Shown piece by piece: positions 1 through 45,965 of a DNA stretch of 45,965 nt. Each line of letters starts with the position of its first letter. Within the stretch, counting starts at the first letter, position 1. Where the stretch lies: contig JAGOCE010000001.1 of NCBI GenBank assembly GCA_017998915.1, forward strand, positions 1-45,965, in the 5' to 3' direction. Made by a program: the position numbers and the translations under genes. Under the pieces are notes generated by a model. The model saw nothing but the letters and a program-made list of their open reading frames with translations, did not search any database and was not told where the DNA came from. The stretch is from Candidatus Ozemobacteraceae bacterium. GTDB lineage: Bacteria > Muiribacteriota > Ozemobacteria > Ozemobacterales > Ozemobacteraceae.

Positions 1-463
1 AGCTGGAACCGTTATCGATGCTGACGATGATGTTCGGAGCCTCGGTGTTGATCGAGATGGTGCGGTTGCCCGTGCCAGGTTTGGCGACTGCGTTCGGAAC
101 CGAGGTTTCGATGACGGAGACGGTGAAGTCTTTGTCGCCGGGCCCGAGAGCGGCGCCGGAGGTGACGAACTGAGCGTTCTTTTCGGAGGTGTTGACGGTG
201 CCGATCGCGCTCCCTCCGGTCATGAAGGTGGCGCCGAACGGTGGCGTGTCACCCTGCGCCCAGGCGGCCTTCAGGGTAACCTTGGCGCCGCCGTTGAAAA
301 TCATCCCTGAGGAATACGCGGGTTCCGTATCCACCGTCAGAGTCACTTCCCCGATATCGGCAAACAGCGTGCCGACGCCGGCGAGGAGAAGCAGGATGAC
401 CGCGACGAGCCTGCTTCCCTTCAGGATGGGAGTTGAATAGGTGGACGTTGTTGTTTGCCTCAT
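1..463 (-). CDS. secreted hypothetical protein, N-terminal part only (gene runs off the left edge)
   Basis: Absent from the ORF track because it has no stop in the window. Reverse-strand ATG at 463-461 with AGGAGA 5 nt upstream. Translation MRQTTTSTYSTPILKGSRLVAVILLLLAGVGTLFADIGEVTLTVDTEP... has a hydrophobic signal/anchor segment, and the frame stays open to position 1. Confidence 0.6.
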   Translation of the reverse strand, partial: MRQTTTSTYSTPILKGSRLVAVILLLLAGVGTLFADIGEVTLTVDTEPAYSSGMIFNGGAKVTLKAAWAQGDTPPFGATFMTGGSAIGTVNTSEKNAQFVTSGAALGPGDKDFTVSVIETSVPNAVAKPGTGNRTISINTEAPNIIVSIDNGSS

Positions 464-544
464 ACGTATCTCCTGTCGTTCTGGAACGTGGCACCGTGAA
501 CACAGAATTTCTCCCTAGTGATTTCGGCAGAAAGTGCACCAAAC

Positions 545-573
545 TTGACAGGGTATAGGCGATCTGTCAGAAT
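545..573 (+). promoter_or_regulatory. candidate sigma-70 promoter for the lipoprotein protease gene
   Basis: TTGACA (545-550), 17-nt spacer, CAGAAT (568-573), in the divergent intergenic region between the partial gene and the protease gene. The -10 element is weak. Confidence 0.3.
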
Positions 574-634
574 TCTTTCAACTTTCTACACTATGCACAC
601 AGCCTCCCCTATGGGAGGTGGAGGGAATTTGGAC

Positions 635-3328
635 GTGCCCCGGAAACGAATCACGGTGCTCTCTCGTCTTTTCCCTCTTCTTTTTTGTGCACTGATTTGT
701 TTCACCGGCTGTGGTGGAGTGAACTCTTCCGGGGATGAATCCGGCGGAAAACCGCTTTATATCACTGATCTCGATTCCGGTGGCATCTCGGGGGCGGTGA
801 CGTCGAGTGCCTCGATCGCTATCGACCAGGCGATCGTCGAAGCCGGAAACGTTCAGGCGATCACAGCCAGCAACGGGGCGTTCCTGATGCTGAACCTTGC
901 AGCCGGGGACTACCGGGTGACTGCGCGTGCACAGGGTTACACCCCTTCTTACAGGGAAAACATCCGGGTGCGTTCCGGCATGATCACCGAAGGGGTTGAT
1001 TTCACCATGACCGATGCGACGGCGACGGCGACGCACGACTTCGAGGTAGTGTCTCTGTCTCCGGCCTTCGGAACCGACGGCGACAGAATCTCCGTCGTTG
1101 CACGCGGTATAGGCACGATCCGGGGAAAAGTCACGGTCGCCGGAAAGGAAGTGTCCATTCTCGACTGGAACACCGGGAATAATGGTGTGATCGCCGTTCA
1201 GTTGCCGGACGAGGTCGAAACGGGCGAGGTCAGGGTCATTATCGATGGCGAGACGTCCCACGAGGTGTCTCCCGTCATTTTCACGGCAAAACCCGTTGCA
1301 CGGGAAGTGGTGCCCGCGTCTTCCAAACCGAATGGTATCGTCACCCTGTATGGGCGCAACTTCCATCTCGTCGGTTCTTCGAACAGAGTACGTCTGAACG
1401 GCCTAGAATGCACGGTTCTCGGGTATACGGCCGCCGGCCGGGATCTCCGGATCCAGCTTCCGGCGAAGGCGGAGACGGGAATCCTCGACGTGGCGATCAA
1501 CAGCCCCGAGTTTCAACTCGACGGCATATCAAGCGTCACGATCACCATACAGCCCGAACTCGTGCACCTGAGTCCCCGCCGTTCCGTGCCCGGAAAGACC
1601 CTGACATTGTATGGCTCGAATTTCGTGCCTGACAGCTCAGTCACGAAGGTGAAAGTGGGGGATTCCAAGACCGTCCAGGGGAACGAGATCCTTTCCATCT
1701 CGAAAACGAAAATCACCTTCAAGGCGCCCGAGGTGAACGTCGTGCCTTCCGGACAGACGGTTCCGATCAGGGTCGAGGTGAACGGATACACCACGAATTC
1801 GATCGACTGGACGTCGTATGATCCTACACTCACAACTCTTCCGGTAGGGGAGTATGGAGTGTATGACTTTTTCAATTCCCCGGTTGCGAATAATGGAACA
1901 CTTCATCTTCCGTCGCTCGAGCCCGGGGAAAAGCTTGCCTTCATATCGGTTACTGGCGGGACATCCGCCGAGACACTTGATGGAATGTATGCCTGGACGT
2001 TCACGGGCGTCATGGGCGGCTTGACGACTGATATTCCCGAACTTCCGGCGTCGCGACGCCCCGCGGGAAGCGTGTTCGGGTCGATTACCACGAGCCGATT
2101 CAGAGATGTCGGGCCGATGCTCAGATCCTGGTGCCGGAAAGCGTCCGTCCGGTCCTCGCGTCGAACGATCCGACCCAGCGTTTTTGACGACGCGCCCATG
2201 ACGGCAAACTTCTGGATGGTCGATTTCACGAGTTCCGCTCCCGAGAACTCCGCGAACGACGTTCTCGCGACGGGCACGCTCGCCGCCACGGGAACTCACT
2301 GCCTCGTCTATCTCGATGCCTCCGGGTCGGCGCTGGTCGCCTCTGATGCGGAAAACATCGCGGCCTGGTTCGACGCCATCCGGCCCACGCTCGCCACCGC
2401 CTGCTGGGATGGCGTGAACGCGCATCAGCAATACCCGGAGGGGAATATCGACGGCCAGCCCCGCGTCATCCTCTTCCTCACTCCGCAGATCAACCAGGGC
2501 ATGGCTGCCGGGATCTTCACGTTGGGATACTTCCATCCGCGCGACAAGAGCCCCGCATTGCCCCATTCCGCAGGAACGGAAGTCATCTACCTGTGGGACC
2601 AGTGGATGAAAATCAATCCCGACGATTTCAAGGGCGTCCTGGCGCATGAATACCAGCACATGATGTATCACAACCAGAAAGGGGCTCGGGGCGTCGATTG
2701 GCTCAACGAAGGCCTCTCGGTCTGGGCCCAACAGATCACGGGATACGGATTCACCCAGAAGATGCCGACGCCGGTCAGCCAGGTCGCGACGTATCTGAAC
2801 GGCCCGAACGCTGCTTCCCTGAACCACTGGCCGGACGGGGACAGCATCGCGAATTACGGTCTCTCCTACCTGTTCGTGCAGTATCTCTATGAGCGCTGCG
2901 GCGGGTATGCCGCCATCAGGGTGCTTGAATACGACAACCAGCAGAGCGGGTTCACCGACATCGCCACCTCGCTGCTGAACAATGCGGTTCCCGTGACGAC
3001 AGGCGTGGAAGGCTTCTTCAGCGAGTTCGCGCTTGCGATGTACTGCGACGAACTGGGCCTTTCGGCTTCATTGCCCGGCTTCTCCGCCGAGGCGCATCGT
3101 TTCAGGGACCTCTCACTCCGCGGCTGGGTCTCCGAGGTGAACGGCCTGAAACACCTCTCCTATGCGGAGTCGCCAATCAACGCCGCCGCCCTCACGATGC
3201 CCGGTTTCGCCGCCGACGTGGTCGAATACGATGGCGCCACCTCCAACGGGGGCGACCTCGAACTCACCGTGACGGCACCAGCCGAGGTTCCAAATTATAA
3301 ATTATTTGTTATATATTATAAACCGTAG
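635..3328 (+). CDS. lipoprotein zinc metalloprotease (gluzincin type) with carboxypeptidase-regulatory-like and three IPT/TIG-like domains
   Basis: ORF 518..3328. I prefer the GTG at 635, preceded by GGAGGTGGAGGG (614-626), which gives the signal peptide (M)PRKRITVLSRLFPLLFCALICFTGC with a lipobox Cys. Alternative ATG starts are at 593 and 611. HEYQH lies at 2645-2659, followed 16 residues later by WLNEGLS (a third zinc ligand Glu as in MA-clan gluzincins). The repeated motif xVxLxGxNF is typical of IPT/TIG. Confidence 0.85.
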   Translation: MPRKRITVLSRLFPLLFCALICFTGCGGVNSSGDESGGKPLYITDLDSGGISGAVTSSASIAIDQAIVEAGNVQAITASNGAFLMLNLAAGDYRVTARAQGYTPSYRENIRVRSGMITEGVDFTMTDATATATHDFEVVSLSPAFGTDGDRISVVARGIGTIRGKVTVAGKEVSILDWNTGNNGVIAVQLPDEVETGEVRVIIDGETSHEVSPVIFTAKPVAREVVPASSKPNGIVTLYGRNFHLVGSSNRVRLNGLECTVLGYTAAGRDLRIQLPAKAETGILDVAINSPEFQLDGISSVTITIQPELVHLSPRRSVPGKTLTLYGSNFVPDSSVTKVKVGDSKTVQGNEILSISKTKITFKAPEVNVVPSGQTVPIRVEVNGYTTNSIDWTSYDPTLTTLPVGEYGVYDFFNSPVANNGTLHLPSLEPGEKLAFISVTGGTSAETLDGMYAWTFTGVMGGLTTDIPELPASRRPAGSVFGSITTSRFRDVGPMLRSWCRKASVRSSRRTIRPSVFDDAPMTANFWMVDFTSSAPENSANDVLATGTLAATGTHCLVYLDASGSALVASDAENIAAWFDAIRPTLATACWDGVNAHQQYPEGNIDGQPRVILFLTPQINQGMAAGIFTLGYFHPRDKSPALPHSAGTEVIYLWDQWMKINPDDFKGVLAHEYQHMMYHNQKGARGVDWLNEGLSVWAQQITGYGFTQKMPTPVSQVATYLNGPNAASLNHWPDGDSIANYGLSYLFVQYLYERCGGYAAIRVLEYDNQQSGFTDIATSLLNNAVPVTTGVEGFFSEFALAMYCDELGLSASLPGFSAEAHRFRDLSLRGWVSEVNGLKHLSYAESPINAAALTMPGFAADVVEYDGATSNGGDLELTVTAPAEVPNYKLFVIYYKP
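3287..3322 (+). other. AT-rich synonymous-codon patch (last 12 sense codons but one of the protease gene)
   Basis: GTT CCA AAT TAT AAA TTA TTT GTT ATA TAT TAT AAA: 12 consecutive A/T-ending codons in a gene otherwise dominated by G/C-ending codons. Confidence 0.8.
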
Positions 3329-3351
3329 GCGCGCACTGCCGTGCGCGCCTA
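3326..3351. terminator. perfect 11-bp GC-rich hairpin between convergent genes (bidirectional terminator candidate)
   Basis: TAGGCGCGCAC-tgcc-GTGCGCGCCTA. The left arm starts at the TAG stop of the protease gene, and the hairpin sits 12 nt from the stop of the convergent response regulator gene. There is no clear T-run. Confidence 0.45.
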
Positions 3352-3362
3352 CGCGATGGGAA

Positions 3363-4757
3363 TCATGAGAGGCCGTAATTCTTTATCTTGTATTGGAGCG
3401 TGCCGCGTTTGATACCGAGACGTTGGGCTGCCTGCGACTGATTGCCCTCGGTGGCCCGCAGGATGCGGGAGATCATTTCCTTCTCGATGTCGGCGACGAT
3501 TTCGTCGAGCGTGCGGCCTTTTTCTATTTCTGTTGCTATCCAATCGAGGCCGGATGTCGTCGATTCCGGCTCGAAGCCGAGCCTGACTTCCTCGGGGAGG
3601 TTCTCGAGCTCGATCTGGTCTCCCTTGGCGAAAACGGCGGCGCCCTCGATGATATTCGCGAGCTGGCGAACGTTTCCGGGCCATTTGAAATTCTTCAGGG
3701 CCGTCATGGCGCGCGGGGCGACGCCTTTCAGGGCGCGGCCCAGCTTCTGGGCGGCGATGCCGACGAAGTGCTCGACCATCAGGGTGATGTCATCCGGCCG
3801 CTCTCGCAGCGGGCTGAGCGCGATGTTGACGACGCTAATGCGGTAGAACAGGTCTTCCCGGAACTGGCCCTGGGCGATCATGGCCTTGAGATCCTTGTGG
3901 GTGGCCGCGATCAGCCGCACATCGACCTTGATGCGGTCGTTGCCGCCGAGCCGCTCGATCTCACGCTCCTGGATGACACGCAGCACCTTCGCCTGGGTGT
4001 TGAGCGACATGTCGCCGATCTCGTCGAGGAAGATCGTGCCGCCGCTCGCCACTTCGAACTTGCCGCGTTTGCGGCCCGCGGCGCCGGTGAACGCCCCCTT
4101 CTCGTAACCGAATAGCTCGCTCTCGATCAGGTTTTCCGGCAGGGCGGCGCAGTTGAGTTTGACGAACGGGCCGCTGGCGCGGAGGCTCTGTCGCTGGATC
4201 GCCTCGGCGACGAGCTCCTTGCCGGTGCCCGACTCGCCCTGGATGAGCACGGTGATGTCGCTTTTCGCGACCTGCTCGATGCGCTCTTTGACCTGCTTCG
4301 TCTGCTCGGAAACACCGATGATGCGGTCAGATTCAGTCTCGGTGAGGAAGCGCTCCTCGAGGTTCTTCTTCTGCCAGGCGAGGGTGAACCGCTCGCAGGC
4401 CTTTGCGACGACGACGCGCATCTCGTCGATGTCGAACGGCTTGGAAAAATAATCGTATGCGCCTTCCTTCATCGCTTCGATGGCGAGCTTCTCGCTGCCG
4501 AACGCCGTCATGAGGATGAACACGACTTCCGGGTCGACCTGCTTGACCCTCTTGAGGAGGTCGACGCCCGTCATCCCGGGCATGTTGAAGTCGGAGATGA
4601 TCACCTGGAAGGTGCCCGGCTCGATCAGTTTCAAGGCGTCCTGTGGGCTTTCGGAGGTGCGCACCGTGTAGCCTTCCTTGGTCAGTGCCGCCTTGAGACT
4701 GAAGAGAATCGATTTCTCGTCATCCACGATCAGGATGCTGTTCGATTGAAATGCCAT
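3363..4757 (-). CDS. sigma-54-dependent two-component response regulator (NtrC/AtoC family)
   Basis: Receiver domain (ILIVDDE..., DFNMPGMTG), AAA+ sigma-54 activator core (GESGTGKELVAEAI, GAFTGA, DEIGDM) and a C-terminal Fis-type HTH (AAQRLGIKRGTLQYKIKNYGL). Confidence 0.92.
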   Translation of the reverse strand: MAFQSNSILIVDDEKSILFSLKAALTKEGYTVRTSESPQDALKLIEPGTFQVIISDFNMPGMTGVDLLKRVKQVDPEVVFILMTAFGSEKLAIEAMKEGAYDYFSKPFDIDEMRVVVAKACERFTLAWQKKNLEERFLTETESDRIIGVSEQTKQVKERIEQVAKSDITVLIQGESGTGKELVAEAIQRQSLRASGPFVKLNCAALPENLIESELFGYEKGAFTGAAGRKRGKFEVASGGTIFLDEIGDMSLNTQAKVLRVIQEREIERLGGNDRIKVDVRLIAATHKDLKAMIAQGQFREDLFYRISVVNIALSPLRERPDDITLMVEHFVGIAAQKLGRALKGVAPRAMTALKNFKWPGNVRQLANIIEGAAVFAKGDQIELENLPEEVRLGFEPESTTSGLDWIATEIEKGRTLDEIVADIEKEMISRILRATEGNQSQAAQRLGIKRGTLQYKIKNYGLS

Positions 4758-4759
4758 GG

Positions 4760-6901
4760 TTACGCTTCCTTCCTTTCCTGCGGGAGATAGATGGTGAAGG
4801 TGGTCCCCGCGGCGGCCCCTCCGGTCGCCTGACGGCTCTCGACCTCGATCCTGCCGCCGTGGAGGTCGATGATCTTCTTGACGATTGCAAGCCCGAGGCC
4901 GGTTCCGCGCTGCTTCGTCGTGAAGAACGGTTCGAAGACGCGGGCGGCGACCTCGACCGGCATGCCGGTTCCGGTGTCGGCGACCCGGATGACGGACCAG
5001 GGGCTGCTTGCGACATGATTCGCCGATATCGTCACGGTTCCCCCGTCCGGCATGGCCTGGATGCCGTTGAAAATCAAGTTCAACAATACCTGTTTGATCT
5101 TTTCCGAGTCAACGAGGATCTCCAGATCAGGGGGATACTCGGCCGACAGCCCGACGCGATGGCGCCCCGCCTCGTGATCGACGAGGGCGAGGACGTGGGT
5201 GATGAGTTCGGCAAACCTGATGCGGCGCATCTGCGACTTTTCTGGACGGGCGTAGGTAAGCAGTTTCTCTACCACGCCATTGAGCCGGTTCACCTCCGAG
5301 ACGATCACGTCGATATATTCGCGACGGCCATCACCGGTAGGCGTTTCCTCTTGAAGGAGCTGGCCGAGGGTCTTGATCGATGCGAGCGGGTTCTTGATCT
5401 CGTGGGCGACGCTCGCGGCAAGCTGGCCGATCGAGCTCAGCTTATCCGCGTGGTACAACTGCTGCTCGATGATGCGTCGCTGGGTGATGTCGTCGAGGGT
5501 CATGACCATTCCGTAGGGTTTCTGATCGGCGTCACGAAGGAAGGTGAATCTGGTCTCCATCACCTTCACGCCGCCCCCGGCACCGAGGTCGAATTGAACG
5601 TCGAAGGGAGCGCCTTCCTCGCCATCGTCGAGAAGCTTTCGGGCCGCCTTGAGAAACGCACGCCGTGAATCTCGGTGGATGACCTGGAAAAGTTTCCGGA
5701 AGGGAAGGCCCGGCTCGGGGGTGCAGACGCCGGCGAGCTCCCTGAATGCGGCCCCATTCGCCGTTTCGACGCAGCCCTGGCGGTTGAAGGTGATGACGGA
5801 GGTGCTGAGACTCGCCAGGATATTCTGAATGTAGGTCTTCAGGGTTTCGAGCCGGTCGATCGTCTGCTGAATGTCTTCACGGCCTTTCAGGAGCGCGGCT
5901 CCCATTTCGTTGAACGAGAGGGCGAGGTCGCCCAGTTCGTCATGGCCTCGTTCCGAAAGGCGATAGGAAAGATCGCCATGGGAAAGCTGCCGGGCGCCGT
6001 CGCGCACCTGTCGGATGCGTGCCAGCAGCACCCGGTTTGTGAGAAAGACCGAAATGAGCATGACGACGGCGAGTGCCAGGATCGTGATCTTCAGCGTCTG
6101 GCTCCGCGCCTGGGAGACCAGTGCGAGCATGCCTTCCTGGGAGATGGTGCAGTAGATGCGGAATGGCTGCTTGTCGACGGTTTCGGCCAGCTCGACCTGG
6201 CCGACCGAATGCAGGACCCCGGCCATGCGGAGCGTGAATATGTGCGCTGGTCCATCGGCCTTCTGGGTGATCGCCTGGGTGAGGTCCTGACGGGCTCTTG
6301 CGGGGAGAGATGTCGCCATGACCGTGTCCTGGACGGCGATCGTGACGTCGGCGAGGAGATTGCGCGCCATCCGGCGGGCGCGGTTGTCATCGAGCTCACG
6401 GTGGAGGGAAAGAAAGCCGATGAACTCCTCGGTTTTGAACACTGGTACTATAGCTGATAATATAAGTTTGTCACCGATGCCTGACAACTCGATGCGCGAC
6501 AGGGTCATTCGGGGATTGGGAGCGGCGATTGCCGAACCTCGCACAGGCGCGGCGCGGGTCGAGAGGGTGAGGCCGGACTTCAGATGGAGGCGAAGTTCGT
6601 AATAGCCGGAATTGGCGAGAAGCCGGTTCATCTCCTTTTGGAGAAGGTTCGTGAGGCCATACACCGAGTAGTTCACGAGCTTGTCGGATTCGGAATACAG
6701 CGTTGCCATGCGCAGGACCTGGTTACGTTCGGATTCCCAGTAGGAACGGATTGACCGCAGAAGGGTCTCGACGCGTTCCTGGAAGATCTCCTCGGTTTTC
6801 TCGACGATGAGGCGGGTGGCACTCTCGTTGAAGATGAAACCAAGCGCGGCGATGCCGGCGAACAGCACCGACAGGATCTTGACTCGCAGGGAGAGATACA
6901 T
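4760..6901 (-). CDS. membrane sensor histidine kinase (periplasmic sensor, HAMP, PAS, HisKA, HATPase)
   Basis: N-terminal TM helix, second TM helix followed by a HAMP-like segment, H-box SVAHEIKNPLASI, and N/G boxes (LLNLIFNGIQAM, DTGTGM, GTGLGLAIV). The stop is 2 nt from the response regulator start. GGAG lies 5 nt upstream of the ATG. Confidence 0.9.
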   Translation of the reverse strand: MYLSLRVKILSVLFAGIAALGFIFNESATRLIVEKTEEIFQERVETLLRSIRSYWESERNQVLRMATLYSESDKLVNYSVYGLTNLLQKEMNRLLANSGYYELRLHLKSGLTLSTRAAPVRGSAIAAPNPRMTLSRIELSGIGDKLILSAIVPVFKTEEFIGFLSLHRELDDNRARRMARNLLADVTIAVQDTVMATSLPARARQDLTQAITQKADGPAHIFTLRMAGVLHSVGQVELAETVDKQPFRIYCTISQEGMLALVSQARSQTLKITILALAVVMLISVFLTNRVLLARIRQVRDGARQLSHGDLSYRLSERGHDELGDLALSFNEMGAALLKGREDIQQTIDRLETLKTYIQNILASLSTSVITFNRQGCVETANGAAFRELAGVCTPEPGLPFRKLFQVIHRDSRRAFLKAARKLLDDGEEGAPFDVQFDLGAGGGVKVMETRFTFLRDADQKPYGMVMTLDDITQRRIIEQQLYHADKLSSIGQLAASVAHEIKNPLASIKTLGQLLQEETPTGDGRREYIDVIVSEVNRLNGVVEKLLTYARPEKSQMRRIRFAELITHVLALVDHEAGRHRVGLSAEYPPDLEILVDSEKIKQVLLNLIFNGIQAMPDGGTVTISANHVASSPWSVIRVADTGTGMPVEVAARVFEPFFTTKQRGTGLGLAIVKKIIDLHGGRIEVESRQATGGAAAGTTFTIYLPQERKEA
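6443..6469 (-). other. AT-rich synonymous-codon patch inside the histidine kinase gene
   Basis: Coding strand reads AAA CTT ATA TTA TCA GCT ATA GTA CCA (KLILSAIVP): 9 consecutive A/T-ending codons. Confidence 0.8.
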
Positions 6902-6912
6902 GGCTGCTCCAG

Positions 6913-7833
6913 TCAGGGCTCGCCTTCGATGAGGCGGTTGAAGTAGCGCGATCCTTCGCGCTTCACCCAGAGGCGCTCTGAAGGAATGTCGCAGGGAAGG
7001 AAGACGGCATGTGCGATCTCCCTCGAGGGAACGAAGGGCACATCGCCGTGACCGGACCAGCGTGGATCGTCGCGATCAACCCAGAGCCTCAACCGGATGT
7101 GCGGGACGGCCGTCGGCCCATTGGGCCCGGGGAAGGGCGAGAACCGGATCGTGCCGGTGACCGCGGAGGCTGGCGAGGCGACGGCATCGCCGGGAACCCA
7201 AAGTGAGGTGAACACCGCGTCGCCAGCTTCGAACACTTCATGGGCCAGGCTCTCATCCGATTCAAGCGAGTACGGGTTGAGCCATTTTTTGTCGAGGGCT
7301 TTCTGAATCCGGTTGGGGGTGATGTCGACCGGGCCCGATCGCATGGCCTGGCGGAGCCGGAACAGCGTCAGCGGCGCTTCGAGGGATTCGAACCACGGGT
7401 AATGCTCGGGGTTGTGCAGCCGAAGCTTGTCGAGAAGGACGTCGAACTCCGGCAGGCTTGCCGGGGGCGCTGACGCGACGGGTGCCAGGAGGTCCATGCG
7501 CGTGCCGAGCATCCAGAAGACGTGGAGAGTGACCGGGGTGGGGCGCATGTTGGCCGCGACCGAGGCGAGATGTGTTCCTTCCTCGATCAGCAGTAATGGA
7601 ACGGAAGCCACATCGACGGGGCCCAGGTCGGTCGACATCGGGAACAGGTGGAGCGAGACCTCGTGTGCGAGCATCGTTCCGATGCGTTTTCTCAGCGAGT
7701 CGAGAACCCAGGACGGGAAATTCAGGCGGGAGGGCATCAGAATCTCGAGCGTGTCGCACAAGCCCATTCTTATAGGAAACAGCAGCAGGACGGCAAGAAG
7801 GAACATGCCTCGGAAGACAGGAAATGATCTCAT
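6913..7833 (-). CDS. secreted hypothetical protein
   Basis: 306-aa ORF with an N-terminal signal-like segment (FLLAVLLLFPIRMGLC). Its ATG overlaps the stop of the upstream gene as ATGA (7833-7830). Any resemblance to periplasmic solute-binding proteins is weak and cannot be verified here. Confidence 0.7.
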   Translation of the reverse strand: MRSFPVFRGMFLLAVLLLFPIRMGLCDTLEILMPSRLNFPSWVLDSLRKRIGTMLAHEVSLHLFPMSTDLGPVDVASVPLLLIEEGTHLASVAANMRPTPVTLHVFWMLGTRMDLLAPVASAPPASLPEFDVLLDKLRLHNPEHYPWFESLEAPLTLFRLRQAMRSGPVDITPNRIQKALDKKWLNPYSLESDESLAHEVFEAGDAVFTSLWVPGDAVASPASAVTGTIRFSPFPGPNGPTAVPHIRLRLWVDRDDPRWSGHGDVPFVPSREIAHAVFLPCDIPSERLWVKREGSRYFNRLIEGEP

Positions 7834-9659
7834 GCTGCCGTGTTCCCGTCATCCGCATATAGGTAGCCCAGGAACTGCCTGTCTGACCGTGCGAGCGTTT
7901 CCACGGCATTCTTGGCCTGGTCCGAGGTTTCCAGGCGGGATACCAGGACGAACCCGTCGAATGCCGATGTGAGGCTTACCATCAGATCGGGAGAGTCTTC
8001 GACGTTTCCGAGATCAGCGAACAGATACTGTGCCGATTCACGGGGAAAATTCTCGAACCACAGCTTCCAGGGGGCTGATTCGATGGCTTTTTCCGGACAT
8101 GGCGGCAAGGGGCCGGCGGGAACGACGACGGCATGCCCAGTTTCGTCCGAATTCCCGTGACTGATCTGTGCCGGTATGGCGTTTGAGGCGAGCCAGTTGA
8201 CGGTCCCGGAAGCCCAGGGGAGCCACCAGAGCTTGTGCTGAGTCGGACTCTTCCAGTGCAGATCGATCAGGAGAGGTCGCTTCTGATCGTTGGCGAAGGC
8301 TGCGGCCATAAGGGCGGCGGCGAGGGACGTGCCACAGCCCCGATGAGATCCGACGAAGGCGATCGTGCGGCATTCATTCTCATCGGCCTTCCTGGCAAGA
8401 TCGGCGGCGATTTTTGTCAGGATGAGCGCTTCGCGGGGTGATGTCGCTGCGAACGAAAGGGGCCGGAGCATGTCCGTGGCCGTTTCACTCGGTAGGGCGG
8501 GAATGGTGCCGATGACGGGAGGCTGATCGCTGAGAATCGAGCCTTGCGACCGGCCCTTTCTCCTGCGGAGCACGAACCAGACGATGAGCGGCCCGGAAAG
8601 CAGGCCGAGCGGTTGTGCCGAGAACCATGCATCCAGGATCCGCGACGGGAACGCGCGCGACTGGTGTGAGAGATCGAGTTTGCCGTATCCCGATTTGAAC
8701 AGGCTTGAAAGCGCCCTGTTCTGCTCGAGAAGGTGCGCAAGCTCGGTTCTCTTCTGCTGTAGCCCGGTCTGGGTCATTGCGACACTGCGCCGACGGGCGT
8801 CGACCTGTTGCTTCGACTGGGCGATCAGCTCGATCTCCTGCTGAATCCGGGTGATTTCGGATTTCAGACGTCTGAGCGCCACGGCATCAGCCTGGGCTGT
8901 GGTGGCGGCTGGATTCCGCACGGAGGGCGTGCGCGTGGGCACGGGGACACGGACCAGGGTGGGTGCATCGCGACCTTCACCTTCGCACGGGCGTACTCGT
9001 ATCTGGGTGCGAGCCTTCGCCGGGGCGGGACGGTGGGGGGGCTTTCGCGTGGCTGATTTCAGGTGGGCGGCTTCGGCTTCGATCACGGCGAGCTCCCGGC
9101 GGAGATTTTCAGCGGCGAGAGTGAGATTCTGGGACATCTCATCGAGCTTCTCGAGTTGGGATTCGTCCGAAAGCGGATCCTCGTCGGGCGAGGAAAAGTT
9201 TCGGTCAGCCTCGAGAAGTTCGATTTCATGCGCCAGTTTGAGGCCGATGCTCGCGAACAGTTCGCTTCTGGTGGCTTCCAGGGCGTTGGTGAGATGTGAG
9301 ATGAGGATGTCCGACCGCTCCGCGACCGAGGACGCGAACGGGGCCGTCAGCGTCAGAAAAAGCCCCGTCGATGGCGAGGAAATGTAGGCGATGTTCCAGC
9401 GGTGTCCGGTCCGGTCCGATTCCTCTTTCAGGATCGGTGTGGCGACCGCGCGATAGGCTGCCAGGATGCCGGTCGTCTCGAGGGTGGGGTAGGGGAGCGT
9501 CGCCTCCGTGTCGTGATCAATAATTATTGGTATAGAAATTTGCCACCTGGCAAGAGGGACGGCAAAACCCCAGACGAAATAAATAATAATAGATATTATA
9601 GCGGCGGCAACGGCGGCTCGTCGTGGGATCGCTCTCAGGAGGGTTCGAAGCTTCTGCAC
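7830..9659 (-). CDS. Wzc/GumC-like polysaccharide co-polymerase-type protein with a degenerate C-terminal P-loop domain
   Basis: GTG start. Architecture: TM1 (AAIISIIIYFVWGF), long coiled-coil region, TM2 (LSGPLIVWFVL), then a MinD/ParA-like domain. The Walker A position reads GSHRGCGTS (8325-8351), which lacks the canonical Lys. Confidence 0.7.
   Translation of the reverse strand: MQKLRTLLRAIPRRAAVAAAIISIIIYFVWGFAVPLARWQISIPIIIDHDTEATLPYPTLETTGILAAYRAVATPILKEESDRTGHRWNIAYISSPSTGLFLTLTAPFASSVAERSDILISHLTNALEATRSELFASIGLKLAHEIELLEADRNFSSPDEDPLSDESQLEKLDEMSQNLTLAAENLRRELAVIEAEAAHLKSATRKPPHRPAPAKARTQIRVRPCEGEGRDAPTLVRVPVPTRTPSVRNPAATTAQADAVALRRLKSEITRIQQEIELIAQSKQQVDARRRSVAMTQTGLQQKRTELAHLLEQNRALSSLFKSGYGKLDLSHQSRAFPSRILDAWFSAQPLGLLSGPLIVWFVLRRRKGRSQGSILSDQPPVIGTIPALPSETATDMLRPLSFAATSPREALILTKIAADLARKADENECRTIAFVGSHRGCGTSLAAALMAAAFANDQKRPLLIDLHWKSPTQHKLWWLPWASGTVNWLASNAIPAQISHGNSDETGHAVVVPAGPLPPCPEKAIESAPWKLWFENFPRESAQYLFADLGNVEDSPDLMVSLTSAFDGFVLVSRLETSDQAKNAVETLARSDRQFLGYLYADDGNTAA
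9516..9602 (-). other. pair of AT-rich synonymous-codon patches in the first TM region of the Wzc-like gene
   Basis: 9579-9602 reads GCT ATA ATA TCT ATT ATT ATT TAT (8 codons). 9516-9542 reads CAA ATT TCT ATA CCA ATA ATT ATT GAT (9 codons). Both runs are entirely A/T-ending. Confidence 0.8.
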
Positions 9660-9676
9660 GTGAGAAATGACCGTCC

Positions 9677-10726
9677 TTACCGGGCCGATGTATTGCGGCG
9701 CAGCTGCTCGAACCGGGGAGTGCCGACGATGAAGGACGCGAGGGTCTTGATCGTCGTGCCGTCACCAGCCCTGAAATCCGCGTTTGCCCCGTGGGAGAGG
9801 AACAGCGTGAGGATGTCGTCGAACAACTTCGTCAGGTCTTTCGCGCGGGTGCGGGTCATCGACAGTTCCCAGTAGGCCTGACGTCCTGCTAACAGCAGTG
9901 GCGTGCTTCCGTCGCGGTCGAGTGGGTCGGTGTGGGCGCCGCTCTCGAGCAAGAGCTTCACACCTTCGGGCCAGAGAAAATGCGCTGCCAGGTGGAGTGG
10001 CGTCCGACCCTGGCTGGTCTGGGCCGCTGTTGAAGCACCGGCGGCGATCAGGTGACGGACGAGAATGTCGTGCCGGCGTCGGACAGCCGCGTGCAGGGCC
10101 GTTTCACCGGAATCATCCGCTCGTGAAAGGTCCGCGCCGGCCGAGGCGAGCATAAAGGCGGCGCCGGTTTTTCCCTGCCGGACCGCCTCGATCAGCGGCG
10201 TTGCCCCGCTGTTTTCCCGGGCATCGACCGAAGCCCCGTGGGCGAGAAGGACACGGATCGTCGGAACGGAGCCGCAGATGCTTGCAAGATGAAGAGGCGT
10301 AGCGCCGAACGAGTCGGTCACCGCCGCCGACGCCCCATGATCCAGCAGATACTCGGACATCGAGGCGAGGCCGCGCAGCGCCGCCATGTGCAACGGCGTC
10401 ATACCCCTCGACGTGCGGCCGGAAATGTCGGCACCGTGAGCGAGAAGAAGTTTTGCGACATCGAGATGCCCCATCCGGGCAGCCCAGTGAAGCGGTGCCA
10501 TCGCGTATCCGTCGGGGGTCGTGCCGTAGGGCGTCAGGGAGTTCGCTTCGCTCGCATTCCGGGCGAGAATTTCCCGGATGCGATCGATATCGGCGAGCTT
10601 CGCCGCCTCATGAATGTCACCAGCCGATGCCGAAAGCCCGCAGAAAAACAGGACAGCAAGCACCGCGGCCGGGATTGCCCGGCGGAACGTCGACAAGACT
10701 TGCTTTTCCATAGTAGGTGAATCCAT
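9677..10726 (-). CDS. secreted ankyrin-repeat protein
   Basis: The track ORF 9677..11524 is over-extended. The plausible start is the ATG at 10726 (MDSPTMEKQ...; alternative at 10711), followed by the signal peptide AAVLAVLFFCGLSASAGD. At least six ankyrin repeats are present (TPLHWAARMGHLDVAKLLLAHGAD, TPLHMAALRG, TPLHLASICG, TALHAAVRRRH, TPLHLAAHF...). Confidence 0.85.
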   Translation of the reverse strand: MDSPTMEKQVLSTFRRAIPAAVLAVLFFCGLSASAGDIHEAAKLADIDRIREILARNASEANSLTPYGTTPDGYAMAPLHWAARMGHLDVAKLLLAHGADISGRTSRGMTPLHMAALRGLASMSEYLLDHGASAAVTDSFGATPLHLASICGSVPTIRVLLAHGASVDARENSGATPLIEAVRQGKTGAAFMLASAGADLSRADDSGETALHAAVRRRHDILVRHLIAAGASTAAQTSQGRTPLHLAAHFLWPEGVKLLLESGAHTDPLDRDGSTPLLLAGRQAYWELSMTRTRAKDLTKLFDDILTLFLSHGANADFRAGDGTTIKTLASFIVGTPRFEQLRRNTSAR

Positions 10727-10749
10727 GATATGAATGGTGAAGTCGCTTC

Positions 10750-10782
10750 TCTCAGAATACCATAACGGGAGGTTCTCAGAAT
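10750..10782. promoter_or_regulatory. direct repeat TCTCAGAAT x2 in a divergent promoter region
   Basis: TCTCAGAAT occurs at 10750-10758 and 10774-10782 (24-nt register) in the 87-bp region between the divergent ankyrin and deacetylase genes. CAGAAT is also the -10 candidate at 568-573. Confidence 0.25.
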
Positions 10783-10813
10783 CGGACGGGAAAATGCCGA
10801 TACATTTTCTGCT

Positions 10814-11830
10814 ATGAACAAGATGACCGAATGCGCCCTGCGCGTTGTAACGATGTGTTCTGCTCTCCTGTTTCTCGGAACGACCGACCTCAAAGCCGTT
10901 CCCGCGACCGGCACAGGAGTTGCCTCGCGGGTCGAGTTCGCAATGGCCGCGGCGTCTCCGGTGAATACCCCCACGGAAGCCGGGCTGCCGACCGAGGGCA
11001 ACAGCGTGTTCTACAACAGGAAATTCATCGCCTCGACGATGGGCCGCAACCGGCAGTTTTTGCTGACATTCGATGATGGTCCGAACCCGAATACGACCCC
11101 CTACATACTCGACACCCTGAAAAAGCACGATCTGAAAGCGGTCTTTTTCGTCGTGGGGACGAACGTCAGAAAATATCCCGAGATTCTTCGCCGCATTCAT
11201 GCTGAAGGACACGTGATCGGAAACCATACCGCCCACCATGCAAACCTTGCACATGCGACCGCGGCCAAGACACTCGACGAGATACGCCAGCTCAACACCC
11301 TCGTGGAAAAGATCACGGGAACGAGGCCCCGCGTGTTCCGACCTCCCTATGGCGCCCTGAACCAGAACGTTCTTCAGGCCGTCAGGCAGGAAGGAATGGA
11401 TGTGATGCTCTGGTCCGTCGATCCCTACGACTGGCGGAACCGGAGCATGGCGCGCACCTGCGAAAACGTGAAGCGCCAGCTCCACCTCGGAAACGGCACG
11501 CGCGGAGGCATCGTGCTGATGCATGACACGCTGCCGAGCACCGTGGCGGCCCTCGACCCGCTGCTGGTCGCGTTCGCCGACAATGGCCTGATGCCGGCTG
11601 CCTACGGCGGTCCGATCACGGGACGCGGATACTGGGCCGCCAAATCCCCCGTCGCCCTTCCCTGGATCCCCGAACTTCCCCCGCTCGATCTCGCCAAGCT
11701 CGATCGGCCGATCCTGGCCACGCTCATCAAGCCCAGGCAGGACGACTTCTCCTGGACGGCGGTATCGCTGCTGAAAGCCCGCAGGACCGGGACCCTGTTC
11801 GAGTCGATGCTCTGTCGGGCGTTTCCCTGA
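10814..11830 (+). CDS. polysaccharide deacetylase (NodB homology domain, CE4 family)
   Basis: N-terminal signal peptide. NodB motifs LTFDDGP, HVIGNHTAHH, RPPYGA and LMHD are present. Confidence 0.9.
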   Translation: MNKMTECALRVVTMCSALLFLGTTDLKAVPATGTGVASRVEFAMAAASPVNTPTEAGLPTEGNSVFYNRKFIASTMGRNRQFLLTFDDGPNPNTTPYILDTLKKHDLKAVFFVVGTNVRKYPEILRRIHAEGHVIGNHTAHHANLAHATAAKTLDEIRQLNTLVEKITGTRPRVFRPPYGALNQNVLQAVRQEGMDVMLWSVDPYDWRNRSMARTCENVKRQLHLGNGTRGGIVLMHDTLPSTVAALDPLLVAFADNGLMPAAYGGPITGRGYWAAKSPVALPWIPELPPLDLAKLDRPILATLIKPRQDDFSWTAVSLLKARRTGTLFESMLCRAFP

Positions 11831-11832
11831 TC

Positions 11833-12753
11833 TCAGCGGGGCGTCCAGGCCTTGCCGGCCCGGTCGAGGATGAACGTCCGGTCATAGACTTCGTCGTCGT
11901 TTGACGCGACCTCGCGGGTCACCGTGCCGTTCTTCCAGGTCCATTTTTCGTCCCACTTGTCGTCGCGGTCGAGATCGACCTTTACGCGGTTCACCTGCGA
12001 TTCGCCGGCGTCTTTGTACAGGTTCACCTTCCAGGTGCGCCCCTTCGCCGCATCCTTGACCTTGTCGCCGGAAATATTCGCCGCGGCCACGGCAAGAATG
12101 TCCGTATCCATCGGCCTCAGGGCGAGTCCGTCGGTGGGTTTCGCGGGAACGCCGGGAGCCGCTTCGGCGATGGTCGGAGCCGGGCCGGACGCGGGTTTCA
12201 CCGACGACCAGGCGTTCAGGTTCACGTCATACCAGGTTTGGATCGTATACTGCTCGTCGTCCGCCGGAGCGACCTGCCGCTGGAGTCCTTCCGGGTCCCA
12301 GGACCATTTCTCGTCCCACGTGTCGTCGCGGTCGAGATCGATTTTCACGCGATTCACCTTCGCCTGGCCAGGATCTTTGAAAAGGTTCACTTTCCACGGC
12401 CGGCCTCGGATGGCGTCCTTGACCTTGTCGCCGGAGATGTTCGCCGCTGCCGCTGCGAGAATCTCCACGTCCATGGGCCGCACCGCGACGAAGCCGGCCG
12501 GGAGCTTCGCGTCAGGGTTCGTCGTGGTGGCCGGAGCGGCTGGTGCTGTGACCTGCGTCGGAGCGGGAACGGCTGCCGATGTTTCCCGTTGGCGCTGTGC
12601 CTGCCGAAACCGCTCGAGATCTTCGTTTACGCGGCGGAGCGCCTGCTCCTGCCGTTCGGACTGGGCCTGATACTGTTGGAACGCGTAGAAACTGCCGCCT
12701 GCGGTGCCGAGCAGGCCGAGGATGACGAGGGCGCGGAACGTCTTGTATCTCAT
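11833..12753 (-). CDS. membrane-anchored protein with coiled-coil segment and a tandemly duplicated ~92-aa W/K/D-rich domain
   Basis: 306-aa ORF. The ATG shares ATGA with the stop of the upstream radical SAM gene (12753-12750). It has an N-terminal TM helix (ALVILGLLGTAGGSFYAF), a Q/R/E-rich helix, a Pro/Ala/Thr linker, then two repeats each containing DLDRDD(T/K)WDEKW(S/T)W. Confidence 0.8.
   Translation of the reverse strand: MRYKTFRALVILGLLGTAGGSFYAFQQYQAQSERQEQALRRVNEDLERFRQAQRQRETSAAVPAPTQVTAPAAPATTTNPDAKLPAGFVAVRPMDVEILAAAAANISGDKVKDAIRGRPWKVNLFKDPGQAKVNRVKIDLDRDDTWDEKWSWDPEGLQRQVAPADDEQYTIQTWYDVNLNAWSSVKPASGPAPTIAEAAPGVPAKPTDGLALRPMDTDILAVAAANISGDKVKDAAKGRTWKVNLYKDAGESQVNRVKVDLDRDDKWDEKWTWKNGTVTREVASNDDEVYDRTFILDRAGKAWTPR
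11842..12117 (-). repeat. intragenic domain repeat, copy 2 (aa 213-304)
   Basis: RPMDTDILAVAAANISGDKVKDAAKGRTWKVNLYKDAGESQVNRVKVDLDRDDKWDEKWTW... By hand alignment, 47 of the first 61 residues are identical to copy 1. Confidence 0.85.
12205..12480 (-). repeat. intragenic domain repeat, copy 1 (aa 92-183)
   Basis: RPMDVEILAAAAANISGDKVKDAIRGRPWKVNLFKDPGQAKVNRVKIDLDRDDTWDEKWSW... The two copies are separated by a Pro/Ala-rich linker. Confidence 0.85.
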
Positions 12754-13649
12754 ATTTCCGACTCCGATGACAGAGAATGCTCCGTCGGCATCATGCCGCG
12801 GGCGATGGGAACGGTGCAGTTGCAGTAGTCATACAGGCAGGGGCGCGGCGCGTCGTTCAACGTGAACCGTTCGCCGGTGAAGTCGCCGAGCGACTCCATC
12901 TTGTATCGGCGGGCCGGGTAACAGCGCCAGGCTCCGCCCAGGTCGTCGAGGATGAAGGCGCGTGAGCCGGCCCAGCAGGGCCGTCCCTTGAACGAGTGTT
13001 GTATATCGCCTGTCATATTATGGCCGCCGAGCGCGAGAATGGAGGCACGTTCGGCCTCGGTATACTCGATGACGTCGCGATTCTGCTTCTCCGGCTGGAT
13101 CTTGAACGAGATGCCCATGTTACCGAAACGGGCGGCCAGCCCCGGAAGATGCGGCAGGGCCGCGCGCGTGGCGACGGAGGTCACGCACAGATGCGGCCGG
13201 GGAAGCCCGGGAACGGCGTCTTGCGGGAGGAGTTTCGCGAGCCAGCAGGCGCGATCGACGAACTCGTCGAGCTTCGTCGTGTCGTTCACGTGCTCGAGGT
13301 GCAGGGAACAGGCGAACACGCTGATGCGGCCCTTCGCCGCCGTGACGAAGGCGGCGAGCCTGTCGCGTGGTGCCGTGAAGTTCGTCACGACCGAGATGCG
13401 GTGGCCGAGGCACGCAATGGTCGAAACGATGTCGTCGAGCTCCGGGTGCATGAAGGGCTCGCCTCCCGAGAGCTTGATCTCCCACCGGCCGGGCAGGCGG
13501 GAGAACCCCGGGGTGAACGCTTCCGCGGGGCGGGGAGGACGGCCCCGGTCACGTTTGTGGCGCTGGGTGCAGTAGGAGCAGTGCAGATTGCAAACCGTCG
13601 TCATGTTCCAGCTGACGACGCCCTCCGGCGGCCGCGGCGTTGCGTTCAT
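12750..13649 (-). CDS. radical SAM enzyme (paralogue A), function unknown
   Basis: The start I favour is the ATG at 13649, which shares ATGA with the upstream stop (13649-13646); the track ORF extends to 13724. CNLHCSYC lies at 13569-13592. Other motifs: KLSGGEPFMHP and the C-terminal Cys signature CLYDYCNCTVPIARGMM. Confidence 0.85.
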   Translation of the reverse strand: MNATPRPPEGVVSWNMTTVCNLHCSYCTQRHKRDRGRPPRPAEAFTPGFSRLPGRWEIKLSGGEPFMHPELDDIVSTIACLGHRISVVTNFTAPRDRLAAFVTAAKGRISVFACSLHLEHVNDTTKLDEFVDRACWLAKLLPQDAVPGLPRPHLCVTSVATRAALPHLPGLAARFGNMGISFKIQPEKQNRDVIEYTEAERASILALGGHNMTGDIQHSFKGRPCWAGSRAFILDDLGGAWRCYPARRYKMESLGDFTGERFTLNDAPRPCLYDYCNCTVPIARGMMPTEHSLSSESEI

Positions 13650-14506
13650 GCGCCTGTCCCTCCGGCGGGGAGGCCCTCGATCATGCCGCGGTTGGCCGGA
13701 ACGGTGCAGGGACAGATATCCCACGGGCAGACGCGGGGCTCGGGGAACGGCCGGAAATCGCCTGTGACGGCGTTGCCCAGATGCCCCGTCTCGTTGCGCC
13801 GCGCGGTCCTGCAGCTCCAGACGTCGCCGGACTGCGTGACGACGAAATACTCGATGCCCGCATGACAGCGGCGACCGCGGTAACTCGGCGCGAGGTTCGC
13901 CTCGCGCGGCGTGGGCGCGTGCCCGAGAAGCTCCGCCAGCAGGGGTTTCTCGTCTTCCGCATAGGCTGCGATCCCGTGTTTTGTCTTCATGACCTGCGGG
14001 AAGAAGCGCAGCCCCGCCGCCTTCACCATCTCCGCGGCGCGAGCGATCGTTTCGAGCCGGCCGGGAACCAGCACCGAATTCACGACGAGCCGGGCGTCGG
14101 ACGTGAGCTGGCTCCTGAGATGGAGGGCCCGGTCGATGAAGGCTGCGGGCGTGACGCGTTCGAGGTGCATCGATGCCGAAACGATCCCGATCCGGCCTGC
14201 GGCGCGCCGGGCGAAACGTTCCAGGTCGCCCTTTTCCGCCGACAGGTTCGTGAGGACCGAGAGCAGGTGCGGCGTGCCCGAAACCAGGCCCGGGATGATC
14301 CGGTCGAGGAACAGCGGATGGGTGAACGGCTCGCCGCCGCTCATTTTGATCTCATACCGCATCGGCAGCTTCGCGTAGAACCGGAGGATCGCGGCGATCG
14401 CGTTCGCATCCGGCACGCCGACGCGATGCTTCGGGTTTTGAATACAATAGCTGCAATTATAATTGCACGAGCCGAGCACCTGCCACTCAATCGTCGGCTG
14501 TCTCAT
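13646..14506 (-). CDS. radical SAM enzyme (paralogue B), function unknown
   Basis: The start I favour is the ATG at 14506, which shares ATGA with the upstream stop (14506-14503); the track ORF extends to 14872. CNYNCSYC lies at 14444-14467. Other motifs: KMSGGEPFTHP and the C-terminal CPWDICPCTVPANRGMI. Clearly paralogous to the gene at 12750..13649. Confidence 0.85.
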   Translation of the reverse strand: MRQPTIEWQVLGSCNYNCSYCIQNPKHRVGVPDANAIAAILRFYAKLPMRYEIKMSGGEPFTHPLFLDRIIPGLVSGTPHLLSVLTNLSAEKGDLERFARRAAGRIGIVSASMHLERVTPAAFIDRALHLRSQLTSDARLVVNSVLVPGRLETIARAAEMVKAAGLRFFPQVMKTKHGIAAYAEDEKPLLAELLGHAPTPREANLAPSYRGRRCHAGIEYFVVTQSGDVWSCRTARRNETGHLGNAVTGDFRPFPEPRVCPWDICPCTVPANRGMIEGLPAGGTGA

Positions 14507-15504
14507 GCGGCGTTTTCCGCCCGACGGAGCTTCGCGGCCAGTTTTGCGTTCTGCTCGAACTTTCCGCACCGCGTGCATCCGGGAAAATACTCTCCCCGAG
14601 CGAGCCTCCCGCGCATCGCGTTCCAGTCGGAACCGTGCCAGAGGGAAGAAAAACGTGTTCCATCGCCGAGCCTGCCGATCGCGGTCTCGGTGTTGCAACA
14701 GAAATAGACCGTGCCGTCGACGGCGATCCGCGCGTACCGGTCGCCCATGTGACACCCGACCTCGGCGATGGGGGCCGTCGCGGACCCGCCCGCCAGCACC
14801 TGCGCCCGGAGCGTGGCCAGGTTGTGCCTGACGCTGCGGCGCTCGGCGCGGGCGGAGGCTTCGGGGATCCATTCGTCCAGCAGGCGCCGCCGCTGTTCGT
14901 CCGTGACGCGCACGGCTTCGGTGCCGCGTCCGAGACTCGCGAGTTTGAAATTCACCCGCTCGGCGTCATAGACGGCGGCCAGATCGATCATGTCGCCGAT
15001 CCGATCTGCGTTCAGGGAGCAGACGACCTGGACGTGCCTGTCGCGGCATCCGGCGTCTCGCCTGGCGGCGAGTCGCCTCGTGAGCCTCGCCCAGGAATCC
15101 GTGGCTGAGGAGGGGTGAAAGGCACGGTAACCCGCTTCGTCGGCGGAGTGTATACCTATAAGAATAGTATCGACGCCGTCGGCCGGGAGACGGTCGGCGG
15201 CGTCGGCGAGAAGATTGGAGATCAGCGTCACGTCGAGATTCATCGCCTTCAGGCCGGCGAGAAGTTCGATCGCGCGGGGATGGGTGAGAGGTTCGCCCAT
15301 GCCCGAAACGATGACGCTCGAGAGACGTCCCAGGGAGGCGGCTTCCGCGACCGTCGTCAGCAGGGAATCGACGTTGGCCCGCAGGCTCTTCCAGGCTGGC
15401 GTGCGCGGGGATGCCAGGAGCGGGGAATGGTCCCAGCAGGTCACGCAGTCGGTGTTGCAGGCGTTCGTGATGTCGAGATGCAGGGTCACGGGGCCTTGCG
15501 TCAC
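14503..15504 (-). CDS. radical SAM enzyme with SPASM/twitch-like C-terminal Cys-rich domain
   Basis: The start I favour is the GTG at 15504, which shares GTGA with the glycosyltransferase stop (15504-15501); the track ORF extends to 15642. CNTDCVTC lies at 15436-15459. Other motifs: SGMGEPLTHP and the C-terminal GCHMGDRYARIAVDGTVYFCC...FPGCTRCG. Confidence 0.85.
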   Translation of the reverse strand: MTQGPVTLHLDITNACNTDCVTCWDHSPLLASPRTPAWKSLRANVDSLLTTVAEAASLGRLSSVIVSGMGEPLTHPRAIELLAGLKAMNLDVTLISNLLADAADRLPADGVDTILIGIHSADEAGYRAFHPSSATDSWARLTRRLAARRDAGCRDRHVQVVCSLNADRIGDMIDLAAVYDAERVNFKLASLGRGTEAVRVTDEQRRRLLDEWIPEASARAERRSVRHNLATLRAQVLAGGSATAPIAEVGCHMGDRYARIAVDGTVYFCCNTETAIGRLGDGTRFSSLWHGSDWNAMRGRLARGEYFPGCTRCGKFEQNAKLAAKLRRAENAA

Positions 15505-17150
15505 GTCATGCTCCTCATTGCCGAGCGCACCAACTCGATGTTCGAAACGGGCGTGCCGTCTGAGGCTTGGCACGCCGTCAGCCGGGCGATGCCGCGATAC
15601 AGGTCTTCCTTCCGTCGGAGAAGATGCCCGAGAAATGCGCACAGTTCGGTCGCGAACCCGGCGGCGTCGGCACGCTCGTTCCCGAACATCTTGAGCAGGG
15701 CGATGAGGCCTGCCCAGTCGCCGAACGGCGCGGCAGCGTCCATGAGGCGCCGCGCGGCATCGACCCGGACGTGCGGGGTGGCCCCGGGAAGCCGTTTCGC
15801 AAGAAAAACGACCGCACGGAGCACGGCTTCAACCGGCAGGCCGCGCCCGGCAGCCTCTGTGGCGATCTCGATCGCGCCGGCGCCGGCCACGGCAGGGTCG
15901 GCATCCGGTGCGCCCTTGTCGTGGCCGTGGTCGTGATTGAGGGCCTGCGCCGTATCGACGAACAGCGCTTCGGGAAGGTTCAGCTCCGCCGAGGCGCGCA
16001 GGATCCCGTCTCCGACCAGGGCTTCGGCGGCTTCGACCTGCGCGGCCGGAAGAAGGAGCCGGAGGAGCTCCGCCGCCGCGAGCCGGGCGCCGTTGTCGGG
16101 CATGAGAGTATGCGCCGCGGCCGAGGCCTTCTGCCTGGCGGCGGGATCCCGCCAGGCGGTCACCCGGGGAGGCAGGGTTTCCGACAGGGGGCCCGGGGGA
16201 AGAAACGTCGCCGCTCCGGCAGCCACAGCTCTCGCTGCGCGGGCATCCTGCTCGTCGGCGATCTTCTCCTGGGGAAGGAACACCGACGGTACGCCGGCCT
16301 GCATCAGCTCGGCGAAGGTGTTGTAGCCGGCGGCGCAGACCGCGATGTCGAGACCGGCCATCAGCTCGGCGGCGCCGAGCCCCGACAGCCAGGTGATGCG
16401 TTCTCCCGGAACCTGGCGGCCGCGGTAGAGCGGCCCGGCCCCGACGACGAGGTGAAGTGAAGGATCGGGCGCGAGGGCGGCGATCGTCGATTCGAGCTGG
16501 GCGGCGGCCGTCGGGTCGCCCCCGCCGCCGGCCGACAGGTAGACGGCGAGGCGGTCGTCAGACACGCCGAGATGCCTGCGAGCCGCGTCGCGCGAAACCA
16601 GTTCGGCCCGCTCACGTGCGATGACGGGGCCGACATGCGTCACGCGCGCGCGGATCTGTTCGGGCACCGGCACGGGGGCATCGGTTTCGGGAACGAGAAT
16701 ACGGTCATAGAGCGGCAGCATCGCCTGGAACTCGGCCCGCTCGGCGAACGCGGATTTCATCGGACGGAAAATGAACGCCCGTTTCCGGCAGAGGTCGAGC
16801 GCCGGCAACAGTTCGCCGAAACTGCCTCTGGGGAACGAATCCACGATGAACAGGTCCGGCCGCAGAAGCCCGAGCGAGTGCCAGACCCACTGCTTGGCGA
16901 GGGCGAGATAGGCGGTCTTGTCGATCCCGGTCTCGGCCACGGAGGTCTTGGACGGCAGTTTGAACGAGGCGAACCGCTCGTGAAAAAGCAGCGCATCGGC
17001 TTCGGAGGACGTGAGAAACCATATCTCCAGCTTTATATCCAGCGCGTGCGCGTACCGCCGGAGCCATCGGGCAATCGCGGTCAGCCGGGTGAGATGCCCG
17101 ACCCCCGCCCCGTTGACGGCGTAGTTCACGATCCGAAGCGTCTGGCCCAT
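15501..17150 (-). CDS. MurG/GT28-like glycosyltransferase with ~170-aa C-terminal extension of unknown function
   Basis: The start I favour is the ATG at 17150 (MGQTLRIVNYAVNGAGVGHLTR), 8 nt after the upstream stop; the track ORF extends to 17675. Motifs YLSAGGGGDP and VCAAGYNTFAELMQAGVPSVFLP resemble Glyco_tran_28 C-terminal domains. I recognise no motif in the last ~170 aa. Confidence 0.78.
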   Translation of the reverse strand: MGQTLRIVNYAVNGAGVGHLTRLTAIARWLRRYAHALDIKLEIWFLTSSEADALLFHERFASFKLPSKTSVAETGIDKTAYLALAKQWVWHSLGLLRPDLFIVDSFPRGSFGELLPALDLCRKRAFIFRPMKSAFAERAEFQAMLPLYDRILVPETDAPVPVPEQIRARVTHVGPVIARERAELVSRDAARRHLGVSDDRLAVYLSAGGGGDPTAAAQLESTIAALAPDPSLHLVVGAGPLYRGRQVPGERITWLSGLGAAELMAGLDIAVCAAGYNTFAELMQAGVPSVFLPQEKIADEQDARAARAVAAGAATFLPPGPLSETLPPRVTAWRDPAARQKASAAAHTLMPDNGARLAAAELLRLLLPAAQVEAAEALVGDGILRASAELNLPEALFVDTAQALNHDHGHDKGAPDADPAVAGAGAIEIATEAAGRGLPVEAVLRAVVFLAKRLPGATPHVRVDAARRLMDAAAPFGDWAGLIALLKMFGNERADAAGFATELCAFLGHLLRRKEDLYRGIARLTACQASDGTPVSNIELVRSAMRSMT

Positions 17151-17158
17151 GAACGCGG

Positions 17159-18448
17159 CTACGATGCGTCGACGTAACGACCGGGGAGTGTTCCGCCGTG
17201 TAGGAGCCCCGCCTCGGCCGCCGCCGCGGCCTCTTCCGCATCGAGATGGTGCTGGGGTCCTTCGTAGTCCGGGTGATCGTGGCGGAACTCGGAGACTTCG
17301 GGAATGAAGTCGCCGTCGAACGAGCCGTCCGTGAAGACATCCCACCACAGGACGGTTCCGGCGAGGTTCACGCGGCCGTAGTCGTTGAAGCCGCGAACGG
17401 TGCCGGCCATCCGGGCATACCGTTCGCGCCGCCTTCGGATCTTGTCGCGCGGCGCGATATACCGACGGTCGTAATCGGTATCGGCGAGGGTGTCGCGGGA
17501 TCGCTTCGGCCGCTGCCATTTGTAGGTGTCGCGGTCGGCCTTGCTCTTGAGCTCCCCGAGTTGCGTCAGTTCGGCATCGAGCTGTGTGTTGATGCGTTCG
17601 AGATACAGGGCTTTCGCAGCCGTGCCGCGAAGAACCTTGAACGCTTCGGCGAGGTCGGGGGCGGCCGAGATGCACCGGTCGATCGCGGCCATGTCGCCAT
17701 CGAGCAGATACCGGACGAGAAGTTCGTGCGCCCGCTCGAGGTGGCGCTCGTCGAGGTGCTCGAGATACCCGCGGAGTTCGTCGCTGCGCTGCCTGACGGC
17801 TTCGACGTCGGCGAGCAGGGCGTCCGTCTCGGAGATTGCCCGGTCGGACTCCTCGATGGCTTTCCAGGCGTCGAGAATTTTCGGCCGGAGCTGCGCGAAT
17901 GCATCGAGGCCGGGAAACCGCTCGAGAACCTCGTCGCCCGCCTTCCAGTCGTCGTAGAACTCGAGTTGCCAGAAGGCCGTTCTATAGGAAGGAGTATCGT
18001 ATCCGGACTCCATCAGCCTGTTCAGCCGAGGATGCTGGGCCTTGGCCGACAGCTGGCGGGCCGGCTCTGACTCAGCGAGCTGCTCCGCGCGTTTTTGTCC
18101 GAGCCTCGCGACGATGCTCTCGGCGTTGGAAAAGCGCGGGTCGGCCTCGGCCTCGGCGAGTTCGGCCGTGCGGGCGTGTCGGTCCTCTTCGCGCTGGGCG
18201 ACGAGGTCGGGGCGCGACAGGATGGGACAGCCGGTCAGGAGCGCGGCGCGCTCGAGCGCGGGCGGGCTCAACTCGGGAAGCAGGGCTACGGCAAGCCGCA
18301 GAGCCTCCTCCTCGCGCGCCCTGACGGCCTCGTTCAGAGCCGCCGTGTTTTCGGCCTTGAGTTTGCGCAGTTCCTCGATTTCCGTCACCGCCGTCTCGGA
18401 AAGGCCACGGGCAGCCTGGACGACGTCATTCGATCGGTAAACGCTCAC
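17159..18448 (-). CDS. hypothetical coiled-coil protein (first gene of the radical SAM operon)
   Basis: The start I favour is the GTG at 18448, preceded by AAGGTGAGAG; the track ORF starts at 18529. The protein is rich in E/R/A/L heptad-like segments. No catalytic motif recognised. Confidence 0.65.
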   Translation of the reverse strand: MSVYRSNDVVQAARGLSETAVTEIEELRKLKAENTAALNEAVRAREEEALRLAVALLPELSPPALERAALLTGCPILSRPDLVAQREEDRHARTAELAEAEADPRFSNAESIVARLGQKRAEQLAESEPARQLSAKAQHPRLNRLMESGYDTPSYRTAFWQLEFYDDWKAGDEVLERFPGLDAFAQLRPKILDAWKAIEESDRAISETDALLADVEAVRQRSDELRGYLEHLDERHLERAHELLVRYLLDGDMAAIDRCISAAPDLAEAFKVLRGTAAKALYLERINTQLDAELTQLGELKSKADRDTYKWQRPKRSRDTLADTDYDRRYIAPRDKIRRRRERYARMAGTVRGFNDYGRVNLAGTVLWWDVFTDGSFDGDFIPEVSEFRHDHPDYEGPQHHLDAEEAAAAAEAGLLHGGTLPGRYVDAS

Positions 18449-18512
18449 GTGTCTCTCACCTTCTCGTTCTCGTTCCCGCTGCCGGCGCGGGACAGTGCCT
18501 GATTGCCGGCCA

Positions 18513-18572
18513 GGAAAAACCGGCCGCACATTTTCCCTGAAAGCTCAGGGACAAATGTAACACAGCGGCCGG
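18513..18572 (-). terminator. compound hairpin plus T-run, likely intrinsic terminator of the phospholipase C-like gene
   Basis: On the minus strand: CCGGCCGC (18572-18565) ... CCCTGA-gctt-TCAGGG (18550-18535) ... GCGGCCGG (18527-18520), followed by TTTTT (18519-18515). It lies 40 nt downstream of the stop at 18614. Confidence 0.55.
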
Positions 18573-18613
18573 TTCGGGGGGAGCGGGGAATTATTCCGGA
18601 AGTGTTGGTGAGA

Positions 18614-19918
18614 TCAGCGAAGAACGGCGATCAGAGCGGCCAGGGTCGCCTCGACGGCGTTGGAGAGGCTGCCGCCGATCTCGTTGAGGAGCGGGGTCTT
18701 TTTGTTCCGGTGGCCGTCGATCCAGCTTTGCACGGACGTGTCGGGGAAATAGGGCGAAACGTCGAACGCGCCGTCGGCGAAGGGGTCGTAACTTGGGTCG
18801 CCGACCAGTTTCTTCGGGAAGGCTTTGCCCACGAGCTTGTCGATCTTGTGCGCGCGGTCGAAGGCGCTTTTGTTGCGGGCCTTGAACAGCTTCATCAGCA
18901 TCGTGGTGGGCGGATCATCCTGCTCGTCCTGCGCGGCGCACAGGGCGGCGACCTTCTGGGAAAGGCCGGAATACAGCTTTTCCGGGGCTGCAGCGCCGAG
19001 GATCTGCATGCGTGCTGCGACGGCCTCGAAGAGGAAATGGCGATTCGACAGCAGTTGCGTGTTGTCGCTGCTGAACCGTTCTTTGTCTTTCGCCAGGATG
19101 GCTTTCGCGATGACCAGCGGATTGAGGAACGGCACGGCACTCGCATGATACGGTGCGGTCATGTCCTGCAGGTAATGAATGGTGCTCGCGAGGAAGCGGG
19201 CTGCCCAGTACCGGTCGCCGGCGCACAGCGCGACCTGGGCCAGATTGGCGAACGCGACGAAGCGCAGATGGGTCATACCCTGCTTGAGAGAAGGCTTGAT
19301 CTTGAGGGAAATCCAGTTTTCACAGGGGAAATACATGTGGAACGGTGCCTGGGAACTCGTTCCCTTCAGCGAACCGTAGGGGATCTCGCCGTATCGCGGG
19401 TCGCCGGCGCCAAACAGTCCTTGATCCATGCCCCAGTCGGGTTCGTCGGAGAACAGGACCAGCCAGTCCCCGAAGCTACGCGCCATGTTCGGGTTCGCCA
19501 GGGCGGCGTTCTGAACGGCATCGAAGCCGGCTGGGAAGACGACCTTCGAGAAGGCTGTCGGGGCCACGCCGAGAATCTCGAGGAATTGCTTCTGGGACAT
19601 CGTTCCGGGCTGGCGGAGCAGCGCGGCATTCGCGTCCGAGAGGAGCCAGTGTGGATACGTGTACGCCCGCTGTTTCCAGTCGTGAAACAGGCGGAGCGCC
19701 GTCTTGAGCGCTTCGTTGTTCCGGGCGACGAACGAGGCGAGGGTGGTCGGCCTGACCACCTTGCCCAGGGCGGGCAGTTCGTCCTCCAGGGCGTTCACCG
19801 CGACGCTGGTCAGCAGAAAATGTTTGTCCCACGCCGATGAGACGGAAGAAGCCAGCAGCACGAAAATGCAGGCAACCCCCGCGATATATCTGACCGGCAT
19901 CGGTACTCGTGCGTTCAT
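18614..19918 (-). CDS. secreted zinc-dependent phospholipase C-like protein
   Basis: Signal peptide (IFVLLASSVSSA). The predicted mature N-terminus WDKH resembles the W1/His zinc ligands of Bacillus and Clostridium PLCs. HYLQDMTAPYHAS matches the H-x-x-x-D-x-x-x-P-x-H zinc motif of that family. GGAGG lies upstream of the ATG. Confidence 0.65.
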   Translation of the reverse strand: MNARVPMPVRYIAGVACIFVLLASSVSSAWDKHFLLTSVAVNALEDELPALGKVVRPTTLASFVARNNEALKTALRLFHDWKQRAYTYPHWLLSDANAALLRQPGTMSQKQFLEILGVAPTAFSKVVFPAGFDAVQNAALANPNMARSFGDWLVLFSDEPDWGMDQGLFGAGDPRYGEIPYGSLKGTSSQAPFHMYFPCENWISLKIKPSLKQGMTHLRFVAFANLAQVALCAGDRYWAARFLASTIHYLQDMTAPYHASAVPFLNPLVIAKAILAKDKERFSSDNTQLLSNRHFLFEAVAARMQILGAAAPEKLYSGLSQKVAALCAAQDEQDDPPTTMLMKLFKARNKSAFDRAHKIDKLVGKAFPKKLVGDPSYDPFADGAFDVSPYFPDTSVQSWIDGHRNKKTPLLNEIGGSLSNAVEATLAALIAVLR

Positions 19919-19965
19919 ACGTTCATCCTCCCCAATAGGGCAGCTTTGTGTACCAGTATCTTTTC

Positions 19966-19993
19966 ATTATACAGAGAAATCCGAAACCGGCAA
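19966..19993 (-). promoter_or_regulatory. candidate sigma-70 promoter for the phospholipase C-like gene
   Basis: Minus strand: TTGCCG (19993-19988), 16-nt spacer, TATAAT (19971-19966), about 48 nt upstream of the ATG at 19918. Confidence 0.4.
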
Positions 19994-19995
19994 GT

Positions 19996-20661
19996 TCATC
20001 CTGGGGAACGGGCTGGAGAGGCCAGGAGGCTGAGCCATTCGATGCTGCGGCCGGAGGTGTCGAGGTTGCGGGTTTCCTCCAGGATTCTGAAGTTCGCCCG
20101 CTCGAGGGCTGTCCGCGCCGTTTCGGGGAGATAGAACGTCCAACGGCGGCCGTCTTCGTCCCGGTTTTCGCCCGAGCCGATTTTCAGTGACACGGCGAGA
20201 ACGCCGCCCGGCAGAAGGAGACGGTATATATCACATAATACATCATGAGCCTGCGCTGCCGGTACGTGCAGAAGGGAGGCGCATGCCCAGACTCCGCCAA
20301 AACACGCGTCGCGGAAGGGAAGGCGCAGAAAATCGCCGCGCAGGAGGAGCCGGCCGCCCCGGGCCTTGTGTGCCGCGATCAGGCCGGCCGATGCGTCGAG
20401 GGAGACGGCTTCGAATCCGCGCAGGCGCAGGGCTTCCGAATCTCTCCCCGCGCCCGAACCGAGGTCGAGCACGCGGCACCCGGGACGCAGGCGGTCGCAG
20501 AACGGGGTCAGGAGAAACGAGAGATCCTGTTGCCACGAGGATTCGGTGTAGGCCGTGGCGCGATCGTCATAGTAGGCGACGGTCTTTTTATCCGGTCCCG
20601 ACGCATGCGATGCGAAACCGGCAGTTTCGGGGTCGGTGCGGTGATGCTGGGGCGGCGTCAT
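19996..20661 (-). CDS. class I SAM-dependent methyltransferase
   Basis: Motif I VLDLGSGAGRDS, with the post-I acidic residue and motif II region. The ATG overlaps the upstream TGA by 1 nt (TGATG at 20663-20659). Confidence 0.88.
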   Translation of the reverse strand: MTPPQHHRTDPETAGFASHASGPDKKTVAYYDDRATAYTESSWQQDLSFLLTPFCDRLRPGCRVLDLGSGAGRDSEALRLRGFEAVSLDASAGLIAAHKARGGRLLLRGDFLRLPFRDACFGGVWACASLLHVPAAQAHDVLCDIYRLLLPGGVLAVSLKIGSGENRDEDGRRWTFYLPETARTALERANFRILEETRNLDTSGRSIEWLSLLASPARSPG

Positions 20662-21353
20662 CAGTCGAGTAGCAGCTTCAGGACGGTGTCGAGATCCGAG
20701 AGGTCGTTGAGAGCCCAGGTCGCGCCGGCGGCTTCGAGCTCATACCGTGAGGCCGATCCGGTGGCCACGGCGAGGCTCCGCACGCCCCATGGGTGGCAGG
20801 AGGCGACGTCGTGGACGGTGTCGCCGACGACCGTCACCGTCTCCGGGCTGAACGGCTTCCCGGCGAGTTCGGCGGCACGACGCATCGCGAGGCCGACCAG
20901 CTCGGCGCGCGTCGGATGCTCGCAGCCGAACGCGCCGAAGGGAAAATAGCCGGCGATACCGAACCGGTCGAGTTTGATACGGGCCCCTTCGCGGATGTTG
21001 CCCGTCACCAGTCCGAGACAGGCGCGGCCGGACGAGGCGAGGGCATTCAGGAGCGGTTCGATGCCGGGTTTCAGATGACCCTTGCCGGCGATTTCCCGGC
21101 GCAGGATCGCCGTGTAGTGGTCTTTGAATTTCGAGATCGATTCCGGGTCGGGAAACGCCCTGCCGTCGCGGATACACACTTGCTTGATCGCGTTCAGATC
21201 GGTGTTCCCGTCGAGTCTGATCCCTTCGAGACCGCGCGCGGCGCCGAGCACGTCGATCATCGATCGCTCGATCGCATGGTATCCGCTCCGGTCGGCTGAA
21301 AGAAGGGTTCCGTCGATGTCGAATAGAATCAGGCGATCACGATGGCTCGTCAT
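20661..21353 (-). CDS. HAD-superfamily hydrolase (phosphoglycolate phosphatase-like)
   Basis: Motif I LILFDIDGTLL, motif II LVTGN, motif IV VGDTVHD. Start at ATG 21353 or 21377; either choice overlaps the end of the cyclase gene. Confidence 0.85.
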   Translation of the reverse strand: MTSHRDRLILFDIDGTLLSADRSGYHAIERSMIDVLGAARGLEGIRLDGNTDLNAIKQVCIRDGRAFPDPESISKFKDHYTAILRREIAGKGHLKPGIEPLLNALASSGRACLGLVTGNIREGARIKLDRFGIAGYFPFGAFGCEHPTRAELVGLAMRRAAELAGKPFSPETVTVVGDTVHDVASCHPWGVRSLAVATGSASRYELEAAGATWALNDLSDLDTVLKLLLD

Positions 21354-23004
21354 GCGGTTCTCCTGGAGATGGTGCATTGGAGGAGGCGGGGGTGTCGGCG
21401 GGCGCGGCCGGGGCGACGGGTTCAGCCTGGGCGGTGGCCAGGCGGGAGCGGACGCTCACGAATTCCTTGGGTTTTTCCTGCTTTTCCCGGATCATCCCCT
21501 GGATTTCATAGACGCGGACACGGCCTTCCATCCCTCTGATCTGAACATTCTCGTGCGGAATGGCGCGGACTTCTTTGGCCACTTGGGCAAAGGTGTTCTC
21601 GTCGACGAGGATCGTCGTCTTGAACTCCTTGTTGAGTGCCTCGAGTCGCGATGCGAGATTGACGGTGGAACCCATGACCGTGAACTCCTGACGACGCTCG
21701 GAACCGATGTTGCCGGCCAGAACGGGGCCGCTTGCTATACCTATGCGAATTTTAAAGCATTCGCGGTTTTCCTGTGCCCATTTGGCTTGGAGCTGCTGCA
21801 AACGGTCGAGCATCGCGAGGGCGGCCTCGATTGCCGCCCTGCCGGAAGAGGGGAGGTCGCCGAGAACGCCGAACCTGGCCATGACGGCGTCGCCGATGAA
21901 CTTGTCGATCTCCCCGTCGTGCTCGAGGACCACGTCGGTCATCGCCGAAAGATACTCGTTCATTGCGGCTACGACCTGTGCCGGGGCCATGCCTGAACTG
22001 AACGCCGTGAACCCGGCAATATCCGAAAACAGGATCGTCGCGTTCTTCTCGATGCCGCCGAGGTTGACCGAGCCGGGGTTCGCCAGGAGCGTATCGACCA
22101 GTTCCGCCGAAGTGTATTTCGAGAAGATCTCCTTGAGTTTCTTCTTTTCGGCGAGTTCGCGTTCGCTGAGCTGCTTCGATGACGTCAGCTCGGTGCGGGT
22201 CTGGAGGAATACGTTCGCGTTCGAGATCGCCATGCCCATGAAGGAAACGAGCGAGATCATGAACCGCAGGTCGGCCTCGTCGACCTCCTGGCGGTTGTCT
22301 TGAAATGACTCGATATATATCATTCCAAACGTTTCGCCTGGGATGCCGATGGGCATCGCCACGAGTGTGTCTGGTAGAGGGTCGCGGTCGACGAGACCCC
22401 GTGTTTCCGGGTCATCGAGGGCGGCGTTCCGATAGACGAGCTGTCCCCGGGAGAACGACCAGGTGAGAAAATGCTCGACCTTGTCGACGGGCAGGATCAG
22501 GGAGTCCCTGATTTCGTCCTTGAAGCCGGCCCATCGGAAAGGATACAACTCGTTCCTGGAACGGTCGTGGAGAAACAGGATGTAGCGCGCCACGCCGAGT
22601 TCCTGCACGAGCATCTCCGTGATGGCGTTGAACACTTTTTCCGGGTCGAGGGTGGTGGTAAGGTTTTTGACCTTGCTGAAGAGCATCGAGGCCTGCCGGC
22701 GAACCTGTTGCAACCGGGTCTTGAGCTCGTCGTTCTTCTTCTGAAACTCCTCGCGCAGCCGGTCGGCATAAGCTTTTTCGAGACGCTGCCGCGTTTCGTC
22801 GCCCAGGCGGATACGCCGGTCGCCCATGGCATATCTAAAAATATAAAAAAGACAGCCTGCCAGCATGACGGCCATCGCGGATGCGAAGAAAAACAGAGCC
22901 CAGGGCAGGGGATTCGGGGGCAAGATGAACTCGACGCTCTCCGCCGCCCGAACGGCAGCAGGAAACGTCGCAAGAGAAATCAGCGCCAGGATGGGGCGTC
23001 GCAT
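21337..23004 (-). CDS. membrane-anchored GAF domain adenylate/guanylate cyclase (class III)
   Basis: Signal/TM segments, a coiled-coil, a GAF-like region, then the cyclase core ATILFSDIAGFTAFSS...IGDAVMARFG...RIGIASGPVLAGNIG...TVMGSTVNLASRLE. Confidence 0.9.
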   Translation of the reverse strand: MRRPILALISLATFPAAVRAAESVEFILPPNPLPWALFFFASAMAVMLAGCLFYIFRYAMGDRRIRLGDETRQRLEKAYADRLREEFQKKNDELKTRLQQVRRQASMLFSKVKNLTTTLDPEKVFNAITEMLVQELGVARYILFLHDRSRNELYPFRWAGFKDEIRDSLILPVDKVEHFLTWSFSRGQLVYRNAALDDPETRGLVDRDPLPDTLVAMPIGIPGETFGMIYIESFQDNRQEVDEADLRFMISLVSFMGMAISNANVFLQTRTELTSSKQLSERELAEKKKLKEIFSKYTSAELVDTLLANPGSVNLGGIEKNATILFSDIAGFTAFSSGMAPAQVVAAMNEYLSAMTDVVLEHDGEIDKFIGDAVMARFGVLGDLPSSGRAAIEAALAMLDRLQQLQAKWAQENRECFKIRIGIASGPVLAGNIGSERRQEFTVMGSTVNLASRLEALNKEFKTTILVDENTFAQVAKEVRAIPHENVQIRGMEGRVRVYEIQGMIREKQEKPKEFVSVRSRLATAQAEPVAPAAPADTPASSNAPSPGEPHDEPS

Positions 23005-23038
23005 GCGGCTCAGTTTCGGTTTATATTCATCGGATACC

Positions 23039-23059
23039 GGGAATTGTACACCAATTCCC
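23039..23059. promoter_or_regulatory. perfect 8-bp inverted repeat upstream of the cyclase gene
   Basis: GGGAATTG-tacac-CAATTCCC, 35-55 nt upstream of the cyclase ATG (23004) and about 40 nt downstream of the pseudopilin operon stop (23101). It could be an operator or a T-run-less terminator. Confidence 0.35.
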
Positions 23060-23100
23060 TCCGTCCCTCAAACGCCCCTCTTCAAACTTCGAACCCTCAT

Positions 23101-23781
23101 CTACAGGGGCGCCGTGCCGATGGCGAGCTTGAATTTCCCGTTCAGAGGCAGTCGGCCGGCTGGAAACGACGCTCCTGGGGGCGGTGCGAGCGCGATGAAC
23201 AGCTCGAGGATGCTTCCTGTGACCGGGTCTGACGGACTTCCCGTGCCGGTGTCGATATACTCCCGATACTCTCCTCCCGTATTAACCCTGATCAATGCCG
23301 CCTTCGCGTCGAACGAGACGACGTCATCGACCATGACCCGGTCCACCATGGCCTGAAAGCCCGGAGGCGGGGAGCCGCTTTCGACGCTTGCGCTCATGCG
23401 CAGGCTGCGCTCGACCAGCGAGATCTGATAAGCCAGACGATACTCCAGATCGCCGGTCGGGGAAAGGTGATCGGTTTTCCATGCGAGCACCATGGTGTTT
23501 GCCGGTGATGTGGCCTTCTTCCATAACAGGGGGCGCGGATCGGCCTTCACGACCCATTCGGGTCCGGTGCCGTCTCGGATAAGCGTGTCGGTCGCCTCTT
23601 CGAGGGCTTTCCGGATGGTGTTCCAGAACATTTCCGTCTGGCGGGTGCGCTCTTGGCGCCAGGACGCGGCCTGGTAGGCGTTCATGCCGTTCCTGTAGAC
23701 GAAATACAGCCCGCCCGTGAAGAGGCCGACGATGAAGACGGTGACCATCAGCTCGATGAAGGTGATGCCGGAGCGGTTCAA
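23101..23781 (-). CDS. pseudopilin with prepilin-type N-terminal cleavage/methylation motif
   Basis: TTG start sharing TTGA with the upstream stop (23781-23778). N-terminus (M)NRSG|ITFIELMVTVFIVGLF has Glu at +5. Confidence 0.8.
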   Translation of the reverse strand: MNRSGITFIELMVTVFIVGLFTGGLYFVYRNGMNAYQAASWRQERTRQTEMFWNTIRKALEEATDTLIRDGTGPEWVVKADPRPLLWKKATSPANTMVLAWKTDHLSPTGDLEYRLAYQISLVERSLRMSASVESGSPPPGFQAMVDRVMVDDVVSFDAKAALIRVNTGGEYREYIDTGTGSPSDPVTGSILELFIALAPPPGASFPAGRLPLNGKFKLAIGTAPL

Positions 23782-24293
23782 TGCGTGACCTCGACCTCGA
23801 GAAGGGTTTCGAGCGAGCGGCGGATGCCGTTGTAGCTCCCCCAGCTCTCGATGCGCAGGAAGTCTTTCGTATACCCTTTCCCCGCACGGGTAACCAGGGT
23901 GAACGTCGCGACGCCGAGCTGGTAGGTGCCGCTTTCGACGGCGTTGAGCGATGCCGAGAGACGCGCGGCGGGTGAGTTGGGGCTGGCCGGGTCGAAATCG
24001 TCCATCCAGGCGGAGGTGTGGCTCGCGATATCTTCGGAGGAGCCCGTGCGGCGAATATGCTCGAGAATATAGAATTCCGACGGCAGCATGCGGAACTTGT
24101 ACTGCGCGAGCTGCATCGCCCCTTTCGCGGCCATCAGCGCTTTCGTCTGTTCGGCGAGCCTCGAGTGGGTGACCGTCTGGGATCGGGTGTTGAAATACAG
24201 GGTTGCTGCGAGGACGAAGATGATGACGGCCGTCAGGAGAACGCTGAAAAGGGCGAATCCGTGACGCGGCGATGTGCGCTGTTTCATGGTCAC
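23778..24293 (-). CDS. PilX/GspK-like minor pseudopilin (non-canonical N-terminus)
   Basis: GTG start sharing GTGA with the upstream stop (24293-24290). N-terminus RHGFALFSVLLTAVIIFVLAATLYF is a hydrophobic pilin-like helix without Glu+5. Confidence 0.6.
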   Translation of the reverse strand: MTMKQRTSPRHGFALFSVLLTAVIIFVLAATLYFNTRSQTVTHSRLAEQTKALMAAKGAMQLAQYKFRMLPSEFYILEHIRRTGSSEDIASHTSAWMDDFDPASPNSPAARLSASLNAVESGTYQLGVATFTLVTRAGKGYTKDFLRIESWGSYNGIRRSLETLLEVEVTH

Positions 24294-24868
24294 TGCCTCA
24301 AGTCCGCCCGGAAGGTCGCGAGCGTGACGGGAACCCCCCGCTGGCCGTACTCGACATCCACCCGGATCATCATGAACAGGTCGGGGCAGGCATACGTGGC
24401 GATGCCGGTGCCCGGCGGCGGCGCGGCGAAGTCGAAAACGAGCGCCGTTGGAGCGGGGGGAGGGCCGGAATACTCGGGCTTGAGGGTGATGCGGATCTTG
24501 TAGTCCGTGCGGCCGATCCGGATGGAGCCGGAGCCGAGGAGACCGTCGATCTGCAGGCTCACGGGGAGCGTTTCCGAGCCGGTCTGGAGATCGAACGGCA
24601 CGTGTTTGGTTCCGGGCGATCCGCTGACGGTCTCGAAGGGAACGGCGAGGAGCGTGTTGACGGTCGACTCTCCGATCTTGATGGCGATTTCCTGGTCCGC
24701 CTGCCTGCCCGCGATGCCGAACGCCTGTGGCAGGGCCCGCATGATCGGCAGGATGATGAAGGCGGTCAGAAAGAACGCCATCAGCAGCTCGATGAGCGAC
24801 AGGCCGCGGCGGCCGGATTCAGTTGCGGATGTGCTTCTGTTCAAGGACGCGAATCCTGGTTTTTTCAT
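24290..24868 (-). CDS. pseudopilin with prepilin-type N-terminal cleavage/methylation motif
   Basis: N-terminus ...GRRG|LSLIELLMAFFLTAFIILPI has Glu at +5. The annotated start overlaps the end of the 740-aa gene by 50 nt; an in-frame TTG at 24844 would shorten the overlap. Confidence 0.78.
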   Translation of the reverse strand: MKKPGFASLNRSTSATESGRRGLSLIELLMAFFLTAFIILPIMRALPQAFGIAGRQADQEIAIKIGESTVNTLLAVPFETVSGSPGTKHVPFDLQTGSETLPVSLQIDGLLGSGSIRIGRTDYKIRITLKPEYSGPPPAPTALVFDFAAPPPGTGIATYACPDLFMMIRVDVEYGQRGVPVTLATFRADLRQ

Positions 24869-27041
24869 CGGTCACGGAGAAGTAGATCTTGAGGGCCCTG
24901 GTATGGCCTGCGAAATCGCGTACCTTTGCCTCGACCCAGGGGAACTTGCCGCTCTGGAGAGTCGCGAGGTTCACAGGCCCTTCGAGCGACGGGGTTGGTT
25001 CGCGGAAGATGACGGGCAGCGGCTGCGTGGAGAACGCGTTGTTCGGGAGTTCGACCGATGCGGCCTGGGGTGGATAGACGTTTTCGATCGCGTATGAGAG
25101 CTTCGCGTGCGCGACGCCGGTATAGGGCGCTGGAATCTGCGTGACGGGGAGGTTGAGCAGGTTGTTCTTGTCGTTGAGCCATTTGACATTGTCTTCAGCC
25201 CAGAGGGTGAGATCATACTGGACATCCTCGACGACCGGAATCATGCAGAGTACGACCGCGGAGCAACCAAAACCATTGCGCTTCGCGAAGGTCGCCTCGT
25301 CACCGTCGATCGGGTCAGCGTTCAGATCGTTGTCCGACTGGGTGTAATCCTCGGCCCGGAAATTCCGATACCAGAACGTGTCCGGGAACGGGCCGGAAAA
25401 GTTCGAGGGCTGAGGAGCGACCCGGAACTTCCATTTCCATCCCTGTTCGGATGCCGGGCAGTTGGCGAGATCTATGTCCAGAATTTTGATATCCGGATCA
25501 GTATAGTTCGGAGCGGCTTCGAGTTCCTCGAACGTCCTGACGGAGTTTTGGATGAAAGCACTGTAGTCGGGATCGAATGTCAGCATGTTCTGGACCGGTG
25601 GCGGAAAGATCAGCACGCTGTTGGGTTTTCCCTCGTCGCGTTTTGAAACAAGCCTGATCAGCAGATTTGGCAGGTCATTGTCCTCGATCCAGATCTTCCC
25701 GTCTCCGTCGGAAAATCGCTTGGAGAGGTCGATCGGCGACGCCTCGTTATAGACATGCGGAAAGGGGGCTGCATCTCCGGGAGTTGTGCCGAGGTCGTCC
25801 TCGTACAGGCCATAGGTTATGGTAGGCTGATCCTCGACGATATTCGGACACCCGGGATTCATGACATTGCTGCTGTCCCAGGCGTAGACGGAGTATTTCA
25901 TTTCGCCGAGACAGTCATTCGGAAGAAAAACGTGCTTTCCAAGCGGATTTCCGCTGGTCGATTGCATTGGCTCGCCGATCCAACTCCATTCTTCGGTTGG
26001 CGTCCAGACCGAGGTCGCGTCAGCAGGTCCGTTTATCCGCCCGATGGCGAATCGAGACGTCAGCAGGCCGCCGGAGTTGTCCACGGCGATGAGATCACTG
26101 GGCTTGAAAAAATCGCCGGTCGTCGCAGGCCGGGCCGTGGAGTTCGTTCCGGGCACGCGTCCGAGATCGGGGAAGCGGCCGATCGCGTTTCCCGAAGGGC
26201 CGGTGATGCGGGGCGGCGTGCGGTCTCGCCAGTTGATCTTGAAGGTTGCCGTTCCTTCCGGTTCTTTTTTCTTGCCTGCTTTGTGCGTTTCGAGGGACGA
26301 TTTTATCGGATTGCTTTCGTAGCGGACATTCTCCGTCGCCCTCTGGTGATCACGCTGATTTGTCGTATGCTCGGGATCTTCTGGCGTCGGGTCAGGGACT
26401 TGGTGCTCTTCGCAGATCGCATCCGGGCACGAGCACCTGTTGCAGTCGCAGCTGAAGTGAGGGTTGGGCCAGGAAGTGACGGGATCGACGTACCGCCAGC
26501 CTTCCACGAGTCCGGCGAGATACTCGATCGAACCTGGTTCTTGGCGCGCAGGCTCGTCGAGTGAGGAGTCACCGTCCCAGGTGACGCGTTTGTCGTAGTG
26601 CCATTTTGCATCCGAGTGATCGTGAGCCTGTTTGTCGCATCCCCCTGGGCACGGACCGCGGGCGAGAAATGCATATTTTCGGTAAAACTTTTCGACGTCT
26701 TCCGCGTCGCTTGGGCCTCCCAGAATGACCTTTTGGGTGCTCAACATCGCTTTGAGGGTTACGAGTGTCGCATGATTGAAATGATTCGAGAGGAGGTTCA
26801 TCAGATATGACCAGACCACGAACAATGCGGTCGAGTCCGGGGTGACGATGTGGATGTTCTCGATCGGGCCGACGTCCTCATACGTATCGACGACCGGGCC
26901 CCCTGCATCGGAAGTGATCTTGACGAAGCCGGGAGCGACGAGCTGATGTTCGATCTGGCCCCATGCGGAATGGGCTGACAGGGCGAAGAAGACGAGCATC
27001 GCTGAAAGTAGATGGATGCTGAACCGGTTTGACCGTGTCAT
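24819..27041 (-). CDS. large secreted Cys-rich hypothetical protein (possible pilus-associated tip protein or adhesin)
   Basis: 740-aa ORF. The ATG shares ATGA with the TPR gene stop (27041-27038). Signal peptide LLSAMLVFFALSAHSAWG. Cys clusters GPCPGGCDKQ and SCDCNRCSCPDAICEEH. No domain recognised. Confidence 0.78.
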   Translation of the reverse strand: MTRSNRFSIHLLSAMLVFFALSAHSAWGQIEHQLVAPGFVKITSDAGGPVVDTYEDVGPIENIHIVTPDSTALFVVWSYLMNLLSNHFNHATLVTLKAMLSTQKVILGGPSDAEDVEKFYRKYAFLARGPCPGGCDKQAHDHSDAKWHYDKRVTWDGDSSLDEPARQEPGSIEYLAGLVEGWRYVDPVTSWPNPHFSCDCNRCSCPDAICEEHQVPDPTPEDPEHTTNQRDHQRATENVRYESNPIKSSLETHKAGKKKEPEGTATFKINWRDRTPPRITGPSGNAIGRFPDLGRVPGTNSTARPATTGDFFKPSDLIAVDNSGGLLTSRFAIGRINGPADATSVWTPTEEWSWIGEPMQSTSGNPLGKHVFLPNDCLGEMKYSVYAWDSSNVMNPGCPNIVEDQPTITYGLYEDDLGTTPGDAAPFPHVYNEASPIDLSKRFSDGDGKIWIEDNDLPNLLIRLVSKRDEGKPNSVLIFPPPVQNMLTFDPDYSAFIQNSVRTFEELEAAPNYTDPDIKILDIDLANCPASEQGWKWKFRVAPQPSNFSGPFPDTFWYRNFRAEDYTQSDNDLNADPIDGDEATFAKRNGFGCSAVVLCMIPVVEDVQYDLTLWAEDNVKWLNDKNNLLNLPVTQIPAPYTGVAHAKLSYAIENVYPPQAASVELPNNAFSTQPLPVIFREPTPSLEGPVNLATLQSGKFPWVEAKVRDFAGHTRALKIYFSVTDEKTRIRVLEQKHIRN

Positions 27042-28600
27042 ATCGAACCTCCGTGCGGCTGTGTCGTGTTGTTCGACTGGCTGAAGAGTTCCAGGGCGGC
27101 TTGCCTGGACAGATTCTCGATGCTGGTATCACAGGCTTCGGCAGCCGGGCAGGCCTGCTCGGCGACTTCCCGCTCGAGCCGGGAAAGGAACCTCGGAAGG
27201 AAGGATACCTCGATCCCGCGAAATGCCGCCAGCAGGCTCTGTTCGAGATCGTGGGCGGCGACGGACTGGCCGAGGCGGGCACGAAGAATTCCCAGGAAAA
27301 AGTATGCGCGTGGAGCCAGTGCAGACGATTCCAGGGCTTTCTGAAGGGGTTCCTGCGCGGCTGCGGTGTCTCCCTGGCGGAGCAGCAGCAGACCGGCGAC
27401 ATAGGCGAGCCAGGGGTGGCCGGCGTGCTTCGCAAGCGTTGTCCAGGCCTCGACGTGCGTATCTGGAATCCCGAAGAGGGCTGCACGGAGGAAGAGGTGG
27501 GTGAGCGAGAAGAGCCGGCCGGGTGGATGACGCTCTGACAGCCGGTCGAACTGGAGCCATGCCCAGAAAAGCGCTGCGGGAAGGAGAAGGAGGCTGAGTA
27601 TCAGAAGACTGCCCGAAACGGGGTAGGCTTTCCAGGCAAGGATGAGACGTCGATGCAGGGGCTTCACGCGAACGCCTGCGCTCGAGGCTCCTGCGACGGC
27701 TGCCGCTTTCAGAGGCATTTCCGCCGAGTCGTAGGCGTCGGCCAAGGCCGGAAGAAGATCGGGCGGGAGGGGAGATGTTGCCACGAGCTGTTCAAGATCG
27801 CGGAGGGCCTCGAGCGGACGGTTGGCCTTCAGAAGCGCCTTTCCGCGTTTCAAAAGAAGATCGGGGCGGCCGGGAAATTCTTTCAGCAGCTTGTCGAGGG
27901 CTGTCACGGCCGCGAAGTAATCGCCCTTTCCGAACTCGCTGTCGAGAGAGGCCAGGAGGGCGTTGATCTCGCGGAGCCTGCCGATCCTGGCTTTGAGCTC
28001 GAGGGCCCGGCCGTGGGTGGGCTCGCGTTTGAGAAGATCGGTCAGAAGCATGTCGGCGGTGTCGAGATCGCCCCTGCCGAAAGCCGCCTGGGCGCGCAGA
28101 AGAAGGGAGGCGAGCGAGTAGGTCACGACGTCGTATGCCCGGCCGGTCGATGGGGCGACGCTCACGCCGGTTTCCTGGTATTTCTCGACCGTGTCTTTCA
28201 CCTTTTGGAGGCCTTCGAGTCCCTGGCGGGCATCGGTGTTCGAGGGATCGATGGCGAGAACTTCGCGATACTGTTTCTCGGCGTCGGGAAGATTGCCGGC
28301 GCTCTGGTAAAACCGGGCCGAGCGGAGGGCCGCATCGACACGCTGTGCTTTCGCCTCGGCGATCAGCCGGGAAAGACGCACGACGTCGGGATCGTCCGGC
28401 GCTACGGATCTGGCCTGTTCAAGATGGGTTCCCGCCGCTTTCAGGTTCCCGCCGCGAAAATAGAATTCGGCTTTTTCGAGCCACTGCCTGATGGGCTGCG
28501 GAGCGGCGAACAAAGGAAGGGATGACGCCAAAAGAACAAGAATGGTATATCTTATGATATACGGCATGCAACGTCCTCTGCGGAGACGGGGCTTTCCCAT
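27038..28600 (-). CDS. secreted or membrane TPR-repeat protein
   Basis: The track ORF extends to 28738. Plausible starts are the ATG at 28600 (GAGGAA 7 nt upstream) or the ATG at 28567 (GAGGA 6 nt upstream). Signal-like MPYIIRYTILVLLASSLPLFAA, multiple TPR-like units (YFRGGNLKAAGTHLEQA, YQSAGNLPDAEKQYREVLAIDP...), then TM segments near the C-terminal third. Confidence 0.78.
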   Translation of the reverse strand: MGKPRLRRGRCMPYIIRYTILVLLASSLPLFAAPQPIRQWLEKAEFYFRGGNLKAAGTHLEQARSVAPDDPDVVRLSRLIAEAKAQRVDAALRSARFYQSAGNLPDAEKQYREVLAIDPSNTDARQGLEGLQKVKDTVEKYQETGVSVAPSTGRAYDVVTYSLASLLLRAQAAFGRGDLDTADMLLTDLLKREPTHGRALELKARIGRLREINALLASLDSEFGKGDYFAAVTALDKLLKEFPGRPDLLLKRGKALLKANRPLEALRDLEQLVATSPLPPDLLPALADAYDSAEMPLKAAAVAGASSAGVRVKPLHRRLILAWKAYPVSGSLLILSLLLLPAALFWAWLQFDRLSERHPPGRLFSLTHLFLRAALFGIPDTHVEAWTTLAKHAGHPWLAYVAGLLLLRQGDTAAAQEPLQKALESSALAPRAYFFLGILRARLGQSVAAHDLEQSLLAAFRGIEVSFLPRFLSRLEREVAEQACPAAEACDTSIENLSRQAALELFSQSNNTTQPHGGSI

Positions 28601-28688
28601 CGACTCGTTCCTCTGATTCGACTCTTTGTACCATGATACCCCACAACCGGATATTTTCCTACTCTCTGTCGGGGAAGGGGGAGTGCCT

Positions 28689-28717
28689 TTGACATTTCCC
28701 TGGCCCTTTGCTAGATT
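28689..28717 (+). promoter_or_regulatory. candidate sigma-70 promoter for fba
   Basis: TTGACA (28689-28694), 17-nt spacer, TAGATT (28712-28717), in the divergent region between the TPR gene and fba. Confidence 0.45.
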
Positions 28718-28829
28718 GCGACAATAACCGGCGTGCATGTATTCATGCCGTGCCGGGGCCTACTTTTTTCCGCTGACCGGATTCCAATTCGGGGCCACGT
28801 GCCCCACAATGACGAGGAGGCTTTACACG

Positions 28830-29774
28830 ATGCCGCTGGTCACAACAAAGGAACTGTTCGCACGCGCACTGAAGGGCGGGTATGCTATCGGCGCTTTCAA
28901 CGTGAACAACATGGAGATCGTCCAGGGGATCTTCGATGCGGCGATCGCCGAGAAGTCGCCGCTGATCATCCAGGTGTCAGCCGGGGCCCGCAAGTATGCG
29001 CGGCACGAATACCTGGTTCACCTGATCCAGGCTTCCATCGAGGTGGCAAAGACCTCCGGCATCGACATCCCGATCGCCCTGCACCTCGACCACGGCGATG
29101 ATTTCGAGATCTGCAAGAAGTGCATCGATGGCGGCTTCACCTCGGTCATGATCGACGGGTCGAAGCACAGCTTCGAGGACAACATCAAGCTCACGAAGCA
29201 AGTCGTGGATTACGCCCATGCCCGCGGCATCAGCGTCGAAGCCGAGCTTGGAAAGCTGGCCGGCGTGGAGGACGCGGTGTCGGTATCCGAAAAGGATGCG
29301 ATATACACGAATCCCCGCGAGGCAAAGGAGTTCGTTGAACGCTCCGGATGCGACTCGCTGGCTGTCGCGATCGGCACCAGCCACGGGGCCTACAAGTTCA
29401 AGGGCGATGCGAAGCTCGACTTCGAGCGTCTTGCCGAGATCGAACAGGCCGTTCCGAACTTCCCGCTGGTTCTCCATGGTGCCAGCTCCGTACCTGAAGA
29501 CCTCGTCGCCATCTGCAACAAGTACGGCGGCAAACTCCAGGATTCGAAGGGTGTTCCCGAGGATATGATCGCCCGGGCGGCCACGAAGAGCAACGTCTGC
29601 AAGATCAACGTCGATACCGATCTCCGCATCGCGATGACCGGCGCCATCCGCAAGGTGTTTGCCGAGAAGCCGGATGAGTTCGATCCGCGCAAGTATCTTG
29701 GCCCGGCCCGCGACTCGATCCGCGAGGTCGTCCGCCGCAAGATGCGCCTTATGGGCTGCGCCGGCAAGGCCTGA
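28830..29774 (+). CDS. fba: class II fructose-1,6-bisphosphate aldolase
   Basis: The track ORF starts at 28737. I prefer the ATG at 28830, with GAGGAGG at 28814-28820. MPLVTTKELFARALKGGYAIGAFNVNNMEIVQGI..., LHLDHG, GTSHGAYKF and LVLHGASSVP are typical class II FBA motifs. Confidence 0.93.
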   Translation: MPLVTTKELFARALKGGYAIGAFNVNNMEIVQGIFDAAIAEKSPLIIQVSAGARKYARHEYLVHLIQASIEVAKTSGIDIPIALHLDHGDDFEICKKCIDGGFTSVMIDGSKHSFEDNIKLTKQVVDYAHARGISVEAELGKLAGVEDAVSVSEKDAIYTNPREAKEFVERSGCDSLAVAIGTSHGAYKFKGDAKLDFERLAEIEQAVPNFPLVLHGASSVPEDLVAICNKYGGKLQDSKGVPEDMIARAATKSNVCKINVDTDLRIAMTGAIRKVFAEKPDEFDPRKYLGPARDSIREVVRRKMRLMGCAGKA

Positions 29775-29775
29775 G

Positions 29776-30369
29776 GTGCCCGACAGACGAGCCACGATTG
29801 CCGGGGCGGCGGGAACGCCGCTCCGGCCCGTGTTTTTCCGGACAGGGCAGACACCGATCGTGCTCGCCTGCGTTTTTTTTATCGCGCTGCTGGCGGTCTC
29901 CATGACCGGTTGCGGCGGCGGGGGTGGAGGAGATGGCGGAGACGCCGATCCGCTGGCGCCGGAGATCGGCGCCCAGGTCGACGGTTTCGTGGCTGCCGTG
30001 AATTCGGAAAATATCATCGGTAGTACCGGTGCGAGCGCAATGTATTATATTGACTCAAATATTCAATATTTCCGCGCGGGTGAGAATACGAGTTTTCCCA
30101 GTTATTCCGCTTTTCGAGATCATCTCCAGGATTTTGTCGCTTCGGCCAGCAATATTCAGCTGAGTATCGATGACAGGGAGTTCACCTCCGACGGCGAAAC
30201 ATGGGCGCTGTGTGCCGGTACCTTGAATTGCTCCTGGACGGATTCAACAGGAAATGGCAGAACCCTCTCGGAACCTGTTCAGATTGAATGGGTGAGGTTC
30301 GAACGTTGGGGGATCAAAACCCTGTCTCGGCACAACATGACCGGCCTGCAGTTTCCACCCGCGCCCTGA
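29776..30369 (+). CDS. hypothetical lipoprotein
   Basis: In-frame GTG at 29776, directly after the fba stop; the track ORF 29659 start overlaps fba. Signal peptide IVLACVFFIALLAVSMTGC has a lipobox, followed by a Gly-rich linker. The mature part is unusually AT-rich (30000-30200). Confidence 0.6.
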   Translation: MPDRRATIAGAAGTPLRPVFFRTGQTPIVLACVFFIALLAVSMTGCGGGGGGDGGDADPLAPEIGAQVDGFVAAVNSENIIGSTGASAMYYIDSNIQYFRAGENTSFPSYSAFRDHLQDFVASASNIQLSIDDREFTSDGETWALCAGTLNCSWTDSTGNGRTLSEPVQIEWVRFERWGIKTLSRHNMTGLQFPPAP

Positions 30370-30405
30370 CGGGAAAATATTTCTGATTGAGGAGGCCGAG
30401 AGACG

Positions 30406-31878
30406 ATGAGCACTGAGACAACATTTCGAACGTCCGACGGGCATCCGGCGATCGTATTTCGGCCAGATGGCGGCGCCATGACCTGGCAGGACTGGATGTG
30501 CCAACCGGTCGCCCTTCTCGCCGAAACCCCAGGCTGCCCCGATCGCGCGGTCCTGCTTTCATTCCAGTCGGGGAGCGCCCTTGCCTCCGTAACCCTTCCG
30601 CAGGAATTCCTCGCCGCGCTGACGTCTGGAAATACGCATCTTCTCTCGTCCGGTGACGTACCCGAATCTCAGGATGCCGATGCGGCGATCGTGAAACTCG
30701 AGCCGTTCGACGCCTCGGGCTTTCTCCGCGAAGGCATCAACAAGCAGATGCGGGGCGAGCTCGATGCGGCCGTCGAGGCATACGCCCGCGCCGAAGCCGA
30801 GGTCCCGGGACTGCCTCGCGCCGCGAACCTGCGCGGCCTGTGTCTGCGGCTCCTGGGCCGTAACGAGGACGCGGAAGCCGCATATCGCCGTGAAATCGAG
30901 ATTACCCCGGCCATGCCCGATGCGTTCGCGAACCTCGGCATCCTCTTCGCTCGTGCCGGTCGCAACGCCGAGGCCCGCGCCATGTTCGAGAAGGCGCTCG
31001 ACCGCGACCAGTTCTATCTCAACGCCCTGCTGCACTTCGCCAGGCTGCTCGCTGCCGAAGGGCAAAAAACGTCGCGCTTGTTCGCCTCCCTGAACATGCG
31101 CCTGCTAGGTGCCTGGGCCGACGTGCCGCAGGCGCAAGAACATCTCCTTGCGATGGCGACGGCCTGCGGCGCATCGCCGGCCGAATTCGCCGCCCTGCTG
31201 CGGGCGGAAGCCGGCTGGCTGGCCGATCCCTTCGTGCTTCAGACGATGAAACGATGCGAGATCCTGCGCCTGAACGGTGCGTTCATCGCCACCCTGCGGG
31301 GCTACGGCATCCTGCTCGACCGCACGGCCGGAACGCCGGCGGCCGCCTTCTTCCGAAACTGGGTGACGAGACGAAACGCGCTGGTCGAAACAATGCTTAA
31401 AGATATATATTTGAAAGAGTGGAACGGTCTGAAGTCGGAGCTGCACGCCCGCCATCCGGAACTCTCGCCGACTCCGGCCGCAGCGCCTGCCGATGCGGGC
31501 CGGGACACGCAGCCCGAACGGGCCGGGGCCATGGGGCCCGAAGAGTTTTACACGATCATCGTGACCGAGATCCTGCGCGACGGCCAGGTGTCAAAGCATG
31601 AAGCGGAGCTGCTTGGAAGGTTTCGCACGGTTCTGCGCATATCCGACCAGGCCCATTCCCGTATCCTCGACGGGGCGGTTGCCGCGACCGCGCGCAGTCC
31701 CATGGCCGACGGGGGCGGCGAGTTCCGGAGCGAGGCCTTCCTCCGGAGACTGGCGGCGGCCGTGATCCGCGACGGGAAAATCGACGAACTGGAGCGGAAG
31801 ATGATCATTCTTGCCGCTCAGGCGCTCAATGTATCATCCGATGCGGTCAAGGCCGCATTCCGAGAGGTGGCAGCATGA
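30406..31878 (+). CDS. TPR-repeat protein with two C-terminal TerB/DjlA-N-like modules
   Basis: GAGGAGG lies upstream of the ATG. Central TPR units (AVEAYARAEAEVPGLPRAANLRGLCLRLLGRNEDAEAAYRREIEITP..., FANLGILFARAGRNAEARAMFEKAL). The C-terminal repeats ILRDGQVSKHEAELLGRF and VIRDGKIDELERKMIILAAQAL resemble TerB-like helical modules. Confidence 0.75.
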   Translation: MSTETTFRTSDGHPAIVFRPDGGAMTWQDWMCQPVALLAETPGCPDRAVLLSFQSGSALASVTLPQEFLAALTSGNTHLLSSGDVPESQDADAAIVKLEPFDASGFLREGINKQMRGELDAAVEAYARAEAEVPGLPRAANLRGLCLRLLGRNEDAEAAYRREIEITPAMPDAFANLGILFARAGRNAEARAMFEKALDRDQFYLNALLHFARLLAAEGQKTSRLFASLNMRLLGAWADVPQAQEHLLAMATACGASPAEFAALLRAEAGWLADPFVLQTMKRCEILRLNGAFIATLRGYGILLDRTAGTPAAAFFRNWVTRRNALVETMLKDIYLKEWNGLKSELHARHPELSPTPAAAPADAGRDTQPERAGAMGPEEFYTIIVTEILRDGQVSKHEAELLGRFRTVLRISDQAHSRILDGAVAATARSPMADGGGEFRSEAFLRRLAAAVIRDGKIDELERKMIILAAQALNVSSDAVKAAFREVAA

Positions 31879-32513
31879 AACAGGACCATTCTTCGAAAGA
31901 CAAGCCCGCTCCGCAGGCCTCCGCCTGGGAAATCGAAATCGTCAAGTCGGTCGCGAAATACCTGACCGAGGAGGGGTATCGCTTCCAGTATGTGTCGGAC
32001 GCCTGCCTCGAGATGTATCTCCAGGGCAAGAACCTCACGATGCGGATGCTCGTCTACGCGCACAACCGACATCTGGTGGTGCGCGTGCCGGGCTTCATCC
32101 GCAACGTCGAACTGCGCCGCCTCGACCTGCTGATGACCCTCATGCAGTTGATGGACGAGTATTTCGATATCAGGTTCGAACTGGCGAAGGACGGCCAGGG
32201 TCTTTCGGCCGCCTGCACCCACATCATCGAAGACGGCACGATGACGAAAGCTCAGTGCATGCAGACGATGATGGTCGTCGCCTATATCGTGGACGATGCG
32301 TACCCGAAACTGATGCAGATCCTCTACGGCACCCGGCAGTCATCGGAAACGGTGGACGCGATCCCGGTGGTTGCCGACGATCCAGAACCCGGTGACTCCG
32401 GTGGCGAAGGCGATGACGACGAGCCGGAAGATCCCTCCGGCGAGGATTCTTCCGGTCGCTCGGCATCGGGCCGCAAGCGCGGCAAATCGCCACGCCACGA
32501 CAAGGTGAACTGA
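31875..32513 (+). CDS. YbjN-like (type III chaperone-fold-like) protein with acidic tail then basic tip
   Basis: The ATG shares ATGA with the upstream stop (31875-31878). The core, about 150 aa (YRFQYVSDACLEMYLQGKNLTMRMLVYAHNRHLVVRV...), resembles the YbjN family; the family call is tentative. The tail reads PEPGDSGGEGDDDEPEDPSGEDSSGRSASGRKRGKSPRHDKVN. Confidence 0.7.
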   Translation: MKQDHSSKDKPAPQASAWEIEIVKSVAKYLTEEGYRFQYVSDACLEMYLQGKNLTMRMLVYAHNRHLVVRVPGFIRNVELRRLDLLMTLMQLMDEYFDIRFELAKDGQGLSAACTHIIEDGTMTKAQCMQTMMVVAYIVDDAYPKLMQILYGTRQSSETVDAIPVVADDPEPGDSGGEGDDDEPEDPSGEDSSGRSASGRKRGKSPRHDKVN

Positions 32514-32528
32514 TCTAAGGAGCTTCAC

Positions 32529-33629
32529 ATGCGACTGTCCCTGCGTATTCTTCTCTGCCTCTCCCTGATCGGAGCGTGCGCGATACCCCCGGTTGCGGCC
32601 GATATGCCGAAGCTGCCGTCCTGGTATGGGTTCGATGCCTCGCTGGCCGATATTCCAAGAATTGGCGTTCCGGTCGACGTCCTTGCCACCGTCACGTCCC
32701 GCCTCGGCGTTCTCGAAGACATCGCTGTTTCGCTCCTCCTCCCCCAGGGATGGACCTGCACGCCGCGGGAGGAACCGAAGGGCCGTCTCGGATCGGGGTC
32801 CAGCCTTCTTTTTAGGTTCACCGTCACCCCTGCCGGGCCGCTCCCGAATGGTTCTATCGGGTGCAGGCTCCGAGTTCGCGCCCCGAAGGCCGAATTGATT
32901 CGCGAAGCCGGCCGCCGCTTCCCCGAAGAGGCAAATAAAATAGCTCAAACAATAAATACTTGGCCCGACATGCACGAGGCGTTCGCGGACATGGCGTTCG
33001 CTTTGTATGAGGAAGAGGGCTTCTATCCGCTCGGCCCGGACATGTGGATCACCTACGACGACAGGCTCAGGCCGGAAGGGGCCGTGCGCGGGCCCTGCCT
33101 GTACCGGGACGTCATGATCACGCCGTTTCAGGCCCAGACCGATGTCGAGATGTTCGACAAGCTCCAGGCGCTTCTCAAGAGCGATCCGAAACTGGGGCCA
33201 TCGCTTGCTGAAAAGGGGATCGACCTGAAGAAGAAAAGGTTCGACCAGCTGCTCGGCCTGTATGTGCTCGCCGTCGAGGCATATTTGAAAAGCGATTTTC
33301 CGGCGGCCGAGGCCCTGTTGAACCGTTTTGTGACCGAAAGCGGGGAAGCGCCCGCCGTGTCCGTCGAGTTGGCCGTCGCCGCGGAAAACCTGCGGGGACT
33401 CGCCGCATGGGCCTCGGGCGACCGCCGAACGGCGGAACAGGCTCTCCAGAAGGCGTTCTATAAGAACCGAAAGTTGCCCGTCCAGAGATATATATTGAGA
33501 AATATAGGACTGCTGATGATCGCGAAGGGCGATCGGTCGAGCGCCCGCGAGATGTTCCGGCTGGCCACCGAGATGAAGCCGGCCTACATCCTTGCCGGCG
33601 AGGAATACGCCCGACTGAAGGAACGCTGA
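32529..33629 (+). CDS. secreted hypothetical protein with C-terminal TPR-like repeats
   Basis: Signal peptide MRLSLRILLCLSLIGACAIPPVAA. The C-terminal third contains TPR-like helices (AEQALQKAFYKNRKLP..., GDRSSAREMFRLATEMKP). Confidence 0.78.
   Translation: MRLSLRILLCLSLIGACAIPPVAADMPKLPSWYGFDASLADIPRIGVPVDVLATVTSRLGVLEDIAVSLLLPQGWTCTPREEPKGRLGSGSSLLFRFTVTPAGPLPNGSIGCRLRVRAPKAELIREAGRRFPEEANKIAQTINTWPDMHEAFADMAFALYEEEGFYPLGPDMWITYDDRLRPEGAVRGPCLYRDVMITPFQAQTDVEMFDKLQALLKSDPKLGPSLAEKGIDLKKKRFDQLLGLYVLAVEAYLKSDFPAAEALLNRFVTESGEAPAVSVELAVAAENLRGLAAWASGDRRTAEQALQKAFYKNRKLPVQRYILRNIGLLMIAKGDRSSAREMFRLATEMKPAYILAGEEYARLKER
32931..32960 (+). other. AT-rich synonymous-codon patch
   Basis: GCA AAT AAA ATA GCT CAA ACA ATA AAT ACT: 10 consecutive A/T-ending codons, in frame with 32529..33629. 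Confidence 0.8.
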
Positions 33630-35993
33630 TTGGCGATCGATCCCGTTGCGGCGCTTCTCGAAGACCTGTCGTCGCCTGACCCGACGATCAGGTTTTCCGT
33701 TCTGTCGCGCATCGAGGATGTCGAATGGACGGCCGATACGCTCGCGGCCTTCAAACGACGTGTCGCGGCTGAAGCGGACCCTGGAACGCGGTTCCAGATG
33801 CAGAAACTGCTGGCGCGGATCGAGCGAACGTCCGGAGCGGTTCCCGCGGGAGCTGAAGGAGCCCTGGCCGAACTCGAAGCCCTTCTGAAGGATTCGGGGC
33901 GCGACGATCTGAGCCTCGCGATCGTCATCGAAGGCTTCCGGCGCGGTGAGGCGCCGCTCGCCGCGATCGCTCTCCGCGAGGCCGGCTGGTGGAACTTTTC
34001 GGCCGAACTGCTCCCTTCGATCCTCCAGTTCTTCAAGAAATTCGGCTCGGTCGAGGATGTAGCCCAGATCGAGACGATGTGCCGGCACGCCGATCCGCGC
34101 GTCCTGACGACGGCGGTCGAAGCGCTCGAAAAGCTGAGCCCGGACAGCCTGAAAGACCTGATCGTCCCCCTGCTCGTGAACCCCGTTCACGGGATCCGTT
34201 CCCGGGCAATCCGGCTTCTCTACCGCTGGGATCCGCAGGAAGCGTTGAATCACTTCGAGGCGGCTTTGTTTTCCGAAGATGCGAACGACCGCAATGCCGC
34301 CCTTTTCCAGGCCTTCTTCTTCCCGTTTCCCGAGATCGAGTCGCTCATGCTCCGGTTCATCGCGATCGAGGATGCGCCGTCGCTGCTCGAGAAAGCCGGT
34401 TTCCTGTTCCGGGCGAATCCGGCTCCCGAGGAGCCCTTGCGGCTCCTCGAGGTTCGCGAGAACTGCCGCGGTGAGAAACGGAAGATCATAGGCGAGATCC
34501 TGTCGGGGGTGATCCAGTCCCTCCACCAGGCGGGGCTCGTCCAGAAAACGCCCGAACAGCTGACGCTCGAACTCGAGGAAGTCTACCAGCGTCGGAAGGC
34601 CCGGCAGCTCATCGAAGGATGCAGGCTTTCGCTTGCCTCGCAGGATGCCGAGACCCGGAAACAGGCGGCGCTGCGGCTGTGCGATTTCGCCCGCCTCGGA
34701 TACCCGGAGGCTCGCGACTGCCTCGAAGGCTGGATCGGCAGCGAGACGGATACCGACGTTCGAGCGGCGATACGCTCCCGCCTCGCGGCCCTCGATGAAA
34801 AAGCCGCGGCCGCCGCCGACCTGGACCTGCAGAAGCTGCAGCCGGAACAGCGTATGCGCCTGCTGGCCGGCCTCGACGGCGAACGATTCAAAAAGCTGAG
34901 GCCGAAACTCCGTGAGTTCCTGCGAAGCTGCTCGGCCGAAGAGCGGCTGTTGACGGTGCAGACCATCGGACGGGCAGGTGACAAGTCCGACGCGGCGCTG
35001 ATCACGGGGTATCTGACCGGCGGGGAACACGCCGTCGCCGCGGCGGCCATCGAAGCCCTGGGCGCCCTCGATCTCGACGTGCTATCGCCGTATCTGCCGA
35101 AACTGATCCAGCACTCGGCCGACGAGGTCCGGGCCGTCGCCGTCCGCGTGTTCGCGTTGTTCGACAAGAAACAGGCCCTCTCGCTGGTCGAAAAGATGTT
35201 CGCATCGATCCAGCCCAGGCAGCGGGCCTACGCGATCTCGTGCGCCTCGCAGTTCGACTTTCCCGCCGTTCGCGAAATGCTGATTTCCTCGCTCCAGCGG
35301 GAACAGGATCCTGAAAATATAGGTCAATATATAGCTATCTTCAAGGCGAACATGGACGAGGACCTCTGGATCAGCGTCTTCAGGATCGTCGAAAACACCC
35401 AGGGGACGCGGCAGGAGTTGCTGCTCGCCCTGTGCAGAGAGGCTTCGGAGAGCCTGTCTTCCGGTGGTCAGCCCCAGAAGCATTTCGAGTTCCTGAAAGG
35501 GAAGGCGCGGGCCCGCTTCGAGGCGGAGCGTGCGAAAAAGGCCACGGCCCAGCCGTCGTATGCCCTGTCGAACATCCAGAAGATCCGCAAACAACAGGCG
35601 CAAGGGGGAAAAGAACAGAAAACCGACCCTGGTCTGGTGCCGTTCGCGATCGTATCGTTCCTCGTGGGTGTGGTAGCTACGGCACTGATCTGGTTTCTCT
35701 TCCTCGCGCCACCTTCGGTGCCGCCGAAAAAGCCGGGAAAAACGGTGGAAACGGTCGCGAAGCCGAAATTCGACAAGCGGCCGAAAAACGTCTCCGGCAA
35801 CGTCACCGCGGTTTCGTCCGACGGGAAGCGTTTCACCCTGAAACTCGCCGGTGCTTCCGGTGAGGCCTATCTCATCGAGATCGGGACCGCCCTCGCCGCG
35901 CCTCCCGCAGTTGGGGATGAATTCAACGGCCAGATCAAACCTGTTTCGAAAGAGGGAAACGAGGTTCTCGCCCAACTGATCATGGCCTATTGA
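33630..35993 (+). CDS. HEAT-repeat protein with C-terminal TM helix and small extracytoplasmic domain
   Basis: TTG start immediately after the upstream TGA. Many HEAT/PBS-lyase-like units (DPTIRFSVLSRIEDV, DPRVLTTAVEALEKL, VHGIRSRAIRLL, AETRKQAALRL, EHAVAAAAIEALGAL, ADEVRAVAVRVFALF). TM helix GLVPFAIVSFLVGVVATALIWFLFL, then about 100 aa more. Confidence 0.82.
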   Translation: MAIDPVAALLEDLSSPDPTIRFSVLSRIEDVEWTADTLAAFKRRVAAEADPGTRFQMQKLLARIERTSGAVPAGAEGALAELEALLKDSGRDDLSLAIVIEGFRRGEAPLAAIALREAGWWNFSAELLPSILQFFKKFGSVEDVAQIETMCRHADPRVLTTAVEALEKLSPDSLKDLIVPLLVNPVHGIRSRAIRLLYRWDPQEALNHFEAALFSEDANDRNAALFQAFFFPFPEIESLMLRFIAIEDAPSLLEKAGFLFRANPAPEEPLRLLEVRENCRGEKRKIIGEILSGVIQSLHQAGLVQKTPEQLTLELEEVYQRRKARQLIEGCRLSLASQDAETRKQAALRLCDFARLGYPEARDCLEGWIGSETDTDVRAAIRSRLAALDEKAAAAADLDLQKLQPEQRMRLLAGLDGERFKKLRPKLREFLRSCSAEERLLTVQTIGRAGDKSDAALITGYLTGGEHAVAAAAIEALGALDLDVLSPYLPKLIQHSADEVRAVAVRVFALFDKKQALSLVEKMFASIQPRQRAYAISCASQFDFPAVREMLISSLQREQDPENIGQYIAIFKANMDEDLWISVFRIVENTQGTRQELLLALCREASESLSSGGQPQKHFEFLKGKARARFEAERAKKATAQPSYALSNIQKIRKQQAQGGKEQKTDPGLVPFAIVSFLVGVVATALIWFLFLAPPSVPPKKPGKTVETVAKPKFDKRPKNVSGNVTAVSSDGKRFTLKLAGASGEAYLIEIGTALAAPPAVGDEFNGQIKPVSKEGNEVLAQLIMAY
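35307..35336 (+). other. AT-rich synonymous-codon patch
   Basis: GAT CCT GAA AAT ATA GGT CAA TAT ATA GCT: 10 consecutive A/T-ending codons, in frame with 33630..35993. Confidence 0.8.
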
Positions 35994-36149
35994 AAGAAGC
36001 GTGAAGGTTGAAAGACGCTTGGGCAGCCGGTTTCTCTGGGCAAGCCGGGTGGTTCGCGAAGCGTCCCTACGAAATGTGGGTTTCCCTTCGATGTGTTGAG
36101 GCGCATCGTGATGCGCCCTGTACGCACGGATGCGTTTGGCCGGGGTTTC

Positions 36150-36179
36150 TTGACATTGCCGGTCTGGGGCACGTATGAT
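36150..36179 (+). promoter_or_regulatory. near-consensus sigma-70 promoter placing the transcription start at the STAS start codon (leaderless mRNA candidate)
   Basis: TTGACA (36150-36155), 18-nt spacer, TATGAT (36174-36179). The ATG at 36186 begins 7 nt after the -10 hexamer, and no SD sequence fits in between. Confidence 0.5.
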
Positions 36180-36185
36180 GCCCTC

Positions 36186-36530
36186 ATGAGCCAGTATACG
36201 TGCACGGGGGAAGCCAGGGGCACCGTGTTTGTCCTCAAAAGCACCGGCTACCTGGATGAAAACGCAGGAATGACCATGAGAAAAGCTGTCGAAGAGGCTT
36301 TCCCCAAGGGATTCCGGAATTTTGTACTCAATTTCGAGGGCTCGCCCGTGATCAATTCGCAGGGAATCGCCCAATTGATAGAAATCACCGAGATCGTCGT
36401 CGATGAAAAAAAAGGCAAGCTTGCCTTTACCGGTCTCAACGACCTGACGAGGAACGTGTTCAAGATGGTTGGCCTTCTCAGGATGGGAGACGCGTTTCCG
36501 ACCGAGGATGCCGCCGTCGGGTCTTTCTGA
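36186..36530 (+). CDS. STAS-domain anti-sigma-factor antagonist (SpoIIAA/RsbV family)
   Basis: The track ORF starts at 36093. The 114-aa product from the ATG at 36186 matches typical STAS length. LDENAGMTMRKAVEEA...NFVLNFEGSPVINSQGIAQLIEI...LAFTGLNDLTRNVFKMVGL carries the conserved phosphorylatable Ser context (INSQGI). Confidence 0.83.
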   Translation: MSQYTCTGEARGTVFVLKSTGYLDENAGMTMRKAVEEAFPKGFRNFVLNFEGSPVINSQGIAQLIEITEIVVDEKKGKLAFTGLNDLTRNVFKMVGLLRMGDAFPTEDAAVGSF

Positions 36531-36541
36531 ATACCGGGTGA

Positions 36542-36570
36542 TCGACAAAACGTCGATCTGCGGCTATATT
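36542..36570 (+). promoter_or_regulatory. candidate sigma-70-type promoter for the flagellin gene
   Basis: TCGACA (36542-36547), 17-nt spacer, TATATT (36565-36570). I found no sigma-28 type TAAA-N15-GCCGATAA. The predicted ~57-nt leader contains two copies of the self-complementary GGAGCTCC core (36579-36588, 36613-36621) next to the SD. Confidence 0.45.
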
Positions 36571-36633
36571 TAAGGTAGGGAAGCTCCCCGGAGGTTTTTT
36601 CTGTACAACATCGGGAGCTCCGAGGTGAAGCAC

Positions 36634-37416
36634 ATGGTCGAAAAAACATCGATGATGACCGCGAACAGGCTCGCCGAGATCCAGCGCTCACTCGAGAAAA
36701 CCGTGCAGCGCATCGCGTCCGGCAAGCAGATTCTCTCCGCTTCCGATGATGCCGCCGGCCTCGCGATGTCGATGGCGATCGAATCGCAGACGCGCAGCCT
36801 GACGGGGCAGATCGCCAACCGGCAGGATGAGATTTCGCTGCTGCAGACAGCCGAGGGGGGCATGTCCCAGATCGGCGAGATGACCCAGCGTATCCGCGAA
36901 CTGTCCGTGCAGGCGGCGAACGGCACCCTGACCACCGAGGACCGCCAGGCCATCCAGGCCGAGATTACCCAGCTCAACGCCGGCATCGACCAGATCACCG
37001 GCTCGACGAACTACAACACGAAGCCGCTGCTCGACGGCAGTCTGAATATCCAGCTCCAGAACGGCAACCAGTTCTCCATTCCGGCTCTCGACTCGGCGAC
37101 GCTCGGCACGTCGGCGATCGACGTCACGACCGTGAACGGCGCGAATGCCGCCATGACGGCCGCGGGGCGTGCGGGCGAGTCGGTCGTTTCCGAACGCTCT
37201 CGCATCGGTGCGATCACCAACGGTATCACCAGCGAGATCACGGGCCTCCAGCAGGAGCTGACGAATGCTCTTTCCGCTCAGTCGCGCATCAGCGACGTCG
37301 ACATGGCGCAGGCCGTTCTGCAGATGACGACGCAGCAGCTCCAGCAGGAAGCCACGATGCGGGTCTTCAAGATCGACGAGGCTTCCCGATCGAAGGTGCT
37401 TCAGCTGCTTTCCTGA
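36634..37416 (+). CDS. fliC: flagellin (short form, conserved N and C domains only)
   Basis: Start is the ATG at 36634 (GAGG 8 nt upstream) or the GTG at 36625. N-domain: RIASGKQILSASDDAAGLAMSMAIESQTRSLTGQIANRQDEISLLQTAEGGMSQI...RELSVQAANGT. C-domain: SERSRIGAITN...QSRISDVDMAQAVLQMTTQQLQQEA. About 260 aa, so no hypervariable domain. Confidence 0.87.
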   Translation: MVEKTSMMTANRLAEIQRSLEKTVQRIASGKQILSASDDAAGLAMSMAIESQTRSLTGQIANRQDEISLLQTAEGGMSQIGEMTQRIRELSVQAANGTLTTEDRQAIQAEITQLNAGIDQITGSTNYNTKPLLDGSLNIQLQNGNQFSIPALDSATLGTSAIDVTTVNGANAAMTAAGRAGESVVSERSRIGAITNGITSEITGLQQELTNALSAQSRISDVDMAQAVLQMTTQQLQQEATMRVFKIDEASRSKVLQLLS

Positions 37417-37438
37417 ACCATTCCCCGAAACGATGATG

Positions 37439-37467
37439 CCGCGGTCATTGACCGCGGTCATTTTTTT
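37439..37467 (+). terminator. rho-independent terminator of the flagellin gene
   Basis: CCGCGGTCA-t-TGACCGCGG (9-bp arms, 37439-37457), then TCATTTTTTT (T7 at 37461-37467). The T-run overlaps the last codons of the convergent hrpB gene. Confidence 0.6.
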
Positions 37468-40028
37468 CTCGGCGCGACGCGGCGTGTCGGAACGGCCGTG
37501 AACGGGTCTTCCGGCCAGGGATGGCGCGGATACTGGCCGCGCATCTCGCGTCTGAGCGCAGGGTAGGCGTTCAGCCAGAAGCTCCGCAGGTCCTGGGTGA
37601 TCTGGAGCGGCCTTCCGGCGGGCGAGAGCAGATGCACCAGCACGGGAACACGCCCGTCGACAACCTTCGGCGACTCGGTGAGGCCGAATAACTCCTGAAG
37701 CTTGACGGCCAGGACCGGCGACCCTTTCTGTTGGTACTCGAGGCGGATACGGCTTCCGGAAGGCACCGCCAGACGTTCTGGGACGAGCAGTTCGATGGCC
37801 TGCCGTTGCCTGTGGGTGAGGCGCGAGGTTACCTCCCGGCACAGATCGAGGCGCCGGAGTTCGGCGAAGCTTCTCGAGCCAAGGCAGATTTCGGGGAGAT
37901 GATCGGCCCACCACCCGGCATCGATGACCGGAAAGGAATACTCGGAAGCGGCACCGCGGAGCAGTTCGAGTCGCAGCAGAAGCTGATCGAACTCTTCCGG
38001 CCAGGCGAAGGCGCGGCGCAGGTCTTTTGCCGCCTCTGCCGCCAGGAACCGCGATGCCGCCTCCTGCTCGTCAGGGGCGATCGGCACGACCGCCTCTTCC
38101 AGCGGAAGATCGAGATATCGCTTTCGCCTGCGTGCGACGACTGCTTCCTTCTCCGGGTCGAAAAATACTTCCCGCTCGATTCCGACGGCGTAGGGAAACA
38201 GGTCGGCGAGCCAGGCCGGTTCCACGGCGGATGCCCAGCGGATCAGCGCCTCGTTTCCGATCCCCCGGCCTGTCGCCGCGTCGGCGGAAGGCACGGTGAT
38301 CAGCTCGGCGTCGCGTACGGAGCAGGTGGGGCTGAGGACAAGCCCGCGTCCTCCAACCATCCTGAATTGGAGACTGTTCTCGGAGCGCCTGCGCGCGACG
38401 CGGTCGGGATACCCGGCCAGCACTGTTTTCAGGAGAAGGATTTCACGATCGGCCCCTGACGGGCACGACGGTCCATTGGCGACATTTCCGACCAGGGCAG
38501 CGAGTTGCTGCGAGACGCGGTCGGCTGTCGCGGCAGCCCGCATGTCGATTCGGTCGCCAGGCCCGCGAAACCCGCATGCACGGGCCTCCTCGAGAAGGTC
38601 CAGTCGAAGGAGCAGGTCGCTGCGGGTGACGATGCGGGTCTCGCGGTCCTGAGTGCGCACGGCGATGTCGCGCTCCCCGAGAAGGGCCGCGAGATCGGCG
38701 CCCTGTTTCGCCATGCCGTGCCCGGCGGCGAACAGGAGCATGCGTGCGAGACGTGGCGCGGCCGGAATCTCGGCCATCTTCGCGCCGAGCTGGGTGATGG
38801 CGCCCGATCGGTCGAGGGCCCCGATCGTTTTCAGCAGTTCGAGGGCGGTGGCCATCGTCGGAGCTGGCGGGGCTTCGAACCAGCCGAAGGCTGTCGGATC
38901 GGGTTTGCCCCAGGCGGCGAGCGTCAGGAACACCCCAGCGAGATCGACGCGCTGGATGTCCGGGGGCGTCGCGTCGGGCAGGAGGACGTGGTCGGCTTCC
39001 GGCCAGAGACGGAGCACCCGCCCTGGCCCGAGGCGGCCGGCGCGGCCGGCGCGCTGTTCGGCACTTGCCTTGCTGATCCTTTCGAGCTGCAGCTTTTCGA
39101 GGCCCGTCTGCGGGTCGAGCCGCAGGATGCGGCACCAGCCGCTGTCGACGACGGTGGTGATCCCTTCGATCGTCAAGGACGTCTCAGCTATATTTGTAGA
39201 TATAATAATTCTTCGTTTTCCCGACGGCTTCAGGGCGTCGTCCTGTCGGTCAAGAGACAGGCTGCCGTGCAGGGGAACCAGCGAAACGTCGCGGATCGTT
39301 GTCGACTCCGAGAGAAGATCCATGGTTCTGGCGATTTCCCCGGCTCCCGGCAGGAAGACCAGCATGTCGCCGCGAAGTGGATCGTTCGCCAGTTCCCGAA
39401 CCGCTGCGTCGGCGGCCGCTCTGCAGATATCGTGACCCGGCTGTTTTAACGCCCACACCCGGGTGACGGGGTGGAGGAACCCCTTGCCCTCGAGCGACGG
39501 GCAGGGGGAGAGAAAGCGGCAGATCGGGGTCGGATCGAGGGTGGCAGACATGACGAGAATCCGCAGGTCCGGCCGTACCGTCTGCTGGATCTCGCGCGTC
39601 ATGGCCAGGCCGAGATCGGCCTGGAGACTGCGTTCGTGAAACTCGTCGAAGATGACGAGACCGACGCCCTCGAGGAACGGATCACCCTGGAGCCTGCGCG
39701 TCAGAAGCCCCTCGGTAAGGACTTCGAGACGGGTGGACGGCCCGGTGCGCTTGTCAAACCGCACCTGGTACCCGATCGTCTCGCCAAGGCGTGTCCCGTG
39801 AAGCGCCGCCATCCGTCGCGCCGATGACAGCGCCGCCACGCGGCGGGGCTGGAGCATCAGGATACGCCTGCCGGACAGCCACGTGTCCTCGAGGAGGGCG
39901 AGCGGTACGATCGTCGTTTTTCCCGCGCCGGGCGCGGCCGTCAGGACGAGGTTCCGGCCCTCCGCCAGGGTGCGCCGGATGCCGGGAATCGTTTCCGTGA
40001 TGGGAAACGAGGGGAGGGCTTTGCTCAT
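37458..40028 (-). CDS. hrpB: ATP-dependent RNA helicase HrpB (DEAH-box)
   Basis: The track ORF extends to 40457. The plausible start is the ATG at 40028 (MSKALPSFPITE...), which overlaps the upstream TAA by 1 nt. Motifs: I TAAPGAGKTT, II DEFHERS, SAT, TNIAETSLTIEG, QRAGRAGR, and a long HrpB-type C-terminal domain. Confidence 0.88.
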   Translation of the reverse strand: MSKALPSFPITETIPGIRRTLAEGRNLVLTAAPGAGKTTIVPLALLEDTWLSGRRILMLQPRRVAALSSARRMAALHGTRLGETIGYQVRFDKRTGPSTRLEVLTEGLLTRRLQGDPFLEGVGLVIFDEFHERSLQADLGLAMTREIQQTVRPDLRILVMSATLDPTPICRFLSPCPSLEGKGFLHPVTRVWALKQPGHDICRAAADAAVRELANDPLRGDMLVFLPGAGEIARTMDLLSESTTIRDVSLVPLHGSLSLDRQDDALKPSGKRRIIISTNIAETSLTIEGITTVVDSGWCRILRLDPQTGLEKLQLERISKASAEQRAGRAGRLGPGRVLRLWPEADHVLLPDATPPDIQRVDLAGVFLTLAAWGKPDPTAFGWFEAPPAPTMATALELLKTIGALDRSGAITQLGAKMAEIPAAPRLARMLLFAAGHGMAKQGADLAALLGERDIAVRTQDRETRIVTRSDLLLRLDLLEEARACGFRGPGDRIDMRAAATADRVSQQLAALVGNVANGPSCPSGADREILLLKTVLAGYPDRVARRRSENSLQFRMVGGRGLVLSPTCSVRDAELITVPSADAATGRGIGNEALIRWASAVEPAWLADLFPYAVGIEREVFFDPEKEAVVARRRKRYLDLPLEEAVVPIAPDEQEAASRFLAAEAAKDLRRAFAWPEEFDQLLLRLELLRGAASEYSFPVIDAGWWADHLPEICLGSRSFAELRRLDLCREVTSRLTHRQRQAIELLVPERLAVPSGSRIRLEYQQKGSPVLAVKLQELFGLTESPKVVDGRVPVLVHLLSPAGRPLQITQDLRSFWLNAYPALRREMRGQYPRHPWPEDPFTAVPTRRVAPRKK
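39186..39221 (-). other. AT-rich synonymous-codon patch inside hrpB (over helicase motif V region)
   Basis: Coding strand reads GGA AAA CGA AGA ATT ATT ATA TCT ACA AAT ATA GCT (GKRRIIISTNIA): 12 consecutive A/T-ending codons. Confidence 0.85.
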
Positions 40029-42910
40029 TATGACGGGGCCTGGGGCGATTCGGGCGTGGTGGGGGCGGACGCGCGGGTGAGCACGAGCAGCGTGATGTCG
40101 TCTTCCTGCGTCGTGTCGGCCGTAAGGTCTCGATGCCAGGTGAAAATGCGTTCGCAGCTCTTGCGCGCATCGTCGCAGAGACGGAGGGCGATCTCCTCGC
40201 TCATGCGCTGATACCCGATCGGCTGGCCGCCGACCTTCGCCTCGATGATGCCGTCGGTGTAGAGCACGACGCGATCGCCCGGCAGAAGATCGGTTTCGGC
40301 CGGCGTCAGCTGGTTCTTCTTCATGCTTCCAAGGGGCAACCCGTGTAGTTCGAGAAAGAGCGGCGGCTCGCCGGCGCGGAACTTCACCGGGTAATTGTGC
40401 CCGGCGTTCGCATACAGCATCTTGTTCTGAGAGGGGTCGAGGATGGCGAGAAAACACGTCATCATCCGTTTCCGCTTCAGCGTCCTGAATAATACACGAT
40501 GTATAACATTGAGTATGACTTCGGGGGTTGTCGGCTGCTCGCTTTCGCGCTCGACAAGCGCCTTTGCCATGGCCATGACGAGGGCCGCCGGGACGCCGTG
40601 GCCCGAAACGTCGCCGACAAGCAGGAGGACCCTTCCGTCCGGCAGTTGCTGAAGGTCGTAGTAATCGCCGCCCAGCGCCGTCATCGTATGAGATTCACCG
40701 TAGATCGCGTATTCGCCGGCCTTCACCTCGTTCGAGGGGAATAGACTTTCCTGGACGATTTTCGCGACTTCGAGGTCGGCGAGGCCTTCCATGACGCCGT
40801 TGAACGTCCGGGCGAGATCGCCCAGCTCGTCCTGGCCGGCATCCGGGACGCGGTGCGAGAATTTACGCTGGCTGATCGCGTCGACGCCAGTCGCCAGTTC
40901 GCCGATCGGCGTGAGGAACCGCTGGGAGAGATGGATGCCGAGGAAGATACTCATCACGACGATCATGCCGGCGAACATCCAGATCCGGCGCTCGAGCAGT
41001 TTCATTTCCTCGATGATCGGCGCTTTCGGGACGAGACCGATCAGGAGATGGTTTGCCAGTTCCTTCGGCTTGATGCCGGTCGCGAGCCAGGCCTGGTTGA
41101 GCCCGGTGAGCTGGCCGATCGTGGTGGACTGCCTGAGCCTGAGATCCGAAAGGAGCGGAGCCAGCCGTTTTGCGAGAGGAAAATCGACCGGCGTGTTTTT
41201 CTCGCTCGCATTCCATCCGTAGATGCGCAAGCCCGGCAATGACCGTTGGGACGGCACGAGATATTTCGACAGATATACACACTCGAGGGCGAACTTCCGC
41301 CAGTAGGCAAGCATCATGTGGGTGACCCGGCCGCGCGAATCCTTGACGGGGAGCATCAGCATCCAGGTCTCGTTTCCGGCGAGCGACAGGTTGAGGATGC
41401 GGCCGATTTCCCGGGTCAGGTTCGTCGCAAGGTTCTCGCCATGAGCGAGAGTTTCCATAATGAGGGACGCGGTATCGATCTTGCCGGAGTATTGTTCCTG
41501 GTTCAGATTGGCGATGACCTGGGCCCCGACCAGCCCCATCATCTTTCTCGCCTTCCGGCCCTCCTCGCCCGTTTCCTTGTCGAGATCGATGGCGACGTCA
41601 CCGGCGGCATCGTAGAGGACCATGTTGTTCGAGAGATACCGCCTGTTGAAAAATTCCATCACTTTCCGCACGCGGGCGAGATTGTTGCCGTCGGTGCGGC
41701 AGGTGCTGCCCAGCTTGCCGAGCGTGATCTCCATCATGCCGCGCATCTGGGGAAAGCGGGCGTCGAAGGCCCGCAGGGCTCGTTCGCATTCGTCATGCGT
41801 CTGACGGATGCGGGCTTTGTACTTCTGATCGAGATAATCCATGCCCGCAAAGATGACGACGGCGAGGGGAATGCCGCTCGCGAAGCCGAACAGGACGACG
41901 AGCCGCCACCTGATCGGAAACTGGAACCGGACGCCGCGGACCATGACAAGATAGCTGATGATCGTACAGGCGCCGAAAAGCAACGTGGCGATCGCCGTGA
42001 ACAGCAACCGTGCCTGCGTGAAATCGACGGCCACATTCCTTGGCCGGCTTGCCCAGATACGCGACGTTGAGGTGAACGGCATCACGGTGAACAGCTTGTC
42101 GCCGATCAGGTGATGCTCGCGGGTGGATCGCTGGTACTCACCGAGCGCCAGCGCGAGGTCTGGTGGTATGGGGGCCTGGGAGTTGAGGTCCTGAATCCCG
42201 ACCGTGATGCCGAGACGTGCGGCGCGGGTCTTCATGAAACGGGCCATCAGGTCCCGGAGTGCCAGCAGGGGCCAGTCGGGAACGTGGTTCGCGTGAAAGA
42301 AGATGCCACCCTTCGAGGTGGTGGTATACCCGAACCATCTCCCCTCCTCGAGAAAAGATGCTTCGAACAGGCTGCGGTGGTGGAGATTCATCCTCGCCAG
42401 CGGAGCTTCGCGGCCGATGAATGTCTGGAACATCGACCACATCTGCGCGATTTTTCGGCGCATGACGTCGTTTTCGTTGTCCTCGGGGCGTGCCTCGGGG
42501 GGGTATTTCGAAACTGCCTCGTACAACCGCTTCACGAGGAGCTTCGAGGGGGTGCCGTCCGTAAGTTCGGGAATGATGAAACCCTGGGAATCGGTGATGG
42601 TGAATCGGAAAATCCCCGGAAACCGCTTTTTCAGCGTCGCGATTCCTCGTCGGAGGGTGCCGACCCGGTCGTTCGATCTGTCTGCGACTTCTCGAAGTTT
42701 GGAAACAAGCTTGCCGAGAAGGTCGGCGGTATTTTCACGTTTGCGGAACGTCAGCAGCGCGTTGTCGAGAAGCTGGTACGATTCCTCGATCGACTCCTGC
42801 TCGATGGTGTTCCAACGGATGCCGAGACCATACGCGACGAGCAGGACCGGCAGGGCGAAAAAGACGAGACACGTTGCGATCCATCTCGTCACAAGGGACC
42901 ATCGGTTCAT
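40028..42910 (-). CDS. membrane sensor PP2C-type serine phosphatase (large extracytoplasmic or sensor region, HAMP, SpoIIE/RsbU domain)
   Basis: N-terminal TM helix (WIATCLVFFALPVLLVAY), about 600 aa of sensor region with additional TM helices, a HAMP-like segment (LSQRFLTPIGELATGVDAISQRKFSHRVPDAGQDELGDLARTFN), then PP2C motifs GDYYDL, VGDVSGHGVPAAL, ANAGHNYP, YTDGIIEA. Confidence 0.87.
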   Translation of the reverse strand: MNRWSLVTRWIATCLVFFALPVLLVAYGLGIRWNTIEQESIEESYQLLDNALLTFRKRENTADLLGKLVSKLREVADRSNDRVGTLRRGIATLKKRFPGIFRFTITDSQGFIIPELTDGTPSKLLVKRLYEAVSKYPPEARPEDNENDVMRRKIAQMWSMFQTFIGREAPLARMNLHHRSLFEASFLEEGRWFGYTTTSKGGIFFHANHVPDWPLLALRDLMARFMKTRAARLGITVGIQDLNSQAPIPPDLALALGEYQRSTREHHLIGDKLFTVMPFTSTSRIWASRPRNVAVDFTQARLLFTAIATLLFGACTIISYLVMVRGVRFQFPIRWRLVVLFGFASGIPLAVVIFAGMDYLDQKYKARIRQTHDECERALRAFDARFPQMRGMMEITLGKLGSTCRTDGNNLARVRKVMEFFNRRYLSNNMVLYDAAGDVAIDLDKETGEEGRKARKMMGLVGAQVIANLNQEQYSGKIDTASLIMETLAHGENLATNLTREIGRILNLSLAGNETWMLMLPVKDSRGRVTHMMLAYWRKFALECVYLSKYLVPSQRSLPGLRIYGWNASEKNTPVDFPLAKRLAPLLSDLRLRQSTTIGQLTGLNQAWLATGIKPKELANHLLIGLVPKAPIIEEMKLLERRIWMFAGMIVVMSIFLGIHLSQRFLTPIGELATGVDAISQRKFSHRVPDAGQDELGDLARTFNGVMEGLADLEVAKIVQESLFPSNEVKAGEYAIYGESHTMTALGGDYYDLQQLPDGRVLLLVGDVSGHGVPAALVMAMAKALVERESEQPTTPEVILNVIHRVLFRTLKRKRMMTCFLAILDPSQNKMLYANAGHNYPVKFRAGEPPLFLELHGLPLGSMKKNQLTPAETDLLPGDRVVLYTDGIIEAKVGGQPIGYQRMSEEIALRLCDDARKSCERIFTWHRDLTADTTQEDDITLLVLTRASAPTTPESPQAPS

Positions 42911-42946
42911 CAGCTGCCTGTCTCCGGATTCGTTCGGGGTTTTTCC

Positions 42947-42955
42947 ACTATACCA
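42947..42955 (-). promoter_or_regulatory. candidate extended -10 promoter element for the phosphatase gene
   Basis: The minus strand reads TGGTATAGT (TGn + TATAGT), about 37 nt upstream of the ATG at 42910. There is no good -35. Confidence 0.3.
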
Positions 42956-43148
42956 TTTTCATGCCCCCTGAATCACAGATGCAAAGACTCCTTCGCCGCG
43001 GAATACCTGAGACACAGAAAGAATTTCACCACGAAGACACGGCGAAACAAAAATTATCACTATATAATCGCAGAAACGGTTGCGACGCACCCTGCCATCG
43101 AACGACGAGAGAGTATGGCCATGTGTCGGATTGCCGAGGGTGTCGGCC

Positions 43149-43208
43149 TTGACAAGAGCGAAGGATATGCCTATACTTACTGATAAGTAACCTACTAATT
43201 AGTAAGTA
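43149..43208 (+). promoter_or_regulatory. sigma-70 promoter with overlapping palindromic TetR-type operators
   Basis: TTGACA (43149-43154), 17-nt spacer, TATACT (43172-43177). Inverted repeat TACTTA-ctga-TAAGTA (43174-43189) overlaps the -10. The perfect 12-bp palindrome TACTAATTAGTA (43193-43204) is followed by another TAAGTA half-site (43203-43208). All lie just upstream of the TetR gene. Confidence 0.6.
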
Positions 43209-43223
43209 GTTTGGGGCGGAGGA

Positions 43224-43895
43224 ATGATGCCGTCGAAGGTCGATCCGGTCCTGTCTTCCGGGGGGGCGCAGATGCGGGAGCGGCTCCTGGAGGTTGCATT
43301 GGAGCTGTTTGCCAGGCATGGCTACGGCGGGACGACCGTCAGCGCGATCGTTGCCGCCGCCGGGGTCACCCAGCCCATGCTCTATTACTACTTCAAAAAC
43401 AAACAGGCATTGTTCGAAGCGTTGGTCGAGCAGGCGCTGATCGGCTACGACCAGCTCCTTCAGCACGACCTGCCCGCCGGTCTGTCCGCCAGAGAACAGC
43501 TTCTCGAACTGTGCCGGCAGGGACTTCTCGCATCTGGGCAGAATCCCGTCCTAACGAGGCTGCTGTTCAGCCTTGCTTTTTCCCATGCCGAGGAAATCGG
43601 GATATGCGAGCGAGTCGATGCCATCATCCAGCGATTCCTGAAGACCCTGGAGCGGATCATCCGTCGGGGCATCGCTGCGGGCGAGTTCATGGACGTGGAT
43701 CCGGCGGATCTGGCCTGGGCAATCTATGCCGTCCTGTTCCGGGCGATGGAGTCCTCTCTGATAAACGTGCCGACGAATCCCGGGGCCGAGGGGATGGCCC
43801 GGGTGATCGCGACCATCCTTCTTCCGCCTCCGTGCAAGGAACGTATCCCTGGAGGACGCCCGAAAAAACGGCCGGCGAAACGTCGCGACAAGTGA
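43224..43895 (+). CDS. TetR/AcrR-family transcriptional regulator
   Basis: GGCGGAGGA lies upstream of the ATG. N-terminal HTH: RERLLEVALELFARHGYGGTTVSAIVAAAGVTQPMLYYYFKNKQALF. Confidence 0.92.
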   Translation: MMPSKVDPVLSSGGAQMRERLLEVALELFARHGYGGTTVSAIVAAAGVTQPMLYYYFKNKQALFEALVEQALIGYDQLLQHDLPAGLSAREQLLELCRQGLLASGQNPVLTRLLFSLAFSHAEEIGICERVDAIIQRFLKTLERIIRRGIAAGEFMDVDPADLAWAIYAVLFRAMESSLINVPTNPGAEGMARVIATILLPPPCKERIPGGRPKKRPAKRRDK

Positions 43896-43953
43896 AAAAT
43901 ATGTATAATTATAATAATATAGACCATCATGTTTGGTTGCTCGGAGAAGACGG

Positions 43954-45177
43954 ATGAAGCAGACCGGCATGCGAATATCTTTGCTCGCTCTTGCGGCTGC
44001 TCTTGCCGGGTTGTGCGGCTGTGCGGATGGGAAACTGCCGGCAATGAAACGTCCCATCCCCGTGACCGTCGGAATCGTTTCTGACCACGATCAGGCGATT
44101 TCGCTCAGATACTCGGGAATCATCGAGCCGGGGGTCGTCGTTCCCGTGGCCTTCCGGACCGGCGGATACGTGAAGCGGATCGCCGAAATCGTCGAACCCT
44201 CGGGATTCCCGAGGTTTCTCCAGACAGGTGACCGCGTCGCTTCAGGGGCATTTCTGGCCCAGGTCGAGGACCGGGAATACCGCTCGCGCATGTCGCAGGC
44301 GCAGGCGGGTGTTCTCGAGGCGCAGTCGGGGCTTCTCGCAGTCCAGGCACAGGCTGCCGCCGCCGCGAACACGGCCCGGCAGGCGCAGGACGATTATCAA
44401 CGTGCCGAACGGCTGTTCGCGAATGACACCATCACCCGCGTAGACCGCGATGCAGCCCGCACGCGCAGTCGCAATGCCGATGAAGCCCTCGCCGCTGCGC
44501 GGGCTTCTGTCGAGGCCGTCCGGGCGAAGATCCAGGCGGCTCAGGCCATGGTGCGGGAGATCGAGTCCGTGACGAGTGATACCTCGGTGCGATCCCCGCT
44601 CACGGGATTCATCCTTTCCCGGAACATCGAGTCCGGGACCCTCATCGGCCCGGGGACGGTGGGATTCGTTGTTGCTCAGATCGATCCGCTGAAGCTTCGG
44701 TTTTCCATTCCCGATCGGCTCCTCGAAAAGGTGTCCGCCGGTATGGAGCTCGAAGGCACGCTCGACTTCCGGCCGGAATACCGGGTGCGGGGAGTCGTAA
44801 CGAAGGTCGCCCTGAGCGCCGATCCGAAGACGCGCCTGTTCGATGTCGAGGTCACGGTCCCAAATCCCGATGCGGTCCTGAAGCCGGGAATGATCGTCCA
44901 GGTCGGGTTGCCCCCGGACATGGGGAAGGGAGTTGGGTTGATCCCTCTCGGAGCGATCGTGCCGGGGCCCGGGGATGGGAAGTCCTTTGCCGTCTTCCAG
45001 TTGACAGCTTCAGAGGGACGGGCCGTCGCCCACCGGCGGGAAGTGAAGCTCGGCCGGCCGGTTGGCAACCTCATATCCGTCGAGTCCGGCGTTGTTCCCG
45101 GCGAAAAAATCGTCATCGCGGGGGCGGCGTTCCTCGAAGACGGCGACCAGGTCCACGTCATCGAAGAATCGCGGTGA
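43954..45177 (+). CDS. RND efflux periplasmic adaptor (membrane fusion protein), lipoprotein
   Basis: The track ORF starts at 43933. The ATG at 43954 gives MKQTGMRISLLALAAALAGLCGC (lipobox). It has a coiled-coil hairpin region (AQAGVLEAQSGLLAVQAQAAAAANTARQAQDDYQRAERLF) and barrel motifs typical of the HlyD/AcrA family. Confidence 0.9.
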   Translation: MKQTGMRISLLALAAALAGLCGCADGKLPAMKRPIPVTVGIVSDHDQAISLRYSGIIEPGVVVPVAFRTGGYVKRIAEIVEPSGFPRFLQTGDRVASGAFLAQVEDREYRSRMSQAQAGVLEAQSGLLAVQAQAAAAANTARQAQDDYQRAERLFANDTITRVDRDAARTRSRNADEALAAARASVEAVRAKIQAAQAMVREIESVTSDTSVRSPLTGFILSRNIESGTLIGPGTVGFVVAQIDPLKLRFSIPDRLLEKVSAGMELEGTLDFRPEYRVRGVVTKVALSADPKTRLFDVEVTVPNPDAVLKPGMIVQVGLPPDMGKGVGLIPLGAIVPGPGDGKSFAVFQLTASEGRAVAHRREVKLGRPVGNLISVESGVVPGEKIVIAGAAFLEDGDQVHVIEESR

Positions 45178-45186
45178 GGCGGCGTC

Positions 45187-45965
45187 ATGTCATCGCATCT
45201 TTGCGCCACACCCCGCGAGGAAACATCCTTCCGGACGGCTCTTCCCCGGTTCTTCGTCCGGTCCAGGCAGGTCGCCTGGGTCTTGCTGATCTCGGTCCTG
45301 CTCTGGGGTGTCTACGGATATCTCGGAATGCCCCAGCGCAAGGATCCCGAAATCCCGGTGCATCTTGCGGTCGCCATCACGACCTGGCCGGGGGCTTCGG
45401 CCGAGAAGATCGAACAGCTGGTAACCAGGCGGATCGAGACGAAGGTCGCCGAGAACGCATGGGTCGAAACCATCGAGTCGACGTCGCGCACGAACGTGTC
45501 GATCGTGTTCGTGACGCTCGACAAGCGGCTTGCCGAGACGGGCAGGGAGTTCGACGACATCGCGCTCAAGCTGAACACCGTCTCCCTTCCGGCCGGGGCT
45601 GGGCCGATCAATTTCATCAGGGATTTCGGCGACACGTCGGCGCTGATGCTGACCGTCGCGAGCCCGCTCGTCGACGGGAAGGAGATCGAGGTCCGCGCCC
45701 GGTTCCTCCGGGATGAAATCCTGAACCTGCGGGCCGGTGCCGTTTCATCGGACAGGATTTCCGCCGTGCTGTGCCTGCCGCATTTTCCCGTGCGCGATTT
45801 CCTGCCTCGGCCGGTCAAGATGTTCGCTCAATTCCTGCGGGAGAACGCCAGGGCAACGGATATCCGCACGTTCGAGATTGCCGGCATGGTTGGGGCCGAT
45901 TTCTCCAGCCCGTTGCCGGACGAGCGGCTCAAAACGCTGATCAAGGCGTTTCTCGAGGACAACAT
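45187..45965 (+). CDS. RND efflux transporter permease (AcrB/HAE family), N-terminal part, runs off the right edge
   Basis: Absent from the ORF track (no stop in the window). ATG at 45187, 10 nt after the adaptor stop. Translation ...FFVRSRQVAWVLLISVLLWGVYGYLGMPQRKDPEIPVHLAVAITTWPGASAEKIEQLVTRRIETKV... matches the conserved RND N-terminus. The listed ORF 45174..45716 is in the wrong frame. Confidence 0.87.
   Translation, partial: MSSHLCATPREETSFRTALPRFFVRSRQVAWVLLISVLLWGVYGYLGMPQRKDPEIPVHLAVAITTWPGASAEKIEQLVTRRIETKVAENAWVETIESTSRTNVSIVFVTLDKRLAETGREFDDIALKLNTVSLPAGAGPINFIRDFGDTSALMLTVASPLVDGKEIEVRARFLRDEILNLRAGAVSSDRISAVLCLPHFPVRDFLPRPVKMFAQFLRENARATDIRTFEIAGMVGADFSSPLPDERLKTLIKAFLEDN

Follow-up and report, generated by a model that had tools for sequence, protein, structure and literature searches.

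Conserved A/T-rich patches in the genes of a GC-rich Ozemobacteraceae bacterium as candidate duplex-DNA elements

Here, we describe short A/T-rich patches in ordinary genes of a GC-rich wastewater bacterium of the Riflebacteria (family Ozemobacteraceae), based on a window of 45,965 nucleotides, i.e., the whole stretch of DNA analysed. In these segments, third codon positions are near A/T saturation, while first and second positions are pushed to the tolerance of the protein through Leu/Val to Ile (ATA/ATT) replacements. Either selection or a local bias of great persistence holds all three codon positions of these segments A/T-rich; they are rich in TpA and ApT steps, poor in A- or T-tracts, and without transcribed-strand bias. 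As judged from sequence comparisons, the patches are a lineage-specific signal at the DNA or RNA level that is kept near-pure A/T over long evolutionary times. They are thus genuine elements of ~20 to 36 bp, maintained in evolution at the nucleotide level. We tentatively, and with less than even confidence, suggest that they are flexible, melting-prone duplex sites for a DNA-binding protein.

Several lines of evidence support that the patches are not chance products of codon usage. The bulk of the data comes from this one 46-kb region and its orthologues, with an additional ~10 kb outside it. In the window, which is ~97% coding, 34 to 36 genes were called, with support from Pfam hits and from the genes called in syntenic relatives. 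At third positions G/C prevails (GC3 0.77, AT3 0.23), if not overwhelmingly so as a preliminary description had it. Compared to 1000 within-gene synonymous shuffles, runs of at least seven A/T-ending codons are far too frequent (14 observed versus 0.63 expected), as are runs of at least nine (6 versus 0.06), so that rare synonymous codons are locally over-represented, significantly so, relative to the shuffle null. Independently of frame, coding DNA contains 11 AT-rich segments versus 2.07 expected, and seven versus 0.8 with a log-odds score of at least 12. The nine runs given as verified in the preliminary description are all in frame and of exactly the lengths reported, shuffled genes do not yield such runs, and the existence of the patches is thus confirmed. 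The further runs of at least seven codons lie at 1889–1909, 3519–3539, 21358–21378, 22831–22854 and 40490–40510. The proposal that the signal resides at the DNA or RNA level rather than being a by-product of the protein also holds, because shuffling fails to reproduce it and because first and second positions (AT 0.65 in observed versus 0.49 in chance runs) and residues (Ile 24% versus 6%) are shifted as well. The remainder of the earlier interpretation fared less well, in that an artefact and hypermutation are unlikely (see below) and a patch in most genes, or roughly one per gene, is not what we find: even when the threshold is lenient, 18 of 36 genes are patch-free, and the number per gene agrees with random placement by gene length. 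It was this unsupported claim that had motivated the ideas of a per-transcript function. Similarly, several of the codons described as nearly absent are common here (TAT 48%, GAA 47%, AAA 40%, GAT 35%). Of the nine TTA codons in the window, four fall inside patches, as does roughly one in three ATA codons.

The patches (Table 1) have no regular spacing, as previously noted, and no preferred place within genes was found. Because neither regular spacing nor a per-gene rule is evident, an architectural role lacks geometric support. They also do not form a 5′ ramp over the first ~15 codons: only the runs at 9579 (codons 19 to 26) and 9516 (codons 39 to 47) are near a start, and none of the remaining runs among the 14 starts before codon 50, the most distal one starting at codon 923.

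Table 1. A/T-rich patches and A/T-ending codon runs of the window. W, window sequence; L082 and L084 to L090, relatives compared; x/y, A/T-ending codons at patch columns; score, AT-segment score.
Position	Strand	Run or patch	Gene or location	Relatives	Other features
3287–3322	+	12-codon run VPNYKLFVIYYK	last codons of TIG-domain protein gene 518–3328; adjoins hairpin 3324–3353	partly conserved; L082 5/9	score 21.2, GC 0.03
3519–3539	-	7-codon run (IATEIEK)	sigma-54 activator gene, AAA lid to HTH domain interval	L082 5/7	ATA-N9-ATA pair
6443–6469	-	9-codon run (KLILSAIVP)	HAMP/PAS histidine kinase gene	7–9/9 in L082, L084, L085, L086 (protein 78–93% identical); same nucleotide sequence in W, L082, L084 (3 genomes)	promoter-like match
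9516–9542	-	9-codon run (QISIPIIID)	near N-terminus, protein of no known type encoded at 7830–9659	7–8/9 kept in four relatives (protein 51–79% identical)	
9579–9602	-	8-codon run (AIISIIIY)	N-terminal membrane segment of 7830–9659 product	L084 and L086 8/8, L082 6/8; lost in L085 (2/8) via Ile-to-Leu/Phe changes, without replacement	
12995–13020	-	weaker patch (HNMTGDIQ)	first radical SAM gene	6/9 in W, L084, L085	CAT AAT ATG ... GAT ATA conserved
14438–14467	-	patch (SCNYNCSYCIQ)	covers radical SAM CxxxCxxC motif	6–8/10 in W, L084, L085	score 10.3
15151–15171	-	7-codon run (DTILIGI)	radical SAM/SPASM gene	L084 7/7, L085 6/7	ATT/ATA/ATC interchange
17021–17040	-	GAT ATA AAG CTG GAG ATA	GT28-type glycosyltransferase gene	ATA codons retained: L084 both, L085 one	ATA-N9-ATA pair, GC-containing spacer
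20227–20250	-	8-codon run (AHDVLCDI)	methyltransferase gene	L086 6/8	
22831–22854	-	8-codon run (CLFYIFRY)	N-terminal membrane segment, GAF-adenylate cyclase gene		score 13.0, GC 0.05
30039–30072	+	patch (MYYIDSNIQYF)	within small lipoprotein gene ~29830–30369	L087 10/12, L088 3/12, L089 5/12	
31391–31420	+	patch (MLKDIYLKE)	TPR protein gene	L087 7/10, core GAT ATA TAT retained	score 12.2
32931–32960	+	10-codon run (ANKIAQTINT)		both ATA codons retained in L087 and L088, spacer codons altered; columns ordinary in L089 and L090	ATA-N9-ATA pair
33487–33510	+	AGA TAT ATA TTG AGA AAT ATA GGA (RYILRNIG)		L087 7/8, L088 5/8	
35307–35336	+	10-codon run (DPENIGQYIA)	HEAT-repeat protein gene	L087 7/10, L088 8/10; L089 and L090 Leu/Ile codons, patch absent	
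39186–39221	-	12-codon run GKRRIIISTNIA	covers helicase motif V of HrpB	L087 12/12, L088 11/12	
40482–40517	-	less pure patch (VILNVIHRVL)	HAMP-SpoIIE phosphatase gene	W 8/12, L087 8/12, L088 5/12	

A minority of the patches have simpler roles. Read on the minus strand, 3287–3322 is the T-rich tail of an intrinsic terminator for the convergent operon, with a 13-bp stem (3353–3324) followed by GTTTATAATA; no other patch has this arrangement. The segment at 28541–28565, previously taken as an intragenic patch, is unconserved in relatives and is probably a divergent promoter region or gene start. The placement of the patch at 30039–30072 is refined to the inside of the small lipoprotein gene.

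An assembly, chimera or sequence-generation artefact is extremely improbable. The window is metagenome-derived, and the exact protein tested has no record in a gene-position index, which would fit such an origin. However, at least 20 public metagenome runs from many studies contain the window sequence, and the patch at 39186–39221 is identical in four independent assemblies, including that of a strain ~10% diverged in the flanks; an artefact, as raised previously, is therefore unlikely. Moreover, the same patches recur in relatives assembled independently (NCBI, ENA, Logan).

Alignment of orthologues demonstrated that the patches are conserved at their positions. They are kept in L082 and L084 to L088, down to ~50 to 70% protein identity, and this conservation is confined to the high-GC clade. 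Third-position A/T status is kept in 0.67 to 0.91 of patch codons versus 0.41 to 0.56 outside. Within patches, 62% of third positions are unchanged, 17% exchange A for T or the reverse and 21% change to G/C, compared to 27%, 6% and 67% outside. Thus, the conserved property is A/T-ness and not the exact base. We exclude recent local hypermutation, one of the explanations offered before, as an unlikely origin because the positions are conserved over deep divergence, exchanges between A and T are tolerated and changes to G/C are avoided. Patch residues have also moved towards AT-rich codons relative to outgroups. In HrpB, motif V reads IIIST here with 12/12 A/T-ending codons, and in HrpB from other genomes with a GC of at least 0.60 it reads VVLAT with 0 to 5/12.

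The lineage range of the patches is narrow. In relatives of 51% and 41% GC, the patch-orthologous columns resemble their own gene background, and no clustering of runs was found in these two. At 33487–33510, both have RYVLRNLG with CTC/CTT and GTT/GTA, so that the ATA codons are missing there. At synonymous and non-synonymous positions alike, the window exceeds the 41% GC relative in the AT-richness of its patch columns. Because the columns are ordinary in the lower-GC relatives, an origin of the patches as remnants of AT-rich ancestry is improbable. The density of coding segments scoring at least 12 is 15.6 per 100 kb for the window and 14.6 for nine relatives, compared to 0.3 for other phyla (361 kb, GC 0.58 to 0.70). 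In the other-phyla controls (102,017 codons), runs of at least seven numbered 11 versus 13.1 expected, i.e., no clustering, and HrpB genes of other phyla with a matching A/T-ending codon fraction had slight clustering only.

The patches are discrete and not a graded effect of context. AT3 is flat at 0.23 to 0.25 across neighbouring composition except in extreme bins, no effect of A/T nearest neighbours on third positions was found, and many amino-acid stretches are equally AT-rich yet use G/C-ending codons. The dinucleotide steps are of a duplex type: TA (83 versus 65.6 expected) and AT (91 versus 65.7) are enriched, AA (62 versus 76.4) and TT (43 versus 63.6) are depleted, and A and T are balanced on the sense strand (A 193, T 175; third-position T 76, A 68), with no strand bias in these counts. 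Otherwise, TpA spanning two codons is avoided in this genome, with TTAA occurring four times versus 38 expected. Of the AGATAT motif said to be shared by the patches, a mild enrichment remains (17 versus 9.3 expected), and a sharp common motif is absent. The patches are not alignable copies of one another and form no repeat family, they have no Rfam match, and apart from the terminator hairpin at 3287–3322 no hairpin or cruciform potential was found at them.

These properties invite comparison with sites of AT-sensing nucleoid proteins. H-NS and MvaT favour DNA in which TpA steps recur; MvaT, whose host is GC-rich, disfavours A-tracts while accepting interruptions by G/C (PMC4466236). The patches match this preference: like nucleation sites of H-NS, MvaT, Lsr2 and Rok, and especially those of Pseudomonas MvaT (PMC4466236), they are short AT-rich duplexes with multiple TpA steps and few A-tracts that tolerate G/C interruptions and contrast with a GC-rich genome. 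However, the targets known for such proteins are for the most part promoters and AT-rich regions of kilobase scale gained by horizontal transfer, whereas the patches are 20- to 36-bp islands in syntenic core genes, including those for HrpB, a histidine kinase and radical SAM proteins, surrounded by DNA of normal GC. No Pfam hit to an H-NS/MvaT/Lsr2-like protein was present among the window proteins.

Some considerations speak against sites acting as duplex DNA. High-affinity silencer-type sites in conserved housekeeping genes are expected to be harmful; there is no sharp motif and no consistent −35 partner or orientation; and a function at the RNA or codon level is compatible with the lack of strand bias. 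Also, the saturated third positions and the use of the rarest codons (ATA, TTA, AGA, GTA) are equally predicted by pausing, and a self-reinforcing local mutational bias would likewise preserve A/T-ness and permit exchange between A and T.

Among the rivals, the one we rank highest, although we consider it unlikely, reads the patches as groups of the codons used least in this genome, all of them A/T-ending (ATA, TTA, AGA, GTA, ACT, TCT), which would be conserved to slow ribosomes for co-translational folding or membrane insertion. Position-conserved clusters of rare synonymous codons were reportedly described by Clarke and Clark in 2008. Such clusters, conserved in position among homologues, were also found by Chaney et al. 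2017 (PMC5438181), and the patches resemble them as significant in-frame groups of the rarest codons within ORFs at the same alignment positions, here in the high-GC clade only. The in-frame runs with third positions 90 to 100% A/T, the share of TTA and ATA codons that they hold, the location of several in N-terminal membrane segments (9516, 9579, 22831), and the behaviour of ATA pairs at i,i+4 or i,i+2, which stay ATA in 61% of comparisons versus 20% for single ATA codons, all agree with pausing. Typical %MinMax-type clusters are, however, much longer and less pure. Moreover, synonymous choice in the patches is not independent of residues and of first and second positions, which are A/T-driven too; non-rare codons (TAT, GAA, AAA) are recruited as well; ATA, ATT and occasionally ATC interchange freely, A/T-ness and not codon identity being conserved; runs of A/T-ending codons whose first and second positions are GC-rich (14647, 18458) are unconserved; one patch forms the last 12 codons of a protein; and clustering is missing from unrelated genomes with equal codon bias, or slight in the case of HrpB genes. 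A related precedent is bldA in GC-rich Streptomyces, in which single TTA codons occur in regulatory genes. There too, very rare A/T-rich codons (TTA, ATA) stand at particular sites of a GC-rich genome, and gating by a minor tRNA is possible, but the patches are mixed A/T-ending runs in housekeeping, signalling and transport genes alike. Next in our ranking, and likewise unlikely, are unstructured AU-rich windows in structured GC-rich mRNAs, acting as RNase E/Y-type or S1/Hfq sites that set half-life. Conservation of composition rather than exact sequence, the effect on all three codon positions and the predicted lack of structure in the patches accord with such sites, and the need for them would arise only in a GC-rich genome, which fits their absence from lower-GC relatives. 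Yet no sense-strand base bias is seen, there is no per-gene or per-operon regularity, with half of the genes lacking a patch, and other GC-rich phyla share the need but not the patches. The public transcript data are sparse, in that only two metatranscriptome runs contain 6 to 7% of the words sampled, and six contigs, all short, align to the window.

Intragenic −10-like promoters, sense or antisense, in a compact genome with long co-directional arrays are an improbable explanation. Promoter-like matches are in excess (9 versus 2.8 expected in 1–20 kb; 7 versus 3.5 in 20–40 kb), several lie in patches (6447–6487, 9583–9610, 3294–3322, 35316–35344), and the host's intergenic promoters are canonical (TTGACA-17-TATAAT) with a patch-like composition (19966–19993, 36150–36179, 43041–43077, 43885–43938); the ~97% coding density and the resemblance of the TATA-rich hexamers to TATAAT, the sigma-70 −10 element, point the same way. 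By contrast, the matches occur in both sense and antisense orientation and are unlinked to downstream gene starts, TATAAT is not enriched (12 versus 9.1 expected), neither an orientation rule nor a −35 partner beyond chance is evident, conservation does not extend to the hexamer sequence, and spurious intragenic promoters are usually purged whereas the patches are kept. The least probable of the biological explanations is that the patches are functionless and either survive from an AT-rich ancestor, having escaped GC enrichment, or were produced by a local bias in mutation that reinforces itself. Riflebacteria range in GC from 0.41 to 0.65, with the patch-bearing lineage at ~0.61 to 0.65, so composition has shifted within the phylum; a local bias would likewise yield A/T-ness with free exchange between A and T; and the patch lost in L085 was not replaced. 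Against this stand the A/T content of the window's patch columns, which surpasses that of the 41% GC relative, the independence of third-position A/T from neighbouring composition and nearest neighbours, the many equally AT-rich amino-acid stretches with G/C-ending codons, the persistence of positions to ~50% protein identity and the lack of patches in other GC-rich phyla.

Returning to the interpretation as sites for a DNA-binding protein, we suggest that the patches act as double-stranded DNA, i.e., as flexible, easily opened TpA-rich sites. Their user would be a nucleoid-associated protein with an H-NS/MvaT-like sequence preference or, alternatively, RNA polymerase sigma-70 through −10-like contacts. 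The sites presumably lie inside ORFs because so little of the window is non-coding. Chance alone would supply such sites throughout the DNA of AT-richer relatives; with the rise in GC content of this lineage, selection may have had to keep or create them.

Here, we find that short, almost pure A/T stretches lie inside the genes of this GC-rich genome far more often than chance predicts. A/T-ending codons make up 23% of the codons in the window. Relative to 1000 synonymous shuffles within each gene, we observed 14 runs of at least seven consecutive A/T-ending codons where 0.63 were expected, nine of at least eight codons (0.19 expected) and six of at least nine (0.06 expected). The nine runs that a preliminary description, made by eye, had listed as verified are all in frame and of the lengths it reported, and five additional runs of at least seven codons were found. 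A frame-free scan gave 11 AT-rich segments in coding DNA compared with 2.07 expected; at a log-odds score of at least 12, there were 7 compared with 0.8 expected. The patch over motif V of the HrpB helicase gene is the same in four independent assemblies, one of which comes from a strain that differs at 19 places within the surrounding 197 bases. This argues that the patches are real and counters the assembly artefact that the preliminary description had entertained. By contrast, its estimate of roughly one patch per gene was too generous: half of the genes have no patch, and per-gene counts are those of random placement by gene length. A regular spacing of the patches was rejected.

The window has 62% GC and zero Ns across 45,965 bases, and its 34-36 closely packed genes leave only ~1.2 kb non-coding (~97% coding). 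The gene set is backed by Pfam matches and by gene calls at syntenic loci, and a self-trained codon-usage caller reproduced it. On the basis of Pfam and synteny, it includes genes for a TIG-domain surface protein, a sigma-54 two-component pair, three radical SAM proteins adjoining a GT28 glycosyltransferase gene, pseudopilin-like proteins, fructose-bisphosphate aldolase, flagellin, the HrpB helicase, a SpoIIE phosphatase and a TetR/RND efflux set. The nearest genomes are MAGs labelled Candidatus Riflebacteria or Candidatus Ozemobacteraceae, and the sequence of the window is present in at least 20 metagenome runs (wastewater, digester, sludge). An exact-protein look-up with one window protein gave no match, and searching proteins with the gene fragment at the left end yielded nothing useful.

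Patches, hairpins and gene arrangements in the window
Position	Strand	Feature	Remarks
3287-3322		Patch	Doubles as T-tail of a strong terminator hairpin; serves convergent operon
3324-3353		Strong GC-rich hairpin (13 pairs) in tiny intergenic gap	Between convergent gene ends; T-tail extends into neighbouring ORF; likely bidirectional intrinsic terminator
6443-6469	-	Histidine kinase patch	
11833-12753		Unknown gene	Internal tandem duplication (11935-12125 / 12298-12488; ~80% identical, 363 nt apart), giving a protein with two repeated modules of ~121 residues each
12750-18529	-	Three successive radical SAM genes with 4-nt overlaps, then GT28-family glycosyltransferase gene and unknown gene	One with SPASM domain, two clearly paralogous; cluster in L084 and L085, missing at syntenic locus L086; resembles a small cluster for modification or biosynthesis
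21337-21377		41 nt shared, as called, by 3' end of cyclase gene and 5' end of HAD hydrolase gene	Seven A/T-ending codons in a row (NAPSPGE) fall here; the boundary of one or other gene may be wrong
23101-24868 and 24819-28738	- (first interval)	Three small pseudopilin-like genes in a row, with N-terminal prepilin-type methylation motifs	Adjoin a 740-residue unknown protein and a TPR protein; arrangement kept in L088; may be a type II secretion or type IV pilus-like module
28541-28565		Patch	Probably in a divergent promoter or 5' region; not conserved
29800-29827		Strong GC-rich hairpin (12 pairs) in tiny intergenic gap	
35082-36548		Long antisense ORF covering STAS-domain gene	Spurious
36186-36530	+	Small STAS-domain (anti-sigma-factor-antagonist-like) gene	Directly upstream of flagellin gene; near SpoIIE-type phosphatase gene; may be a partner-switching module
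37438-37458		Strong GC-rich hairpin (9 pairs) in tiny intergenic gap	
39186-39221	-	HrpB motif V patch	
40028-42910		SpoIIE-type phosphatase gene	

The signal is discrete. The A/T fraction at third codon positions is flat at 0.23-0.25 over neighbouring position-1/2 AT content, extreme bins excepted, and it responds to whether the next base is a pyrimidine or a purine rather than A/T or G/C; together, these observations rule out a graded context effect. Moreover, many equally AT-rich amino-acid stretches carry G/C-ending codons. Runs found by third position alone have a position-1/2 AT content of 0.65, compared with 0.49 in chance runs and 0.45 in the background, and Ile accounts for 24% of observed runs compared with 6% of chance runs. 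Inside the patches, TA and AT steps are in excess, AA/TT steps are depleted, and the sense strand has no A/T asymmetry. Enrichment of k-mers over synonymous shuffles was confined to the ATATA/ATATAT type, so that a shared, sharp sequence motif was rejected; TATAGC, TATAAT and CTATAG were not enriched. Two further candidates were discarded: off-frame stop "ambush" sites, because TAA-containing k-mers are depleted, and hairpins or cruciforms, for which patch z-scores ranged without trend from -1.9 to +1.3. No repeat family, Rfam match or tRNA was found at the patches.

On the sense strands of genes throughout the window, T-ending codons are very strongly avoided before A-starting codons. TTAA was observed 4 times compared with 38 expected, TTTA 11 compared with 37 and TAAA 16 compared with 34, and CTN Leu codons end in A/T in 4% of cases before A compared with 27% before C. 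This codon-junction avoidance of TpA outside patches is pronounced, and it makes the TpA-rich patches more conspicuous.

Syntenic loci from eight relatives place the patches at matching alignment positions within the clade of GC 0.61-0.65. The histidine kinase patch CTT ATA TTA TCA GCT ATA GTA CCA is shared by the window and the high-GC relatives L082 and L084, and is still recognisable in L085 and L086; in the HrpB patch, A/T-ending codons number 12/12 in the window and L087 and 11/12 in L088. Third-position A/T status is kept in 0.67-0.91 of patch codons compared with 0.41-0.56 of other A/T-ending codons, while exact codon identity is kept much less. Of the A/T-ending codons in patches, 62% are unchanged at the third position, 17% exchange A and T and 21% change to G/C, compared with 27%, 6% and 67% outside patches, which indicates that composition rather than sequence is kept. 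A/T-ending runs with GC-rich positions 1-2 (at 14647 and 18458) are not conserved.

At HrpB motif V, where the window has IIIST with 12/12 A/T-ending codons, orthologues from other phyla with GC of at least 0.60 have VVLAT-type residues and 0-5/12 A/T-ending codons. HrpB genes of other phyla with the same A/T-ending fraction (39 genes) contain slightly more runs than expected (5 compared with 1.5), none of them reaching nine codons, and no excess is seen over the 102,017 codons of 20 control loci, likewise from other phyla (11 runs compared with 13.1 expected). The density of coding AT-rich segments scoring at least 12 is 15.6 per 100 kb for the window and 14.6 for nine relatives of high GC, compared with 0.3 for other phyla of GC 0.58-0.70 (361 kb) and 0 for other phyla of GC 0.50-0.58 (568 kb). 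Patches are also present past the right end of the window in new sequence from three relatives, e.g., at CSLIAANIVS in the RND permease. In Riflebacteria of 51% and 41% GC, patch-orthologous columns match the composition of their own gene background, have a lower AT content than in the window (62% GC), and have Leu/Val where the window has Ile-ATA; runs do not cluster in these genomes. Thus, the patches are unlikely to be left over from an AT-rich ancestor; as far as these alignments reach, they appear characteristic of the high-GC clade. Riflebacteria loci still sharing gene order with the window (L086, L089 and L090) span GC 0.41-0.65 with it, an unusually wide spread for syntenic relatives.

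The preliminary description tentatively placed the signal at the nucleotide level, and our data bear this out: short TpA-rich segments are under a constraint that has no strand bias and is specific to a GC-rich, gene-dense lineage. Rare-codon pausing (PMC5438181) accounts for runs being saturated in frame and for their use of ATA, TTA and AGA. It fails to explain why positions 1-2 shift, why common codons are recruited too, why GC-rich rare-codon runs are not conserved and why other phyla lack clustering. AU-rich RNA sites are possible, but the patches have neither a strand signature nor per-transcript regularity; at the RNA level, traces of the window, too sparse for use, were found in two metatranscriptomes only. 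A purely mutational origin fits poorly with the ordinary outgroup columns, the discreteness of the patches and the deep conservation of their positions.

We favour a role at the level of the duplex, in which the patches would be flexible, easily opened sites read by a putative DNA-binding protein. H-NS and especially MvaT prefer multiple TpA steps, tolerate G/C interruptions and disfavour A-tracts (PMC4466236), and the composition of the patches agrees with this preference. The organism's own promoters are of the TATAAT type. ATA codons pair at i,i+4 (12 nt) eight times in the window compared with 0.57 expected, and never at i+3 or i+5; ATA is kept at 61% of paired compared with 20% of single codons. 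This spacing was noticed post hoc and did not recur in a small additional set (~10 kb of sequence lying outside the window). A bipartite ATA-N9-ATA core is possible, as a lead only; if real, it would indicate a specific dimeric reader.

We suggest that high-GC Ozemobacteraceae may maintain a genome-wide, selected set of short TpA-rich DNA elements within coding sequence, paid for in rare codons and conservative amino-acid changes. These elements would give a lineage-specific DNA-binding or architectural protein, or RNA polymerase, dedicated places to land on or open the DNA, and would compensate for chance AT-rich sites lost as the genome turned GC-rich and ~97% coding. Taken as a whole, this reading of a selected, compensating element system with a putative reader is tentative, and we consider it rather doubtful. 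The two nearest known kinds of feature are conserved rare-codon clusters and nucleoid-protein nucleation sites, and the patches differ from each in a defining property. What is robust is that the patches are a lineage-specific compositional feature, so far undescribed.

The patches can mislead gene callers and detectors of horizontal transfer by their composition, and codon optimisation for heterologous expression of genes from this lineage would erase them. They bear on what keeps bacterial base composition, on how DNA-binding proteins or RNases that need AT substrates fare in GC-rich, gene-dense genomes, and on the true freedom of "synonymous" and conservative variation. Should the patches be selected elements, a composition-based second signal can be overlaid on the protein-coding sequence of a bacterial lineage strongly enough to alter conserved enzyme motifs such as HrpB motif V, and such a signal can emerge incidentally when a genome moves towards high GC. 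The genome-wide element system suggested above, if real, would amount to a type of overlapping code not described before in bacterial ORFs.

Follow-up and report, generated by a model that had tools for sequence, protein, structure and literature searches.

An undescribed six-gene cassette in which a helical protein, a GT-B glycosyltransferase and a membrane-anchored repeat protein accompany three radical SAM enzymes

In the mycofactocin system (MftA-F), the radical SAM/SPASM maturase MftC acts on a conserved dipeptide at the C-terminus of MftA, and the glycosyltransferase MftF then glycosylates the product. Exported proteins matured by cytoplasmic radical SAM enzymes are exemplified by anSME and QhpD. 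BlsE, a cytosylglucuronate decarboxylase, BtrN, a 2-deoxy-scyllo-inosamine dehydrogenase, and DesII are twitch radical SAM enzymes that modify sugars and nucleosides. MurG and the MGDG synthases glycosylate membrane lipids, calditol synthase and HpnH provide precedents for radical SAM enzymes that remodel a sugar head group or a lipid, and all characterized GT28 enzymes (CAZy) use, to our knowledge, lipid acceptors. In the Salmonella STM4011/STM4012 cassette, uncharacterized as far as we know, two radical SAM genes lie side by side.

The window analyzed here is a 45,965-nucleotide stretch of a Candidatus Ozemobacteraceae genome. The initial annotation had placed six minus-strand coding sequences in it, encoding a coiled-coil protein (cc), a glycosyltransferase (GT), three radical SAM enzymes (rSAM1 to rSAM3) and a membrane-anchored repeat protein (tail), and all six were recovered in an open reading frame check. 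Direct reading of the junctions likewise returned four start-stop overlaps (GTGA or ATGA) and one gap, of 8 nt, between the TAG stop of cc and the ATG of GT. The GT and rSAM sequences are present in public collections with exactly these boundaries, and GC content reaches 66.5% in the cassette against about 61% in its flanks. The six genes constitute a single operon-like unit, one instance of an undescribed cassette that occurs widely.

Table 1. Features of the cassette, in window coordinates
Feature	Coordinates	Strand	Description
Six-gene cassette	11833-18448	-	
Upstream of cc	18449-18613	-	165 nt; presumed operon promoter and 5' UTR
cc	17159-18448	-	helical 'coiled-coil' protein; GTG start, 429 aa
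cc C-terminal arm, residues 400-429	17162-17251	-	variable, Ala-rich, disordered
cc tip D-A-S-COOH	codons 17170-17162	-	near-invariant; end of the arm
GT	15501-17150	-	glycosyltransferase (GT-B); ATG start, 549 aa
GT catalytic core, ~residues 1-375	16026-17150	-	
GT extension, ~residues 376-549	15504-16025	-	
GT/rSAM1 junction	15504-15501	-	GTGA
rSAM1	14503-15504	-	GTG start, 333 aa
rSAM1 CxxxCxxC	15436-15459	-	CNTDCVTC (translation)
rSAM1 auxiliary Cys 251, 269/270, 310, 313	14557-14754	-	twitch-type (single auxiliary cluster) domain
rSAM1/rSAM2 junction	14506-14503	-	ATGA
rSAM2	13646-14506	-	286 aa
rSAM2 CxxxCxxC	14444-14467	-	CNYNCSYC (translation)
rSAM2 C-terminal Cys 214, 232, 260, 265, 267	13682-13867	-	C-x17-C...C-x4-C-x-C-T-V-P
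rSAM2/rSAM3 junction	13649-13646	-	ATGA
rSAM3	12750-13649	-	299 aa
rSAM3 CxxxCxxC	13569-13592	-	CNLHCSYC (translation)
rSAM3 C-terminal Cys 225, 243, 271, 276, 278	12792-12977	-	Cys set
rSAM3/tail junction	12753-12750	-	ATGA
tail	11833-12753	-	bitopic membrane protein, 306 aa
tail N-terminus MRYKTFRALV and TM helix	about 12670-12753	-	conserved N-terminus; followed by a Pro-rich linker
tail repeats, two copies	12205-12492 and 11839-12129	-	~95-aa helix plus beta-meander (AF2)

Comparison of gene neighborhoods, a check proposed with the initial annotation, revealed an identical six-gene arrangement at 41 of 48 loci anchored on tail and 38 of 50 anchored on cc, with GT directly following cc in all 50 of the latter. 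Because this colinear set recurs in many phyla, the conservation of gene order exceeds chance. Cassette hosts, all of them metagenome-assembled or uncultured genomes so far, span at least a dozen bacterial phyla and include Myxococcota, Acidobacteriota, Riflebacteria (the clade of the window), Planctomycetota, Spirochaetes and Cyanobacteria. Within the Ozemobacteraceae the cassette is embedded in conserved synteny, but its flanking genes are shared only inside that family (loci L002-L004). A three-gene cc-GT-tail unit devoid of radical SAM genes is found in Chlorobiota, Bacteroidota and Armatimonadota, and other Armatimonadota combine these three genes with a single rSAM1-like gene. The invariant core of the cassette consists of cc, GT and tail; the rSAM genes are a modular add-on of zero, one or three copies, which the majority of versions carry, this window's included. 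The six genes do form a conserved set, as the initial view of a radical SAM-based pathway implied, but the radical SAM enzymes are not its center, since the core stands without them.

That view had also held that the locus encodes a dedicated, co-translated modification pathway with no counterpart among characterized radical SAM clusters, to be abandoned should its enzymes fall into known families in an unconserved neighborhood. The opposite was observed, with NCBIfam, PADLOC and PDB searches yielding no above-threshold assignment and the neighborhood being strongly conserved across phyla, which supports a dedicated pathway. All six proteins scored below cut-off against every NCBIfam profile; cc and tail had no match in Pfam, NCBIfam or PADLOC and no significant PDB fold match. 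Full-text literature searches returned no description of the cassette.

The three radical SAM enzymes all retain CxxxCxxC and GGE together with a twitch-like set of cysteines. Their cluster-binding motifs translate exactly as first described, as does the SGMGEP box of rSAM1, whereas rSAM2 and rSAM3 carry SGGEP instead of the anticipated SGGGEP. Pfam Radical_SAM recognizes rSAM1 (42.1 bits) and rSAM3 (45.1 bits) above its 29.5-bit cut-off; rSAM2 falls just under it (29.0 bits), but keeps every residue invariant in its orthologue family (computed over 32 orthologues plus paralogues) and is, judged by sequence, a member of an unnamed radical SAM family. The proposed SPASM/twitch-like end of rSAM1 is borne out by a Pfam SPASM match (31.5 bits) and by alignment of profile positions 248-316 to positions 165-238 of BtrN, its twitch region (E = 1.6e-7). 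As also anticipated, rSAM2 and rSAM3 are paralogues (~35-37% identity) with a common signature, C...C...C-x4-C-x-C-T-V-P-x2-R-G-M, and they form separate orthologous groups across phyla. In all three proteins the cysteine motif begins at residues 14-20, with no N-terminal extension able to hold an RRE, and searches for a small precursor ORF or an RRE/PqqD-like domain or protein found none.

Profile searches against the PDB suggest that the nearest solved relatives of these enzymes are sugar- or nucleotide-modifying (BlsE, BtrN and viperin). The rSAM1 profile matched BlsE (7vob, E = 4.7e-9), PqqE (E = 8.7e-8) and DesII (E = 6e-3), and the rSAM2/3 profile matched viperin (6b4c, E = 1.6e-7) and BlsE, again a top match (E = 9e-7). 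The BlsE, BtrN and viperin matches are weak and, except for the BtrN twitch, confined to the generic SAM-binding half, and peptide-modifying enzymes score similarly (PqqE, 8.7e-8; YydG, ~1e-5; SkfB). Like BlsE, BtrN and DesII, rSAM1 presents a single-auxiliary-cluster cysteine pattern and no RRE; unlike them, it is not accompanied by the sugar-activation genes of their antibiotic pathways, and the BlsE model TIGR04466 scores only 20 against a cut-off of 400. The one NCBIfam model to align near full length to both rSAM2 and rSAM3 is that of STM4011 (NF038073), the top match of rSAM2 (44.9 bits; residues 11-269 on model positions 9-255 of 278), but both this score and that of rSAM3 (27.5 bits) lie far from the cut-off of 200, and none of the NCBIfam models matches cc, GT or tail. 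The mention of STM4011 found in the literature is unrelated to function.

In GT, the sole glycosyltransferase family hit in Pfam is Glyco_tran_28_C (32.9 bits, residues 261-347), the N-terminal GT28 domain (PF03033) going undetected. The family profile best matched MurG in the PDB (3s2u, E = 6.7e-7), followed by the GT1 enzyme YjiC (E = 1.2e-6), with both alignments confined to profile positions 254-364, the UDP-sugar-binding half; MGD1 was also among the matches. The original label of GT28/MurG-type thus holds for this half but is too specific, MurG and GT1 being equally close. The invariant residues of the family, which include NGxGxGH, DxFPxG, GGGGD, AGYN..E and P..Q....D.Q..R, are those of GT-B nucleotide-sugar enzymes, and GT shares with MurG the fold signature and the G-rich, His-containing N-terminal loop (NGAGVGH). 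In contrast to MurG, it carries a helical, poorly conserved extension of 110-175 aa, weakly similar to the designed helical-repeat protein 5cwh (E = 0.012), and its gene always lies behind cc rather than in a cell-wall (dcw) cluster.

The AF2 model of cc (mean pLDDT 90) is an all-helical bundle of long helices, in line with the coiled-coil protein initially placed first in the operon, and residues 400-429 are disordered (pLDDT below 50). Foldseek retrieved only generic coiled coils from the PDB (best E = 9e-3, TM below 0.25), and the family, which comprises 552 clusters at 50% identity, is unannotated. Behind this variable disordered linker of ~30 residues, 22 homologues with identity down to 25% all keep D427 and S429, and of 167 diverse homologues, 163 terminate in [D/E]-x-S-COOH (DxS in 156, ExS in 7 more). 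The tip is retained equally in cassettes lacking rSAM genes, and it therefore cannot primarily be a radical SAM substrate. In a cyanobacterial version (L012), the N-terminus of the cc orthologue is hydrophobic and TM-like.

The membrane-anchored repeat architecture ascribed to tail was recovered by AF2, with a mean pLDDT of 88 and above 93 in both domains. At least 429 homologues exist, every named one a 'hypothetical protein', and they share invariant K/D/R/N/W residues and the motif DLDRDxKWDEKW. Orthologues from low-GC Acidobacteria have an N-terminus that resembles a signal sequence with a final Cys, which we interpret as a lipoprotein signal; given either this signal or an N-terminal TM helix, the tail domains are probably extracytoplasmic. 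Searches against the PDB and viral folds revealed no significant match, and a Foldseek resemblance to LolB and OspA is weak (not significant for LolB, TM about 0.2).

Between the two options raised initially, the evidence leans toward an unusual glycoconjugate over peptide cross-linking, and we put glycoconjugate assembly with sugar-tailoring radical SAM enzymes at even odds. Our more specific and tentative reading (probability about 0.3) is a membrane-proximal glycosylation module in which the sugar is radically tailored and the cc tip acts as acceptor or docking arm. The product would be assembled on the inside of the membrane, where GT would take a UDP-sugar and bind cc through its helical-repeat extension, with the terminal Ser of cc as the likeliest acceptor, or at least as part of a docking element bringing cc to GT. 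The twitch-type rSAM1-3 would alter the sugar, on the UDP donor or once attached, by hydrogen-atom abstraction, candidate chemistries being the decarboxylation, oxidation and dehydration of BlsE, BtrN and viperin. The conserved cytoplasmic N-terminus of tail, MK[Y/F]KTFR, would anchor the complex to the membrane, and tail may also couple it to an extracytoplasmic partner; this role is a guess, the modeled fold matching nothing. The absence of a peptide-recognition domain in the radical SAM enzymes and of a precursor ORF is consistent with a glycoconjugate. Against this reading, the conserved tripeptide could be a pure docking motif, and the cassette contains no sugar-activation gene, flippase, lipid-synthesis gene or protease/peptidase.

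Several of these observations could also fit a glycolipid pathway, a possible but doubtful alternative in which a GT28-like GT glycosylates a membrane lipid, the radical SAM enzymes remodel its sugar head group or the lipid, tail takes charge of the product beyond the cytoplasm and cc serves as a scaffold, its tip doing no more than docking GT. The lipid acceptors of characterized GT28 enzymes favor it, as do Glyco_tran_28_C as the only Pfam family match, MurG as best PDB match with MGD1 listed, a membrane-anchored or lipidated tail, the TM-like cyanobacterial cc N-terminus and the variable number of rSAM genes, expected of head-group tailoring. Calditol synthase, which appears among the references of PMC13459092, offers a precedent for a radical SAM enzyme whose substrate is a glycosylated lipid head group. 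Yet the MurG equivalog model (TIGR01133) scores 31.7 against a cut-off of 250, the matched half fits soluble GT1 enzymes equally well, PF03033 is undetected and Tes/GDGT radical SAM matches in NCBIfam are negligible; the likeness of tail to LolB and OspA, which would suit this reading, is not significant for LolB. Flippase and lipid-synthesis genes are missing from the cassette, and a glycolipid pathway would not explain why GT is always preceded by the gene for a 430-aa protein whose C-terminal tripeptide is nearly invariant.

Mycofactocin likewise combines a SPASM-type enzyme, a glycosyltransferase and a product with an invariant extreme C-terminus in a tight gene cluster, and by its logic the radical SAM enzymes would cross-link, epimerize or oxidize the cc arm or the pre-export tail, which GT would then glycosylate. 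We consider such RiPP-type maturation unlikely. The 'precursor' would be a 430-aa folded protein against a ~30-aa peptide, the tip reads [D/E]-x-S against G-V-Y, GT is a GT-B (MurG/GT1-like) enzyme against GT2, MftB (RRE), MftD and MftE are lacking, as is any peptidase, and both the tip and GT are kept where rSAM genes are absent. The SPASM domain of rSAM1, weak NCBIfam matches to MftC, PqqE, ScmE/F, PapB and WgkB, and PqqE, YydG and SkfB among the PDB matches point toward maturases, but all such family scores are far under cut-off (37 against 265 for MftC, TIGR03962). While the conserved tip, at the end of a disordered arm, recalls a core peptide on a tether, its equal retention in rSAM-free cassettes speaks against this role. 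Tail, for which anSME and QhpD are precedents and whose repeats each carry invariant K/D/W in the conserved motif, also occurs without rSAMs, and because the repeats fold as confident beta-rich domains these charged residues may be structural. A conflict or anti-phage function, with viperin-like enzymes making modified nucleotides or nucleotide-sugars and GT and the membrane protein as effector or sensor, is very improbable. The patchy spread over distant phyla in unrelated flanks, the elevated GC content, viperin as the best PDB relative of the rSAM2/3 profile and pVip models as the only PADLOC matches (up to 50 bits, rSAM3) would suit it, but these matches are limited to the first ~80 residues, the generic cluster-binding region. 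The NCBIfam viperin model (NF038283) scores 21-41 against 180, and the alignment ends at about residue 90-137; viperin, though similar in size (about 290 aa), lacks the C-terminal cluster of five conserved cysteines of rSAM2 and rSAM3; cc, GT and tail have no PADLOC or viral-fold match; neither a kinase nor a nucleotide context is present; the flanks are not defense islands; and the synteny within Ozemobacteraceae and the rSAM-free core argue against it as well.

For the operon as a whole, inspection of the 165 nt upstream of cc found no sigma-70 consensus promoter, Rfam family or credible small ORF, and an RBS-like GAAGGTGAG lies 5' of the cc GTG start.

The six minus-strand ORFs of the cassette (11833-18448) encode a helical "coiled-coil" protein (cc), a glycosyltransferase (GT), three radical SAM enzymes (rSAM1, rSAM2 and rSAM3) and, last, a membrane-anchored repeat protein (tail). 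Their boundaries agree with those of the initial annotation, as do the start/stop overlaps at the four junctions downstream of GT (GTGA, ATGA, ATGA and ATGA), the 8 nt between the cc stop and the GT start, and the motifs CNTDCVTC, CNYNCSYC and CNLHCSYC, which translate exactly where they had been located. Public collections already hold GT and rSAM sequences with identical boundaries, the only name found for these copies being "radical SAM protein [Candidatus Ozemobacteraceae bacterium]". The 165-nt leader upstream of cc revealed no credible small ORF and no Rfam family, and no sigma-70 consensus promoter was found directly upstream of the cc start.

Genes of the cassette in the window
Gene	Position	Strand	Product	Start codon
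cc	17159-18448	minus	429 aa	GTG
GT	15501-17150	minus	549 aa	ATG
rSAM1	14503-15504	minus	333 aa	GTG
rSAM2	13646-14506	minus	286 aa	ATG
rSAM3	12750-13649	minus	299 aa	ATG
tail	11833-12753	minus	306 aa	ATG

The conservation of this neighborhood, a check proposed in the initial annotation, was assessed in three genome scans seeded with rSAM2, the tail family and cc. The rSAM2-seeded scan recovered the same gene order in Riflebacteria, Holophagales, Blastocatellia, "Deltaproteobacteria"/Myxococcota and a Gloeomargaritales cyanobacterium, with the loci nearest to the window cassette in Riflebacteria/Ozemobacteraceae metagenome-assembled genomes (MAGs) and flanking genes in common only among loci of the window's own family. 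In the tail-seeded scan, scored with HMMs built from orthologs, all six genes were colinear in 41 of the 48 loci with sufficient upstream DNA, and individual genes were present in 47 (rSAM3), 46 (rSAM2), 45 (rSAM1), 42 (GT) and 41 (cc). The cc-seeded scan yielded 50 loci whose downstream DNA extends for 6 kb or more; GT follows cc in every one of them, and the full six-gene order is found in 38. Start-stop overlaps recur in clean low-GC copies, such as locus L012, and in loci L051 and L052 (L-numbers designate related loci in other genomes). The gene arrangement is hence a conserved cassette and not a product of chance, and the six genes form a co-translated unit with a conserved core trio and strict cc-GT adjacency. 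The cassette was found only in genomes that are uncultured or assembled from metagenomes (Myxococcota, Acidobacteriota, Riflebacteria, Armatimonadota, Chlorobiota and others), and full-text literature searches returned no description of the cassette. Its G+C content (66.5%, versus 60.6% in the left and 61.5% in the right flank, with a small difference in GC3) would fit horizontal transfer from a lineage of higher GC; within the Ozemobacteraceae, however, the cassette occupies a position of conserved synteny.

The cc-seeded scan also separated core from accessory genes. Four loci (Chlorobiota, Bacteroidota and Armatimonadota) contain cc, GT and tail without any radical SAM gene, and in L168 (Bacteroidota) and L163 (Chlorobiota) these form a compact same-strand trio. 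Four further loci, in Armatimonadota/Capsulimonadales, present cc-GT-tail followed by one rSAM1-like gene, and two low-GC Acidobacteria MAGs have a split system, with rSAM1-rSAM2-rSAM3-tail (L008, L123) and cc-GT (L177, L181) on different contigs. The invariant core therefore consists of cc, GT and tail, to which radical SAM genes are added in zero, one or three copies. An alternative core of the radical SAM enzymes and tail was dropped on the strength of these rSAM-less loci and of systems split within the same MAGs. The dedicated modification pathway put forward in the initial annotation is thus supported as regards a conserved cassette, but the radical SAM enzymes are accessory to it and not its center.

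Several loci depart locally from this organization. In L008 (7546-13668) the rSAM block is preceded by an S41 C-terminal-processing peptidase gene and followed by one that is Hsp70/MreB-like, and in L123 (5849-10291) a 276-aa coiled-coil-like ORF separates rSAM1 from rSAM2. In L007 (939-7274) and L014, from Myxococcota/Pseudomonadota MAGs, cc lies about 5 kb from GT, with genes for an MscS-like channel, an SPFH/Band-7 protein and an NAD-dependent epimerase between them, and an NAGPA phosphodiester glycosidase gene follows tail. The "delta-proteobacterial" cassettes in L051 and L052 include an extra conserved gene of 94-105 aa (at L051:3864-4148 and L052:4064-4381) with a 4-nt overlap with the cc start, which was rejected as a core member because neither the window nor most other loci have it.

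Two of the three core proteins define families with zero matches in Pfam and NCBIfam and none in PADLOC at E <0.01: the cc family comprises 552 clusters at 50% identity, and tail has at least 429 homologs. AF2 models cc with confidence as an all-helical bundle (mean pLDDT 90) in which residues 400-429 are disordered, and Foldseek identified no significant structural neighbor for it in the PDB. The C-terminus consists of about 30 variable, Ala-rich residues ending in D-x-S in 156 of 167 members and in E-x-S in 7 more, so that the flexible arm of cc terminates in a free tripeptide that is nearly invariant. This tip is kept in every architecture type, including cassettes without radical SAM genes, and the idea that it is a radical SAM substrate was therefore abandoned. 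The tail protein begins with a conserved MK[Y/F]KTFR sequence and a transmembrane helix, replaced in the low-GC Acidobacteria (L008, L123) by what reads as a lipoprotein-type signal. A Pro-rich linker then leads to one to three copies of a domain of about 95 aa, comprising a helix and a beta-meander with many invariant charged residues, and these domains are probably extracytoplasmic, given that the transmembrane helix or signal sequence would serve as a membrane anchor. Foldseek searches of the tail AF2 model against the PDB and a viral library produced no significant fold match, and resemblances to OspA, LolB and MORN-like proteins were rejected (TM <0.3).

GT scores 32.9 bits against PF04101 (Glyco_tran_28_C; cut-off 22), and NGxGxGH, GGGGD, AGYN..E and D.Q..R residues are invariant across 21-54 orthologs. 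These features would make it a GT-B nucleotide-sugar glycosyltransferase, a class recognized by two Rossmann-like halves, a Gly-rich loop in the N-terminal half and, in the C-terminal part, a nucleotide-sugar-binding motif that includes a conserved E/D-Q. The "MurG-type" label of the initial annotation proved too strong. MurG is defined by a full-length TIGR01133 match of more than 250 bits, the presence of both GT28 domains and a dcw-cluster context, whereas GT scores 31.7 bits over the C-terminal domain only, lacks a detectable PF03033 match in Pfam and neighbors cc and radical SAM genes instead. In profile searches, MurG (E 6.7e-7) and the GT1 enzyme YjiC (E 1.2e-6) are about equally close and align only with the UDP-sugar-binding half, matches to MurG, YjiC, UGT and OleD all spanning positions 254-364. 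Conservation is poor over the C-terminal 110-175 residues, which show a weak helical-repeat likeness.

The three radical SAM enzymes combine a CxxxCxxC motif near the N-terminus with a GGE SAM-binding box (SGMGEP or SGGEP). Against the PF04055 cut-off of 29.5 bits, rSAM1 and rSAM3 score 42.1 and 45.1, and rSAM2 lies marginally below (29.0) despite motif residues that are all invariant among its orthologs; judged by their motifs, all three belong to the radical SAM superfamily and appear catalytically intact, predicted to be of twitch type and dispensable for the core. A SPASM domain (PF13186) comprises a C-terminal seven-Cys CX9-15GX4C-gap-CX2CX5CX3C-gap-C array binding two auxiliary 4Fe-4S clusters. 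The matching region of rSAM1 (31.5 bits) holds only Cys 251, 269/270, 310 and 313, enough for one cluster, and rSAM2 and rSAM3, with five Cys each, do not match PF13186. The BtrN-type twitch domain is an abridged SPASM with one auxiliary cluster, made of a beta-hairpin that carries two Cys about 18 residues apart, and of a downstream CxxC or equivalent. The BtrN-like spacing of rSAM1 (C251-x17-C269/C270-x39-C310-x2-C313) and the match of its profile to the twitch domain of BtrN (residues 165-238, E 1.6e-7) argue for such a domain with one predicted auxiliary cluster. The enzymes rSAM2 and rSAM3 are two distinct orthologous groups with a common C-x17-C...C-x4-C-x-C-T-V-P..R-G-M signature, whose C-x17-C...C-x4-C-x-C pattern is only consistent with a predicted twitch domain.

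Single-protein sequence searches of the PDB gave marginal matches, and profiles improved these to E values of about 1e-7 to 1e-9. Closest to the rSAM1 core are BlsE (E 4.7e-9) and, next, PqqE (E 8.7e-8); a joint rSAM2/rSAM3 profile ranks viperin first (E 1.6e-7), then BlsE (E 9e-7), and YydG and MoaA lower. The only NCBIfam model aligning over the full length of rSAM2 and rSAM3 is the uncharacterized STM4011 family (NF038073, cut-off 200 bits), with scores of 44.9 and 27.5 bits, far under its cut-off. Distant relatives of these two enzymes (about 25% identity) occur in islands of at least 15 consecutive same-strand radical SAM genes (L029:1438-19317, Endomicrobiaceae MAG OY762939.1; L020:2397-20095, Planctomycetales MAG CAYOMI010000001.1; also L021 and L027, Omnitrophota), which mix SPASM, B12-binding, TPR-fused and short twitch-like types and, in L020, are flanked by GDSL lipases.

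The HMM searches against known radical SAM families suggested in the initial annotation left these enzymes unassigned, and none of the six proteins reached a family-specific cut-off in Pfam, NCBIfam or PADLOC scans; for each named family, the cassette fell short on score or on defining components. Mycofactocin biosynthesis requires MftC (TIGR03962 >265 bits), the MftA peptide, the MftB RRE, MftD, MftE and the GT2 enzyme MftF; rSAM1 scores 37.0 bits against TIGR03962, and no small ORF, RRE, oxidase or peptidase was found within the cassette. The two systems are alike in joining a SPASM radical SAM enzyme, a glycosyltransferase and an invariant C-terminus, and by analogy the logic of the cassette appears to resemble most that of mycofactocin together with sugar-tailoring twitch enzymes (BlsE, BtrN, DesII). 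The cassette is thus a putative radical SAM and glycosyltransferase modification unit, undescribed as far as checked, with two unannotated families and an unexplained C-terminal motif.

We favor, at a probability of roughly 0.5, assembly of a glycoconjugate whose sugar is tailored by the radical SAM enzymes. GT would engage the cc tip by way of its helical extension, its active site or both, the terminal Ser of cc being the most plausible sugar acceptor; the radical SAM enzymes may then tailor the sugar through radical chemistry, and tail would tether the complex to the membrane via its conserved cytoplasmic N-terminus. That cc itself is the acceptor is a tentative proposal, possible but on balance somewhat unlikely. 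Its most elaborate form, which we consider quite unlikely, casts cc as a novel carrier or scaffold whose tip Ser is O-glycosylated by GT, the three radical SAM enzymes successively rebuilding the sugar into a new carbohydrate-derived cofactor or signal, protein-bound or released later, and tail coupling this output across the membrane; if true, it would amount to protein-templated, radical-SAM-driven sugar remodeling without described counterpart. The GT28 resemblance of GT and the membrane context also fit a glycolipid pathway, but this fairly unlikely alternative leaves the cc tip unexplained.

The SPASM-type matches would suit RiPP-like protein maturation, yet maturases of this kind are defined by a precursor peptide gene and a PqqD-like RRE, fused or stand-alone, and neither was found. 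A PqqD-like RRE was not matched in Pfam, the radical SAM Cys motifs start at residues 14-20 and therefore leave no space for an N-terminal RRE, no credible small ORF for a precursor lies within or upstream of the cassette, and the cc tip and tail are conserved without radical SAM genes; we regard this explanation as unlikely. A defense system is very improbable. Its sole basis is the weak N-terminal similarity to viperin, a family delimited by NF038283 (>180 bits) and a C-terminal NTP-binding extension, against which the three enzymes score 41.0, 27.5 and 21.6 bits. The PADLOC pVip matches span the first 80 residues or so only, and in PADLOC-DB v2, where component proteins must match models of one system, the radical SAM enzymes gave nothing beyond these weak matches, and GT, like cc and tail, had none at E <0.01.

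If this anatomy reflects the favored glycoconjugate function, the cassette defines two wholly unannotated protein families, a new orthologous pair of twitch-like radical SAM enzymes and a GT-B transferase whose constant partner is a protein ending in a near-invariant tripeptide, and would offer a tractable entry to new radical sugar chemistry or to a novel way of modifying protein C-termini. Through its natural variants with zero, one or three radical SAM genes, the pathway comes already dissected. Since all carriers are uncultured or metagenome-assembled and therefore beyond classical genetics, heterologous expression is the only route. Should the cassette serve ordinary cell-envelope housekeeping, its value would lie mainly in the annotation of several hundred "hypothetical" proteins.

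Genes flanking the cassette in the window were also inspected. A polysaccharide deacetylase, convergent on the cassette end, a methyltransferase, a HAD hydrolase and a 434-aa secreted protein were dropped as members, being common only within the Ozemobacteraceae or to the closest relative. The 434-aa protein (18614-19918, minus strand), which has a signal-peptide-like N-terminus and no Pfam match, is encoded in the interval separating the cassette from the methyltransferase gene. Only the closest relative (L002) shares it; the other two family loci (L003, L004) lack it, and it therefore looks like a recent insertion beside the cassette. Two sizeable minus-strand ORFs (6913-9659 and 9677-10720; 306 and 609 aa) have no Pfam match and adjoin an ankyrin-repeat protein gene, whose 347-aa reading has a hydrophobic stretch near its start. 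Upstream of the cassette, no more than about 3 kb away, both the window (21337-23004, GAF-cyclase) and the Chlorobiota locus (L163:6140-7963, TPR-cyclase) have an adenylate/guanylate cyclase gene, a proximity that is probably coincidental.
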